A stretch of 64,000 nt of DNA, taken from the NCBI GenBank assembly GCA_030390025.1, contig CM059431.1:131814001-131878000 (forward strand). The letters run 5' to 3'. Below the pieces are notes generated by a model, which searched no databases, was not told the DNA's origin, and worked only from the letters and a program-made list of their open reading frames with translations. The position numbers were made by a program, and so were the translations under genes. The stretch comes from Squalus acanthias. Lineage: Eukaryota. Every line of letters begins with the position of its first letter. Positions within the stretch are counted from its first letter, which is position 1. Shown here in pieces: positions 1-64,000 of this stretch.

Positions 1-403
1 AAAATTGCATTTAATTAAATATTTAAAACAAAATTTAATTTTTTGAAGAATAAATTTACATGTTTTAAAGTGGTTAAATATAACCTTACCTTATTGCACA
101 GGTTTTTAAATGTATAAATTATTGATAAAATTTTATTTTTCTGTTTTTTAAAACTCTTACATTGGTAAAAGCAGGACTTATGCCTGCTTTTACCAGGCAT
201 AAGAATTTCACGGGCATTCGCTGGGCAGAAGTTGGGCCGCCCGCGGATGCCCTTTTCTCAGGGATTCGTACGAATTCTCTTGACAGATCACAAGTTCTGG
301 GTTTTAGCGCATGCACAGCGCATGCCTGAACCCGGAACTTGCGCGCCCTTTACGGGCACGTGCACAACTCATAAGCACCCGTAGGGGCCGCAAATTACAG
401 CCC
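1..403. mobile_element. Right end of a Harbinger-type MITE/non-autonomous element; the left end is outside the window
   Basis: A GC/CpG-rich block ends in AAATTACAGCCC (392-403), the same terminus style as the other Harbinger-type elements here. It has an internal 13-bp hairpin, TGGTAAAAGCAGG (163-175) / CCTGCTTTTACCA (183-195). Confidence 0.45.
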
Positions 404-459
404 ATTATTTAATCTCTTTAAAAATACTGTTGTTACAATCTGGTGCGGTACTGCGGCCT

Positions 460-720
460 ATTGACAATAAGGTCCCAGGTTCAATCCCTGGTTTGTGCTG
501 CATTAGCTTATATCAGCTGGGTTAACAGTAGGGGCACTGCTAGGGAGGGGAATTACATAAAATTATATAAACATTACAACATGGAAAAAGGCCATTTGGC
601 CCAATAAGTCCATGTTGGTGTTTATCCTCCAAACAAAAACATCAACCAGAGTTCCTGATTCTGATCGCTATCCGGTGACTTCTGCTGGAAAGACTGCACA
701 TGTGGATGATTGGTGAGAAC
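460..720 (+). mobile_element. Old tRNA-derived SINE-like repeat (unnamed family)
   Basis: B-box-like GGTTCAATCCC. Alignable by eye with reverse-strand copies at about 1800-1930 and 7900-8060, and with a + fragment at about 41805-41860. Confidence 0.45.
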
Positions 721-790
721 CATGAGGAATGGGCATTTGCATAAGGCTTTACTCAGCCTGAGTTACTGCCTTTGTGGGAAAAGTGGACAG

Positions 791-1200
791 GAACATAGAA
801 ACAGGAATAGGCCATTCGGCCCCTCAAGCCTTTCTTGCCATTCAATTAGATCATACCGTTGCTCCATATCCCTTAATAGACTTGCCTAACAAAAACCTAT
901 CAATCTCAGTTTCAAAATTTTCAATTGACCTAGCTTCAACAGCTTTTTGATGGAGAGAGTTCCAGATTTCCCCTACCCTTGTGTGAAGAAGTGTTTTCTG
1001 ACATCACCCTTGAACGGCCTAGCTCTAATGTTATGGCCCCTTGTTCTGGACTCTCCCACCAGAGGAAATAGTTTCTCTCTATCTACCCTATCAAATTCTT
1101 TAATCATCTTAAACACCTCAATTAGATTAAGGGAATACAAGCCTAGTCTATGCATCCTGTCCTCATAATTTAACTCTTTTAGCCCCGGTATCATTCTGGG
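791..1200 (-). mobile_element. CR1 LINE 3' fragment
   Basis: The minus ORF 973-1230 reads ...IPGLKELNYEDRMHRLGLYSL...GESRTRGH, the CR1 ORF2 C-terminus. A TTCTATG-type tail lies near 791. Confidence 0.85.
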
Positions 1201-3890
1201 GAAAAAAAATATGGTGCAGTTGATTGCCATGTTGCATACTGTTGAGTAGCTGGTTTGCTTAGATTAGGAATATCTCCTATTCTTGATTAGATACCACTTT
1301 AATCACAATGAAAGCAAAGTTAATAAAGACTGAAAGGTTTTCCTTTTGATTTACTGTATGTTCCAATAAGTAATGGAAAAAGTAGGAACTCAAGAATCAA
1401 AGGATCTTGTTGCAATGGTGCAGCTGAAATTCTGCAGGACCACAACTGACATATCAGTTTTCAACCTAAAGCTAACTTGAAAATGTTGTCAACTGAACAT
1501 TAAAATAGCACAGAACACTGGACTAGATGCAATGGATGCAAAAAGACAGATTTTTTTGTTATTTATACAATGCTGAATAATTCAGAATTTCCCTGAAGCC
1601 TATTAGCAGTGTTCATCATCTATCACTTGCTTTTCACTGGCAATTTTCTTTCCTTGCCTTCTCAATGGAATTTGTTGACTCCTTGCTAGCTCATGGTTCC
1701 AGTAATTCACCCAAATGACCATTATTCAATTTTAAGCCTTATCATTAAGTGGTGATAGACTGTTACGGGTAACATGTCAGCCAACACTGATTCTGTTCCA
1801 ACCCAACATCCACACGTGGAGTTCGAGCAGTGGGTCACCTGGATAGCAACACACTGGAAATTCTGGACATCTTTCTCCTTCTTAATCAGGGGTGCTGAGG
1901 CTCGCTCTAGCCCCTATCTTATTTCAGCATAAATTGAGGTTCTATCACTTCTCAAGTGATTCACTGTACACCAAAGCTCTTGAGTTGTTTCTGAGAGACA
2001 TGATTAGGTGCTTTATCATTTCAATTCTTTCATGTAAAGTTATTGCGAATTATTGAGTGATGTATAGTGGTCCTCCAGTATTTCAGGTGCACCACAACAA
2101 CATGAATATGGAATAAATGGGGAAATGCCATGATCCTGCACTCCAGTGAGGAGCCACACTCACAGGGAGCACATGTCGGAGAATCAGGACTATATTGTGG
2201 CCTTATCTGAGACCTGTGCTACGTGTGAGCGTGGCTTGCCATTGGGAACAGAGGATCATGGAATTACCCCTAAAAATAATCAAAATATAAATGAAAGTAT
2301 TCTTTGTGCCAGAGCCCATATGTTGTTGCCTCTGGCCCATACTCTTTCCAAACACTGTGGGTTGGTTATAAGTACAGTAAGAGCTATATAAAAGGGCTTA
2401 TTCAATAGATTTCCTCTCAGCACTATCTAGATGATTGATGAATTGGCAGCTAGTCAACCAAACACTGACACTACCACTGGTCCATGTCTCCTTCACTCTT
2501 TAACTCTTTGAGAACTGCTCTGGTATTTCTGTAACAGTATCTCCAAATCCACAAACATTCCAGTTGGTCCTTTTCAATTCCAAGATATTTGTAGTTCTGT
2601 AGATGTATTTCTTCTCTCTTTGATAATATTAATTGCTGGAGATTCACAAAAGGTCCTGTGTAGTGAACTGGCGCTCCAAGACACTGTGCTTTGGAATATT
2701 AGGACGGTTGTTCAGGTTTGCTGTACCTTCTGCATGGTGAGCTTCTAATGTCATGTGTGCTTCCGTTAGGAGGCAGAATAAAGGTTAAGCAGTTTCTCAA
2801 AGCAAGGTGAAATCAAAGGGAGAATCCCTTTGAGGCACCCCTGCACCTTCCTGCCCATCTTGTTCAGTATTCACACACTTGCATTTCTATAGTAATGTGT
2901 AGAAATGTCAGATTAATGATAGCTTCTTTATTTTCATTGTACCATCACATGTTTTGTAATATGTGCATAATACTCAGGTGAAAGTCCTTTCACAAAAAAG
3001 AACTAATTAATTATTGTGGAAGGCTTCTGTTGTCATCATTGTGCTTATTGGCCTCTTGATACGGGTACCTGCAGCTTCTTTGCTTTAACTTTCTTCAGGT
3101 AGCAGCTGGAGTAACAGTGAGACACCCTGTGTACACTGCCATGCACAGTGAACCTTATCAAGAGCTTTTGTATTTGTACATTTAACACCTGAGGATTGTT
3201 TACATTAACATTTGTGTTAAACACTAACAATATTAATAACATGCCATTCTTTCTTACCCTGCAGCAGCAAAGCTGATTCTCTTCAACCATACAATCCAGC
3301 CATATGAAAAGAATTGTTTAATCACAAGACAAATTGATAGGAGTGTCCTGTGCTCATGTTACACCATGTCTAGAGTCTGTTTCTAAGCTTGGAGCAGAAC
3401 CAAAATCATCCAGACTCCAGTTCCTGGAGCTAGTAAATTTGCTTAAGTGAGTTTGGGTTTTAGCTTCAATTAAAAATTCACCTATACTTGTGATTATAGG
3501 CCTGGTATCCTGCTGATCTATGTCCATTTCTGCCATTAACTTTGTTTAAAAGCAATCTTTCCCCTCCCTCAGATTTTGGACATTTGGGAGTCAAAAAACC
3601 TGTTAGCAGGTTTTTTTGTGCAACACATTCAGTAGCTCCTCAGATTGCAATAGTTACCTTCCTACCTCACTATCATTCAGAATACCTACTGTGGATATCA
3701 GCAACTTAAATGTCAGGGCAGGCAATTAATGAAAACACCTTGCCCAGTGCAGCTGACACAAGCATCCCTGATTTGTACCAATGACAAGCCTCAAACTATC
3801 TATGAGCTGTTGAGGTAGAGTGAAAGTTTATGGCAGTGTGTGGAACAGTTTAAGAGACCTGCAGTATGGTACTGATAAGAGTATTTTTAT

Positions 3891-6059
3891 GGCACAGAAA
3901 TTGGGCTACTTACCGCCACCCCGTTTGCGCCGCTATCCTGGCGAAAAATGGTGGCCGCCACTCTAGCGCCCTTCTTTGGCGCGGGATTCGGTGGCCACCA
4001 TTTTGGTGAGGGCCTTAGCGCATCGGCAGCGCTGGTCCTGGAGATGTAAATGAAGAGAGGGTGACATCAGTCGGAGTGCAACGGCAACTTAAAGACACCT
4101 CTGTGAACTTCGACCTTAGCGCTGAGTTCAGCGCTGGGTCCTAAGCTCGCTCTGAAAAGTGAGCGCTTAGCAGACTGACAGAGATGTTGTCAGCACCTCT
4201 TAAAGGGACACATACATATTTCAGGTAAGTTTGCATTTAAGCTTTTGAACTGGATTTAAAATTTTTTATTGAAGTAGTGGCTTGGTGCAATACATGTTAA
4301 AAGTTTTTTAAGTGTGCAGGGAGTGCTGCTGGATGCTTGCAAGACCTCCGATGGTAAAGGAAGGCCTCTGAGAAGACAGAAAATGCTGGAAATACTCAGC
4401 AGGTCAGGCAGCATCCGTGGCGAGAGAAACAGAGTTCACGTCTCAGGTCGAGATGCTGCCTGACCTGCTGAGTATTTCCAGCATTTTATGCTTTTATTTC
4501 AGGTTTACAGCATCCGCTCGCAGAGGAAAGAGCAAGATGCAGAAGGAAGGATGCAACCCAGACAGCCCCTTTCTGGCCAGGATATCCGGGATGGAATGAT
4601 CCGCCTGCGGTACCAGTGATCACAACCCCAATTCCTCTTTCAACATTTGTCCCACACCTTACCTTCCCTCTGTTACTAACCATCACAGCGTCCTCTTGGC
4701 CTCAATGCTGAAATAAAAGCCACCACAAAGCAAACTTTCCAATCCAACTTTATACATCTATCCATCTAATATGACATCAAAAAATCAACTCATTACCCAT
4801 ATGCATTCTCTTAGTGACTGTCTTGTGTGTGCCTTTGCCTACCCTAGTGATGTCACGCTACCCCAGTGGCTGCAGCATGGCTGGTGGAAGGTTGCTGACT
4901 TTCAGTGGGGGACATTGCAGATGGCCTTGCTGGTCCCGCTTGAGGAGCTGGTGGCTGGGAGTGTGAAATCGAGTGACGGTGTTTCTTCTTCTTCACTCTC
5001 CTCTCCCTCTTCTTGGTCAACCACTGGCTGGGCAGGCTATATTTCTTGGGTGTGTGAAATGAGGAAGGCACAAGGGTGGAGTTGTGGTGAGGGGAGGACG
5101 GGAAAGCAAGAGGTGTATGTGAGAAGAAGGATAATGTAACATCTTGTATTCTTTCAGCCCGCCGCTGGCTAAGGGCTCAGCCAGGCCCCTGCCAAGAATG
5201 GCCAGCATTGTCTTCTCCAAGGGGGTGAGGCGAGGCTAGGAATGGGAGGTGTGCCTTGTGTTTGGTAGATTGTTGGTAGGTGAGTGATTGGGCGGGGGAG
5301 TCGTGCATTGAGCAGTGTGTGAGGCTAGTGGTGCAGTTGGTAGGAGACGGCTTCTGAAGATGCATTCACTGACCTTGATCACTGGTCTGAGGTCATGAAG
5401 CTTCTTTGGGCACTGGATCAGGTCATGGATGCGACACTGCTGGCAGTGACGGCCTCGGTGATTTGGTCCCACATCCTTCTTTCTGGAGAGCCTCCTGGCC
5501 CCTATGAGTAGAGGACCTCTCTTGCAGTGTTGACCCCCTGCACAATGCTGGCAGTGCTGCGTGCGAGACACTGGGTGCCCCTTCCCTGGCTTGCTGAGCC
5601 ATTTGTGTTAGTGCTGAAGCACTTACCCATTTTTTTAGGTGCGGAAGGGAATTCAGCTTTTAAGAGCTGAAGACTGCCATTTGGGAATTCTTTCTAATGT
5701 TAATTTTTTTTTCAGAAGGCAGTTGAGCTGTAAGGGCTAAAAACTGCATATTTTTACATTATTTTTTTCAGAAGGCAGGTCCCCTTTAAGAGACCGAACT
5801 GCTTTCTGAAATGACAGCCTCACTTTCAGAGCAGGCTGTTCTTGCTGCAATGATGTTATGGCCACGCTACATTGGGACCGTCTGCCGGGACGAATGCCAC
5901 CAAGACGGCGTTGCACTGTGAGTTTAGCGCTGGGCTCATGTTAAATAATCCCCCGCGCCAATTTTTCAGTCCTGTCAGTGCCATCATTTTCGGCGGCCAT
6001 TAACACCGGGTGCCTGTCGTGGCACCAGCAAGTTTTTGCCGCTATCCAATTTTTAGCCC
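3891..6059. mobile_element. Non-autonomous PIF/Harbinger element with a degraded Myb/SANT exon
   Basis: Imperfect TIRs GGCACAGAAATTGG / CCAATTTTTAGCCC with CpG-rich subterminal regions. Minus 5602-5374 reads MAQQAREGAP...MWDQITEAV...IQCPKKLHDL..IK (frameshifted), followed by a GTCAGT donor. The flanking 3-mers do not match. Confidence 0.7.
4372..4517 (+). mobile_element. Penelope-like palindromic mini-element, copy 1 (centre deleted)
   Basis: Inverted arms AAAATGCTGGAAATACTCAGCAGGTCAGGCAGCATC / GATGCTGCCTGACCTGCTGAGTATTTCCAGCATTTT. Same sequence as the copies at 10756, 51733 and 55741. Confidence 0.8.
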
Positions 6060-7686
6060 AAGGTCTGATTCTAGTAGCGCTGACAAAATTGCCCAAGCTG
6101 AAACCAGTTTCTACAATACAAGTTAACTGATCTCTTGGACATGTATCAGACAAAGGAACTAAGCATAGCAGATTTACTTGTCCAATATGTGCACTTTTGT
6201 GATTTCTTGACTATTCATATGTTAACTGTGAGCATTCTGAATTATCATTTTTATTTGAAGTAATATTGTAGCTTCATCAAATGTCTCTTAATCTTATTTA
6301 CGGCATATGCCAAATCCAGGGATTATGTGCAGCAGCACCGTAAAATATTAGAGTTTCTTTGCAATACAGCTTTAGCTCTCAGAGATAGCTAATTGATTAT
6401 CACCCTCCCCACATAAAAAATAACTAAAACACACACAGCCTATAGGACAAGAGGGATCATTTCCAATTTATTTCAGAGTAGCAAAATTTTAAGTAATCAA
6501 AGTACATGAGACGTATAATTTATGGCATTTGACTTGATCGTCTGATGGACATCCATAATCCAATGCATTTCTAATCCAAACATTGTACAATCTACCAAAT
6601 CAATTTCAATTGACTCACACTGTACACAGTTACTGATGCAGGCATCACCCTTTCAATGCATTCATCACGGAATCAGAGAAGTTTGCACATTTCAGTTTTC
6701 AGCATTAGTCAATCCAAATCTGTAAGTGAAACCTGCCTGAAAGGCCATTTGTTTAATGCCGCATTAGTTACTAAGCTTTTGTCATAGACCACAATCCAAA
6801 TCAATGTTCTCCCTCTAGTTTCTGGATGTATCTATAATGTCCCTCCCTCCCTCCCTTTAATTAAAGATAGACTGATAGTATCAGGTTTTTTTGAACTTTC
6901 CAGAATATAATATGCAAACTTATAAGCAACGTAGTCCATCAGGTACGATAGGGTCTCCTGTTCCTGAAAGAGGAGAACACAAGTAAGTGGTGCTTGATTC
7001 TGGATATTGATGGTTGAATCATCTAGTCCCATAACCATTAAAATCAATAATCTGCTCGGTCTGCATGATATGTTCAGATTCTGGCAAAGTTATTGCTTTC
7101 TTGAGAAAGATACATTTCTGGTCATTTGATGGGAACCTTATTGAACGGTTATAATGGAACCAAATCTGCAACTCACAGTGGAAAAGGAATGATTTGTATC
7201 ATGTATGAGTTTTCCTCACTCATTATTTCTCACCAGCATGTGATCAACTTTGAAAATGTCACACCTAACCTAGTGAAAGCAATCAGCTTAATCCTTCATT
7301 GTTACCTTAGCATTGTGATCTTTCTTCACAATCTTATTTTGCTTGGAGTGTGAGGCACTGTGATTCCCAGTTTGCGATGGAACAAAGTTGTTGCAGGTGT
7401 TTCATTTGTGGTGGAATGAGGTGTAGTATGGTAGGTAACACTAATGAATACACCTGTTCTGAACTTCCTCTATTACAGTGGTTGCCTAATTATATTTCAT
7501 GTCTAAAGGATAAATGTACTGATCTGAATTTCCACATAACCTTAAATGTTGTAAAGGGAGTTATTTGTACGTCTACTGGTATATTTCAGTATTCCTTTTT
7601 CTTTGTAAAATCCTTCACATAAAGTGTCATCATGTCGTTCTGAACCAGTGACAGTGACTGTGTGTGGACAGCTCTTCCAATTTAAA

Positions 7687-7727
7687 TTGACCCTGGAGTG
7701 CAACTTTGACCCTGGAGTGCAACTTTG
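7687..7727. repeat. 19-bp perfect tandem duplication
   Basis: TTGACCCTGGAGTGCAACT x2. Confidence 0.9.
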
Positions 7728-7749
7728 TGAGATCATTGATTTGAACTCC

Positions 7750-8110
7750 CTTCAGTTTTATTTCCATTCCTCCCCTTCACTTCTGAGATAGCGACTCATC
7801 CTGGGGTACAATTCTGCAAGTGTGTGCTGGCCTTTGCTGCCTTGCTATTCCTTATGTGTAAGCCTGGACAGTGAATGTTGGTAGGTTGTCCAATCATAAG
7901 GGCATCACAACTGGGCAGACCCTCTCTTCAACTCATGTGCACATGCACTTTGCCAGCAGGGGTCACTGGGTGGTGATAGGAGAGAGAATCCTGTCCTATT
8001 AGTTTCCCTCCCTAAATCAAGATCAACTGACTCAGCACAGACTAAGGAGTAAAACTGGGACATGCATGGTCTGTACGAGTCCATAGCATGCAAGGTTTAC
8101 TCACTGACCA
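7750..8110 (-). mobile_element. Old SINE-like repeat, same family as 460-720
   Basis: The reverse complement contains GTCCCAG..TCTGTGCTGAGTCAG..CTATCACCACCCAGTGACCCCTGCTGG, matching 470-700. Confidence 0.45.
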
Positions 8111-9113
8111 ACTGGGGTGCATAGTGGAGATTCTATATAAAGTGTCTGTTCTCAGGCTAATTCAACCAACAAGTTTAAAGCACAAAACATAAGAATAAGG
8201 GAGGACTGCGAGATATAACTAAGTGCATATATTTCTGCTTTGATAGGATTATATGTTAATTGAATGTATTTCCTCTTTAAATAATTGTTTTTAAACATTT
8301 GTGGTTCTGATGACCTTCAGCTTCTGTGTTTATTTGGGTTATGGTTTATGGTTATTCAAGCTCTGAAAACACTGTACTTCATGAGCATGCCAGATAATTA
8401 TAGATTGTGGATGTTAGTTTTACTATGTATATTGCTTGCATAAAATTTGATTCATTACAGTTACAAATTTAATAAACACTTTGTTTACAATTACAGTGAG
8501 AAATATAATTTAATTTAAATATATATTCTCTTCAGAAAAGGTCACTCAGCTCATTTGCAGATATTCCCATGTAGTTTGTCACAAAAGTCTCTTCACGGAC
8601 ACTGCTGCAAAGAAATTAGCTCTTTATTGAGTTCACACATGCATGAGCATTGAGAAAAGCCATAATTGGCAATGTCTGTGAAAGGGCAAATAGTAAGGTC
8701 CATAAAATCCATCAAACATTCTGCACAGTTGTATGCAACAACAGGACTTATAGCTATAGTTTCTTTTTTAAATTTAAGGCTAAAATTAATAAATTCTGAG
8801 ATTTAACATACACAAGTATGTATAAAATTATTGGGTCTCTCGTAAGCTCGGGTGTATCAGTAGAGTGATTTTCCTCGTAGGTTTTGTTTCAGATGACTAA
8901 AAGAGCAGCATGCTTAAGGATGGAATTCTTAGTAGTTGAATTATATTAATAATAATTGTCATACCTGCCATATTAAGATAAAATTCTGTTAAAATATATA
9001 ACAATTTTATTTTAAAACAGCAGCAGCATTCAGCTATTTCACCAAGATTCCTATTTTCAATTTGGATGACCTGACCGAGAATACGACTACGTTGCTGCAC
9101 TGCTTCCTTCTCC

Positions 9114-9114
<1 letters not shown>

Positions 9115-9145
<31 letters not shown>

Positions 9146-9146
9146 A
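9115..9146. repeat. Poly-C tract (32 nt)
   Basis: Direct reading. Confidence 0.95.
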
Positions 9147-10755
9147 CCACCAACACCAACCCCGTCTCATCCCATCCCCTCCCACCTGCAGTCTGACAAT
9201 ATTTCTGTGGTCAATTCTAGTATAACATAAAATATAAAATGTTAACTGTGACATCTATTGCTGTGCCTGACCCAGAGTCACGACAATGACACAAACGCAA
9301 TATAGCAATTGGGTTGTGGGTGCTTATTATACTTTGGAGAGTAAATTCTTCTCCATTTTTTCCCTTTGGCTCCCTGAGCCACCACCACATGCACCTTGAC
9401 AGGTGTATGGGCAGCTTAGTCCCAGGCCTCTGCCAGTGCATACCTGAACCAGGTTTTATCAAGTGCAGGAGTGTGTTCAAGGTATGATGCTGCCGATGAT
9501 TTTCCTTGCATCTGGAAACCATCTGTCCTCATCTCAGTGTTAGCCCACAAACACACAACTAAGATTGGAAACTCGATGGAGTGAGCAATTGAACTTGAGA
9601 CCCACAACGCCATGATTCAAAGCATTATTCCTCCAAGTCACTGCTTCCTGCACCATATAAATCTTTAACTTAATTTCAAAATATATCTTGTAGAAAAAGT
9701 TAATCTTTGGGAGGGATGAGGTTAAATTGTCAATTCACTGTCTTTAATTAATCAAAATTAGTGGCATGTCACAGCTTTAAGTAGGTTGAGTTTTTTTATA
9801 TGTTGCATGTAGAAAATACCATCCCACGCATGATATTTCTGGGTCAATTAAACATATATGTATTTGGATTCAGCTCTGCTACATGTATTATGGAAATAAA
9901 GGCAAAAAATCAGACAATGACACGGACATAACAGAGAGCCACTGATCAGGCACTTGTACAAAAAGAATGTTGTGTAGATAGATTTTTGATTATTTTCATT
10001 ATTATGGCTTCCATACAAAAATGAATTGCTATTTGAGAAAAGGATTAAAGGAATTATTTTTCAGCATTGTTCTCAAATCATTATCTGATCATTTTCTGTA
10101 GACTATAACCTTTCTTTGGTGCTTTTCCTGTGTGCATACACAAGCCAGAACACCAAGAAAAGCATGGAAACAATTAGATTGCTCAGATATTTTGATAAAG
10201 TATGTCTATGCAAGACAATCACCAAGGAAACAGAGGAAATTGTGGAATATATTGCAGAAATAGGATAAAGACTCAGTCAACCACGGATGGTATGAGGCAT
10301 AGGTAAATTTGCCTGTCTTTCAGGGATAACATAGACGTGTGTAGAAAGAAAGTTTCTATTTTCTCAGACCATGCTGTGATCCAGCAGGGAACTGAGTTCA
10401 CAGAGAGGTGAGAGGGCGCATCTTGGGTAATTGCTGGGCTGCAGTCTCTGAATTTCTCAGAAACATTCCCTGCAGATGCCACTCCCCACTGGAATCATCC
10501 TTAATATGTACATTTACCATTTTTGCTAAAGTTAGCAAGAAAAGTATAACCCTAGATGATCTGCAGAATCAATCTGAGGCTTAGGAGGAACTCTGAGATG
10601 TGTCCTTTTCTTTCTTTGCATTAAAACTTTGTGCAGCTCTACATGCTTAAAGGCAGTACCACTAGCCAACTCATGATGGAAAATGTGTCAAATTCGCAAC
10701 AGACTGACTTCCCAAATTGAATCACACAGTCATAGTGAGACACCACAGGGAGGTG

Positions 10756-10923
10756 AAATAAAAACAGAAAATGCTGGAAATACGCAGAGTCCTGACGAAA
10801 GGTCATCAACCTGAAATGTTAACTCTGTTTCTCTCTCCACAGATGCTGCCTGACCTGCTGAGTATTTCCAGCATTTTCTGTTTTTAGTTCAGATTTCCAA
10901 CATCCACAGTATTTTGTTTTTGT
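10756..10923 (+). mobile_element. Penelope-like mini-element, copy 2, with inverted 5' arm and 14-bp TSD
   Basis: TSD ACCACAGGGAGGTG at 10742-10755 and 10924-10937. Segment 10756-10783 is the reverse complement of 10862-10889 (one mismatch). Confidence 0.85.
10785..10827 (+). ncRNA. Minimal type-I hammerhead ribozyme motif (partly decayed)
   Basis: CAGAGT(C)-CTGACGA-A-AGGT-CATCA-ACCT-GAAA-TGTT-(A)ACTCTG. This gives a stem I pair CAGAGT/ACTCTG, core boxes CUGANGA and GAAA, a 4-bp stem II and a vestigial stem III. Confidence 0.7.
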
Positions 10924-11250
10924 ACCACAGGGAGGTGGCTGTGTCCCAGTGAGAAGAGATGTTAAAGGCCTCTCAAATGAGAGAAAGCTCCTCTGAAGTG
11001 CCTGCTTAAGGCAGATATAATTTTTCCTTCTTCTTTATTTCGACAGCATTAATGTATGAAAGCGCTGGGTATTTTTTTAGCTTTATTGATTTGGAATGTC
11101 CTTGCAGTCTGCACCATTGATCACCTATCAACAATCCTCAGTCACATGATGTTTTAATAAACGATGACAAATTGATGTGTCATCTTCAATAATACATGGT
11201 GATGTACCATGATTTTCTTAGTAAGTGTCGACAATAAGGATTCTCTTGCC

Positions 11251-12716
11251 TAAGAACATAAGAACATAAGAAATAGGAGCAGGAGTAGACCAATCGGCCC
11301 CTCGAGCCTGCTCCGCCATTCAATGAGATCATGGCTGATCTGATCCAACCTCAACTCTAAAGAACACAAGTAGGAGCAGGACCAGGCTACTCGGCCCCTG
11401 GGCCCGCTCCGCCACCCACAGGGCCTTGACCGATCTGAACTCAAACTCATGTCCAATTTCCAGCCCGCTCCCCGTAACCCCGGATTCCCTTTACTTCTAG
11501 GAAACGGTCTATTTCTGTTTTAAATTTATTTAATGAAGTAGCTTCCACAGCTTCCTGGGGTAGCAAATTCCACAGACCCACTACCCTCTGAGTGAAAAAG
11601 TTTCTCCTCATCTCAGTTTTGAAAGAGCAGCCCCTTATTCTAAGATTATGTCCCCTAGTTCTAGTTTCACCCATCATTGGGAACATCCTCACCGCGTCCA
11701 CCCGATCAAGCCCCTTCACAATCTTATATGTTTCAATAAGATCGCCTCTCATTCTTCTGAACTCCAATGAGTAGAGTCCCAATCTACTCAACCTCTCCTC
11801 GTATGTCCACCCCCTCATCCCCGGAATTAACCGAGTGAACCTTCTTTGTACTGCCTCGAGAGCAAGTATGTCTTTTCTTAAGTATGGACACCAAAACTGT
11901 ATGCAGTACTCCAGGTGCGGTCTCACCAATACCCTATACAACTGCAGCAATACCTCCCTGTTTTTATATTCTATCCCCCTAGCAATAAAAGCCAACATTC
12001 CATTGGCTTTCTTGATCACCTGCTGCACCTGCATACTAACTTTTTGATTTTCTTGCACCAAGACCCCCAGATCCCTTTGTACTGCAGTACTTTCCAGTTT
12101 CTCGCCATTAAGATAATAACTTGCTCTCTGATTTTTCCTGCCAAAGTGCATAACCTCACATTTTCCAATATTGTATTGCATCTGCCAAATCTCTGCCCAC
12201 TCACCCAGCCTGTCTATATCCCCTTGTAGGTTTTTATGTCCTCCTCACTCTCTACTTTCCCTCCCATCTTTGTATCATCTGCAAACTTTGATATGTTACA
12301 CTCGGTCCCCTCTTCCAAATCGTTAATATAGATTGTAAAGAGTTGGGGACCCAGCACCGACCCCTGCGGAACACCACTGGCTACTGGTTGCCAGTCCGAG
12401 AATGAACCATTTATCCCAACTCTCTGCTTCCTGTTAGATAACCAATCCTCCACCCATGCCAGAATATTACCCCCAATCCAGTGATTTTTTATCTTGAGTA
12501 ATAATCTTTTATGTGGCACCTTGTCGAATGCCTTCTGGAAGTCTAAATACACTACATCCACTGGTTCCCCTTTATCCACCCTGTACGTTATGTCCTCAAA
12601 GAACTCGAGCAAATTTGTCAGACATGACTTCCCCTTCATAAAGCCATGCTGACTTTGTCCTATTAAATTATGTTTATCTAAATGTTCCGTTACTGTCTCC
12701 TTAATAATAGACTCCT
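11251..12716 (-). mobile_element. 5'-truncated CR1 LINE (RT plus C-terminus, one frameshift)
   Basis: ORFs 12214-12639 ([25 protein letters not shown]) and 11447-12181. The 3' tail is (TTCTTATG)n at 11251-11272. Confidence 0.95.
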
Positions 12717-12989
12717 AGGAGAGAACGCTTTGCTTACAGGCACATGCACAGCTTCCCCAACCCTTGGCAGTTCCAATTGATATATTTAGAAGTGAATGCA
12801 GAAGTGTCTGCACTTTTTAAACATTTAAATCAACTTTAGGTCATTTTTAAAATACGCAGGAGATCCAAGGGCCCCTTGAGCGCTTTTTAAGCCAGGTGTG
12901 ACACTGCACTGGTGTTTTACCCTGTAAGGTGGCGAATTCAAGCCATGTGAAGCTGCACTTTTCCAGTGGAAACTCTTTCACAGCACTAC

Positions 12990-13110
12990 AAACAAAATAA
13001 ACAGCTCGCATTTTTATAGCAGGTTTCCCAACCTCGGGATGTCCCAAAGTGCTTCACAGGTAATGAAATACTTTTGAAGTGTAGTCACTGTTGTAATGTA
13101 GGGAAACGCA
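12990..13110 (-). mobile_element. DeuSINE/L2-type 3' tail fragment
   Basis: Reverse complement of the tail of the SINE at 44262-44680 (CTACATTACAACAGTGAC..AAGCACTTTGGGACATCC). Confidence 0.7.
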
Positions 13111-13414
13111 CCCTTAATGTTGGCAAAGCTGTCAACTAATGCAATTTATGTATCAACGCTGCACTTCAAGTACAAAAAGATTTGGTCAGAGTAACTTCTT
13201 CCATTTTAGAAACCTATGTGTTATTCTTGAAGTTTCTTCTCCACCAATACATTAGGATTACAGTGAGCACTTTGCCAGGAATTGTATACAATGAATACAT
13301 TACTTTGATATTTTTTACTATGCCCATCCATAACCTGTGAAATGTCTTTGTTGACTGGGCAAGAACTGTGAATTTGACCACAAAGAATGTGAAAAATGTA
13401 TAGCCCTCCTCGTA

Positions 13415-14368
13415 CAACAACAGCAACCTACAATGATATAGCACCTTTAACATAGAAAAATGTCCCAAGGCACTTCACGGAGGTGTAATAAATAGAAATG
13501 GACACCGTGCTAAAAGCTTGGTCAAAAAGGTGGGTTTTAAGTAGGGTTTTAAAGTAGGAGTGGGAGGTGGAGACATGGAGAGGTTTAGGAAAGGAATTCT
13601 GGAGCATGGGATCTAGGCTGTTGAAGGCACGACCTCCACTAGTAAGGCAAAGGAAGTCAAGGATACACAAGAGACCAGAGTCAGAGTAACAAGAGTTTGG
13701 CCGGGGAGGTTATAGAGCTGGAGGAGGCTGTAGCGATAGAGAGGGGAAAGACCATCAAGGCATTTAAACATGAACATGAGAATTTTTAATTTGGTGTGCC
13801 GGTGATTGGGAAACAAAGTAGGTCAGTGAAGGCAGGGGTTATAAGCAAGCAGGACCTGATGTGGGATAGGATATGAGCAGCAGAATTTTGGATGAGCTGA
13901 AATTGCGGAGGATGGAGAATGGGAAGCCGGCCAGGAGAGCATTGGAACAGTTGAGACTGGAGGTGGCAAAAACATGGATGAGGTTTTAGATGGAAATGCG
14001 CATGACTATTTTAATTGGGGCCATTAAGTTAAATGCGCACAGCAGAACGTGCTGTTCACATCTTCGGGTTCCCAACCCACTACGCTTCCCGCACGCACGC
14101 AACCTGACTCCAGGTAAAGATTCTGACCGATGTCTTAAGAGGAAGTCTGAGGTCATTTAGGTGCTGTGGCAGTGGTGAAAACCTGATTGGAGAAATTCAA
14201 ACATAGAGTTGCAGGAAAGACAGGCACGGATTTGGGAGGTGACAATACATTCAAGGACTTTGGAGAGGAAAGGGAGATTGGAGATAGCGTGGTAATTTGT
14301 AAAGACTGAGGTGTCAAGGGTGGGTTTATTGAGGAGAGGGCAGCTGATGAAGGTGGTTTTGAAATGGA
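13415..14368 (-). mobile_element. L2-type LINE 3' portion; resumes at 21330-21800
   Basis: Tail (GTT)n with AAGGTGCTATA. The minus reading KLKILMFMFKCLDGLSP resembles the L2 ORF2 C-terminus. AATGGA is duplicated at 14363-14368 and 21330-21335. Confidence 0.7.
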
Positions 14369-17300
14369 ACGTAACTAGGGCTGTAGATAGGTCGAATAAC
14401 TAGGGCTGTAGATAGGGCTTTAAACTAAAAAAGGGGGGGAGGGGTCAGGTGATGGGAAATTTAGAAATCTAAAGAGAAAGGTCAAGGCAATAGAGCAGTG
14501 TAGCGATTTGGGTAAAAATAAACGTGTGACAGGAAGGGACAGAGGGGTAGAAATTAGGTGGCGCCCCATTTGGGGCGCAAATATCGTCTGGACGCAAATA
14601 TTAGCGCCTGGCGCTAATTATCGGCACTGACTGGAAACTTCACTTTTACCGCCCCGGGAGGTGAGTGGAGCGCTAAAGCAGGCGCTGCACACCTGTCTTA
14701 AGGCGCAAAGGCCAAGGAGTGAGGCGCTAACTCAGCGCGCTGGCGAAGCTCATGTAATGTCAGTCAGCAATGGAACACACACACAATGGCACGGGCCAGT
14801 TCTTAAAGGGGATGGTTAATCTTGCTTTCCATCCACATCCTGTTCATTGCAGCCTTGAATCTCGGCCTGGAGAGACTTGCACATCAAATGTGCTGGAAAG
14901 AACAATGGAGAGTACCAGGCAAAGAGCTCAGAGTGCAGCTCCCACAGTCTCTGCTAAATCGATAGAAGGAATGGCAAATCAAAATGAACCTGCAAAGTGC
15001 TGCTCACTACCCAAAACTCCTTCCCACAACGTTGAATCTCTCCAGATGTCTCTCCCTCTCTCTCTCAGAATGCGTAGTTCAAAAATGCCACCAACAATAA
15101 AAGACAGGAAGAGGCCCCCTTTAAATAGCGCCTCCCCCAGCCCCACAGCGATTGATAGCGTTCCAGTCTTCTGGTCGTTGGATGCGCCAGGCGGTAAGGC
15201 AGGGGGCGCCACTCAATTGAATGACGTCACAATCTGCGCGCGCAGGTGGTCGCAGCGGTAAGTTTTAGCGCCGCCGCACAATCTCAAGTTAAGTTCTCGA
15301 GCGGCGCAAACATCGCTGCGCCCGGGCGTTAGCAGCTTTGCGCCCCATTAGCGCCCTCTTAAGGCGCTAACGGGAGGCGCAACCAACTGAATTTTTCCCC
15401 CAGAGAGTTTAATGGTAGCAGTGCAGCAGAGAATAAGGTCAAAGCAGGGAATAATGGTAAAAATATTTAATTAAAGGCTCTTCATCTGAATGCACAAAGC
15501 ATTCGTAGCAAGATAGACGAACTAGTGGCACAAATAGAGATAAATGGGTTTGATCTAATAGCCATAACAGAGACGTGGTTGCAAGCTGGCCAAGGTTGGG
15601 AACTAAATGTTCCAGGGTACTTGACGTTTCGAAAAGACAGGAAGAATGGAAAAGGAGGGGGAGTAACCATGATAATAAAGGATGACATAAGGACAGTAGC
15701 GAGAAAGGATCTCGGCTCGGAAGTTCAGGAAGTCGAATCAGTATGGGTAGAGATAAGGAATAATAAGGGGCAAAAAACACTGGTAGGAGTAGCTATACCG
15801 TTGGACGAAATATTAATCAAGAAGTAGTAGGAGCGTGCAACAAAGGTAATGCAATAATCTTGGGGGACTTTAATCTTCATATAGACTGGACAAATCAAAT
15901 TGGCAAAGGTAGTCTGGAGGACGAGTTCATGGAATGCATTTGGGACAGTTTCCTAGAACAATATGTCATGGAACCAACAAGGGAACAGGCTATTTTAGAT
16001 CTTGTATTGTGTAATGAGACAGGGTTAATTAGCAATCTCATAGTAAAGGATCCTCTGGGGCAGAGTGATCATAATATGATAGAATTTCACGTTCATTTTG
16101 AGAGTGACTTGCCTAAGTCCGAAACTAGAGTCTTAAACTTAAATAAAGCCAATTACATAGGTATGAGGGGCGAGTTGGCTAAGGCAGATTGGAAAAATAG
16201 ATTAAAAGGTATGGCGGTAGATAAGCAGTGGCTAACATTTAAAGAAATATTTCATAATCCTCAACAAAAATACATTCCATTGAGAAACAAAAACTCCATG
16301 GGAAAAGTGATCCGACCATGGCTAACTAAAGAAGTTAAGGATAGCATTAGATTGAAAGAAGAAGCTTATAATGTTGCAAAGAATAATAGTAAGCCTGAGG
16401 ATTGGGAGAGTTTCAGAAACCAGCAAAGGTTGAGCAAAAAATTGATACAAAGGGGAAAAAATAGAATGAGAGAAAACTAGCAAGAAACATAAAAGCAGAT
16501 TGTAAGAGTTTCTACATGTATGTAAAAAGGAAAAGAGTAGCAAAAGTAAACGTTGGTCCCTTAGAGACTGAGACAGGAGAAATTATTATGGGGAATAAGG
16601 AAATGGCAGAAATGTTAAACAAATATTTTGTATCTGTCTTCACAGTAGAAGACACAAAAAGCATACCAAAAATGGTGGGGAACCAAGGGTCTCATAAGGA
16701 TGAGGAACTTAACGTAATTAATATAAGTAGAGAAAAAGTACTAGAGAAACTAATGGGACTAAAAGCCGACAAATCCCCTGGACCTGACGGCCTACACCCT
16801 ATTGTTCTAAAAGAGGTGGTTGAAGAGATAGTGGATACATTGGTTTTGATCTTCCAAAATTCCCTAGATACTGGAGAGGTCCCAGCTGATTGGAAGGTCG
16901 CAAATGTAACAGCGCTATTCAAGAAAGGAGGGAGAAAAAAAACATGGAACTACAGGCCAGTTAGCCTGACATCAGTCGTCGGGAAGATGCTGGAATCCAT
17001 TGTTAAGGAAGTGGTATCAAGTCACTTAGAAAATCATAACATGATTAGGCAGAGTCAACATGGTTTTATAAAAGGGAAATCGTGTTTAAAAATTTATTAG
17101 AGTATTTTGAGGATGTAACCAGCAGGGTAGATAAAGGGGAACCAGTGGATGCAGTATATTTGGATTTCCAAAAGGCATTTGATAAGGTTCCACATAAAAG
17201 GTTATGACACAAGATTAGGGCTCATGGGGTTGGGGGTAATATAATAGTATGGATAGAGGATTGGTTAACAGACAGAAAACAGAGAGTAGGGATAAACGGA

Positions 17301-18350
17301 TCTTTTTCAGGTTGGCAGGCTGTAACTAGTGGGGTGCCGCAAGGATCAGTGTTGGGACCTCAGCTATTTACAATCTATATTAATGACCTAGATGAAGGGA
17401 CCGAGTGTAATTTATCCAAGTTTGCTGCTCATACAAAGCTAGGTGGGACAGTAAGCTGTGAGGAGAACACAAAGAGTCTGCAAAGGGATATAGATAGACT
17501 AAGTGAGTGGGCAGTAAGGTGGCAGATGGAGTATAATGTAGGGAAATGTGAGGTTATTCACTTTGGTACGAAGAATAGAAAAACAGAATATTTTTTAAAT
17601 GGTGAGCAACTTTCAAATGTTGGTGTTCAGAGAGATTTGGGTGTCCTCGTGCAAGAAACACAGAGAGCTAGCATGCAGGTACAACAAGCAATAAGGAAGG
17701 CAAATGGCATGTTGGCCTTTATTGCAAGGGGGTTGGAGTATAAGAGTAAGGAAGTCTTGCTACAATTGAACATGGCCTTGGTGAGACCACACCTGGAGTA
17801 CTGTGCACAGTTTTGGTCTCCTTATCTAAGAAAGGATATACTTGCCTTGGAGGCGGTACAATGAAGGTTCAGTAGATTGATTCCTGGGATGAGAGGGCTG
17901 TCCTATGATGAGAGATTGTGTAGAATGGGCCTATACTCTCTGGAGTTTAGAAGAATGAGATGTGATCTCATTGAAACATACAAGATTCTGAAGGGGATTG
18001 ACAGGGTAGATGCTGAGAGGTTGTTTCCCCTGGCTGGTGTGTCTAGAACTAGGGGGCATAGTCTCAGGATAAGGGGTAGGCCATTTAAGACAGAGATGAG
18101 GAAGAATTTCTTCACTCAGAGGGTTGTGAATCTTTGGAATTCTCTGCCCCAGAGGGCTGTGAATGCTGAGTCTTTGAGTATATTCAAGGCTGAGATAGAT
18201 AGATTTTTGGACTCTAGGGGAATCAAGGGATATGGAGATCGGGTGAGAAAGTGGAGTTGAGATCGATGATCAGACATGATCTTATTGAATGGTGCAGCAG
18301 GCTCAAGGGGCCGTATGGCCTACTCCTGTTCTTATTTCTTATGTTCTTAT
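14369..18350 (+). mobile_element. Near-full-length CR1 LINE (end of ORF1, APE endonuclease, RT), disrupted
   Basis: IAITETWL, GDFNLH and SDHN endonuclease motifs; RT motifs PQGSVLGP (FADD mutated to FAAH); stops and frameshifts; tail TTCTTATGTTCTTA near 18340. Colinear with the copy at 61320-63846. Confidence 0.95.
14544..15401. mobile_element. Harbinger-type MITE (858 bp) inserted in CR1
   Basis: TIR GGGGTAGAAATT / AATTTTTCCCCC and TSD AGA. The empty site GGAAGGGACAGAGAGTTTAATGG is visible in the sister CR1 at about 61415-61437. Confidence 0.9.
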
Positions 18351-18351
18351 T

Positions 18352-18621
18352 AGAATTAGGAGCAGGAGTAGGCCATACAGCCCCTCGAGCCTGCTCCGCC
18401 ATTCAATAAGATCATGGCTGATCTTCGACCTCAACTCCACTTTCGAGCCCAATCTCCATATTCCTTGATTCCCTTAGAGTCAAAAAATCTATCTATCTCA
18501 GCCTTAAATATACTCAATGAATGAGCATCCACTACCCTTTGAGGTAGAGAATTCCAAAGATTCACAACCCTCTGAGTGAAGAAATTTCTCCTCGTCTCAG
18601 TCTTAAATGGTTGACCCCTTA
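18352..18621 (-). mobile_element. CR1 3' end, tail-to-tail with the previous CR1; continues at 21207-21329
   Basis: Reverse complement of 18070-18335. The sequence resumes (TCTTGAGACTATGCCCC) after the nested CR1. Confidence 0.9.
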
Positions 18622-21206
18622 TAAGAACATAAGAACATAAGAACTAGGAGCAGGAGTAGGCCAATTGGCCCCTCGAGCCTGCTCCGCCATTCAATAAGAT
18701 CATGGCTGATCTGATCCTAATCGCCAATCTACTATCACAGAACCATCTTCTGAATCTAACAGAATTGGACGCACGAAATAGGAGCAGGATCAGGCTACAC
18801 AGTCCCTGGGCCCGCTCCGCTACCCACAGGGCCATGACCGATCCGAACCTAGACTCATGTCCAAATTCCTGCCCGCTCCCCGTAACCCTTAATTCCCTTT
18901 ACTTCTAGGAAACTGTCTATTTCTGTTTTAAATTTATGTAATGATGTAGCTTCTACAGCTTTTTGGGGCAGCATATTCCATGGACCTACCACCCTCTGAG
19001 TGAAGTAGTTCCTCCTCATCTCAGTTTTGAAAGAGCAGCCCCTTATTCTAAGACTATGCCCCCTAGTTCTAGTTTCACCCATCATCGGGAACATCCTCCC
19101 CGCATCCACCCGATCCAACCCCTTCACAATCTTATATGTTTCAATAAGATCGCCTCTCATTCTTCTGAACTCCAATGAGTAGAGTCCCAATCTACCCAAC
19201 CTCTCCTCATATGTCCATCCCCTCATCCCCGGGATTAACCGAGTGAACCTTCTTTGTACTGACTCGAGAGCAAGGATGTCTTTTCTTAAATATGGACACC
19301 AAAACTGTATGCAGTATTCCAGGTGCGGTCTCACCAATACCTTGTACAACTGAAGCAATACCTCCCTATTTTTATCTTCTATCCCCCTAGCAATGAAAGC
19401 CAACATTCCATTGGCCTTCTTAATCACTTGCTGCACCTGCATACTAACCTTTTGAGTTTTGTGCACCACTACCCCCAGATCCCTTTGTACTTCAGTACTT
19501 TCCAGTTTCTTGCCATTTAGATAATAACTTGCTCTACTATTTTTCCTGCCAAAGTGCATAACCTCACACTTTCCAGTATTGTATTCCATCTGCCAAATCT
19601 CTGCCCACTTACTTAGCCTGTCTAAGTCCCCTTGCAGATTTTTTATGTCCTCCTCACTCACTACTTTCCCTCCCATCTTAGTATCATCTGCAAACTTTGA
19701 TATGTGACACTCGGTCCCCTCCTCCAAATCGTTAATATAGATTGTAAAGAGTTGGGGACTCAGCACTGACCCCTGCGGAACACCACTAGTTACTGATTGC
19801 CAGTCTGAGAATGAACCATTTATCCCAACTCTCTGCCTTCTGTTAGATAGCCAATCCTCTATCCATGCCAGAATATTACCCCCAATCCCGTGATTTTTTA
19901 TCTTAAGCAATAATCTTTTGTGTGGCACCTTGTCAAATGCCTTTTGGAAGTCTAAATACACCACATCCACTGGTTCCCCTTTATCCACCCTGTATGTTAC
20001 TTCCTCAAAGAACTCCAGCAAATGTGTCAAACATGACTTCCCCTTCATAAAACCATGCTGACTTTGTCCTATTAAATTATGATTATCCAAATGTCCCGTT
20101 ACTGTCTCCTTAATAATGGACTCCAAAATTTTACCTACCACAGATGTTAGGCTATAGTTTCCAGCCTTCTGTCTACTGCCCTTTTTAAATAAGGGTGTTA
20201 CATTAGCAGTTTTCCAGTCTGCCGGGATCTTTGCTGAGTCCAGAGAGTTTTGGAAAATGATTACCAATGCATCCACAATCCCTACCGCCACTTCCCTCAA
20301 GACCCTAGGATGTAAGCCATCAGGTCCAGGTGATTTATCCGCCTTGAGTCCCATTATTTTACCGAGTACCACTTCCTTAGTGATTTTAATCGTGTTTAGC
20401 TCCTCCCCCCCTATAGCCCCCTGTTTGTCCAGTGTTGGGATATTCTTAGTGTCCTCTACTGTAAAGACTGATACAAAATATTCATTCAGTGTTTTTGCCA
20501 TCTCCATATTTCCCACCATTAATTTCCCGGTCTCATCCTCTAAGGGACCAACATTTACTTTAGCCACCCTTTTTCTTTTTATATAACTATAAAAACTCTT
20601 ACTATCTGTTTTTATATTTTTTGCTAATTTACTTTCATAATCTATCTTCCCTTTCTTAATCAATCTTTTTGTTATTTTTTTGCTGTCTTTTAAAGTTTTC
20701 CCAATCCTCTATCCTCCCACTAGATTTGGCTACCTTATACCCCTTGTTTTTAGTCGAATACTATCCTTAATTTCTTTACTTAGCCACGGATGACTGTCTT
20801 TTCTTTTACACCCTTTTCTTCTCAGTGGAATATATATTTTTTGGAAGTTGTAAAATAACTCCTTAAATGTACACCATTGATCATGTATCGTCTTACCCTT
20901 TAATCTATTTTCCCAATCCACTCTACTCAATTCTGCTCGCATACCTTCATAGTCTCCTTTATTCAAGCTTAGCACGCTTGTTTGATATCCAACCTTCTCA
21001 CCCTCTAGTTGAATATGGAATTCAACCATGTTATGGTCACTCATTCCAAGGGGATCCTTTACTAGGACATTTTTAATTAATCCTGTCTCGTTACACAGGA
21101 TCAGATCTAAGGTTGCTTGCCCCCTGGTCGGTTCAGTTACATACTGCTCAAGAAACCCATCCCTAATACACTCAATGAACTCATCCTCAAGGCAGCCCTG
21201 CCCATT
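18622..21206 (-). mobile_element. Young 5'-truncated CR1 LINE with an uninterrupted 602-aa RT-containing ORF (18855-20663)
   Basis: [28 protein letters not shown] and FADD motifs; endonuclease C-terminal part upstream; (TTCTTATG)n tail. Confidence 0.95.
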
Positions 21207-21329
21207 TATCTTGAGACTATGCCCCCTAGTTCTAGACTCTCCAGCCAGGGGAAACAACCTTTCAGCATCTACCCTGTCAATCCCCCTCAAAATCTTATAT
21301 GTTTCAATGAGATCACCTCTCATTCTTCT

Positions 21330-21800
21330 AATGGAGGAGGACAGTACCTAATGAAAACAACCATTTACAATGTCAGCTAACATCGGGCCAGGAAGGGAAG
21401 TTGGTTGGTCAGCAGTTTATTGGAATGGGGTTAAAGGAATAGGAAGTGGGCCTCATGGCCGAGATGAGCTCAGAGAGGACATGAGAGGAGATGGGAGTGA
21501 AACTGGAGTCCTGGGCTAGGCCTGAGAGGGAGGTTTAGCTTGATGGTTAGGGGGAAATAGAAGCAGCAGAGGCAGCTGAATGGATGGTCTCAATCTTAGT
21601 GACAAAGAAGTCCATGTGCTGATTGTATTTGTTGTTGGAGGTGAGGGTGGAGGGGGCAGGGAAAGGAGTTGAAGGAGATGGTTGATATTGGAGCAAAAAT
21701 GCTGGGTGTTGTCTTTGCTCTACAGAATGATCCTGGATTAGTAGACTGTTTCAGTAGAGGAGACTGAGGCTCAATAGTTCTTGATGTGGTTCAGACAGAT
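21330..21800 (-). mobile_element. Continuation of the L2-type LINE from 13415-14368
   Basis: Same purine-rich antisense L2 character, and it joins across the AATGGA duplication. Confidence 0.55.
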
Positions 21801-21842
21801 CTCATGATGATGTTTGGCTGAATAATGTTTTGAAGGAGGGAG

Positions 21843-22025
21843 GGGGATACTTTTGACTTCACTGCATGAGCAGTAATGTGGCGGAGCAGATCACCCATGC
21901 ATTATAGAACCTGTCTGATTTTCATTCCATTCATTTCAATTAAATGAAAATTGGACGGGTTCTATAACGGGCAGATAATCTGCTTTGCCAGATTACCACC
22001 CAAGCAGTGATGTTGAAAATTTACC
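21843..22025. mobile_element. Palindromic MITE (about 185 bp)
   Basis: The left half (..TCACTGC..GTAAT.TGGC..AGCAGAT..TTATAGAACC.GTC..ATTTTCATT) is the imperfect reverse complement of the right half. Confidence 0.8.
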
Positions 22026-22871
22026 TTTTGGATCTCTTCTTCCAGAACCGATCCTGTTGGAAATTGCTGCAATTCATTTTCTAGTATTTGTTGATGGAGT
22101 TTGTGTAATTTTAAATTGTAGTCTCATGATAGTTCAATAAAATGTGAGGTATTAGAGAAACAGTACTCCCTCGACAAATATTATATCAGTTATATAAATG
22201 ATTGCACTGTTATGTGTATTCCCTTTGCCCCAGTCTAGTTAGATTCCAACTATTTAAATATTTAAAATTCATCTTTGCCAGCTCTGTTGCTTATTCTGTA
22301 AATAGTAAAATAAAAAAAGACAATGCAGTGATGACACCTTCACCCAAAATAGATTGCTCAGCTGCACACAAGCGACTTTCAAATGTTCTCAGTCAACAAG
22401 GAGAGAATACCTTCTGATCTCTAAACTGGCAGTTGTTTACCCATCTAGATTGAAAATTTATGTTCTATTTTCACAACATTTGTAACCTTGAAACAAACCT
22501 GTCATTTCTTGCGGGTGTTAGCACTTTCTGACAGTACTGACGAGCTGGCTATCCCTGAATCATTCCTAATGGAGCAGGTAGAAAATGGGATTCCATCCAA
22601 ACTTGTTATCTTTCAGTGAGATCATGGCAAATGTGATGATCAAATTAGTCTATATTTCAAATATCTTCAAAGAATTTCCGACATAAAGTTTGGTTATATG
22701 ACAGGGACAATTGAAATAGCTTTTAAAATGGTATCTTGGATTGGAGTTGCATCTGTTAATCAGAATGTCCAGACTTCACCTGGGCTCAGACAAGGCAAAC
22801 TGTATCCAGTGGTTCAGAGATCTATCAAATTATTACAATTCAATCAGCCAAATCAGGATGTGACACAGTTA

Positions 22872-25800
22872 GGCCGCAATTTTCTTAGCGGTGTCGGGAT
22901 AGTGGCGGGAGAGCTGGTTTCCGGGTTCCGGTCCTGTTCCCAGCTGCAGCCGCTCTGTCAAAGGGATTTTCCCTTAATTGGTCTTGTTAAGCCCGCCCTG
23001 CGGGCTTCCCAGCCAATTAACAGGAAGCGGGTCTGATGACGTCATTTTCCTTAAAGGGACCACGGCCACATTGAGTTTGACAGGTGTACTGTCAGTGTTT
23101 GACAGCATTGAGGTGCTGCAAACACTGACAAGCACTGCACAAAGGTGGACGCTTGCTCCAAGGCTCTCCAATGACTCCCTCCATATGCTTGTGGAGGGAG
23201 TCACAGCACGCAGGGAGGTTCTCTTCCCTTCCAAGGCGGAAGAGACCTCCCCAGGACACCTGGTTACACATTGCACAGGAGGGCAAAAGCAGGGATGTTG
23301 TCAGGGGTCCCTGGCTGCAGTGGCGCCAACCTTTCAATGATCTCAGTGGATCACGAAACATTACTGCAAAGCCACACTCAAACGCACCCTGCTGTGCCAC
23401 TCAACACATCCCCATCACTCTGCCTTCCATACCCTTCTCCTGCACATCCTTACTCACACCAACTTACCTTGCAACTCCACCCAACCCTCTCTATCTACAT
23501 TATCACTTCCCCATCTCACTAGTCACCCCTCACACTCACCCTCATCCTACTGCAAGCATACCAACTAACAACACACAAGGGTAGGCACTTGAGAGGTTTA
23601 GCCAATGTCCATGTGAGGTTTCTGGTAATATGCTGTCCTACAATGAAATCTATATTTTCAACAATGCCCCTTATTGGACAGATCTGTGCGCACCTTGAGA
23701 AGTGTCTTACTGAGTTCCAGTGAATGTTGAGACATGACTCCCCCCCCCGCCCTGCCCCGCACCCCCACCCCCACCCCAGCTATAGTGATGAGTGTGCATG
23801 GAATGGCTTGGACATTAAAGGGATGCTTTACGGTGCTGGTGTGGGATGATCTCAACCTGGCGCATCATGAGGCAGCCAGGGTTTACAGCGTCAAGACATA
23901 GGTAGAAAGAGGGATGAGGTCCTGCAGCAAGAATTTAGGGAGCTAGGTAGCAGATTAAAAAGCAGGACCTCAAAGGTTGTAATCTCTGGATTACTCCCAG
24001 TGCCACGTGCTAGTGAGTATAGGAATAGGAGGATAGAGCAGATGAATGCGTGGCTAAAGAGTTGGTGCAGGAGGGAGGGCTTTAGTTTCCTGGATCACTT
24101 GGTCTGTTTCTGGGGAAGGTGGGACCTGTACAAGTCGGATGGGTTGCAACTGTACCGGAACGGGACCAACATCCTTGCGGGGAGGTTTGCTAGTACTGTT
24201 GGGGGGGGTTTAAACTAACTTAGCAGGGGGATGGGATACGGAGTGGAGCTATAGTAGGGGGTGATGCACTGCCAAATATAGAGGAAAAATCAAGTCAGCC
24301 TGGAAGGCAGAGCAAATATGTAACGGCACAAGGGAGTATGGCAAGGCTGAATGGCATTTATTTTAATGCAAGGAGTCTTGCGAGTAAGGCAGATGAATTG
24401 AAGGTGTTGATGAACACATGGGAGTATGATATTGTTGCTATCACAGAGACATGGTTGAGGGAGGGGCAGGACTGGCAGCTCAATATTCCGGGGTATAGAA
24501 TCTTCAGGCGAGACAGAGGGGGGTGTAAAAGAGGAGGGGGTGTCGCAATATTAATCAAGGAGTCAATTACTGCTGTAAGGAGGGATGATATCTTCGCAGG
24601 TTCCTCTAATGAGGCCATATGGGTAGAACTTAAAAACAAAAAGGGGGCAAGCACTTTGCTGGGAGTGTACTATAGGCCCCCAAACAGTCAGGGGGAGATA
24701 GAGGAACAGATATGTAGGCAAATCTCAGAGAAGTGTAGAAATAATAGGGTAATAATAGTAGGGGATTTCAACTTCCCCAATATTAACTGGGATAGTCAGA
24801 GTGTGAAAGGCTTAGAGGGTGCGGAATTCTTAAAGTGCATCCAGGAGAGCTTTTTGAGCCAGCATGTAGAAAGTCCTACAAGAGAGGGGGGACCTAATTC
24901 TAGGGAATGTAGCCGGGCAAGTGGTACAAGTGTCAGTAGGAGAGCATTTTGGTGACAGTGACCATAATTCGGTGAGATTTAAGGTAGTCATGGAAAAAGA
25001 CAAAGATGGACCGGAAATAAAGGTTCTAAATTGGGGGAAGGCCGATTTTAATATGATAAGGCAGGATCTGGCCAAAGTGGACTGGGATCAGCTACTTGTA
25101 GGAAAATCCACATCAGAGCAGTGGGAGTCTTTCGAAAGGAAATAGAGAGAGTACAACGCCAACATGTTCCCGTAAAGGTCAATGGTGGGACCAACAAGCC
25201 CAGGGAACCCTGGATGTCAAGGGATATACAAGAATGGATTAGGAAAAAAAGGGAGTCTTTTGGCAGATACAAAGGACTAAAAACAGTGGGAGCCCTAGAG
25301 GAGTATAGAAAGTGCAGGGGGGTACTTAAAAAAGAAATTAGGAGAGCAAAGTGGGGCATGAAAAAACACTGGTGGGCAAAATAAAGGAAAATCCCAAGGT
25401 GTTTTATAAGTATATTAAGGCAAGAGGATAACCAGGGAAAGAGTAGAGCCCATTTGGGACCAAAGTGGCAATCTGTGTGTCGAGCCAGAAGATGAAGGTG
25501 AGGTTTTAAATGTATATTTTGCTTCTGTGTTCACTATGGAGAAGGACGATGTAGGCATAGAAATCAGGTAGGGGATTGTGATATACTTGAACAAATTTGT
25601 ATTGAGAGGGAGGAGGTACTAGCGGTTTTAGCGGGCTTAAAAGTGGATAAATCCCCAGGCCCAGACGAGATGTATCCCAGGCTGCTGTGTGAGGCAAGGG
25701 AGGAGATTGCAGGGGCTCTGACACAAATTTTCAGAACCTCTCTGGCCACAGGGGAGGTGCCAGAGGACTGGAGGACAGCTAACGTAGTACCATTATTCAA

Positions 25801-27972
25801 AAAGGGTAGTAGGGATAAACCAGGGAATTACAGGCCAGTGAGCCTAACATCAGTGGTAGGGAAATTATTGGAAAAAATTCTGAGGGACAGAATTAGTCTC
25901 CACTTGGAGAGGCAAGCATTAATCAAGGATAGTCAGCATGGCTTTGTCAGGGGGAGATCATGTCTAACCAATTTGATTGAATTTTTCAAGGGGGTGACTA
26001 GGTGTGTGGATGAGGGTAGTGCAGTTGATGTGGTCTACATGGACTTCAGTAAGGCTTTTGACAAAGTCCTGCATGGGAGGCTGGTCAAGAAGGTAAAAGC
26101 CCATGGGATCCAGGACAATTTGGCACATTGGATCCAAAATTGGCTTAGTGGCAGGAGGCAGAGGGTGATGGTCGAAGGTTGTTTTTGTGACTGGAAGCCT
26201 GTGTCCAGTGGTGTACCGCAGGGATCGGTGCTGGGTCCTTTGCTGTTTGTAGTGTACATTAATGATTTAGATATAAATGTATGAGGTATGATCAGTAAGT
26301 TTGCAGATGACACGAAAATTGGTGGAGTGGTAAATAGCGAGGAGGGAAGCCTCAGGCTATAGGACGATATAGACGGGTTGGTCAGATGGGCAGAACAGTG
26401 GCAAATGGAATTTAACCCTGAAAAGTGTGAGGTGATGCATTTTGGGAGGACTAACAAGGCAAGGGAATACACAATGAATGGTAGGACCCTAGGAAGGACA
26501 GAAGATTATAGGGACCTTGGTGTGCATGTACATAGATACCTGAAGGCAGCAGGACAGGTAGATAAGGTGGTTAAAAAGGCATATGGGATACTTGCCTTCA
26601 TTAGCCGAGGCATAGAATATAAGAGCAGGGAGGTTATGATGGAGCTGTACAAAACGCTAGTTAGGCCACAGCTGGAATTCTGTGTGCAGTTCTGGTCGCC
26701 ACACTATAGGAAGGATGTGATTGCATTGGAGAGGGTGCAGAGGAGATGCACCAGGATGTTACCTGGGCTGGAGCGCTTCAGCTATGAAGAGAGACTGGAC
26801 AGGCTGGGGTTGTTTTCCTTAGAGCAGAGAAGGCTGAGGGGGGACCTGATTGAGGTGTACAAAATTATGAGGGGCATAGATAGGGTAGATAGAAAGGAAC
26901 TTTTCCCCTTAGTAGAGGGGTCAATAACCAATTTCAAGGTAAGGGGCAGGAAGTTTAGAGGGGATTTGAGGAAAAAAAAATTCACTCAGAGGGTGGTTGG
27001 AATCTGGAACTCACTGCCTGAAAGGGTGGTAGAGGCAGGAACCCTCACAACATTCAAGAAGCATTTAGATGAACACTTGAAACGCCATAGCATACAAGGC
27101 TATGGACCAAGTGCTGGAAAATGGGATTAGAATAGACAGGGCTTGATGGCCGGCGCGGACACGATGGGCCGAAGGGCCTGTTTCTGTGCTGTATAACTCT
27201 ATGACCCTAAGTGAAGTAAATCTGGCCATGGTGATGCCATCGCTGGCCTCCCGGGCGGCAATGTTGTCAGGGGCTGATGTCCTGTGTCCTGTGCAGCATC
27301 AGGTGATTGCGGAGAAGGTTGGTGATGTTGTGGTGATGTTGGTGTGCCTGGTGATGTTGGTGTTGGTGCTGATCGTGGAGGGATTCGGAGGACCAAGTTC
27401 TGATTGTTTCAAGGGCACCGATGTTGCTGCAATAGATGGCAGCTGCAGGTGAGATGACAGAAGCGATCTGTCAGTGGTGAGAGAGGTTGTTCCAATGAGG
27501 TGGCACTGGACATACAGTTGCCTCTAAACATTTGCAAGCTAAAGAAATCTCTATATGTATTACAAATGAAGTAACCAACAGTTTCTGTGCTCTGAAACTG
27601 ACCATCTGCAACATGGCATCCTTTACACCACTTCTGCAGCTGTCAGCTTATCAGATACACCAGTGTAGACTCAACTCACGCCAGGGTGAGCTGGCGTGTT
27701 CCCTGAGCAGCGGGTAACCCGTGGGGGAGCACATAAAATTGAAAGGAAGCCTTGAAATACCATTAAATTGGCTCTTAACAAGCCATTTAATGAGCTCAAT
27801 TGCCTCCCCCACCGCTTGGTGTCGGGTCAGTTCTCCGCTGACAGACCCGACACCTGGGAGACTCGCTTGTAGGTGGGTTGACAGCGGGTTTCCTACCCAC
27901 TGTCAATCTTTGCTATTTTAACAGTGGACCCGCCTCCTAACCCGCCCTCTGAGCGCCGGCAAAATTCTGGCC
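22872..27972 (+). mobile_element. Non-autonomous Harbinger element (about 1.8 kb) split by a CR1
   Basis: TIR GGCCGCAATTTT / AAAATTCTGGCC with flanks TTA/TAA. Degenerate Myb/SANT exon APRLSNDSLHMLVEGVTARREVLFP. Homologous, in inverted orientation, to 57086-58831. Confidence 0.85.
23896..27208 (+). mobile_element. CR1 LINE with the ORF1 SGNH-esterase C-terminus and a complete but disrupted ORF2
   Basis: ORF1 tail VVISGLLPVP...LYKSDGLQLYRNGT. ORF2 starts at 24338 (YFNARSL, ITETWL, GVYYRPP, GDFNFP, SDHN) and continues into RT. Tail ACTCTATGAC; AAG duplicated at the junctions. Confidence 0.95.
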
Positions 27973-28952
27973 TAAGTTAAACATCTCCTGGAAAACTTGA
28001 TCCTGGAAAAGCTGCTGGCACTGATTGCTCAGCTTCTTCAAGCTCATTCTGAGAAACTATCTGTATCCAAATCTTATATTTTAACTGTCACTTTTAGCCT
28101 GTGTTGTTCTATCCAAATGTAATGCAGCAAGTACTGTGGCTATCCACAAGAAGGAACAGAGCCTTCACTACACACCAAAATTCCACTTTCAGTGGTGTCA
28201 GCAGTAAACTCCGATGAATGAGAAGTTGTTATAAGATCTGCCACAACAACCTGCTCATTTGGTTTTAAGGGCAAATTGCCAGAAACAGATTAACAATTCT
28301 ATTTGCATTGTTTAATAGAAGATCGAACCTGTGCTATTTCTCCAAAGACTTTCTGTGCTCCTAATCGGGTCTTCTTAGTACATCTGTCTTTGTTACATTT
28401 CTCTCTGGCTGCACCCTGCTGTTTTGCCACCTTATGCAAATATACAAAATACCATCAGTAAATTAGTCCAGACAGACCTCCCCACCGAGACCATGTCCTG
28501 AACACCAGTGCACACGCCAGTACTTTTGTCTCTTAAACAACTTAAATGGAAACTGATAGTGCCAGCACCACAATAATGGATGTCAGCATTCTGGGGTATC
28601 ACAACAACCTGGAGTGGCACTACATCCTGCTTCATACCACGTGACAAAAAGACCACCATAGATGATTCACACCAAGGGTTTTTTTTACTGTTTAATTGTT
28701 ACCATTCATAAGCGAAGCACGTACATTGTATGAATAAATACTGTATATCACGCGGTTAAATACAATGTTGAATGAGACTAACATAATTCTTTTTTAATTG
28801 GTGCCTCCGAGTTTCGCTCATGGCAGAAGTGTTGGATTCAAATATCCTCATGTACAATATCCTTTATATGTATGTGCATTTTTAATTGCTGCATTATTGA
28901 TATTTGATCAAGACTGCCAAATCTTTTCATTATCTTCAGTATAATTCCCTAA

Positions 28953-29417
<465 letters not shown>

Positions 29418-29489
29418 TAAACATTAGCTCCACATTGACACAGCAGTATTTACACTGGTACCTGCCAGTCAGTAATTTAGAAGTGTATA

Positions 29490-30960
29490 GATTTACATAG
29501 AATATAAAGCACAGAAACAGGCCATTCGGTTCAACCGTTCCATGCTGGCGTTTATGCTCCACTCAAGCCTCCTCCCATTCTTCCTCCTCTAACTCTATCA
29601 ACTTAACCCTCTATTCCCTTCTCCCTCATATGCTTATCTTGCTTACCCTTAAATGCACTTATACTGTTCGCTTCAACCACTCCCTGTGGTAGTGAGTTCC
29701 ACATTCTCACCACTCTTTGGGTAAACAAGTTTCTTCTGAATTCCCTATTTGATTTCTTGGTGACTATCTTATATTGATGGCCTCTAGTTTTGCTCTTCCC
29801 ACAAGTGGAGACACTCTCTCTTTGTCTACTCTATCAAAACCTTTCATGATTTTAAAGACGTCTATTAGGTCACTCCTCAGCCATCTCTTTTCAAGAGAAA
29901 AGAGACTTAGCCTGTTCATCCTTTCCTGATAGATATAACCTCACATTTCTGATATCGTCCTTGTAACTCTTTTTTGCATCCTCTCCAGTGCCTCTATATC
30001 CTTTTTATAATATAGCGACCAGAACTGTACACAGTACTCCAAGTGTGGTTTAACCATGGTTCGATACAAGTTTCACATAACTTTACTACTTTTCAATTCT
30101 ATCCATCTAGAAATAAACCCTAGTGCTTGACTTGCTTTTTTATGCAATTGTTAATCTGCGTCACAACTTTTAGTGCTATGTGTATTTGTACTCCTAGATC
30201 CATTTGCTCCTCTACCCCATTTAGATTCTTATTTTCCAAGTAATATGTGACCTCCTTATTTTTCTTACCAAAATGTAATACCTCACAGTAATCTGTGTTG
30301 AAATTCATTTGCCAATTATATGCTCATTCTGCAAGTTTATTAATGTTCTTTTTGCAATTTGTTGCAGTCATCCTCAGTATTGATTATCCCCCCCACCATT
30401 TGGTGTCATCCGCAAATTTAGAAATTGTTTTTTTGATTCCAAAGTCGAAATTGTTAATATAAATTGTGAACAACAGTGGTCCCAACTCTGATCCTTGTGG
30501 GACCCCACTTTCCACCTTCTGCCACTCTGAATAGCTACCCTTTACTCCTACTCTCTGCTTTCTGCCTAGCAGCCAGCTAGCTGTCCATTCTGCTACTTGT
30601 CCCCTGACGCCGCATTCTCTGACCTTATTCAGTAGTCTATTATGTGGTACCTTATCGAAGGCTTTTACGAAATCTAGGTAAATGACATCTACTACATTAC
30701 CCTTGTCTACTCTCTCTTTTACCTCTTCAAAGAATTCAGTAAGGTTGATCAAGCAAAAATTTCTGTTTTGAAATCCATGCTGACTATACATTATATTTTT
30801 GGTTTCTAGATGTTTTTCTATGTTCTCCTTTAGTAGGAATTCCATTATTTTTCCGACCACCGATATTAAGCTGACTGGTCCCCTACACATGTTCTATCTC
30901 CCTTCTGAAATAAAGGTATAACATTAGCTATCCTCCAGTCCTCTGGCACTACACTTTTTT
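29490..30960 (-). mobile_element. Older 5'-truncated CR1 LINE
   Basis: ORFs 30384-30890 ([21 protein letters not shown]) and 30120-30308. Confidence 0.9.
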
Positions 30961-32646
30961 AAACAAATTATTAAATATGTGTAGTAATTTAAAGCATTAG
31001 CATTCTAATACACATTTCAGTATAGATGCAGGAAAAGTAAAAATGGCTACAATTTTCATGACTTCATTTAGAAATGCATAGAAGTTACAATATGGAAACA
31101 GGCTGTTTGGCCCAACCAGTTCATGTTTACCCTCCACATGAGCAAATAGTCCTGATCACATTTATCCATCCTGTTCCCATATCCCTTATAGAAGTTACCA
31201 TCAAGATCCTGTTTAATATAAAAGATCAATATGTATTTCTCAATGCTCACTTGGCATATTTTATTTACAACGGTCAATAGTGAAATTTTAATATAAAGAC
31301 TGATGGCAATGAATCGTACATTGACATAGTAAATCAATATATAAGGGTTAATTTTATGCTAGATAGTCTTGGCTTAAAGCTCCAATATTGTGCAGCTTAA
31401 TGCTCAATTCCTTTGTTGAACATTTTCCTCACCAATTGTTCTGTTTAAAGTTGCCTTTCAACATGTAAACTCCTTCTTCTAGAAGGGATGGACCCTTTGC
31501 TCCTCTCCTCCTGTCTGTGGAAGCCAATGTAAGTCAATTGAGGTGCTCCACTTTCTGTGGGAGAGACCAGGATGGACAAAGACTATGGGCTCAATTTTAA
31601 TAGCTCTGAGGAGGCGGGTTTGGAGGCGGGTCTGTCGCAAAAATCAGAAAAAATGGCTTCAGACAACCAACCCGCCTCCATCTCGCCCCCACCCGATTTT
31701 CGCGAGTGTCTGTTTAGCTGCTCCCAAACTGACCCGACTGGAACCGATGAATCAGGTAGTTAAGGCAGTTAACAGCCTGTTAACTGCCTTGCCAATCCTA
31801 TTTTTATAGTTGTTTCCCATTTTCGTGCTTCTGGCTCCTGTTTCCCGACTTATCACAAACAGGCCAGGTTCAAGGAGACGAGTTGCTAGCGGACATGATT
31901 TGTAGTCATTGGTGGAGCGCTTTAAAAGCGCCCCTGAAACATGGCTGACATTCAAATGCAACAACTTTGATGTTGTAGGTATGGGATAAGATTTTGCACA
32001 TCTACTGACCTTGTGACTGTTCAAGCTGACACCTATCTGCAGTGTGACCTGAATGGAATAATTTCAGGCCATTTCGACTGTGCGCTTGCAAGCTTGTTGC
32101 CTCAAATGAAATCTATAGCAAGGGGATGGGAAACATTTATGCTCTCTCATCCTGGTCCTCATAATCGGAGGAGTAGCAGCAGCGTGGCTCAGCGCAGATC
32201 TTCCTGGGAAGAGGAGGAGGAGGAGGATGAGGGGTGCCTTGCATTCCCTGTTATGACCAATGCAGCATCTCTCCAGTTCACTGCTACCCGTCAAGCAGGG
32301 TATGCACACTGCCATGCCATATTAGCATAAGCTTACTCTTCAACCATAGGTGGCTACCATATGGCTCTATAATTGCAGGCGACACCTGTCCAACGTCATA
32401 CATCATCTCTGCTATACCCTGTTATTTCCTATCACTTTCACCATCAGCATTACAAAAGCAAGTCGCCCTGAGCCCTCAATGCGTTTTTGCCATTTCCCAG
32501 AACACATAGGCCACACAATCAACTGTTTGCTCTAATTTTTCTTTTACACATGACAAAAGGATAATAAACCAACAAAAGTCAGTAAAAAAAAGACAAAACA
32601 CCCAAGTGAGTCCCCTTGTGACTATAGGTGCTTAATCTTTCTCTTA

Positions 32647-33083
32647 CATAGAAACATAGAAACATAGAATCTAGGAGCAGGAATAGGCCATTCGGCCCGT
32701 CGAGCCTGCTCCACCATTCAATACGATCATGGCTGATCATCCAAATCCAGTACCCTGTCCCTGCTTTAATCCCCACAGTACACATATCCCACCCTACCCC
32801 CGTAACCCCACGTATTTAATTCCCCCTAACATATCCCATCCTATCCCCATAACCCCACATATTTAATCCCCCCCTAACACTAAGGGTCAATTTATCATAG
32901 CCAAATCAACCTAACCCGCACATTTTTGGACTGTGGGAGGAAACCGGAGCACCCGGAGGAAACCCACGCAGACACGGGGAGAATGTGCAAACTCCACACA
33001 GACAGTCACCCGAGGTCAGATTCGAACCCGGGTCCCTGGTGCTGTGAGACACCAGTGCTAACCACTATGCCACCGTGTTGCCC
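32647..33083 (-). mobile_element. HE1-type V-SINE (tRNA head, V domain, CR1-derived tail)
   Basis: Minus strand has A box TGGCATAGTGG, B box GTTCGAATC, V-domain GGGTTTCCTCCGGGTGCTCCGGTTTCCTCCCAC, two ~47-bp tandem units, and a (TTTCTATG)n tail shared with the CR1s at 39881 and 49983. Confidence 0.9.
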
Positions 33084-34989
33084 TATGTGGTGCTTCTATG
33101 TGGTGCTTCCCCCGTGGCTTCAGCAGATGTAGAGGCACCTTGCTGACTAGTATGCTGCGCCTGCTTAGACGCCTTTGGCGGGCGTCCTCTGGGTTTGGGA
33201 GCCTGGGAGGGCTCTTCAACAGTCTGCTCTTCCTGCGGCTGTGCAGGGGCTGAAATGGCCATCTCAGTTGTCTCTGCAAAGTGGGTCTCTGACCGAGGGT
33301 GGCATGGTCATGTGAGCGCTTTGAGAGGAGCCCACACTTCCTTCTGTCTTGCCAACAACATCCCTCTCATGGGTCAGCCGCACCTCAGTGCTGGCAAGTG
33401 GCTGGAGAGCACCTTGCTGCACATCAGGGGGACCATGAGGACCTGTATCTGCACTGGCAGTCCTCATCATAAGGACGTCCATGAAGCTCTGGTCTCCCTG
33501 CTCAATAGCTGCCCATCGCTCCTCTAGAGATGACATTCTATTCTGAACAGTCACCATGTTTTCCTGACTCTGGTGACTTATTTCCTCCATGGCGGTAGCC
33601 ATCCTTTCCACGGAGGTTGCCATCCCATCCATGGAGGTTGCCATCCTATCCATGGTGGTACGTTTATGCGCCATTGCCTCCACCACGGCAGTGCTGATGT
33701 TAGAGATGAACTCATCCATTCCATCCACACTCGCACTAACCCTGGAGGCAAACCCTTCCAGAGACTCCTGCACTTGTTCCTTTATTTCCCGAGACGCTCT
33801 TTTTCTGGATAGTCCCAGAGGCACAGTGTCTGCATGCAGCTCAGCAGATCTAGGAGATTGCTGCCACCTCCGCCGAGGACACTCCACTGCTGTCGCTGTC
33901 TCCACCATCTCCTGATGCTCACTTGTGCGCTATGATAGACCAGGTGGCAACACTACTCTAACTCGCGATGGCCCCACTGAGGTGTGCGTTGCTGCGCTGG
34001 TGCTGGGTGCACTGAGTCCTGATGACGCTGCTCCCTCAGAGGCTTCAGGTTCCTCTGAGGAGTTGTCCGGCTCTTCGTCCTGGATCGTGGGGAGGGGGGC
34101 ACTCGATGGTCCTGTGGGAGAGTAAAGGCATGATTTAGACATCTGATATTGATGTAGCAGACACATCCTTTTGAGCAGATGATACAACGCAATTCTCTAT
34201 GAACATCATATGCCATTGCATTCTGAGAGGGATGAAACTCTATTATGTCACCAGCTTCCTCTAGTGTGCCCGTCTCTCCATTGCCCACTTCCAGGTCCTC
34301 GCCACCTCCAACAATCTCGTTTGCAGCCACCTCAGCTCTGGTCAATGTGGCAAGGGTAGGTGTTCCTCCTCCAGTCATTGCTCTCTCCCTCTTCTTGTGG
34401 GCTATCTTTCCCTGCAAGGAGGGACACAAGCGGTGTTTCAGCCACAGTGATGGAGTGAGTGTGAATAAGAATAGAAGCTTTGAGGGAGACGAAGATGGGG
34501 TAAGGTGCCAAGAGGAAGCTAGCTCCCTGTGCGTTGTTAGTTGTTGTCACTGCATGACAGTGAGAACGAGTCTAAAGGGTGCATAGGCAGGATGCTGAAG
34601 TGATTCAGTGCAGAGACAGAGAATGATAGGTAAGGGTGAAAGGGAAGTAAGGGTAAGGTGGGATGTGGAGGAGCAGGCTTACAACGCAGCGTGTTGGTGA
34701 TGAGAAGAGAAGAGAAACAGATTGAAGGTAAGTCTGATGGGATACTCACTTTTGATGTTCACAGAAGATCATTAAACCTTTTTCGGCACTGGATCCATGA
34801 GCGTGAACATATGGACCTTGCGCTGACCTCCTCAGCAATGCGCAGCCAGGCTGCCTTGGTCTGCTGAGGAGGCTTCCTCTGGCCATCAGGAGGGAAGAGA
34901 ATCTCCCTGCACCCTCTGACAGCATCCACAAGAGCATGGAGGGAGTCATCATTAAATTGAGGAGCTGCCTTGCCTCTGGAAGAAGTCAT
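33084..34989 (-). pseudogene. Harbinger Myb/SANT-like DNA-binding protein gene, 3 exons (34989-34750, 34411-34252, 34111-~33084)
   Basis: Exon 1 reads MTSSRGKAAPQFNDDSLHALV...AAWLRIAEEV...WIQCRKRFNDLL*TSK|GTGAGT. Exon 2 reads TTGCAG|GKIAHKKRERAMTGGG...G|GTGACA. Exon 3 starts CCACAG| and is in frame with ORFs 33930-34187 and 33264-33908. Splice phases are consistent. Two in-frame stops and a late frameshift. Confidence 0.85.
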
Positions 34990-35919
34990 TGCATATAAAT
35001 CAATATCAATAAGTCCAGGAATCCACAAGAGAAAGGCTTAGGCTGAATGGCAGCTTTAAAACCAGCAGCTATGATGCCGACCCGATCCCACTCATTGGAC
35101 CGGCCAGCGCGCCTCATTGAAATCAGCAAGCTCATTAAATCAAAATCGGACATCAGCAGCTGATCCCGCCGGAAGCGGCTCCGGAACCCGCCCACCATGC
35201 AACCCGACTCCAACCCGCCTCGGGAATTAAAATCGAGCCCTCTATATTTCTGAGGGTCTCCCTCAGCTGACTAGCTAAACTATGAGGGAAGCATGCAGAA
35301 TCTACTGGGTTTTCAATCCATTCTGCTGCCAGACAACAGAGTCTGGGGAGGGGGAGAGAAGGGCGCCAAAATTTACTAGGACCAATCCCATCTTTCAAAA
35401 CTGCTCCTTCTGTTAACAGATCATGGAAGAGCATTGACAGTACACAATGGGAGTAGATGGATGCACTGTAAAGGAGTAACATAAGAATTAGTTCCGCCAT
35501 GCAATAAGATTATGGATGATCTTCGAACTCAACTCTACTTTCCCGCCCCATGTCCCTTGATTTTCCTAGAGTCCAAGGGCTAGAAATTTGTTATAGCCAA
35601 GAAATTGGCAGTGATTAGATTAAAAATGGTTAAGTAGCGCCACCTGAAAACACAAAATTCATCCTCACTCCTCATTAAAATGATTGCAGTCATGATTCTC
35701 ATCTAAAAACTCAAGCTCATTGGTGTTACATTGAAAAGCTGGACCAATATCGGGGGGCAGTCTAAACGCAAGTAATGATTGCCACAGGCTTTTTTCACTA
35801 CTTAAAGGGGAGGTTCATTGATGCTGCAGCACCTCATTCTCAGCATTGTTGGGTGTGCAGCTGCCTCATCAACTATAAGAAGAAAAAGGACAAGGAGAAG
35901 GAACACTTATTTACAAATC

Positions 35920-36165
35920 ATGATGGCAGATTGCCGCCCTAGGGAGAGAGCCCGAAGGTTTTCGGATGAAGCTTTGGAGGCATTGGTTTTAGCGGTGGAG
36001 AGACAGAAGGCGGTCCTGTACCCGGCACCTGGCAGGAGGCCCTCGCTACAAGTCTGCCGGACTATGTGGAGGGAGGTGGCATACAACGTCACGGGCAGCA
36101 CTGTGGTCCCCAGGACCCACACACAGTGGAGGAAGAAGTTTAACAAGCTCACACGGGTGGTCAGG
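35920..36165 (+). pseudogene. Harbinger Myb/SANT-like exon 1 (downstream exons missing)
   Basis: MMADCRPRERARRFSDEALEALVLAV...MWREVAYNV...RTHTQWRKKFNKLTRVVR followed by the donor GTGAGT. Confidence 0.85.
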
Positions 36166-36544
36166 GTGAGTGAAGGCTTTTACAAATGCTACATACCACC
36201 ATCTGTACCACACACTGCTCAATGCACCACACCCCCAACACTCACCCACCAACAGACTCTACCTAGCAACATTCACACCCACATCTCACACCTTGCACAC
36301 AATGACAGCTATTCAAATATGGCAGGCACAAGGGTCATTAGTTATTAGAATTTATGTGATATGTGTGATATGTTTATAGCTAAATTTATTAATTGCGTTT
36401 GGAATATTTTGTGGTCTCTCTCATTTCAGCTTTGTGCCCAGGAGGACGCTGTGATATGCATGAAACAGGGATTGTATGATGGGGATGTGGCGAGCTACGG
36501 GAATCTGGGGTTTCATTCATACGAATCAGAGTCCGATGAGCATG

Positions 36545-37678
36545 TCACGGACAGCCCGTCCGGAAGGCCGATTGTCTCGCTGCCTCCGCCCTTCCCTCCT
36601 GTTCCTCTACCTCCTCATCCTCCTCTGCCTCGTCGTCCACCTGAGGTGGCCCCGCAATCCCTGCTGGCAAGGGCTGTGACCTCATGATGGCCAAGTTGTG
36701 GAGCATGCAGCAGACCACCACGAAATGGGACACCTGCTCTGGCGAGTACTGGAGGGCTCCTCCCGAGTGGTCAAGGCAGCGAAACCGTTGCTTCAGTAGG
36801 CCGATGATCTGCTCAGTGATGTTCCTGGTAACAGCATGGCTCTCATTATATGAGTGTTGGGCATGAGTGTTGGGATTGCAGAGGGGAGTCATGAGCCGGG
36901 TGCAGAGTGGATAGCCCTTATCTCTGAGTAGCCACCCTCGAGCTTGACGTAGTGGCTGGGAGAGTGCTAGCACACCGGACTGGCGCAGGATGAAGGCATC
37001 GTGGCTGCTGCCAGGATAGCGGGCATTGATGTTGAGGATTCGCTGTGTGTGGTTGCACACAAACTGCACATTAAGTGAGTGGTAGCCTTAGCGGTTACGG
37101 AACATCTCAGGATTGTTATGCGGTGCCCGCAAAGCCACGTGGGTGCAGTCGATGGCACCCTGCACTATCGGGAAGCCCGCTATCCTGGCAAAACCACATG
37201 CACACTCATCCTGCTTCTCTCTGGTGATCGGGAAACCAATGTAGTCCCTTCTCCTGCTGTAGAGAGCCTCAGTGATCTCCCAGATGCATCTATGGATGGC
37301 GAACTGTGAGATGTTAGCTATATCTCCTGCTGTAGACTGGAAGGATCCGCTGGCAAAGAAACTGAGGGCCATGGTGACCTTGAATGCCACTGGGAGAGCC
37401 GTGGTCACCCTAGTCCGAGGCTGGAGGTCTGGTTGCAGGAGGTGGCAGAGTTCTGTGACCACCTCCTTGGTGAAGCGAAGCCTCCTAATACACTGCTGCG
37501 CTCTTAATTGAAGGTAGGAAACATGATGTCGAAAGACCCTAGGAGGTTAAGGCCTCCTGTTGAGAGCCCTGATGGTCCTCCTCCTTCCTCTGCGCACATG
37601 TTCCCATCTTTCTCACTGCCTCCACTCCCTCCGCTGTAGATCCTGGAGTGTGAGGTCAACTGCCAGTACAGCCCCTGT
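36545..37678 (-). pseudogene. Harbinger (HARBI1-like) DDE transposase, full length but inactivated
   Basis: One reading frame contains GAIDCTHV, NR*GYHSLNVQ, YPGSSHDA, LLRDKGY, EQIIGLLKQRFRCL and CCMLHN. Stops at codons starting 37615, 37549 and 37090. The presumed start codon now reads ACA. Confidence 0.93.
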
Positions 37679-39880
37679 GACTTTCAACAAGTGTTGTAGG
37701 TTGAAGCTTTTCAGAAATAATTATGGAGTTTTGTACTTGCCAGAACACTCCCTGATACCAAAGAACCTTGAAATGACTAAAGAAAACTGTTGCCACAGCA
37801 GGAAGTCGCACACAGCCACTCAAACTTCACAAAACTGTCAGGTGCGGTTGATTGGTGATGATCCCTTTAAATAGCGTCGCTGGAGCTGGCTTCCTGCTGC
37901 TGCACGCCACCTCAAGCTGTCGTCGTTTTCTCCAGCCAGTAAGTTCAATGGCTATAATGAAGTTGTGAGATCGGGCATCAAGCGAGCGTTGCACACTCAC
38001 TGACGTCATGACCTCTGTGATGGCGAGGTCCCCGGAGATCGCATTTAGCGGCAACGCTACCGACAAGATTGATATGGCGTGCGGCACTGGAACCAACATC
38101 AGGTGGCGGTAGAGCTCTGAACGGTGTTTTAGTGCCATCTTGTGGTGCTAACGTGTGGTGCAAAATGCACAAATTTCTCCCCCCCCCAAAAATCTGTCTA
38201 TCTCAGCCTTGAATATACTCAATGAATGAGCATCCACAGCCCTTTGGGGTAGAGAATTCCAAAGATTCACTACACTCTGTGTGAAGAAATGCCTCCTCAT
38301 CTCAGTCTTAAAAGGCCGATCCCTTATCCTGAGACTATGCCCCCTAGTTCTAGACTCTCCAGCCAGGGGAAACAATCTCTCAGCATCTACCCTGTCAATC
38401 CCCCTCAGAATCTTATATGTTTCAATGAGATCACCTCTCATTCTTCTAAACTCCAGAGAGTATAGGCCCAATCTGCTCAATCTCTCCTCATAGAACAACC
38501 CTCTCATCCCAGGAATGAATCTAGTGAACCTTTGTTGCACCGCCTCTAAGGAGACCAAAACTGTGCACAGTACTCCAAGTGTGGTTTCACCAAAGCCCTG
38601 TATAGTTGTAGCAAGACTTCCTTACTCTTGTACTCCAGGAAGTATGCTGATTGGATGCATTTCTTTTATATATAATATAATTAGTAAAGTAGTGCATACT
38701 CAGGTGGCTGGTCTTGTCGAACTAATTGCTCCTCCCAGATCAGGAATACAAACAGGAATGGTGTTAAGGCTATCACATCTCCATACTTGATAAAATTTGT
38801 TCACCTACAGTCTGGCAGGTGCAACACTGGAATGATTAAGTTATTAAGTGCTCAGCAGTCTCAGTGCAGCAATGTCAGTGAATGGAGAAATATTCCCTGT
38901 AGTTGTGAGATGTAAGGCTAGCTTAGCTGGATGCTCCGTGCCAATATTTTGCAAGAAAATAAACAAATGATGCACAACTTCGAAAATCGTTTTTTCAGCC
39001 AAGTGAAATAGGCACTTGGGGCGAGGAAGTAAACATTGGGTCTGTCCTGAAAGAATGACTAGTACCAGTTGGTGAGTGTAATGTGGAAACAAGGTCAGAC
39101 TGTAATGAGGCAAAATGTGTTGCCTCTACTCCCTAAACTGGCTCACTTCCCAGAATATTGACAAGCAGTATGTTGTGCATGGGTTCCTAAAACATTTCAG
39201 CCATCCACAATTCATTCTTTATTTCTAATCGGAACTGCTCCAATAGTCTTCAAGGACCCAAAAGTTTGATATGAAATGATGCTTACAATGAGGGATCTGT
39301 GTAAAACCCTGTACTTGCATTTTAATGTATTTCTCTGCCTTTCTTGATTATGCTCCACAAATAGTTTTTTTATTACGATCAGTTCACTGAAAATGAATCC
39401 ACAGTTAGTAGATTTTGGTGGTGAATGTTTCAGAACTGTGCTGGTCAGTTTTATACTATATAATATGGTTAGTGATTTCAATTGGATGACACTGTGGAGG
39501 AATTCTCCTCTGCCGTCCTGCCTGAAATCTGGCAGGTTCACGGCAAAGAATGTCAGAAAATGTGGGCGGTGAGGCCTACTGCTACCTCACTGCCTGACCG
39601 GCATTTCCCTCCCTGCCTGTACCACTGCTGTCCACTCCTGTCCCACCCACCACATGTAAATGGTGGCTGGGGTAGGGCCCTGGGATCCCAGCGGATTTCC
39701 TTGCCCTCTGCCATACTTACCATCACTTTCTGGGGCTGCCATGTGCTGGAGATGGCTGTAGACCCAGAAGTGGCAGTAAATATCCAAATGGAAGGCGAGG
39801 GTTTTGTTGCGCCCTCTCTTCCTTCTATATGGCCCTAGGAACTTACCTGCTGAAGGCCTCAATTTTGTCACCACTGCAGT

Positions 39881-41303
39881 ACATAGAAACATAGAAGATA
39901 GGAGCAGGAGTAGGCCATTCGGTCCCTCGAGCCTGCTCCGCCATTCGATGAGATCATGGCTGATCATCCAAACTCAGTACCCTGTACCTGCCTTCTCCCC
40001 ATATCCCTTGATACCTTTAGCTTTAAGAAATATATCTAACTCATTCTTGAATATATTTAATGACTTGGCCTCAACTACCTTCTGTGGTAGAGAATTCCAC
40101 AGGTTCACCACTCTCTGGGTGAAGAAATTCTTCCTCATTTCTGTCCTAACTGGCTTACCCATTATCCTTAGATTATGACCCCTGGTTCTGGACTCTCCGG
40201 CTATCGTGAACATTCTTCCTGCATCTAGTTTGTCCAGACCTGTCAGAATTTTATGTGTTTCGATGAGATCCCCTCTCATTCTTCTATACTCCAGCGAGTA
40301 TAAGCCCAATCGACCCAATCTCTCCTCATATGTCATTCCTGCCATCCCAGGTATCAGCCTTGTGAATCTTCGCTGAACTCCTTCCATGGCAAGAACATCC
40401 TTCCTCAGATAAGGCGACCAAAACTGCACACAGTACTCAAGGTGTGGTCTCACCAAGGCCCTGTACAACTGCAGCAGGGCATCCCTGTTCCTATACTCAA
40501 ACCCTTTCGCTATGAAGGCCAACATACCATTTGCCTACTTCACCGCCTGCTGCACCTGCATGCTTACCTTCAGCGACTGGTGCACAAGGACACCCAGGTC
40601 TCGTTGCACTTCCCCTTCTCCCAATCTATTGCCATTCAGATAATAGTCTGCCTTTCTGTTTTTGACACCAAAGTGGATAACCTCGCATTTATCCACGTTA
40701 TATTGCATCTGCCACGCTTCTGCCCACTCACCCAACCTGTCCAAATCACCTGGAGTTTCTTGGTATTCTCCTCGCAGCACACACTCCCACCCAGCTTTGT
40801 GTCATCTGCAAACTTGGAGATATTACATTTAGTTCCCTTATCTAGATCATTAATGTATATTGTGCATAGCTGGGGTCCTAGGACCGATCCCTGCGGTACC
40901 CCACTAGTCACTGCTTGCCACTCGGAAAAAGACCCATTAATTCCTACTCTCTGCTTTCTGTCCGCCAACCAGTTCTCTATCCAAGTCAATACTTTGCCCC
41001 CAATCCCATGTGACTTAACTTTGCACGCTAATCTCTTATGCGGGACCTTATCGAAAGCCTTTTGAAAGTCCAAATACACCACATCTACTGGTTCTCCCTT
41101 ATCTATTTTCCCAGTTACATCCTCAAAAAATTCCAGTAGATTAGTCAAGCACGATTTACCTTTTGTAAATCCATGTTGACTTTGTCTGATCCTGTCACTG
41201 TTTTTCAAGTGCTCTGCTATTACATCCTTTATAATGGACTCTAGCATTTTCCCCACTACCGATGTCAGGCTTACCGGTCTGTAATTCCCCGCTTTCTCTC
41301 TAC
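39881..41303 (-). mobile_element. 5'-truncated CR1 LINE (HER1-type tail)
   Basis: ORFs 40636-41256, 40535-40780 and 39974-40525 with RT motifs and one frameshift; tail TTTCTATG. Confidence 0.95.
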
Positions 41304-42881
41304 CACCCTACCACTGGAGCTTTCTGGTTTGTAAGAGGGGGGCTATCTCTTGACAGCGGGAATCCCACCAGGAGCCCGCTGCGCACGTCTAATGAGCCCC
41401 AACCCAGGAAAATAGGTTGGGGTTGGAGTAGACATATCGCCAAAACTTTGCTTCAAAGAAGAAAATTCAGGCAGGAAATTTAATGGACAGATTGCTTAAC
41501 TATTCAATCTTACTCAAAACAATAATGTGGCCAAGCACATCAAGTAATGAAAATCATTGGGTTTGGTGTCATATTTTCTGCTTTTGTTGTTTTTCAGAGT
41601 TCTAATGATTACATCATAATATCGTTCTTCATGCTGTTGCTTTGGTGACACAATAGTTGTGGGCAAAGGTCATACTTTGGGGAGGACATGAGTGAATATA
41701 GAACAAATCAACAAAGATTTCATAGGGGAGAGGAGGAGAGAAATGCTTCTTTTTGTCCCAAAGTGCAGTATATTGGGCTGCCAAACTGAACCACAGAGAT
41801 CAGGAAAGCCCCAGGTTCTGTGGTGAGTTAGCTGATCTCAGCCAGGTGCAGTAGGGGCAACATAAATGGGCTTAGTGTCCTTTTGTTAGGAATGGGAAAA
41901 TCAGCAGGAAGCCTAGTGGTGAGCCCTTTGGGTAGTGGCAGGAAAGCCCTGAAGTATCAGGATGGAGAGAGAGGGCCTCCCCTCCTTCCACTTTGGCCCT
42001 TAGCACAAACTGTTTTAGGCTTTGGTCTTGGCCAAGTCCTAAAATAAAGGTTGCCATCCTCTTCAGAGCTCTTTCACCCCCTTTAAATTGGTGGCCATCT
42101 CTTCTAATGCTGCAGCACCCCTGAAAGTTTCCAGCTCCACAACTGCGGGCTCCCTTTTGGTGGCGGGGGTCCTGCTGAGATAATGCTGCAAGTATGGGAG
42201 CGGCTTTGATGAATAACCGTGAAATTGGGGTTTGAAACTGACCTGAGCACACAGCAATACTCAGCCATCAATAAAATTTCCTGGGTTATCATCAGATGGC
42301 AGCGTTGTATAATCTAGTGCAGGAAGCACCAGAGCACACAGTGGAGCCAGTTTGATGATGGAAAATGTGTGGCAGAAACATTGCTGCCTCCCACGAGGCA
42401 CAAGGTATTTACTTAAATGTAGGAAATTATATAAACGCGTAAGCACTTCAGACTGAAGGTGATTCCCCCTAAGCTTTTCCTCTCCTTCAAATAAAACAAA
42501 TAATTACAAATGAACACATTAAGAAGTCAGTTAATTAACAGGTAAAGGTCAAATTGAATAGATAAATGTCCACTTGTATTCATGTGCCATCTGGCCATCT
42601 GGCACCCTCTGTGACCTTGATCTCAACACAAAGTCTGACTTTGTTTACACCAATGCACATTAAAAGATCACTGGGTCATATTTTGTTTTGTTTTGTGCAT
42701 TAATTTTAAGAAAAAACAAATGTGTAGAAACAGAGCTGCAGAAAATGATAAACTATTCTCCCGTTTGTATCGTTACTCTGCGTAGTGATCACATCTTTAG
42801 ACAGGTTCATGCAAATGAGCAAAAAACCCAGCTTTTTGCTTCTTAACACCAATTATGAGAAACTTGTGCAGAATTACACTT

Positions 42882-42900
42882 GGGGGGGGGGGGGGGGGGG
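42882..42900. repeat. Poly-G tract (19 nt)
   Basis: Direct reading. Confidence 0.95.
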
Positions 42901-43329
42901 CGGGGAAAGAGATAAACAAGAATCGTGAGTATTGAACTCCAGGTCAGACCCAGTGTTAGTCAGCTTAATGGCAGGAATGTTGAAATGTTGGCACAGCTTT
43001 CAGAGAATAGGGTCATAAAAGTTAAATCAAGAAGGTTGTAATGCACAACTAATTTTTAAAAAGTTGACACTTGTAAAAACACAAATGATGTGATCTACAT
43101 CAGTCCTCCAGTAGATGTAGTTCCTTTGGCCACGGGCAGTGCAATCCATTGACTGCGAACAGAACACAAAATCAGGGACACTATTGCCATTTCTACTGTC
43201 CTGTAGGGTTCTCCCACTTGTCTGCAGTTTAAACTTTGCTTTCTTATGTATGTCTTCAGTACATGAGCAAAGCAGTTAGAAGAAGAATATCTTGTGCAAA
43301 ATATAAACTGCTGCATTCCTTTTTGTACT

Positions 43330-43730
43330 AGATTGTTAAGCATGTGCATATCCTCTCTAAGTTTGACTAGTTTATGAATTATCTCCCCCTTTCTGTCTTA
43401 AATATATTTATATCTTTTTTGATCTCTTCTTCCAATGTGATGCCCACCTTGTTAGTCTCCCTGGTAAATACTGAGGCAAAGTAATTATTCAATATTTCTG
43501 CCATTGCACTGCCATTACCGGAGAGTTTATCTTGTGCATCCCTTAGTGGCCCTATCCCTACCTTATTTTCCTTTTGTTACTTATGTGTCTATAGAATACG
43601 TTACTATTTATTTTTATATTCCTTGATAATTTAATTTTGTAGTTCCTCTTTGCCTTCCTAATTGTTTTTTGACTCCTTTCCTAACTTCTTCGTATTCCCT
43701 TTTGTCATCCTCTCCTTTATTGTCTATGTC
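43330..43730 (-). mobile_element. Degraded internal CR1 ORF2 fragment
   Basis: The minus reading gives GIGPLRDAQDKL..MAEILNNYFASVFT, the CR1 linker upstream of RT. Confidence 0.7.
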
Positions 43731-44261
43731 AAAGCTGTACCTCTTGCTCAGCGCTCAGCGAGAAATTGTATATTTTGCTACTTCAAAATGTTACACCTAC
43801 AGCTGCTTATGTGCTTCAGGGAATTAAATAATTTGGGAAGTGTCCATGATAATGCAAACTCTGTCTGCTCTGTTGGAAATGGGCTTGATGAACCAAACAG
43901 CTTTTACTCATTCGATAGTTTCTAATGTTATTCTCAATAAATTAACTTAGAATTGGATTGTATGAAAAGCATATGGCAGTTCGTTGACATGTCTCTTATA
44001 AATGATTGTGGAACATTGTACAAAACTTGTACTGTAGCTTTAGTTTATATCATCAGGCCATTTTCTAAATTCAGTACTCCCCCTTACAGTGCCAACTATG
44101 CTTTGACCACATTTGGATATTAGAATGAAGACAGCAATATAACAAAGTCTGCACCTCAGAACCTGATCTCCTGATGCTAAAAATAGACCTGAGTCATAAA
44201 TTCTAAGACCAAATTTAGAACAAAGCCATTCATGCAAATACTTTTTGCAAGTATTCACACA

Positions 44262-44680
44262 GTGTCAGCTGTGGCTCAGTGGGTAGCACTCTTGCCTCTA
44301 AGTCAGAAGGTTGTGGGTTCAAGTGCCCACTCCAGAGACATTGAGCACAAAAGAAAATCTAAGCTGACACTCCAGTGCAGTACTGATGGAGTGCTGCACT
44401 GTCGGAGGTGCCATCTTTCGGATGAGACTTTGAACTGAGGCCCCATCTTCCCTCTAAGATGGATGTAAAAGAGTTAACTCCAGTGTCCTAGCCAATATTT
44501 ATCCCTCAATCAACATTACAAAAACAGATTATCTGGTCATTATCATATTGCCGTTTGTGGGAGCTACCATGTTTTCTACATTACAACAGTGACTCCACTT
44601 CAAAAAGTACTTCATTGGCTGTAAAGCACTTTGGGACATCCGGTGGTCGTGAAAAGCACTATATAAATGTAAGCCTTCTT
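44262..44680 (+). mobile_element. DeuSINE-family SINE (SacSINE1-like)
   Basis: A box TGGCTCAGTGG, B-like GGTTCAAGT, Deu-domain-like GTGCTGCACTGTCGGAGGTGCCATCTTTCGGATGAGAC, and L2-type tail AAGCACTTTGGGACATC..CTATATAAATG. Confidence 0.85.
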
Positions 44681-45529
44681 TTATCTTTTTACTTTTTACC
44701 ACAATGCACATTTTATTCTACTTTCACAGTGCAACATTGAAATGTGTTTATGTCGTATGTACAGTAATCATTGCAGGCTAGTGCAATAAAATAAAGGATT
44801 TAGGAACAGGACATGCACAAAACAATATTGAAATACTGTGCCGGTGAATGCAGGACAATAGCAACAACAGTTCAATCACTGCAGGGTGAAAATAATCCAA
44901 GAGTTCTATTAAAGTACCTAATAATATAGTACTGTCTCTCCACAACCTAACAATACAGCAGTTTTCCACTTCACTGATTTTCCATGGCATCTTAAGGGAA
45001 TTTAAAATAAAGTATTTTTTGAAGACTGTTTTCTTCCCTTATTAGTTATCATGAACTGCCAGTTTTTGCTGCCATAAGCTGAAGTGTTGTCAGGCAGCAG
45101 ATGTATGCCCTTCAAAGCCTGTCTGTCAAACCTTGTGCCTGTCTGACTTGTGTTCTGTTGCAGTGAGTCTAAGAGCAGATTTGGCTTCCATGGCCGTAGC
45201 ATCATCAAGATTATTGCTTGGGTCAGCAGTAGCACCAGTGACATATCGAATGATTTCTTCCAGTGCCCTTTCTATCTCTGTTGGCAAAGCAATGCAACAT
45301 GATCATTCACACATATAAGCTGTTCAGTGTCAAAATCTGAGCACATTAGTCACTCCCAATCTCACTAATACCTACTGTATAAAAACAGAGCTCAGAAACA
45401 GATTAGAATCTGAATCTCAGAGAATTTTAGTACATTGCAGCATTTGATTCCCATACATCTTAATGTTGCTTGCTTGAGAACGCTACTGCCTTATTCTAAT
45501 TACCTATCTGGTCCATTGCCAAGGTGACC

Positions 45530-46140
45530 TATTTCCACCTCTGAAATACTACCCATTTATGCCTCTACCTAACCCCCACCACTGCTAAAATCTTCATTTA
45601 TGGCTTCATCACCTGAAGACTTGCCCCCTACCCATGCTGGCCTCTCTGTCTCCACCCTCCAGAGACTCTAGCTAATCTAGAATTCTACAGCCCAAACTCT
45701 TTCCCACACAAAATTCTGCACATCCAGCATCCAGTCCTCACCCAGCTCCACTGACTTTCTCTGTCCCAATAAATCAGCTTCAAGATCCTCATCCTCTTTT
45801 TCAAATTGTTAGCACAGTTTCACCGCACCCAACTTTCTTCAGCCATCTGTCCCTGGCCAAGTTCTCCATTCCCCTGATGCTGGATTACTGCTTTCTTCTT
45901 CCCTTTCAGTTTCACCATCAGACACTGATCTGTTTGCTGTTATGGCCCTGCCTTTTGGATCTTTCTTCCTAAACTACTTTATCTTGCTATATCTCGCCTT
46001 GTGTTCCTAACACTATTTCTTTGATTATGCTTATTGTCTCTCCATTTGCCCCAACTAATTTTCCTACTCGGCATTCACCTGCTCCTTTGTAAACTGCTCT
46101 GAGACATTCTTTTACATGGGTTACTCTATAAATGTACGTG
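45530..46140 (+). mobile_element. Degraded L2-type LINE 3' fragment
   Basis: Pyrimidine-rich remnant of the L2 C-terminus (CCAGTCCTCACCCAGCTCCACTG, TTCAAGATCCTCATCCTC) ending in CTATAAATGTA. Confidence 0.55.
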
Positions 46141-46626
46141 GCAGATCTCCAATTTTTATAGTAAGAATGGAATCCTCAAGCTATTGTGCCATTTTTGGCT
46201 GTAAATGGCTGATTACTATAGGTTAGAGAAACAGGATCTCTCTTAAAATCATAGAATAGCTAGCCATTTAGTCCCTTACAGTATGATTAATGACAACAGA
46301 TAATAGCTGTATGTCAATTGATAATAGAATACCCTTCCCTTTCTTTCCTCAATTTTTTTTTAAAGTCTTCCCCTAAGGCTTTCCATTCTTGGTTCAAGGA
46401 GGTAGATATGTAACCCAGATACTACTTAGTAAGTAGCTGCTAGGAGGTGCGTAAGAGTGACCCGAGATAACTGGCCTACTGATATCCCTGTCTTCCCTGC
46501 TTTTACATCCTGCATATCTGTCCAAGTCCCCAGGCACTCTGGAAAAGTAAGTGACTTTTCTAACCTGATTTTTTTTTGTATAAAAGGCTAAGTGTGGACC
46601 GGCATTAGCAGTTTTAAAGGGGCACT

Positions 46627-47720
46627 GGGGCCTAAAATCTGTGGCCGGACTTCTGTGGCCCTTCTGGATGGAACGGCTGGAAATTACACTGGGTAGTCAG
46701 AGATTCTGCAATGCCCTCTTGGGGGCAGAGCCTCTGTATGATCCAAACAAGGATATTGGCTTGGGGGGAGGGGGCGAGGACAAGGATGGGGGGAGCTCCT
46801 TATGCCGTCTAGGCCCAAAGCTCTGGTATTCTCTCCTTAAACCTCTCCCCCTCTCTTTCCTCCCTTAAGATGCCCCTTAAAACTTCTCTCTTTGACCAAT
46901 CTATTCTAATATCTCCTTCTTTGGCTTGTGTCAATTTTTGTCTGATTACAACTTGCATATGTAAAAGGTGCTATATAAATGCAAGTTGTTGTTGCTGAGA
47001 ATTCCTGCTTTCCTGGCCCTCAGAGGAGCTGAAGTGGGGCCCACTTCGAGTTCCAGGTCTGGAATGTGGCCTGGCCCTCTGAAGGAAAATGCTCAATTAT
47101 TTTATGAGGCTCCTTTCTAGCGGGTTGGGGAAACCTGGAGCCAAACACGTGTAGTACGGCACTCCTCTGCCGGACCTTCCAGTTCCTCTAACACGACGAG
47201 CAGCTTATATGCGCCCTTAGTGGTTTGGGCACCTCATTCAATGCAAAACAGGGACCTCCACCTGGCCCTACAAACTTTGGCAGGGTCGGCAGTACAGGTC
47301 TCCGGCAGTCACAACTCAAAACCTATGCTGGGATGCAGCCTAACCCCCAACCCCAAGTATTTTCAGAGTCCACTGCAGTCTAAATTGAAGCGGGTAAGTT
47401 TTTTTTAAACTTGGCTTAACACTAGGGCCGATGTTGGCTTGCACTTGCCCCCCTCTATATTACCTCTCCCACCCAAACCCCCCAGCAAACCCCTCTCTCC
47501 TGGACTCATCCGAGTTCCTCAGCCGGCTTCCAAGCCGGACGAAATTCAAAGGGCCCAGACCGGCGAGCTGCATTGGAGCACCCAATATGGCATCCGCAAT
47601 TTTGATGATGAGGCCCAAGGACAAAGTTAAAATGGTCCTCGGGCCTTTCCATTCTGACACGCTTTGGCTGTGCACCTCACAGATCACACCTGGATTCAGG
47701 CGCGAATGAATTTAGGCCCC
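46627..47720. mobile_element. Harbinger-type MITE containing an L2 tail fragment (~46809-46994)
   Basis: TIR GGGGCCTAAAATC / GAATTTAGGCCCC (12/13) and TSD ACT (46624-46626, 47721-47723). Confidence 0.85.
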
Positions 47721-48437
47721 ACTGTGTTTAGACCTAGAGAGAGAGAGCAGCAGAATTTGTGCGCACCATTTTCAACACAATGCCAGCACAGACTGCATCT
47801 GGGTGTTTGCCAAACTTTGTGCAATAAGCGTTGTGCTTCTTTAATATACATGTGGGATTTCTTATATTTCCCCAATTAAGTTGACTTCAGCCTGTCTGTA
47901 GCATCAGCATGAAAGGTAATTGTTGTTTTATCTTTTATTTTGGTGCCCATTAAGTACTATCCTTGGACACTAATGATTGATCAGATGACATTATGAAAAT
48001 GATGCCACTTTCAGCTGTATGACAGCCTTACTTTCACCCAACATTCATTGCTTTGTTTTCTGGATGATCTCTCACCACAAATAGTTAGGGCAAAAATCCT
48101 GAGGTAGATTTTCATCTTTGTTGCCTGGGCGGTTTTTGTATGAGAGAGAGAATAGTAATGCTACTATTTATGCTGGAAAGAATCACCTTAGGGAAGCTCA
48201 CTGACAAACTCAGATGTGCAGATTTTTTTTCAACAATTTGATTTTAAATCATTGAAGCAATTGTTTTCTCTGCAGAAGCCACATTGCTTCAAGGCAGTGG
48301 CTCATGTATATAGGGGAAGAATATTGTTTGTGTTCTGGCAATATTATCAGAATTTTTGTAAGCTACAGTTGTCATTGCTGCATTTCCAAGCCATTAGTTT
48401 TCACACTGAAGCCTCTATCCTTGACAATTATTTCAGG

Positions 48438-48543
48438 AACGTTAACTGTTTCTCTCCACAGATGATGCCTGACCTGCTGAGTCTTTCCAGCATTTTCTGT
48501 TTTTATTTCAGATTTCCAGCATCCACAGTATTTTACTTTTGTC
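48438..48543 (+). mobile_element. Penelope-like mini-element, copy 3 (starts at AACGTTAAC, hammerhead core absent)
   Basis: Sequence identity with the other copies. Confidence 0.8.
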
Positions 48544-49084
48544 TTTGAAAGAGCAGGTGTGCTTAGTCCCACATCCTCGCTTTTTGTCCGTAACCCTGTA
48601 AGTTGCTCATCCTCAATACCTGTCTAACTCCCTTTAAAAATTATTTATGGAATCCGCTTCCACCACCTTTTCAGGAAAAACATTCCAGATCCAGACAACT
48701 CAGTGAAAACATTTCTCCTCATTTCCCCTTTAGATATTTCTCCAATGATTTTAAATCTATGACCTCTGGTTATTGACCCACTCACCAGAGGGAATAGTTT
48801 TTCTCTATCTGCTCTATCAAAACCTCTTATCATCTTGAAACCTCTATTAGGTCACCTCTTAACCTTTTCTGTTCCAAGGAGAACTGCCCTAATTTTTCCA
48901 ACCTCTCCTCATAACTGATGCCCTCATCCCTGGTAACATCCTGGTAAACCTCCTCTGCACCCTTTCTAAAGCCTTTACATCTTTCCTGAAGTGTGGTGCC
49001 CAGAATTGTCCACAATACTCCAGCTGAGGACTAACCAGTGATTCATAAAGTTCTAGCATGATCTCTTTGCTTTTATATTCTATA

Positions 49085-49537
49085 GGGCTGGATTTTGAAT
49101 GACCCATGGAGTCGGGTTTGGAGGCGTGTGGGGGGTTAAATTTGCGGGGTCGGGGTTTCCGACCCCATCCCGACTCCATCCCGCCTCCACGCAATTTTGA
49201 CATAATCAGTCGCGGGGTTCCCGATTCCGTCCCGCCTCCAAGAGGCGGGAGAGGCCATTAAAGCCCTTAACAAGCTCTAAATTGGCTCTGTAATGCGATT
49301 TTGAAACGCTGTAGCTAGTTTAACCCTCTTCTGACGTGAAGCATGCCTGGTGTGAAACACTGCAGTGAAACCTGGCGGGAGCAGAAGTGGATAGCTGACT
49401 TTCGGCTGCAAGTGCACTATTACAACGGAGATGTGATGAAGGTGGTAGTGGTGCTAGTAGTAGGTCTGAACATTGCCTCTGATGCTGCTGCATTGAATGT
49501 CTTAAGAGACTGCCTGGGAGGACTTACTTGGCAAAAA

Positions 49538-49583
<46 letters not shown>

Positions 49584-49905
49584 GTCTCTCTGTCTCTCTG
49601 TCTCTCTGTCTCTCTCTCTCTCTTCCCCCCCCCCCATTTCTGCATCCAGGTCCACTCACATCATAAGCCAGGCAACCCCTCTCTCACCAACAGTCTCTGA
49701 GACTAGGCAGTCAGTACTGATGACATCATCAGAGGCGGGTTTCAGACTGAAAACACGAATTAGTTCATGGGTTCCCACATGCTCCAATTTAATTGCCCAA
49801 TTAAGTGAAAATTGCATCAGGCACCCACATTAATCTGGAGTCGGGGGGGAAACACGAAATGCGGATTACACGACTCCAACCCGACCCCAAGACAAAATCC
49901 AGCCC
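49085..49905. mobile_element. Harbinger-type MITE with an internal (CT)n microsatellite (49541-49623)
   Basis: Perfect 13-bp TIR GGGCTGGATTTTG / CAAAATCCAGCCC; flanks ATA/ATG. Confidence 0.9.
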
Positions 49906-49982
49906 ATGTCTCTAATTGTAAACCCAATAAACCCATATGCTTTTTTAACCACCTTATCAACTTGCCCTGCCATCTTTAAGGA

Positions 49983-51420
49983 TTTTAAAAAAGGAGGGAG
50001 GGAGAAAGCAGGGAATTATAGACCGGTCAGCCTGACATCGGTCGTGGGTAAAATGATGGAAGCAATTATTAAAGATGTCATAACAGACCATTTGGAAAGT
50101 GGCGACATGATAGGTCCAAGTCAGCATGGATTTGTGAAAGGGAAATCATGCTTGACAAATCTTCTGGAATTTTTTGAGGATGTTTCCAATAGGGTGGACA
50201 GGGGGGAACCAGTAGATGTGGTGTATTTGGACTTTCAGAAGGCCTTCGACAAGGTCCCACACAAGAGATTGGTGAGCAAAGTTAAAGCACATGGGATTGG
50301 GGGTAATGTGTTGACGTGGATTGAGAACTGGTTGGCACACAGGAAACAAAGAGTAGGAGTAAATGGGTACTTTTCAGAATGGCAGGCAGTGACCAGCGGG
50401 GTACCGCAGGGTTCGGTGCTGGGACCCCAGCTGTTTACATTATATATTAATGATTTGGACGAAGGGATTAAATGTAATATCTCCAAATTTGTGGATGACA
50501 CTAAATTGGGAGGCAGTGTGAACAATGAGGAGGATGCTATGAGGCTACAGAGTGACTTGGACAGGTTGGGTGAATGGGCAAATGTATGGCAGATGAAGTA
50601 CAATGTGGATAAATGTGAGGTTATCCACTTTGGTGGTAAAAATAGAGAGGCGGACTATTACCTGAATGGTGGCAGATTAGGGAAAGGGGACGTGCAACGA
50701 GACCTGGGCGTCATGGTACATCAGTCACTGAAGGTGGGAATGCAAGTGCAGCAGGCAGTCAAGAAAGCAAACGGAATGATGGCCTTCATAGCAAGGGGAT
50801 TTGAGTACAGGAGTAGGGAGGTGATGCTACAGTTGTACAGGGCCTTGGTGAGGCCACACCTGGAGTATTGTGCGCAGTTTTGGTCTCCTAACTTAAGGAA
50901 GGACATTCTTGCTATTGAGGGAGTGCAGCGAAGGTTCACTAGATTGATTCCTGGGATGGCCGGACTGACATATCAAGAAAGATTGGGTCAACTGAACTTG
51001 TATCCTCTGGAGTTCAGAAGAATGAGGGGGGATCTTATAGAGACATTTAAAATCCTGACTGGTTTAGACAAATTAGATGCGGGCAGAATGTTCCCAATGG
51101 TAGGGAAAACTAGAACCAGGGGTCACAGTCTAAGGATTAAGGGGAAGCCATTTAGGACTGAGCTGAGGAGGAACTTCTTCACCCAGAGAGTGGTGAATCT
51201 ATGGAATTCTCTTCCACAGAAGGTTGTTGAGGCCAGTTCGCTAAATATATTCAAAAGGGAGTTAGATATAACACTCACAACTAAGGGGATCAAGGGGTAT
51301 GGCGAGAAAGCAGGAATGGGGTACTGAGGTAGCATGTTCAGCCATGAACGCATTGAATGGCGGTGCAGGCTCGAAGGACCGAATGGTCTACTCCTGTACC
51401 TATTTTCTATGTTTCTATGT
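49983..51420 (+). mobile_element. Young 5'-truncated CR1 LINE with an open RT frame to 51327
   Basis: No stops from FKKGGREK through RT (FVDD) to the C-terminus; tail TTTCTATGTTTCTATG. Confidence 0.95.
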
Positions 51421-51560
51421 CTATGACACCAAGGTCTCTCTGCTCATCTACACTTTTTAAAATTGTACCATTTATAGTATACTGTCTTTCCAGATTAGTC
51501 CTCCCAAAGTGCATCACTTCACATTTCTCCACATTGAACTCCTTCTGCCATGCTTCTGCC

Positions 51561-53105
51561 CAGTAATGCCAACCCCACCATCTCATAAATCATGAGACAA
51601 ACTCTTAAAAATCCTGAGATTTGGTAAGAAATCATGAGTTGTTATTTTTTGGTTTATAAACCTCATTAGTGGCTTTATTTAATCTCTAACAGGTCACAGC
51701 TCTTTACAAAACCTATATTACTGCATCTGAAATAACAACAGAAAACGCTGGAAAAACTCAGCAGGCCAGGCAGCATCCGTGGAGAGAGAAAGAGAGTTAA
51801 CGTTTCAGGTCGATGACCTTTCATCATTCTGATGAAAGGTCATCAACCTGAAATGTTAACTCTCTTTCTCTCTCCACGGATGCTGCCTGGCCTGCTGAGT
51901 TTTTCAAGCGTTTTCTGTTGTTATTTCGGATTTCCAGCATCCGCAGTATTTTACTATCGTATTACTGCATCTGAAAATGTTTTACAAAAGACTTTTAAAA
52001 AATCATACCATTATCACCACCCTTCACTTGGTGCCCAACACAAACACCATGCAAGGCAGTCCCTGCAGCTGCCAACCAAAGGTAAGTTTTGGGGAAAAAA
52101 TTCAAAAACACCTTTCCATGGAGACAGGAGTTGCAGTCACTCCCAGTGAACATCGATGTGTTTGGTGATGTGAACACTTCTTTCTTACTATCTCTTGCCC
52201 TCAGTGTCGATTCCTCTCTTTCTCTTCCCTTCTCTTCACAGCTTTCTGGGCCTCCCACGCAGCTTTTCAATGGGAAAAAACACATGTGCGCTATGTGGGG
52301 CTGCGCACCCAAAAAAAATTAATGGGAACATTGCCCCCATCTCTCTCATTCCTCTCTCTGTACCCCATCTCTCTCTCCTATTTGTCTCTCTCTACCTCCA
52401 TCTCTCTCCCAGTCACTCTTCCACATCTCTCTCTCTCTCTCTCTCTCTCTCTACTCCCATCACTCCCTTGCCTCTCTATACCTCCATCTCTCTCTCTTCC
52501 ATTCACTCTTTGTACCCCCATCTCTCTCCCTATCATTCATCCCCATCACTCTCTCTGTACCTCCATCTCTCTGCCTATTTCTCCCATCTCTCTCTCCCTT
52601 CACAACCATCAAACAATCAAAGGGACACTGATTCCTGCTTGACTTAGCACTCAGAGACTGATCTCACTCTTATTAGCCTCTACAACTACTACAGAGCTAG
52701 TTTAAGAGAAAGCATGAAAAACAGCAACCGCGTAATCCTGGCCACAATGTTATCACATATTTGTGCACAGTACCTTCACAACACACATAGTTCGACCCTG
52801 GGCAAGGAGAAACGCAGCTTCACAAAATGGCTGTGGCACTGCCTTTCTTGCTCTTCCATTGGCTGCTTCATGTCACTTCACTTTGTGATTGACAGCAGAG
52901 GGAACCAATCAAGGGATCTTACAGCTGATTGGCCTGACTAAACCCACATGTCCCAGAGCAGCCAATCACCAGGACGCATAATGAAGATTAATAGAGTGGG
53001 GGAAAAAATCATGACTTTTCACAGTTAAACCGCGTGATCATGAGTTAGGTCAATTTTCATTAAAAATCACATGTCTCGCGATTAATTCACAAGAGTGCAT
53101 TACTG
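51561..53105. mobile_element. Non-autonomous DNA transposon with hAT-like termini and a 6-bp TSD
   Basis: Perfect 9-bp TIR CAGTAATGC / GCATTACTG; flanks TCTGCC / CCTGCC; interrupts CR1 ORF2. Confidence 0.8.
51733..51960 (+). mobile_element. Penelope-like mini-element, copy 4: ~95-bp-arm palindrome with 16-bp TSD
   Basis: TSD ATTACTGCATCTGAAA at 51717-51732 and 51961-51976. Symmetry centre TTC at 51827-51829. Hammerhead core CTGATGA..GAAA at 51829-51853. Confidence 0.9.
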
Positions 53106-54893
53106 CCTGCCCATTTCACTATCTTGTCTATGTCATCCTGATATCTACAACTATCCTCATCACTATCTACTACTTTGCCAAGTTTTGTATCATCTGCAAA
53201 CTTTATAATGCTACTCCCTACATCAGAGTCTGGTCATTTATAAAAATTGAAAAGAGTAATGGAACCATACCCAGTCTGAAAAACATGACCACCCTGTCAC
53301 TGAGCCAATTCTGTATCCATACCGCCACTTTCCCCTTAATTCCATGGGCTTTCATGTTCTTAACAAGCCTACATGTTGAATGTCTTCCAAAAGTCCCTAT
53401 ATACACAACATCTCCTGCACTACCTTGATCAACTTTCTCTGTTACCTCATCAAAGAATTCAATCAAGTCAGTCAGACACGATTTGCCTTTAACAAATCCA
53501 TGCTGGCTCTCCTTGATTAACCCATGTCTTTCGAAATGAATGTTTATTTTGCCCCTGATAATGGTTTCCAGTAACTTCCCCACCACCGATGTTAGGCTGA
53601 CTTGGCCTATTGTTTCCTGCTTTATCCCTCTCCCCTTTCTTGAATAGTGTTATAACATTAGCAGTCCTCCGGCACTACTCCTGAGTCCAATGAGGATTGA
53701 ACGATTGTGACCAATGCCTCTGCTACTTATACCTTTGCTTCTTTCAGCAACCTAGGATGCATTCCATCTTGACCAGGTGACTTCCCAACTTTCAGTAATG
53801 CTAATCTTATAGCCAGGAAGTGGGGCAGATTTTGGTCAATATTGCACCTGAAACCTCCATATTTTAGACAAATGTAAATTTAAGGGCTGAAAACAGGTTC
53901 TCTGACTTTGAAATAAATGGGATGGTGACCCCAGGCAGATTTTAATCAGGGTGTGGAGTGCCATTTGATCAGCAGCAGCTGTGAGACTAGAATTGGTGAC
54001 CATCCGAGTATTGAGCCATCAGCCACCAGGTTACATTCTCATTAATGGTCATTATAAGTGAAATTGGAGAGATTGGGTATTGTGGATGTTCACTCCTACT
54101 GTGTTATCAATGTTGGTGATTGAAGTGATCCTGTATTTTCTTCATATATTTTATCTAATTCAAATTTAAACATCTCTCTAAAAACCTGGGAATTATAAAG
54201 GTTATATTTCATTTAAAAACAAATAGCATTGATGCCAGCTATGTTACGTGAAGTCAATAATCTTATCAAAGCTGATGTTCACCTGCAGCTTACTCAGTTT
54301 TATAAATACAAGCTATTCCTTTCTGTCACTGTTTCTAATATTGAAAATGCTTCGAGGTGGGAAATAATTGGACCTCAATCTCCTTAAACATGACCTTTTG
54401 ACAACCATTAATTTCATGTGGGTTTTGCTATATAGACTATTCACACAGCAGAATGAGCCCCTCCAAGCACATTCCAGGTATTATAATGAAAGAAATCAGA
54501 GAGGAAGTGAGCCTTGTCAGTTGTAGCCTGTTACGGATGTGATGGTGTCAGAGCACCAGCAGTCATATTGCAAGCAGCTGTTCAAGTTGTCAAGATGAGT
54601 CATTTTTGCTTCATAATTTCATAGGGAGTCAACATATACCAGATCGTTGTATTAGATTTCAAGGTGCTGCTCTCTCATTCAATCTGTTGCAGAAAGAGAA
54701 ATTCGACAAGGTTTTGTAGCAATGACTTCTCTGAATGTTTAAAAAATGAGCAGTGATGGGCAGAGATACATAAGTTTTTTTTAAATGTACATTTTTAATT
54801 AACTTTGTGCTCATCCAAGCGAAGGATGTTAGCGATGGGGAACATCAAATGTTCTTGCATTCTTAAAAAGCCTCATGTTAGCCTAACGTGTTA

Positions 54894-55010
54894 CTGATGA
54901 TAGGTCAGCGACCTGAAATGTTAACTTTGTTTCTCTCTCCACAGCTGCTGCCTGACCAGCATTTTCTGCTTTTATTTCAGATTTCCAGCATCTGCAGTAT
55001 TTTGCTTTTG
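54894..55010 (+). mobile_element. Penelope-like mini-element, copy 5, beginning at the hammerhead core
   Basis: CTGATGA-T-AGGTC-AGC-GACCT-GAAA-TGTTAAC followed by the family body with a small deletion. Confidence 0.8.
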
Positions 55011-55740
55011 AGTTACAATTACACTCTGTCAGATTTGTGAATACCTTAGTTTTAAGCTTTATACTCAAAAGAAGACATTTCAAGAGCCAGCATTTGCAAG
55101 GAAACTTTGGAAAGCCAAAGAACTCTATAAATAAATGTGAAATATAGAATCATAGAAAGTTACGGCACAGAAGGAGGCCGTTCGACCCATTGTGTCTGCG
55201 CCGGTCGAAAAAAAGCTATCCAGCCTAATCCCACTTTCCAGCTCTTGGTTTGTAGCCTTGCAGGTTACGGCACTTCAAGTGCATATCCAAGTACTTTTTA
55301 AATGTGATGAGGGTTTCTGCCTCTACCACCCTGTTCAGGCAGTGCGTTTCAGACCCCCACCGCCATCTGGGTGAAAACATTTCTCAACTCCCCTCTAATT
55401 CTTCTACCAATTACTTTAAATCTATGCCCCCTGGTTATTGATCTCTCCCCTAAAGGAAATAGGTGCTTTCTATCCACTCTTTCTAGGCCCCTCATAATTT
55501 TATACACCTCAATTAAATTTCTCCTCAGCCTCCTCTGTTCCAAAGAAAACAATCCCAGCCTATCCAATCTTTCCCCATAGCTAAAATTCTCCAGTCCTGG
55601 CAACATCTTTCCTGTAATGTGGTGACCAGAACTGTAAGCAGTGCTCTAGCTGTGGCCTAACTAGTATTTTATACAGTTCTAGCATAACCTCACTGCTCTT
55701 ATATTCTGTCCCTCGGCTAATAAAGGAAAGTATCCCGTAT

Positions 55741-55776
55741 CTGACGAAAGGTCTTCGACCTGAAACGTTAACTCTG
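55741..55776 (+). ncRNA. Minimal hammerhead ribozyme core (5' strand of stem I missing)
   Basis: CTGACGA-A-AGGTC-TTC-GACCT-GAAAC-GTT-AACTCTG, with a 5-bp stem II and a palindromic AACGTT stem III. Confidence 0.75.
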
Positions 55777-55872
55777 TTTCTCTCTCCACGGATGCTGCCT
55801 GGCCTGCTGAGTTTTTCCAGCGTTTTCTGTTGTTATTTCGGATTTCCAGCATCCGCAGTATTTTGCTATCGT
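55741..55872 (+). mobile_element. Penelope-like mini-element, copy 6, with 14-bp TSD
   Basis: TSD AAAGTATCCCGTAT at 55727-55740 and 55873-55886, inside CR1; CpGs intact, suggesting a young copy. Confidence 0.9.
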
Positions 55873-56484
55873 AAAGTATCCCGTATGACTTCTTAACCAC
55901 CTTATCTACCTGTCCTGCTACCTTCAGGGATCTGTGGACATGCACTCCAAGGTCCCTCTGTTCCTCTACATTTCTCAGTATCCTACCATTTATTGTGTAT
56001 TCCCATGCCTTGTTAGCCCTCCCCAAATGCATTACCTCACATTTCTCCGGATTGAATTCCATTTGCCACTTTTCTGCCCACCTGACCAGTCCATTGATAC
56101 CTGAGGAGAACTTTTTTAGCCAGTACATAACAAGCCCAACAAGAGAGAGGGCAGTTCTGGACTTAGTTTTAGGGAATGAAGCTGGGCAAGTGGAAGGGGT
56201 ATCAGCAGGAGAGCATTTTGGTGGTAGTGATCATAATTCAGTTAGATTTAGCATAGTCTATGGAAATATGAAAGAATCAACCATTTCATTTTATTTTAGC
56301 TGTTAAATACTTCTCACTGGGGGAAACAGAGTGATGGCATGGCTTTGCATTGTCCTTTCATCACCACGGTTTGGGCTCAAGTTCAATCCAAAATGATGGG
56401 ATGAATGTCTCCTTTGCCTGCTGGCTGTAAGGTTCTTATGTAGAATGAGTTTAATTAGTCTCAAGGGAAGCTGTTTATGGTTTC

Positions 56485-56805
56485 CTTTTTTTATTCGTTT
56501 CTGGGATGTGGGCATTACTGGCAAGGCCAGCATTTATTGCCCATCCCTAATTGCCTTTGAGAAGGTGGTGGTGAGCCGCCTTCTTGAACCGCTGCAGTCC
56601 ATGTGGTGAAGGTACTCCCACAATGCTGTTAAGGAGTGAGTTCCAGGATTTTGACCCAGCGGCGATATATTTCCAAGTCAGGACGATGTGTAACTTGGAG
56701 GGGAACTTGGAGGTGATGGTGTTCCCATGTGCCTGCTGCCCTTGTCCTTCTAAGTGGTAGAGGTCACGGGTTTTGGAGGTGCTGTCAAAGAAGCCTTGGC
56801 TGCAG
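56485..56805 (-). mobile_element. 3' end of another CR1/L2-group LINE family
   Basis: The minus ORF ends AGSKSWNSL...LQRFKKAAHHHLLKGN*, the WNSL/FKK C-terminal pattern of this LINE group. Confidence 0.7.
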
Positions 56806-57059
56806 ATGAAGAACCAAATCATCCAGTATTCTCCTCTTACCATTCAATGAATGGTCCACGCAATTACCTTTATGCCCATGCAGTAACTATGAAATAGAAA
56901 CTGATTCCGACTTTCTGGATGAATGTAAAGCAGCACCAGTCTGTGTGAAAATGCAATCAGAATTATCTTGAAACTGGTTTACAGCATTTCAATACAACTT
57001 TTTTTTTACAGTGAGTTCTATATTCCAATTAAAGCTAGTATCAATGGACAAGAATGGAC

Positions 57060-59112
57060 AGCCAATGAAGTACTTTTGAAATGTAGGCAGGAATTTTCTG
57101 GGGTATCGGTGGTGGGACGGGTGGGAAAGTATTTTTTTTTTACGGGAACCCGCTGTCAACCTGCCATAACGCGCCTTTCCCAATGTCGGGTCTGTCGGCG
57201 CTGAGCAGACCCGACAGGCAGCGACGGGCGACCCAATTAAACTCATTATAACGTACTTACCAGACCCTTAACAGGCTTCTTAACCTTAATTTTTAACTTT
57301 AACTTCATGGACATGGGAACCACGCTGTTCGGTGACCACGTCTGTCAACCTGAGGCAGGAGTTCAGTGGCCATTGCGCCAGCTGATTACTTGACAGATTC
57401 ATATGTACAGTAAAAGCTCCCACCTGACAGGAATCACTTTCCTCAGCCACAAGCTGTTCCTCACTGCAATTCCACAACAGATTCAGCCGGCTGCAAGTCT
57501 TTCCACAAGTCTCCATCCAGCCTCACCTCATTACCTCTCTCACCATTGACAGATCGCTTCTGTCATCTGTACTTCACCTGCCATCTATTCCATCAGCATG
57601 GGTGCCATTTATACTGTCTCACCTTGGTCCTCAGAATCAGACCACAATGAGCCCCAACACCAGCAGCACCAGGCACACCAGCAGCACCAACAACAACACC
57701 AACCTTCTCCGCAATCACCTGATGCTGCACAGGACAGAGGGCATCAGCAGCCAATCACATTGCTGCGCAGGAGGCCAGGGATGGCCTCATCATGGCCAGA
57801 TTTACTTAACTTTATGCTGTGCACCCTGGCTGCCACATGATGCGCCAGGTTGACACCACCCCACACCAAAACTATAAAGCTTCCGTACAATGACCAAGCC
57901 ATTACTTTCACACTCATCACCATTGCGGGGGGTACCGTTATGTCTCACCATTCACTGCAACTCACTAAACCACTTCCAAAGGTGCACACTAATCTGTCCA
58001 ATAAGGTAAAGTCTTGAAAATATAGATTTCAATGTTTGACAACACATTACCAGAAACTTCACATGAACATTGGCTAAACCATCCAGGTGCCTACCCTTGT
58101 GTGTTGTTAGTTCGTATGCTTGCAGTAGGTTGAGGGTGAGTGTAAGGGGTGGCTAGTGAGATGGGGAAGTGATAATGTAGATAGAGAGGGATGGGTGGAG
58201 GTGCAAGGTAAGTTGGTGTAAGGATGTGCAGGACTAGGGTAGGGAAGGCAGAGTGATGGGGATGTGATGAGAGGCACAGCAGGATGAGGTTGAGTATGGC
58301 TTTGTACTAACGTTTCATGATCTGCTCAGATCATTGAAAGGTTTGCGCCACTGCACCCAGGTCCTCCTGGCCACATCCCTGCTTGTGCCCTCCTGTGTAA
58401 TGTGTGACCAGGCTGTTTTGGTCTCCTGGGGAGGTGTCTTCACCCCATCAGAAGGGAAGAGAACCTCCCTGCATGCTCTGACTCCCTCTATAAGCATATG
58501 GAGGCAGTCATGGGAGAGCCTGGGTGCAGCTGTGCACCTCTGTGCAGTGCTTGTCAGTGTTTGCAGCACCTCAATGCTGTAGAACACTGACAACACAACT
58601 GTCAAATGAAAGTTGGCCATGGTCCCTTTAAGGAAACCGGCTGATGACGCATTATGAATGATGTCACCAGCCCCGCTTCCTCTAGTTGGACCGGGAAACG
58701 CGCTGGGTGTGCTTAACAAGCCCTATCAACATAAATTCATTTTCCAGAGCGGGATGGAGCCAGCAGCGGGGCCGCGACCCGCCACCAACATCGCCCGCCC
58801 TGGACCCGCCGAAGGAAGGAAAATCTCGGTCGTAGTCACTGTTAGAGTCCAGGCAACCAGAGCAGTCAAATTGTTCACAAGGTTCCACAAAAGCAATGAG
58901 ATAACTGGATGGATAATCTGTTTTGGTGGTGATTATTGAGGGATAAATGTTGGCCAGGACATGGGGCAAACTTCGTTTCTCTTTGAATGGTGTTATGGAA
59001 TCTTTTACGTCCAGCTGAGAGGGCAGACAGAGCCTCAGTTTAACATCTCATCCAAAAGACGGCATCTCCAACTGAACTCTCGGCCTAGATTATATGCTCA
59101 AATCTCTGGAGT
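57060..59112 (-). mobile_element. DeuSINE copy split by the Harbinger element (57060-57085 and 58832-59112)
   Basis: The joined sequence GCCAATGAAGTACTTTTGAAAT-GTA-GTCACTGTT and the downstream TGAGGGATAAATGTTGGCCAGGAC are reverse complements of parts of 44262-44680. Confidence 0.75.
57086..58831 (-). mobile_element. Non-autonomous Harbinger element, sister of 22872-27972
   Basis: TSD GTA (57083-57085, 58832-58834) and degenerate TIRs. ORF 58315-58719 contains the Myb/SANT remnant APRLSHDCLHMLIEGV...AWSHI...WVQWRKPFNDL. Confidence 0.88.
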
Positions 59113-59974
59113 TGTGATTTACACCTCTGTTGTTTTAATTGCCGAGGATAAGTTGGAGGCCATATTTCCGAACAAAAACACTTTATTTTGCAAAACCCTT
59201 TTCCAGTTTAAGCACCGAACTCAGTGACTAGTTCTGTGTATATTTTCAGATACAGATGCACTGCTCAGCCTGTATACTACTTGATGCTGTGCCAGGAATC
59301 CATATCTGAGCAAGCTATTAGCTGCATCAGTATAGCAATTCAACTTGTTACATGAAGGTACTTTGAATGATGAGATGAACTTGATGACTTGAGAAATCAC
59401 AGAATTGAGATACCAGCCTCGTTGCAGTGCATTATCATTTTTTAATGAGTCTTTGAGAGAGGCAGCTTTACCTTTGAAGGCAGTTACATCATACAGCTGG
59501 GAATCTAAAGGGTTTCCTGTCACACAGGAGTTGAAGTAACTTTGGGTCATAAAAAGTCTTTAACTTATCCCTCTGTCATCCCTGACAGATTTCTCAGGGT
59601 GTCATTTAAGTCCCTATACCCGTGAAAATGCCAACCTAATGCTTGCATTTGTGTTTGACATTTCAATTATAGACGAGTCACAGAATAATTCCCTGGAACA
59701 TTTTCCTTTAATGTCTTTTCAGTTTCAATTACAGTGGAATTTTAGTAACTTGTTAATGGTCTATATCATCGTTCCTTCCTTTTAGTGTGTTGGGAATTTG
59801 CTGTTATTTCTGAATACGCAGGTCCTAATGAGAAAATGCTAACCTGTGCAGTAATCATATTGCAAGGAGGGTGAACATATAACCACCTGAGCACTGGACT
59901 TGCTTTTCATATCACAAAACATAACCTTATTTTCTTCTGTTTAAAAGCTGCAACTGCAAATGGTGAGCTACTAG

Positions 59975-60580
59975 TCAACAGCAACGTGCATTTATATAGC
60001 GCCTTCAACATAGTAAAATGTCCCAAGGCTCTTCAAAGGAGTGTTATCAAATAAAATTTGATACCGAGCCACATAAGGAGATATTAGGACAGGAGCATGG
60101 TCACAGAGGTAGGTTTTAAGGAGCATCTTAAAGGAGGAGAGAGATGTAGAGAGGCGGAAAGGTTTACGGAGGGATTTCCAGAGCTTAGAGCTTAGGCAGC
60201 TGAAGGTATGGGCGCCAATGGTGGAGCGAAGAAAATTGGGGCTGCGCAAGAGGCCAGAATTGGAGCTACGCAGAGATCTTGAATGGTTTAAGACGCTCCT
60301 TAAAACCTACCTCTTTAACCATGCTTTTGGTCATCTGCCCTAATTTCTCCTTATGTGGCTCGGTGTCAGATTGTTTTGCCTTATAACACTCCTGTGAAGC
60401 GCCCTGGGACGTTTTACTATGTTAAAGGCGCAATATAAATACAAGCTGTTGTTGTTGGTGGTGGTGCACAGCTGGAGTAGGTTACAGAAATAGGGAGGGG
60501 CGACTCCATGAAGGAATTTGAAAACAAAGATGAGAAATTAATAAATCAAGGCGTTGCTGGATTGGGAGCCAATGTAGTGG
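59975..60580. mobile_element. Minus-strand L2-type 3' end with a plus-strand L2 tail (~60287-60457) nested in it
   Basis: 59975-60132 and 60287-60457 are imperfect reverse complements; (GTT)n tails. Confidence 0.8.
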
Positions 60581-61319
60581 GTCAGACAATGGTAGTGTTG
60601 TCATTTTGTACTGAATTTGGCCATGACTTGTCAACTATACACAGAGTAGCATTGGAGATGTATATAGTCACAAACTACATCTGCACTGACATGCTCTGGG
60701 GTACAGACTGGGACATTACAAAGATGAGATAATTAACACAATAATAATATTAGTTATGTGTGCAAATATTCCTAATGTTCAATAAAGCAGCACCCCTCAA
60801 AACATTTATTACTTCATTGTAATCACTTTGCACTCTTTGATAACGTGGGTTGCATCTGGTTAATATTCATTTTATGTACAGAATGTCACTGAGTTGCAAC
60901 ATGTTATTACTAAAACCAAAGGATGGTACAAGTAAAGGAATGGGTAATGGGAAGTGAAGTGCCATCTGTTCAAACCCGAAAGCCGATAAAAGGTTAATTC
61001 AGTCAGCTGGGAAAAGTGCTCCAGGAAGATTGAATTGCGGTTCTGACATCATTGTGATTGATTGGTTATCTTTGTTGTGGCTTAACTGTCGATCTGTTGT
61101 TCAAAAATAAGAAACATGAATATCAGAAGTGTTCAAAGCACCACCTCCCCATCATTTAGTAAAGACAGTGCCCAGTCTGGAACTGAGCAATCGAGGTTCA
61201 ACACCCAGCCTGTCATGCCAAGGAGGTAGAAACGACATTACAATTAGCCTCAGTTCTCTCAGTGTAAGTGTCAGCCAGCATTCCTGCTCCTGGTCCCTGT
61301 GTAGTAAATCCTGCTAAAG

Positions 61320-63846
61320 AGGGGTCAGGTGAGAGGAAATTTAGAAATCTAAAGAGAAAAGTCAAGGCAATGGAGCTATGTAGCGATTTGGGTAAATATA
61401 AGAAGAGTGTGACAGGAAGGGACAGAGAGTTTAATGGTAGTAATGCATCAGCGAATAAGGTGAACGCAGGGAATAATGGTAAAATGTTAAAATTAAAGGC
61501 TCTTTATCTGCATGCATGAAACATTTGTAACAAGATAGACGAATTAGTAGCACAAATAGAGATAAATGGCTTTGATCTAACAGCCATTACAGAGACGTGG
61601 TTGCAAGGTGACCAAGGTTGGGAACTAAATATTCCAGGGTACTTGACGTTTTGAAAAGACAGGCGAATGGAAAAGAAGGGGCGGTAGCACTGATACTAAA
61701 GGATGACATAAGGACAGTAGTGGGAAAGGATCTTGGCTCAGAAGATCAGGAAACAGAATCAGTATGGGTGGAGATAAGAAATAACAAGGGGCAGAAAACA
61801 CTGGTGGGAGTAGGTTATAGGCCCCCAAACAGTAGCTATACTGTTGAACAGAGTATTAATCAACAAATAATAGGAGCTTGTAACAAAGGTAATACAGTAA
61901 TCATAGGGGAATTTAATCTTCATATAGACTGGGCAAATTTAATTGGCAAAAGTAGTCTGGAGGGTGAATTCATGGAATGCATTGGCGACAGTTTCCTAGA
62001 ACAATACATCATGGAACCAACCAGGGAACAGATTATTTTAGATCTTGTAGATCTTGGTTAATTAGTAATCTCATAGTAAAGGATCCTCTGGGGAACAGTG
62101 ATCATGATATAGAATTCCACGTTGAGTTTGAGAGTGAAATACTTAAGTCCGAAACGAGAGTCTTAAACTTAAATAAAGCCAATTACATAGGTATGAGGGG
62201 TGAGTTGGCTAAGGTAGATTGGGAAATTAGATTTAAAGGTATGACGGTAGTTAAGCAGTAGCAAACATTTAAAGAAATATTCCACAATTCTCAATGAATA
62301 TATATTCCATTGAGAAATAAAAAAGCCACGGGAAAAGTGATCCATCCATGGCTAACTAAAGAAGTTAAGGATAGTATTAGATTAAAAGAAGAGGCTTATA
62401 ATGTTGCGAAGAATAATACTAAACCTGAGGATTGGGAGAACTTTAGGAACCAGCAAAGTAAGACCAAAAAATTGATAAAAAGGGAGAAAATAGGATATGA
62501 GAGTAAACTAGCAAGAAATATAAAAACAGATTGTAAGAGCTTCCACAAGTATGTAAAAAGGAAGAGAGTAGCAAAAGTTGGTCCCTTAGAGGCTGAGACA
62601 GGTGAGGTGGCTGCAGAGATAGTGGACGCGCTGGTTGTGATTTTCCAAAATTCTCTAGATTCTGGAACAGTTCCAGCGGATTGGAAGGTAGCAAATGTAA
62701 CACCGCTATTCAAGAAAGGAGGGAGAGAGAAAACAGGGAACTACAGGCCAGTTAGCCTGACATCAGTCATCGGGAAAATGCTGGAATCCATTATTAAGGA
62801 AGAGGTAACAGGGCACTTAGAAAATCATAATATGATTAGGCAGAGTCAGCATGGTTTTATGAAAGGGAAATCATGTTTAACAAATTTATTAGAGTTTTGT
62901 GAGGATGTAACTAGCAGGGTAGATAAAGGGGAACCAGTGGATGTGGTATATTGGGATTTCCAAAAGACATTCGATAAGGTGCCACATAAAAGGTTGTTAC
63001 GCAAGATAAGGGCTCATGGGATTGGGAGTAATATATTAGCATGGATAGAGGATTGGTTAATGGACAGAAAACAGAGAGTAGGAATAAATGGGTCATTTCC
63101 AGTTGGCAGGCTGTAACTAGTGGGGTGCCGCAAGGATCAGTGCTTGGGCCTCAGCTATTTATAATCTATATTAATGACTTAGATGAAGGGACCGAGTGCA
63201 ATGTATCCAAGTTTGCTGATGATACAAAGCTAGGTGGAAAGTAAGCTGTGAGGATGCAAAGAGCCTACAAAGGGGTGTAGACAGGTTAAGTGAGTGGGTA
63301 ATAAGGTGCCAGAACGAGTATAATGTGGGGAAATGTGAGGTTATTCACTTTGGTAGGAAGAATAGAAAAGCAGAATATTTTTTAACTGGTGAGAAACTAT
63401 TGAATGTTGGTGTTCAGGGAGATTTAGATGTCCTCGTACAGGAAACACAGAGTTAGCATGCAGGTATAGCAAGCAATTAGGAAGGCAAATGGCATGTTGG
63501 CCTTCATTGCAAGGAGGCGAGTAAGGAAGTCTTACTGCAATTGTACAGGGCTTTGGTGAGACCACACCTGGAGTACTGTGCACAGTTTTGGTCTCCTTAT
63601 CTAAGGAAGGATATACTTGCCTTGGAGGCGGTGCAAAGAAGGTTCCGTAGATTGATTCCTGGGATGAGAGGGCTGTCCTGTGAGGAGAGATTGTGTAGAA
63701 TGGGCCTATACTCTCTGGAGTTTAGAAGAATGAGAGGTGATCTCATTGAAACATACAAGATTCTGAAGGGGATTGACAGGGTAGATGCTCATTGAAACAT
63801 AAGATTCTGAGGGAGTAGCTGCTAAGAGGTTGTTTCCCCTGGCTGT
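61320..63846 (+). mobile_element. CR1 LINE ORF2, disrupted, with an internal deletion and no 3' tail
   Basis: Endonuclease and RT motifs, colinear with 14440-18040. About 240 bp are deleted at ~62602. Confidence 0.93.
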
Positions 63847-64000
63847 ACAGAGATTGAGTTCGTGAGTTTGATACAGAAGTACTATGTGAGATAATTCTAA
63901 AAATATATAGATTTATTAAAGAACCGACATGTAATTACAGTAGGTGTTTCAATCGCAACATTAACAGTTCCAAATACAGAAATCTTACAATTCTATTATC

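What the first reader, a model, noticed from the sequence alone, without database searches (positions are those of the whole stretch)
10756..55872. Family of short Penelope-like insertions carrying a minimal hammerhead ribozyme
Seen: six related non-coding elements (4372, 10756, 48438, 51733, 54894, 55741). Four contain CTGA(C/T)GA + one extra base + AGGT(C)-loop-(G)ACCT + GAAA + (C/T)GTT. The stem II loop varies (TTC, ATC, AGC) while the stem is largely kept. Three copies have exact 14-16 bp TSDs, and three have an inverted 5' arm. Known: CUGANGA/GAAA/NUH is the hammerhead catalytic core. Penelope-like elements carry minimal type-I hammerheads with a palindromic vestigial stem III that act as dimers, and they insert with inverted partial pLTRs. 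Inference: these are either truncated pLTRs of an autonomous Penelope or a non-autonomous ribozyme-bearing retroelement (retrozyme-like) amplified in this shark. Predicted cleavage is after GUU (e.g. 55769).
Basis: partly seen in the sequence, partly recalled or inferred. Interest (0 to 1): 0.8.

Follow-up and report, generated by a model that had tools for sequence, protein, structure and literature searches.

The report
Truncated Penelope copies bearing hammerhead motif
The six short repeats are broken-off end pieces of a very abundant Penelope-like jumping gene of this shark-like genome, and four of them carry the small hammerhead ribozyme motif already described for such elements, which is predicted but not shown to cut RNA; the catch is correct but the kind is known.

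Summary
The window has six related non-coding elements. Four carry CTGAYGA-A-AGGTC-loop-GACCT-GAAA-YGTT, three have exact target-site duplications (14, 17 and 14 bp) and three have an inverted 5' arm.

Long copies elsewhere in the genome continue upstream into a reverse transcriptase + C-terminal GIY-YIG ORF. One copy (L149) has an open 971-aa ORF between two motifs 3,199 bp apart, and its ATG is A6-U7-G8 of the ribozyme core. The window elements are therefore 5'-truncated or inverted-arm insertions of an autonomous Penelope-like element (PLE), not a retrozyme-like family.

Known PLE hallmarks are all present:
- two alternative 3' ends about 36 nt apart (the "tail");
- a tail on only one arm of inverted pairs;
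- variable-length duplications;
- a minimal type-I hammerhead with an unpaired base after A9 and a palindromic helix III.

A second, divergent PLE family in the same genome keeps the same fold with different stems.

Insertion 5' ends pile up at -4..0, at the ribozyme's 5' edge: 7,761 of 29,606 core-bearing copies genome-wide. They do not pile up at the predicted cut site (at most 1 of 90 sampled). Self-cleavage is untested.

This scan had already found the same element on other DNA of this genome. Known kind, low novelty.

The parts
4376..4451 (-). Copy 1, inverted 5' arm (element positions about +14..+89, counting C of CTGAYGA as 0). No hammerhead core; old copy.
4452..4517 (+). Copy 1, direct arm (about +50..+115). 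No hammerhead core.
10742..10755 (.). Copy 2, left target-site duplication ACCACAGGGAGGTG (right copy at 10924-10937).
   Evidence: read
10756..10787 (-). Copy 2, inverted 5' arm. It ends at the short 3' terminus (about +98), so it has no tail.
10788..10923 (+). Copy 2, direct arm from -4 to about +132 (with tail). Hammerhead motif at 10792-10824, decayed (AGTC for AGTT, CAACC, AATGTT). Predicted cut 10820|10821.
48438..48545 (+). Copy 3, 5'-truncated at about +23/+25 (starts CGTTAAC). Lacks the catalytic core; has the tail.
51716..51732 (.). Copy 4, left target-site duplication TATTACTGCATCTGAAA, 17 bp (right copy at 51960-51976).
   Evidence: read
51733..51826 (-). Copy 4, inverted arm (+96 down to +1, no tail). 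It holds a reverse-complement copy of the motif.
51827..51959 (+). Copy 4, direct arm (-2..+131, with tail). Motif at 51829-51861, predicted cut 51857|51858. With the inverted arm it forms a near-perfect hairpin of about 100 bp (-185.8 kcal/mol).
54894..55015 (+). Copy 5, old copy (about 77% identical) with an internal deletion. Motif CTGATGA-T-AGGTC-AGC-GACCT-GAAA-TGTT at 54894-54926, predicted cut 54922|54923.
55727..55740 (.). Copy 6, left target-site duplication AAAGTATCCCGTAT (right copy at 55873-55886).
   Evidence: read
55741..55872 (+). Copy 6, young copy (95.7% identical to a genomic reference copy) running from position 0 to +131.
55741..55773 (+). Copy 6, minimal hammerhead motif: core 55741-55747, unpaired A 55748, helix II 55749-53/55757-61, GAAA 55762-65, CGTT 55766-69, helix I 3' strand AACT 55770-73. 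Predicted cut 55769|55770. The helix I 5' strand is absent because the insertion starts at the core.
   Evidence: numbering by the standard hammerhead scheme as given in PMC4209133
55838..55872 (+). Copy 6, the "tail": the roughly 35 nt between the two alternative 3' termini of the family.
   Evidence: PMC11167929

Best explanation
The six window elements are 5'-truncated or inverted-arm insertions of the 3'-terminal 100-230 nt of an autonomous Penelope-like retrotransposon, and four of them include its minimal type-I hammerhead motif, which is predicted (not shown) to cleave after GUU/GUC.

Shown here:
- The full element is about 3.2 kb per unit: pLTR, then the hammerhead, then the ORF.
- The ORF (RT followed by GIY-YIG) starts inside the ribozyme core (ATG = A6-U7-G8 in one subfamily).
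- Copies end at one of two sites, about +94..98 or +129..135.
- In head-to-head pairs, one arm carries the extra roughly 36 nt (the tail) and the other does not.
- Insertion 5' ends are concentrated at -4..0.

Inferred by analogy with the Anolis element PAc (PMC11167929):
- The element's protein nicks both DNA strands.
- It starts reverse transcription internally on its RNA at two neighbouring sites. This would give the two 3' ends and the inverted arms.

My own inference:
- The -4..0 pile-up marks a discrete 5' end of the template RNA, most likely a transcription start.
- Many mini-copies would then be run-off cDNAs from the internal start site nearest the RNA's 5' end, rather than random truncations.
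- Ribozyme-cut RNA is rarely, if ever, the template.
For: Identity as a PLE:
- Upstream of the motif, long copies encode YIDD-type RT and GIY-YIG. GIY-YIG PF01541 scores 23.4 and 22.7 bits against a cut-off of 22.6. RVT_1 has E = 3e-6.
- L149 has an open 971-aa ORF at 590-3505, with motifs at 587 and 3786.
- The genome gives 65,316 first-look RT candidates, with open frames up to 1,015 aa.
- There are 361 homologues at E <= 1e-10; the 120 listed carry precomputed PF00078 and, in a minority (about 27), PF01541. The best named one is from the shark Chiloscyllium punctatum, 72% identical.

Abundance: 23,631 exact 32-mers and 19,474 exact 39-mers, with 0 in the reversed controls.

PLE insertion signatures in an unbiased 90-copy sample:
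- 3' ends fall at +90..104 in 55 copies, at +128..137 in 32, and elsewhere in 3.
- In 10 of 10 head-to-head pairs with both arms sampled, one arm has the tail and the other lacks it. The three window pairs behave the same way.

Hammerhead motif:
- It has helix I AGUU/AACU, an unpaired A after A9, a 5-bp helix II, a palindromic CG and a GUU/GUC triplet.
- Among 28 long copies, the only common polymorphisms inside the 37-nt motif are at N7 (0.46), loop II (0.32) and H17 U/C (0.29). These are exactly the free positions.
- A second PLE family (763 exact copies; EN-like ORF 31-40% identical in 3 of 12 loci) keeps the fold, with 7 of 11 pairs changed on both sides and 98.7% of cells paired. Slid controls give 11-53%.

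5' ends:
- 17 of 90 sampled copies start at -7..0, against 2 at -19..-8, 22 over -399..-20, and 1 at +27..31.
- Genome-wide, homology stops at -4, -3, -2, -1 or 0 in 1,599, 2,085, 1,519, 1,480 and 1,078 copies, against 21,845 that run on. That is 7,761 of 29,606.
- Duplications abut these starts directly.
Against: - No Rfam hammerhead model matches, even at E <= 10 on 161 nt.
- Pfam scores on the intact ORF are below the curated cut-offs: RVT_1 24.5 < 29.6 and GIY-YIG 21.1 < 22.6. There is no PDB relative.
- In family 1 the 10.1-11.1 pair is A-U, not the G-C that PMC4209133 calls highly conserved. Helix II has 5 bp, not the 7-8 of the S. mansoni families described there.
- Folding energies disfavour the active form. 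The double-hammerhead scores -9.7 kcal/mol against a dimer minimum of -22.9, and the monomer minimum pairs UGAYG with CGUUA.
- Within family 1 there is no stem covariation, because the copies are young. Family 2 was found with a structure descriptor, so its pairing is partly guaranteed by the search.
- The transcription-start reading rests on sequence motifs that I recall, not on a call (Inr-like CCAGTTC, TTAAAT about 25-30 nt upstream). No RNA ends could be read because all the runs are contigs.
- The starts spread over 5 nt rather than one.
- Point mutations in long copies add roughly 200 per site. This estimate comes from 2 mutated sites in about 45 long copies.
- The full-length copy L149 has pLTR sequence upstream of its first motif. 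A start at -4 therefore cannot be the only template 5' end, and a second cluster of 5' ends lies near -100..-121.
Confidence: 0.9

Rival explanations
1. The short elements are a separate non-autonomous, ribozyme-bearing retroelement (a non-LTR retrozyme or SINE-like family) that is amplified through its own RNA, possibly as tandem or circular forms, and only borrows the Penelope enzymes.
For: - Mini-copies of about 100-137 nt with a fixed 5' edge are very numerous: 7,761 of 29,606 core-bearing copies start at -4..0.
- One internally deleted 364-bp derivative exists (L055).
- A 2026 preprint (10.64898/2026.07.22.740005; abstract and two passages read) reports retrozymes in its one chondrichthyan genome, with a mean consensus length of 363 bp, and derives them from PLE pLTRs.
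Against: - The short copies are collinear with the end of the autonomous element and have no sequence of their own.
- They lack the pLTR upstream of -4, so they would lack the predicted promoter.
- Among the 100 listed places, only one same-strand pair lies under 1 kb apart (482 bp; not inspected). Other same-strand spacings are 1.1-3.3 kb.
- The L055 deletion junction has only 4 exact copies in the genome, against 19,474 for the standard 39-mer.
Confidence: 0.04
2. The motif is conserved in Penelope-like elements for a reason other than RNA self-cleavage. It could, for example, be a folding or binding platform for the element's protein at the ORF start, or a translation-start structure. Cleavage would then play no part in copying.
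For: - At most 1 of 90 sampled insertions starts at +27..31.
- The active fold is energetically disfavoured.
- The 10.1-11.1 pair is A-U.
- The motif overlaps the start codon.
- PMC11167929 (main text read) reports that core mutants did not change insertion in vitro, that cleavage needed the protein, and that no RNA-seq reads ended at the cut site.
- PMC4209133 reports low activity in vitro.
- PMC8557442 (passages) notes that PLE clades without the motif proliferate well.
Against: - The positions that vary among source lineages are just those free in an active hammerhead, including H17 U/C.
- All invariant core bases are kept in two families whose stems differ.
- PMC11167929 did see C3/G8-dependent cleavage with compensatory rescue.
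- Fungal PLE hammerheads are fast monomers (PMC4209133).
Confidence: 0.3
3. The elements are ordinary LINE/SINE tails with twin-priming inversions, and the hammerhead-like string is a chance resemblance.
For: - Variable duplications, 5' truncation and inverted 5' parts also occur with LINEs.
- No curated hammerhead model matches.
Against: - The linked ORF carries GIY-YIG C-terminal to RT. There is no poly(A) or simple-repeat tail.
- There are two fixed 3' ends, with the tail on one arm only.
- A strict min-hammerhead descriptor hit 2 loci in 244 kb and 0 in each of 20 shuffles.
- A second PLE family carries the same fold at the same place.
Confidence: 0.02

Closest known systems
Minimal hammerheads (min-HHR) in the pLTRs of metazoan Penelope-like elements (Cervera & De la Pena 2014, PMC4209133; parts 1-2 of the text read)
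   Same: - Type-I motif in the repeat that flanks an RT-GIY-YIG ORF.
- Helix I of 4 bp.
- Unpaired base between A9 and 10.1.
- No real helix III, only a palindromic 15.2-16.2 dinucleotide.
- Thousands of mostly solitary copies.
- Pairs on opposite strands 100-700 bp apart.
   Different: - Family 1 has A-U instead of G-C at 10.1-11.1, and a 5-bp helix II.
- Sequence variability is low because the family is young.
- Sharks are not named in the parts of that paper I read.
PAc, the Poseidon-type PLE of Anolis carolinensis (Frangieh et al. 2024, PMC11167929; main text read)
   Same: - The ribozyme overlaps the start of the ORF.
- Insertion 3' ends lie about 100-135 nt into the ORF at two neighbouring sites. 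The interval between them is the optional 30-40-bp tail.
- Both strands are used, giving inverted structures.
- There is no sign that cut RNA is the template.
   Different: - In PAc, C3 and G8 lie before the start codon and reverse transcription starts 111-118 nt into the ORF.
- Here the ATG is A6-U7-G8 (one subfamily), and the ends lie about 91-95 and 126-132 nt after the A of the ATG.
- Biochemistry exists only for PAc.
- The shark ORF has a CX4CX2C motif between RT and EN, a feature that PMC8557442 assigns to the Neptune/Nematis clades. The clade was not determined here.
Penelope of Drosophila virilis (Schostak et al. 2008, PMC2377424, passages; Cervera 2014)
   Same: - An internal promoter in the pLTR is proposed in both.
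- In D. virilis an intron ends at the 5' edge of helix I, 121 nt after the transcription start.
- The shark element has a splice-acceptor-like tract (TTTTTTCCAG) ending at -3, and a second cluster of 5' ends near -100..-121.
   Different: No RNA data here. Neither a transcription start nor splicing is shown for the shark element.
Non-LTR retrozymes of animals (Cervera & De la Pena 2020, PMC7229834, search listing only; Li et al. 2026 preprint, abstract and passages)
   Same: Hammerhead-bearing, non-coding, derived from or related to PLE pLTRs.
   Different: - Retrozymes form head-to-tail arrays and give circular RNAs.
- The window elements are solitary, truncated, flanked by duplications, and not arrayed.

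Membership tests
Penelope-like elements (EN+ PLE) | Single ORF with a reverse transcriptase domain | tested here: met
   YIDD-type RT. RVT_1 has E = 3e-6 and 2.5e-5 but scores below Pfam's cut-off. Most of the 120 listed homologues carry precomputed PF00078 (361 hits at E <= 1e-10 in all).
Penelope-like elements (EN+ PLE) | GIY-YIG endonuclease C-terminal to the RT in the same ORF | tested here: met
   PF01541 scores 23.4 and 22.7 bits (cut-off 22.6) in two copies and 21.1 bits in the intact ORF at residues 873-910 of 971.
Penelope-like elements (EN+ PLE) | Pseudo-LTRs from partial tandem arrangement | tested here: met
   L149 has motifs at 587 and 3786 flanking the ORF, with pLTR sequence of at least 453 nt upstream of the first motif.
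Penelope-like elements (EN+ PLE) | Frequent 5' truncation with an adjacent inverted 5'-truncated copy | tested here: met
   3 of the 6 window copies, and many head-to-head pairs.
Penelope-like elements (EN+ PLE) | Optional 30-40-bp tail, often at one end only | tested here: met
   3' ends at +90..104 (55 of 90) or +128..137 (32 of 90). In 10 of 10 sampled pairs the tail is on one arm only.
Penelope-like elements (EN+ PLE) | RT phylogenetically with PLEs / sister to telomerase RTs | not tested
   No reference PLE sequences were on hand. The homologues carry no PLE name.
min-HHR of PLEs (type-I hammerhead) | Catalytic core CUGANGA ... GAAA and an NUH cleavage triplet | tested here: met
   H17 is U or C.
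min-HHR of PLEs (type-I hammerhead) | Unpaired nucleotide between A9 and 10.1 | tested here: met
   An A in both families.
min-HHR of PLEs (type-I hammerhead) | G10.1-C11.1 pair | tested here: not met
   A-U in family 1, G-C in family 2.
min-HHR of PLEs (type-I hammerhead) | Palindromic 15.2-16.2 (helix III only in a dimer) | tested here: met
   CG in family 1, GC in family 2.
min-HHR of PLEs (type-I hammerhead) | Helix I of 4-5 bp formed with the sequence 5' of the core | tested here: met
   AGUU/AACU in long copies. Not met in any of the four window copies.
min-HHR of PLEs (type-I hammerhead) | Self-cleavage dependent on the core | not testable with these tools
   Only thermodynamic folds were computed. 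They disfavour the active fold.
Rfam hammerhead families | Match to a curated covariance model | tested here: not met
   No hit at gathering score in the window, and none at E <= 10 in 51600-56000 or L013:1440-1600.
Non-LTR retrozymes | Head-to-tail arrays of short non-coding hammerhead units | tested here: not met
   No arrays in the window or in 244 kb around it. One uninspected 482-bp same-strand pair among 100 places. The deletion-derivative junction has 4 copies.
Non-LTR retrozymes | Circular RNA of unit length | not testable with these tools
   Only assembled contigs of public runs were available.

The most novel reading that the evidence does not exclude
The roughly 100-137-bp mini-insertions are not random truncations. 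They are complete run-off cDNAs of the leader of the element's own mRNA.

On this reading, transcription starts about 4 nt before the ribozyme core. The element's enzyme starts reverse transcription internally at +94..98 or +129..135, using the copy of that site nearest the RNA's 5' end. Every translated mRNA can therefore spawn SINE-like mini-copies.

The leader is present at both ends of a more-than-unit RNA. It could therefore also act like a retroviral R region and let the cDNA jump, which would build the pseudo-LTR.
Probability: 0.35. Interest if true: 0.45.

Novelty: new member of a known kind. Interest (0 to 1): 0.25.

Why it matters
The element itself belongs to a class described in 2014.

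Its modest value lies elsewhere. It is a very young, very abundant vertebrate PLE family: tens of thousands of near-identical copies, including copies with open reading frames. In such a family the footprints of the unusual PLE insertion mechanism can be counted at single-base resolution:
- two internal start sites for reverse transcription;
- a tail on one arm only;
- a sharp 5'-end class at the ribozyme's edge and none at its cut site.

These counts agree with the in vitro picture from the Anolis element. They also give a testable lead on where PLE template RNAs begin.

Tried and rejected
- **Rfam.** No hit at gathering score on the whole window. At E <= 10 on 51600-56000 and on L013:1440-1600 there was no hammerhead hit. 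The only hits were sub-threshold miRNA-like matches to the 51733-51959 palindrome, which I read as an effect of the perfect hairpin.
- **DNA search of the own genome.** A search with 55741-55872 returned nothing because its words are too common there. I used exact patterns instead.
- **Public sequencing runs.** All 24 are kept as assembled contigs. Laying four of them on L013:1050-1600 shows the element in those data, with summed depth rising from the pLTR to the +0..+100 part. It cannot show RNA starts, ends, strand or expression, and two of the runs are only guessed to be RNA. I draw no conclusion on transcription or cleavage from this.
- **PDB sequence search** with the intact ORF found nothing.
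- **Pfam** on the intact ORF gave only sub-threshold RVT_1 and GIY-YIG.
- **First alignment of the two ribozyme families (A1).** MAFFT misplaced a gap. I re-aligned trimmed stretches (A2).
- **Cut RNA as the template.** I considered that the -4..0 class could come from ribozyme cleavage in another register, or from the splice-acceptor-like CAG at -3. I found no helix III partner for a cut there. No upstream exon sequence sits between the duplications and the element. I therefore prefer a template 5' end.
- **Clade assignment** (Poseidon versus Neptune) was not attempted beyond noting the CX4CX2C motif.

Full report
**Observation.** I read all six places and compared 55741-55872 with the whole window. 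There are exactly six related loci:
- 4376-4517
- 10755-10923
- 48438-48542
- 51725-51960
- 54894-55006
- 55741-55872

Four of them hold CTGA(C/T)GA, one extra base, AGGTC, a 3-nt loop, (G/A)ACCT, GAAA and (C/T)GTT, starting at 10792, 51829, 54894 and 55741. The target-site duplications are exact: 10742-10755/10924-10937 (14 bp), 51716-51732/51960-51976 (17 bp) and 55727-55740/55873-55886 (14 bp). Inverted 5' arms lie at 4376-4451, 10756-10787 and 51733-51826.

The window is 43.5% G+C and has no N. The genome it comes from is 3.7 Gb in 3,882 contigs, and the window is C7:131814001-131878000.

**Abundance.**
- The 32-nt motif with five degenerate positions occurs 23,631 times exactly in the genome, against 0 for the reversed control.
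- A 39-mer from +50..+88 occurs 19,474 times, also with 0 in the control.
- A plain DNA search returned nothing because the words are too common.

**What the long copies show.** From here on I count the C of CTGAYGA as position 0.

In 21 of the first 30 motif-anchored loci, homology continues upstream as ...TTCC(C)AGTT|CTGAYGA. The AGTT at -4..-1 can pair with AACT at +29..+32, just after the predicted cut. Further upstream lie a YIDD-type RT frame and a frame with the GIY-YIG motif:
- PF01541 scores 23.4 and 22.7 bits against a cut-off of 22.6.
- RVT_1 has E = 3e-6, below its cut-off.

A protein search of the genome gave 65,316 first-look candidates. 74 were scored, with open frames up to 1,015 aa.

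One of these places, L149 (C1:11179400-11183800), has:
- two identical motifs at 587 and 3786, 3,199 bp apart;
- between them, an open 971-aa frame from an ATG at 590.

That ATG is A6-U7-G8 of the ribozyme core. The frame runs through the whole terminal piece seen in the window and on into the N-terminal region, the RT and the GIY-YIG domain. On this intact frame Pfam gives RVT_1 at 24.5 bits and GIY-YIG at 21.1 bits, both just under their cut-offs, and the PDB holds no relative.

A search of 5.8 billion proteins gave 361 relatives at E <= 1e-10, of which the best 120 are listed. Most of those listed have precomputed PF00078, and about 27 of the 120 have PF01541. The best named one is an uncharacterised protein of the shark Chiloscyllium punctatum (72% identical). 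Corals, sea urchins and molluscs follow at about 50%.

In the subfamily with CTGACGA, the first in-frame ATG is at +51 (read).

RT followed by GIY-YIG in one frame, flanked by direct repeats, is the architecture that PMC4209133 and PMC8557442 give for EN+ Penelope-like elements. I did not make a phylogeny.

**Insertion anatomy.** I took the first 90 genomic places of the 39-mer as a sample that is unbiased for anything upstream of +50. Six of the 90 are segmental duplicates of two loci, and several are the two arms of one insertion.

The 3' ends are bimodal:

| 3' end position | copies (of 90) |
|---|---|
| +90..104 | 55 |
| +128..137 | 32 |
| elsewhere | 3 |

One of the three "elsewhere" copies runs on into the ORF.

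In all 10 head-to-head pairs with both arms in the sample, one arm ends at the far site and the other at the near site. The pairs are L072/073, 074/075, 077/078, 111/112, 113/114, 115/116, 124/125, 127/128, 136/137 and 139/140. The three window pairs do the same.

This is the 30-40-bp "tail" that PMC8557442 (passages) describes as often present at one end only. PMC11167929 (main text) explains it for the Anolis element PAc as the stretch between two internal start sites of reverse transcription. That paper also finds that both DNA strands are cut and extended. The duplications I read range from 7 to 17 bp.

**5' ends.** In the same sample:

| 5' end position | copies (of 90) |
|---|---|
| beyond -400 (edge of the sampled stretch) | 29 |
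| -399..-20 | 22 |
| -19..-8 | 2 |
| -7..0 | 17 |
| +1..+20 | 15 |
| +21..+26 | 0 |
| +27..+31 | 1 |
| +32..+60 | 4 |

Many of the +1..+20 ends are junctions of inverted arms inside helix II.

I then counted the whole genome with six exact patterns on a 27-nt core:

| homology stops at | copies |
|---|---|
| runs on through -5 | 21,845 |
| -4 | 1,599 |
| -3 | 2,085 |
| -2 | 1,519 |
| -1 | 1,480 |
| 0 | 1,078 |

So 7,761 of 29,606 copies (26%) begin within five bases of the core. Point mutations in long copies should add only about 200 per site. This is my estimate from 2 mutated sites in about 45 long copies. About a quarter of true starts will also look one base longer by chance.

In single copies the duplications abut these starts directly (for example L061, L093, L106, L108, L120, L123, L133 and L138, and 55741 in the window). 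No foreign or exon sequence intervenes. By contrast, the predicted ribozyme cut (+28|+29) is not a preferred start.

A smaller cluster of ends or junctions lies near -100..-121, at CTCTTAATGTCTC.

**The ribozyme motif.** Family 1 reads AGUU-CUGAYGA-A-AGGUC-NUC-GACCU-GAAA-CG-U-(U/C)|AACU. It matches the min-hammerhead of PMC4209133 in four respects:
- a 4-bp helix I;
- an unpaired base between A9 and 10.1;
- no helix III, only a palindromic dinucleotide;
- an NUH triplet.

It departs in having A-U at 10.1-11.1 and a 5-bp helix II.

Among 28 long copies that were not selected on the motif, the only common polymorphisms in the 37 nt are at N7 (minor fraction 0.46), the first loop-II base (0.32) and H17, U or C (0.29). 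All other positions are at or below 0.07. These three changes are non-synonymous or remove the ATG, so coding constraint does not explain the pattern.

There is no stem covariation within the family, which is young.

A strict descriptor run over 244 kb (the window plus its flanks) found two loci, and none in each of 20 shuffles. One is family 1. The other (L036, minus strand) reads UUAC-CUGAAGA-A-GGGGC-AGAAUA-GCUCC-GAAA-GC-UU|GUAA. This second family has:
- 763 exact copies, with 0 in the control;
- the same head-to-head pairs and the same tail;
- in 3 of 12 loci, an upstream frame 31-40% identical to the family-1 endonuclease region.

On a structural alignment of five family-1 and three family-2 copies, 98.7% of cells pair and 7 of 11 pairs differ on both sides. 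Slid controls pair at 11-53%. Two caveats apply: this is in effect one comparison of two lineages, and family 2 was found by a descriptor that demands pairing. What is independent is that a divergent PLE carries a descriptor match at the homologous place.

**Why the activity is only predicted.**
- No Rfam model matches.
- The monomer's minimum-energy fold pairs UGAYG with CGUUA (-9.1 and -7.3 kcal/mol for the two subfamilies).
- The double-hammerhead fold is possible at -9.7 kcal/mol, against a dimer minimum of -22.9 or -19.3.
- The literature agrees. PMC4209133 reports low activity in vitro and only as dimers. PMC11167929 reports cleavage only with the protein, no effect of core mutants on insertion, and no reads ending at the cut site.
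- All four window copies lack an intact helix I, and three have CpG decay in the motif.

**Mechanism, with what is shown and what is inferred.**

Shown: the architecture, the two 3' termini, the one-armed tail, the 5'-end class at -4..0, and the absence of a class at +29.

Inferred by analogy with PAc: the protein nicks both strands and starts cDNA internally at two sites.

My own inference: the -4..0 class marks a discrete 5' end of the template RNA. I favour a transcription start for these reasons:
- the upstream edge is sharp;
- the sequence is CCAGTTC, with TTAAAT 24-29 nt before the A at -4;
- I recall these as initiator-like and TATA-like motifs, but no call tested that.

If this is right, many mini-copies are run-off products from the start site nearest the RNA's 5' end.

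Against a single start at -4:
- the full-length copy L149 has pLTR sequence upstream of its first motif;
- a second cluster of 5' ends lies near -100..-121;
- in D. virilis the start lies 121 nt before the intron end that abuts helix I (PMC2377424 passages; PMC4209133), and the shark element has an acceptor-like TTTTTTCCAG ending at -3.

The public runs could not decide this, because all are kept as contigs.

**The retrozyme alternative.**
- The short copies have no sequence of their own and are not arrayed.
- One 364-bp internally deleted derivative (L055 = L149 707-860 joined to 3674-3883) has just 4 exact copies of its junction in the genome.
- A 2026 preprint derives vertebrate retrozymes from PLE pLTRs and reports them in its one chondrichthyan genome (abstract and two passages read).

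**Novelty.** PLEs are reported in all vertebrate lineages, including elephant shark (PMC4350176, passages). Hammerheads are reported in all PLE sequences examined (PMC4209133; PMC6155905, passages). My searches found no paper that names this shark family or the 5'-end class, but they cover only the held library. Earlier notes of this scan had already recognised the same element, with paired hammerheads, elsewhere in this genome and judged it a known kind. My independent copy L149 agrees. I file it as a new member of a known kind, with low interest.

Noticed in passing
L036:1418-1457 (minus strand; C7, about 68 kb before the window): A second, divergent Penelope-like family with its own minimal hammerhead: UUAC-CUGAAGA-A-GGGGC-AGAAUA-GCUCC-GAAA-GC-UU|GUAA. 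It has 763 exact copies in the genome, head-to-head pairs, a tail of about 36-40 nt, and an EN-like frame upstream (31-40% identical to family 1).
   Followed up: partly
L055:1187-1549 (C1:845172-845534): Internally deleted 364-bp derivative of the element: the ORF start region joined to the last 112 nt of the pLTR plus the hammerhead. Its junction has only 4 exact copies, on four contigs.
   Followed up: yes
window 51733-51959: The inverted-arm insertion forms a near-perfect hairpin of about 100 bp (-185.8 kcal/mol). It draws sub-threshold matches to several miRNA precursor models (MIR8643 70 bits against 135 needed). If transcribed, it could feed small-RNA pathways.
   Followed up: no
window 4376-55872 and flanks L033-L050: All six window copies have their direct arm on the + strand. 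The four copies in the 100 kb before the window are on the - strand. This could be chance or an orientation bias relative to a host gene.
   Followed up: no
window 55600-55740 and 55873-56000: The 55741 copy sits inside another abundant repeat (...GGCTAATAAAGGAAAGTATCCCGTAT | GACTTCTTAACCACC...). The same repeat flanks unrelated loci (L055, L138, L154).
   Followed up: no
L149:540-586 and long copies: Just upstream of the core there is a polypyrimidine tract ending in CAG at -3 (splice-acceptor-like) and a TTAAAT box about 25-30 nt before -4. A second cluster of insertion 5' ends lies near -100..-121.
   Followed up: partly
L028, L029, L030 (C1:6987189-7054093): Three copies about 95% identical over 2.6-3 kb, two of them 1,678 bp apart. 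Unrelated sequence follows the element exactly at its short 3' end (+98). Earlier notes of this scan describe a Tx1-type element that targets this tail; I did not check whether this is one.
   Followed up: no
L031:2010-2894 and 58-1933: Next to a unit-length copy there is a tandem repeat with a long open frame of GDTAGHTHWKETPRDTL-like units, and on the minus strand frames that look like the endonuclease and RT of a LINE (my reading of the translations; no domain search was run).
   Followed up: no
L098 (C1:8248155-8248993): An inverted arm made of ORF sequence from beyond the tail is joined to a direct arm that starts at +39. Some inverted arms therefore begin downstream of the usual start sites.
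   Followed up: no
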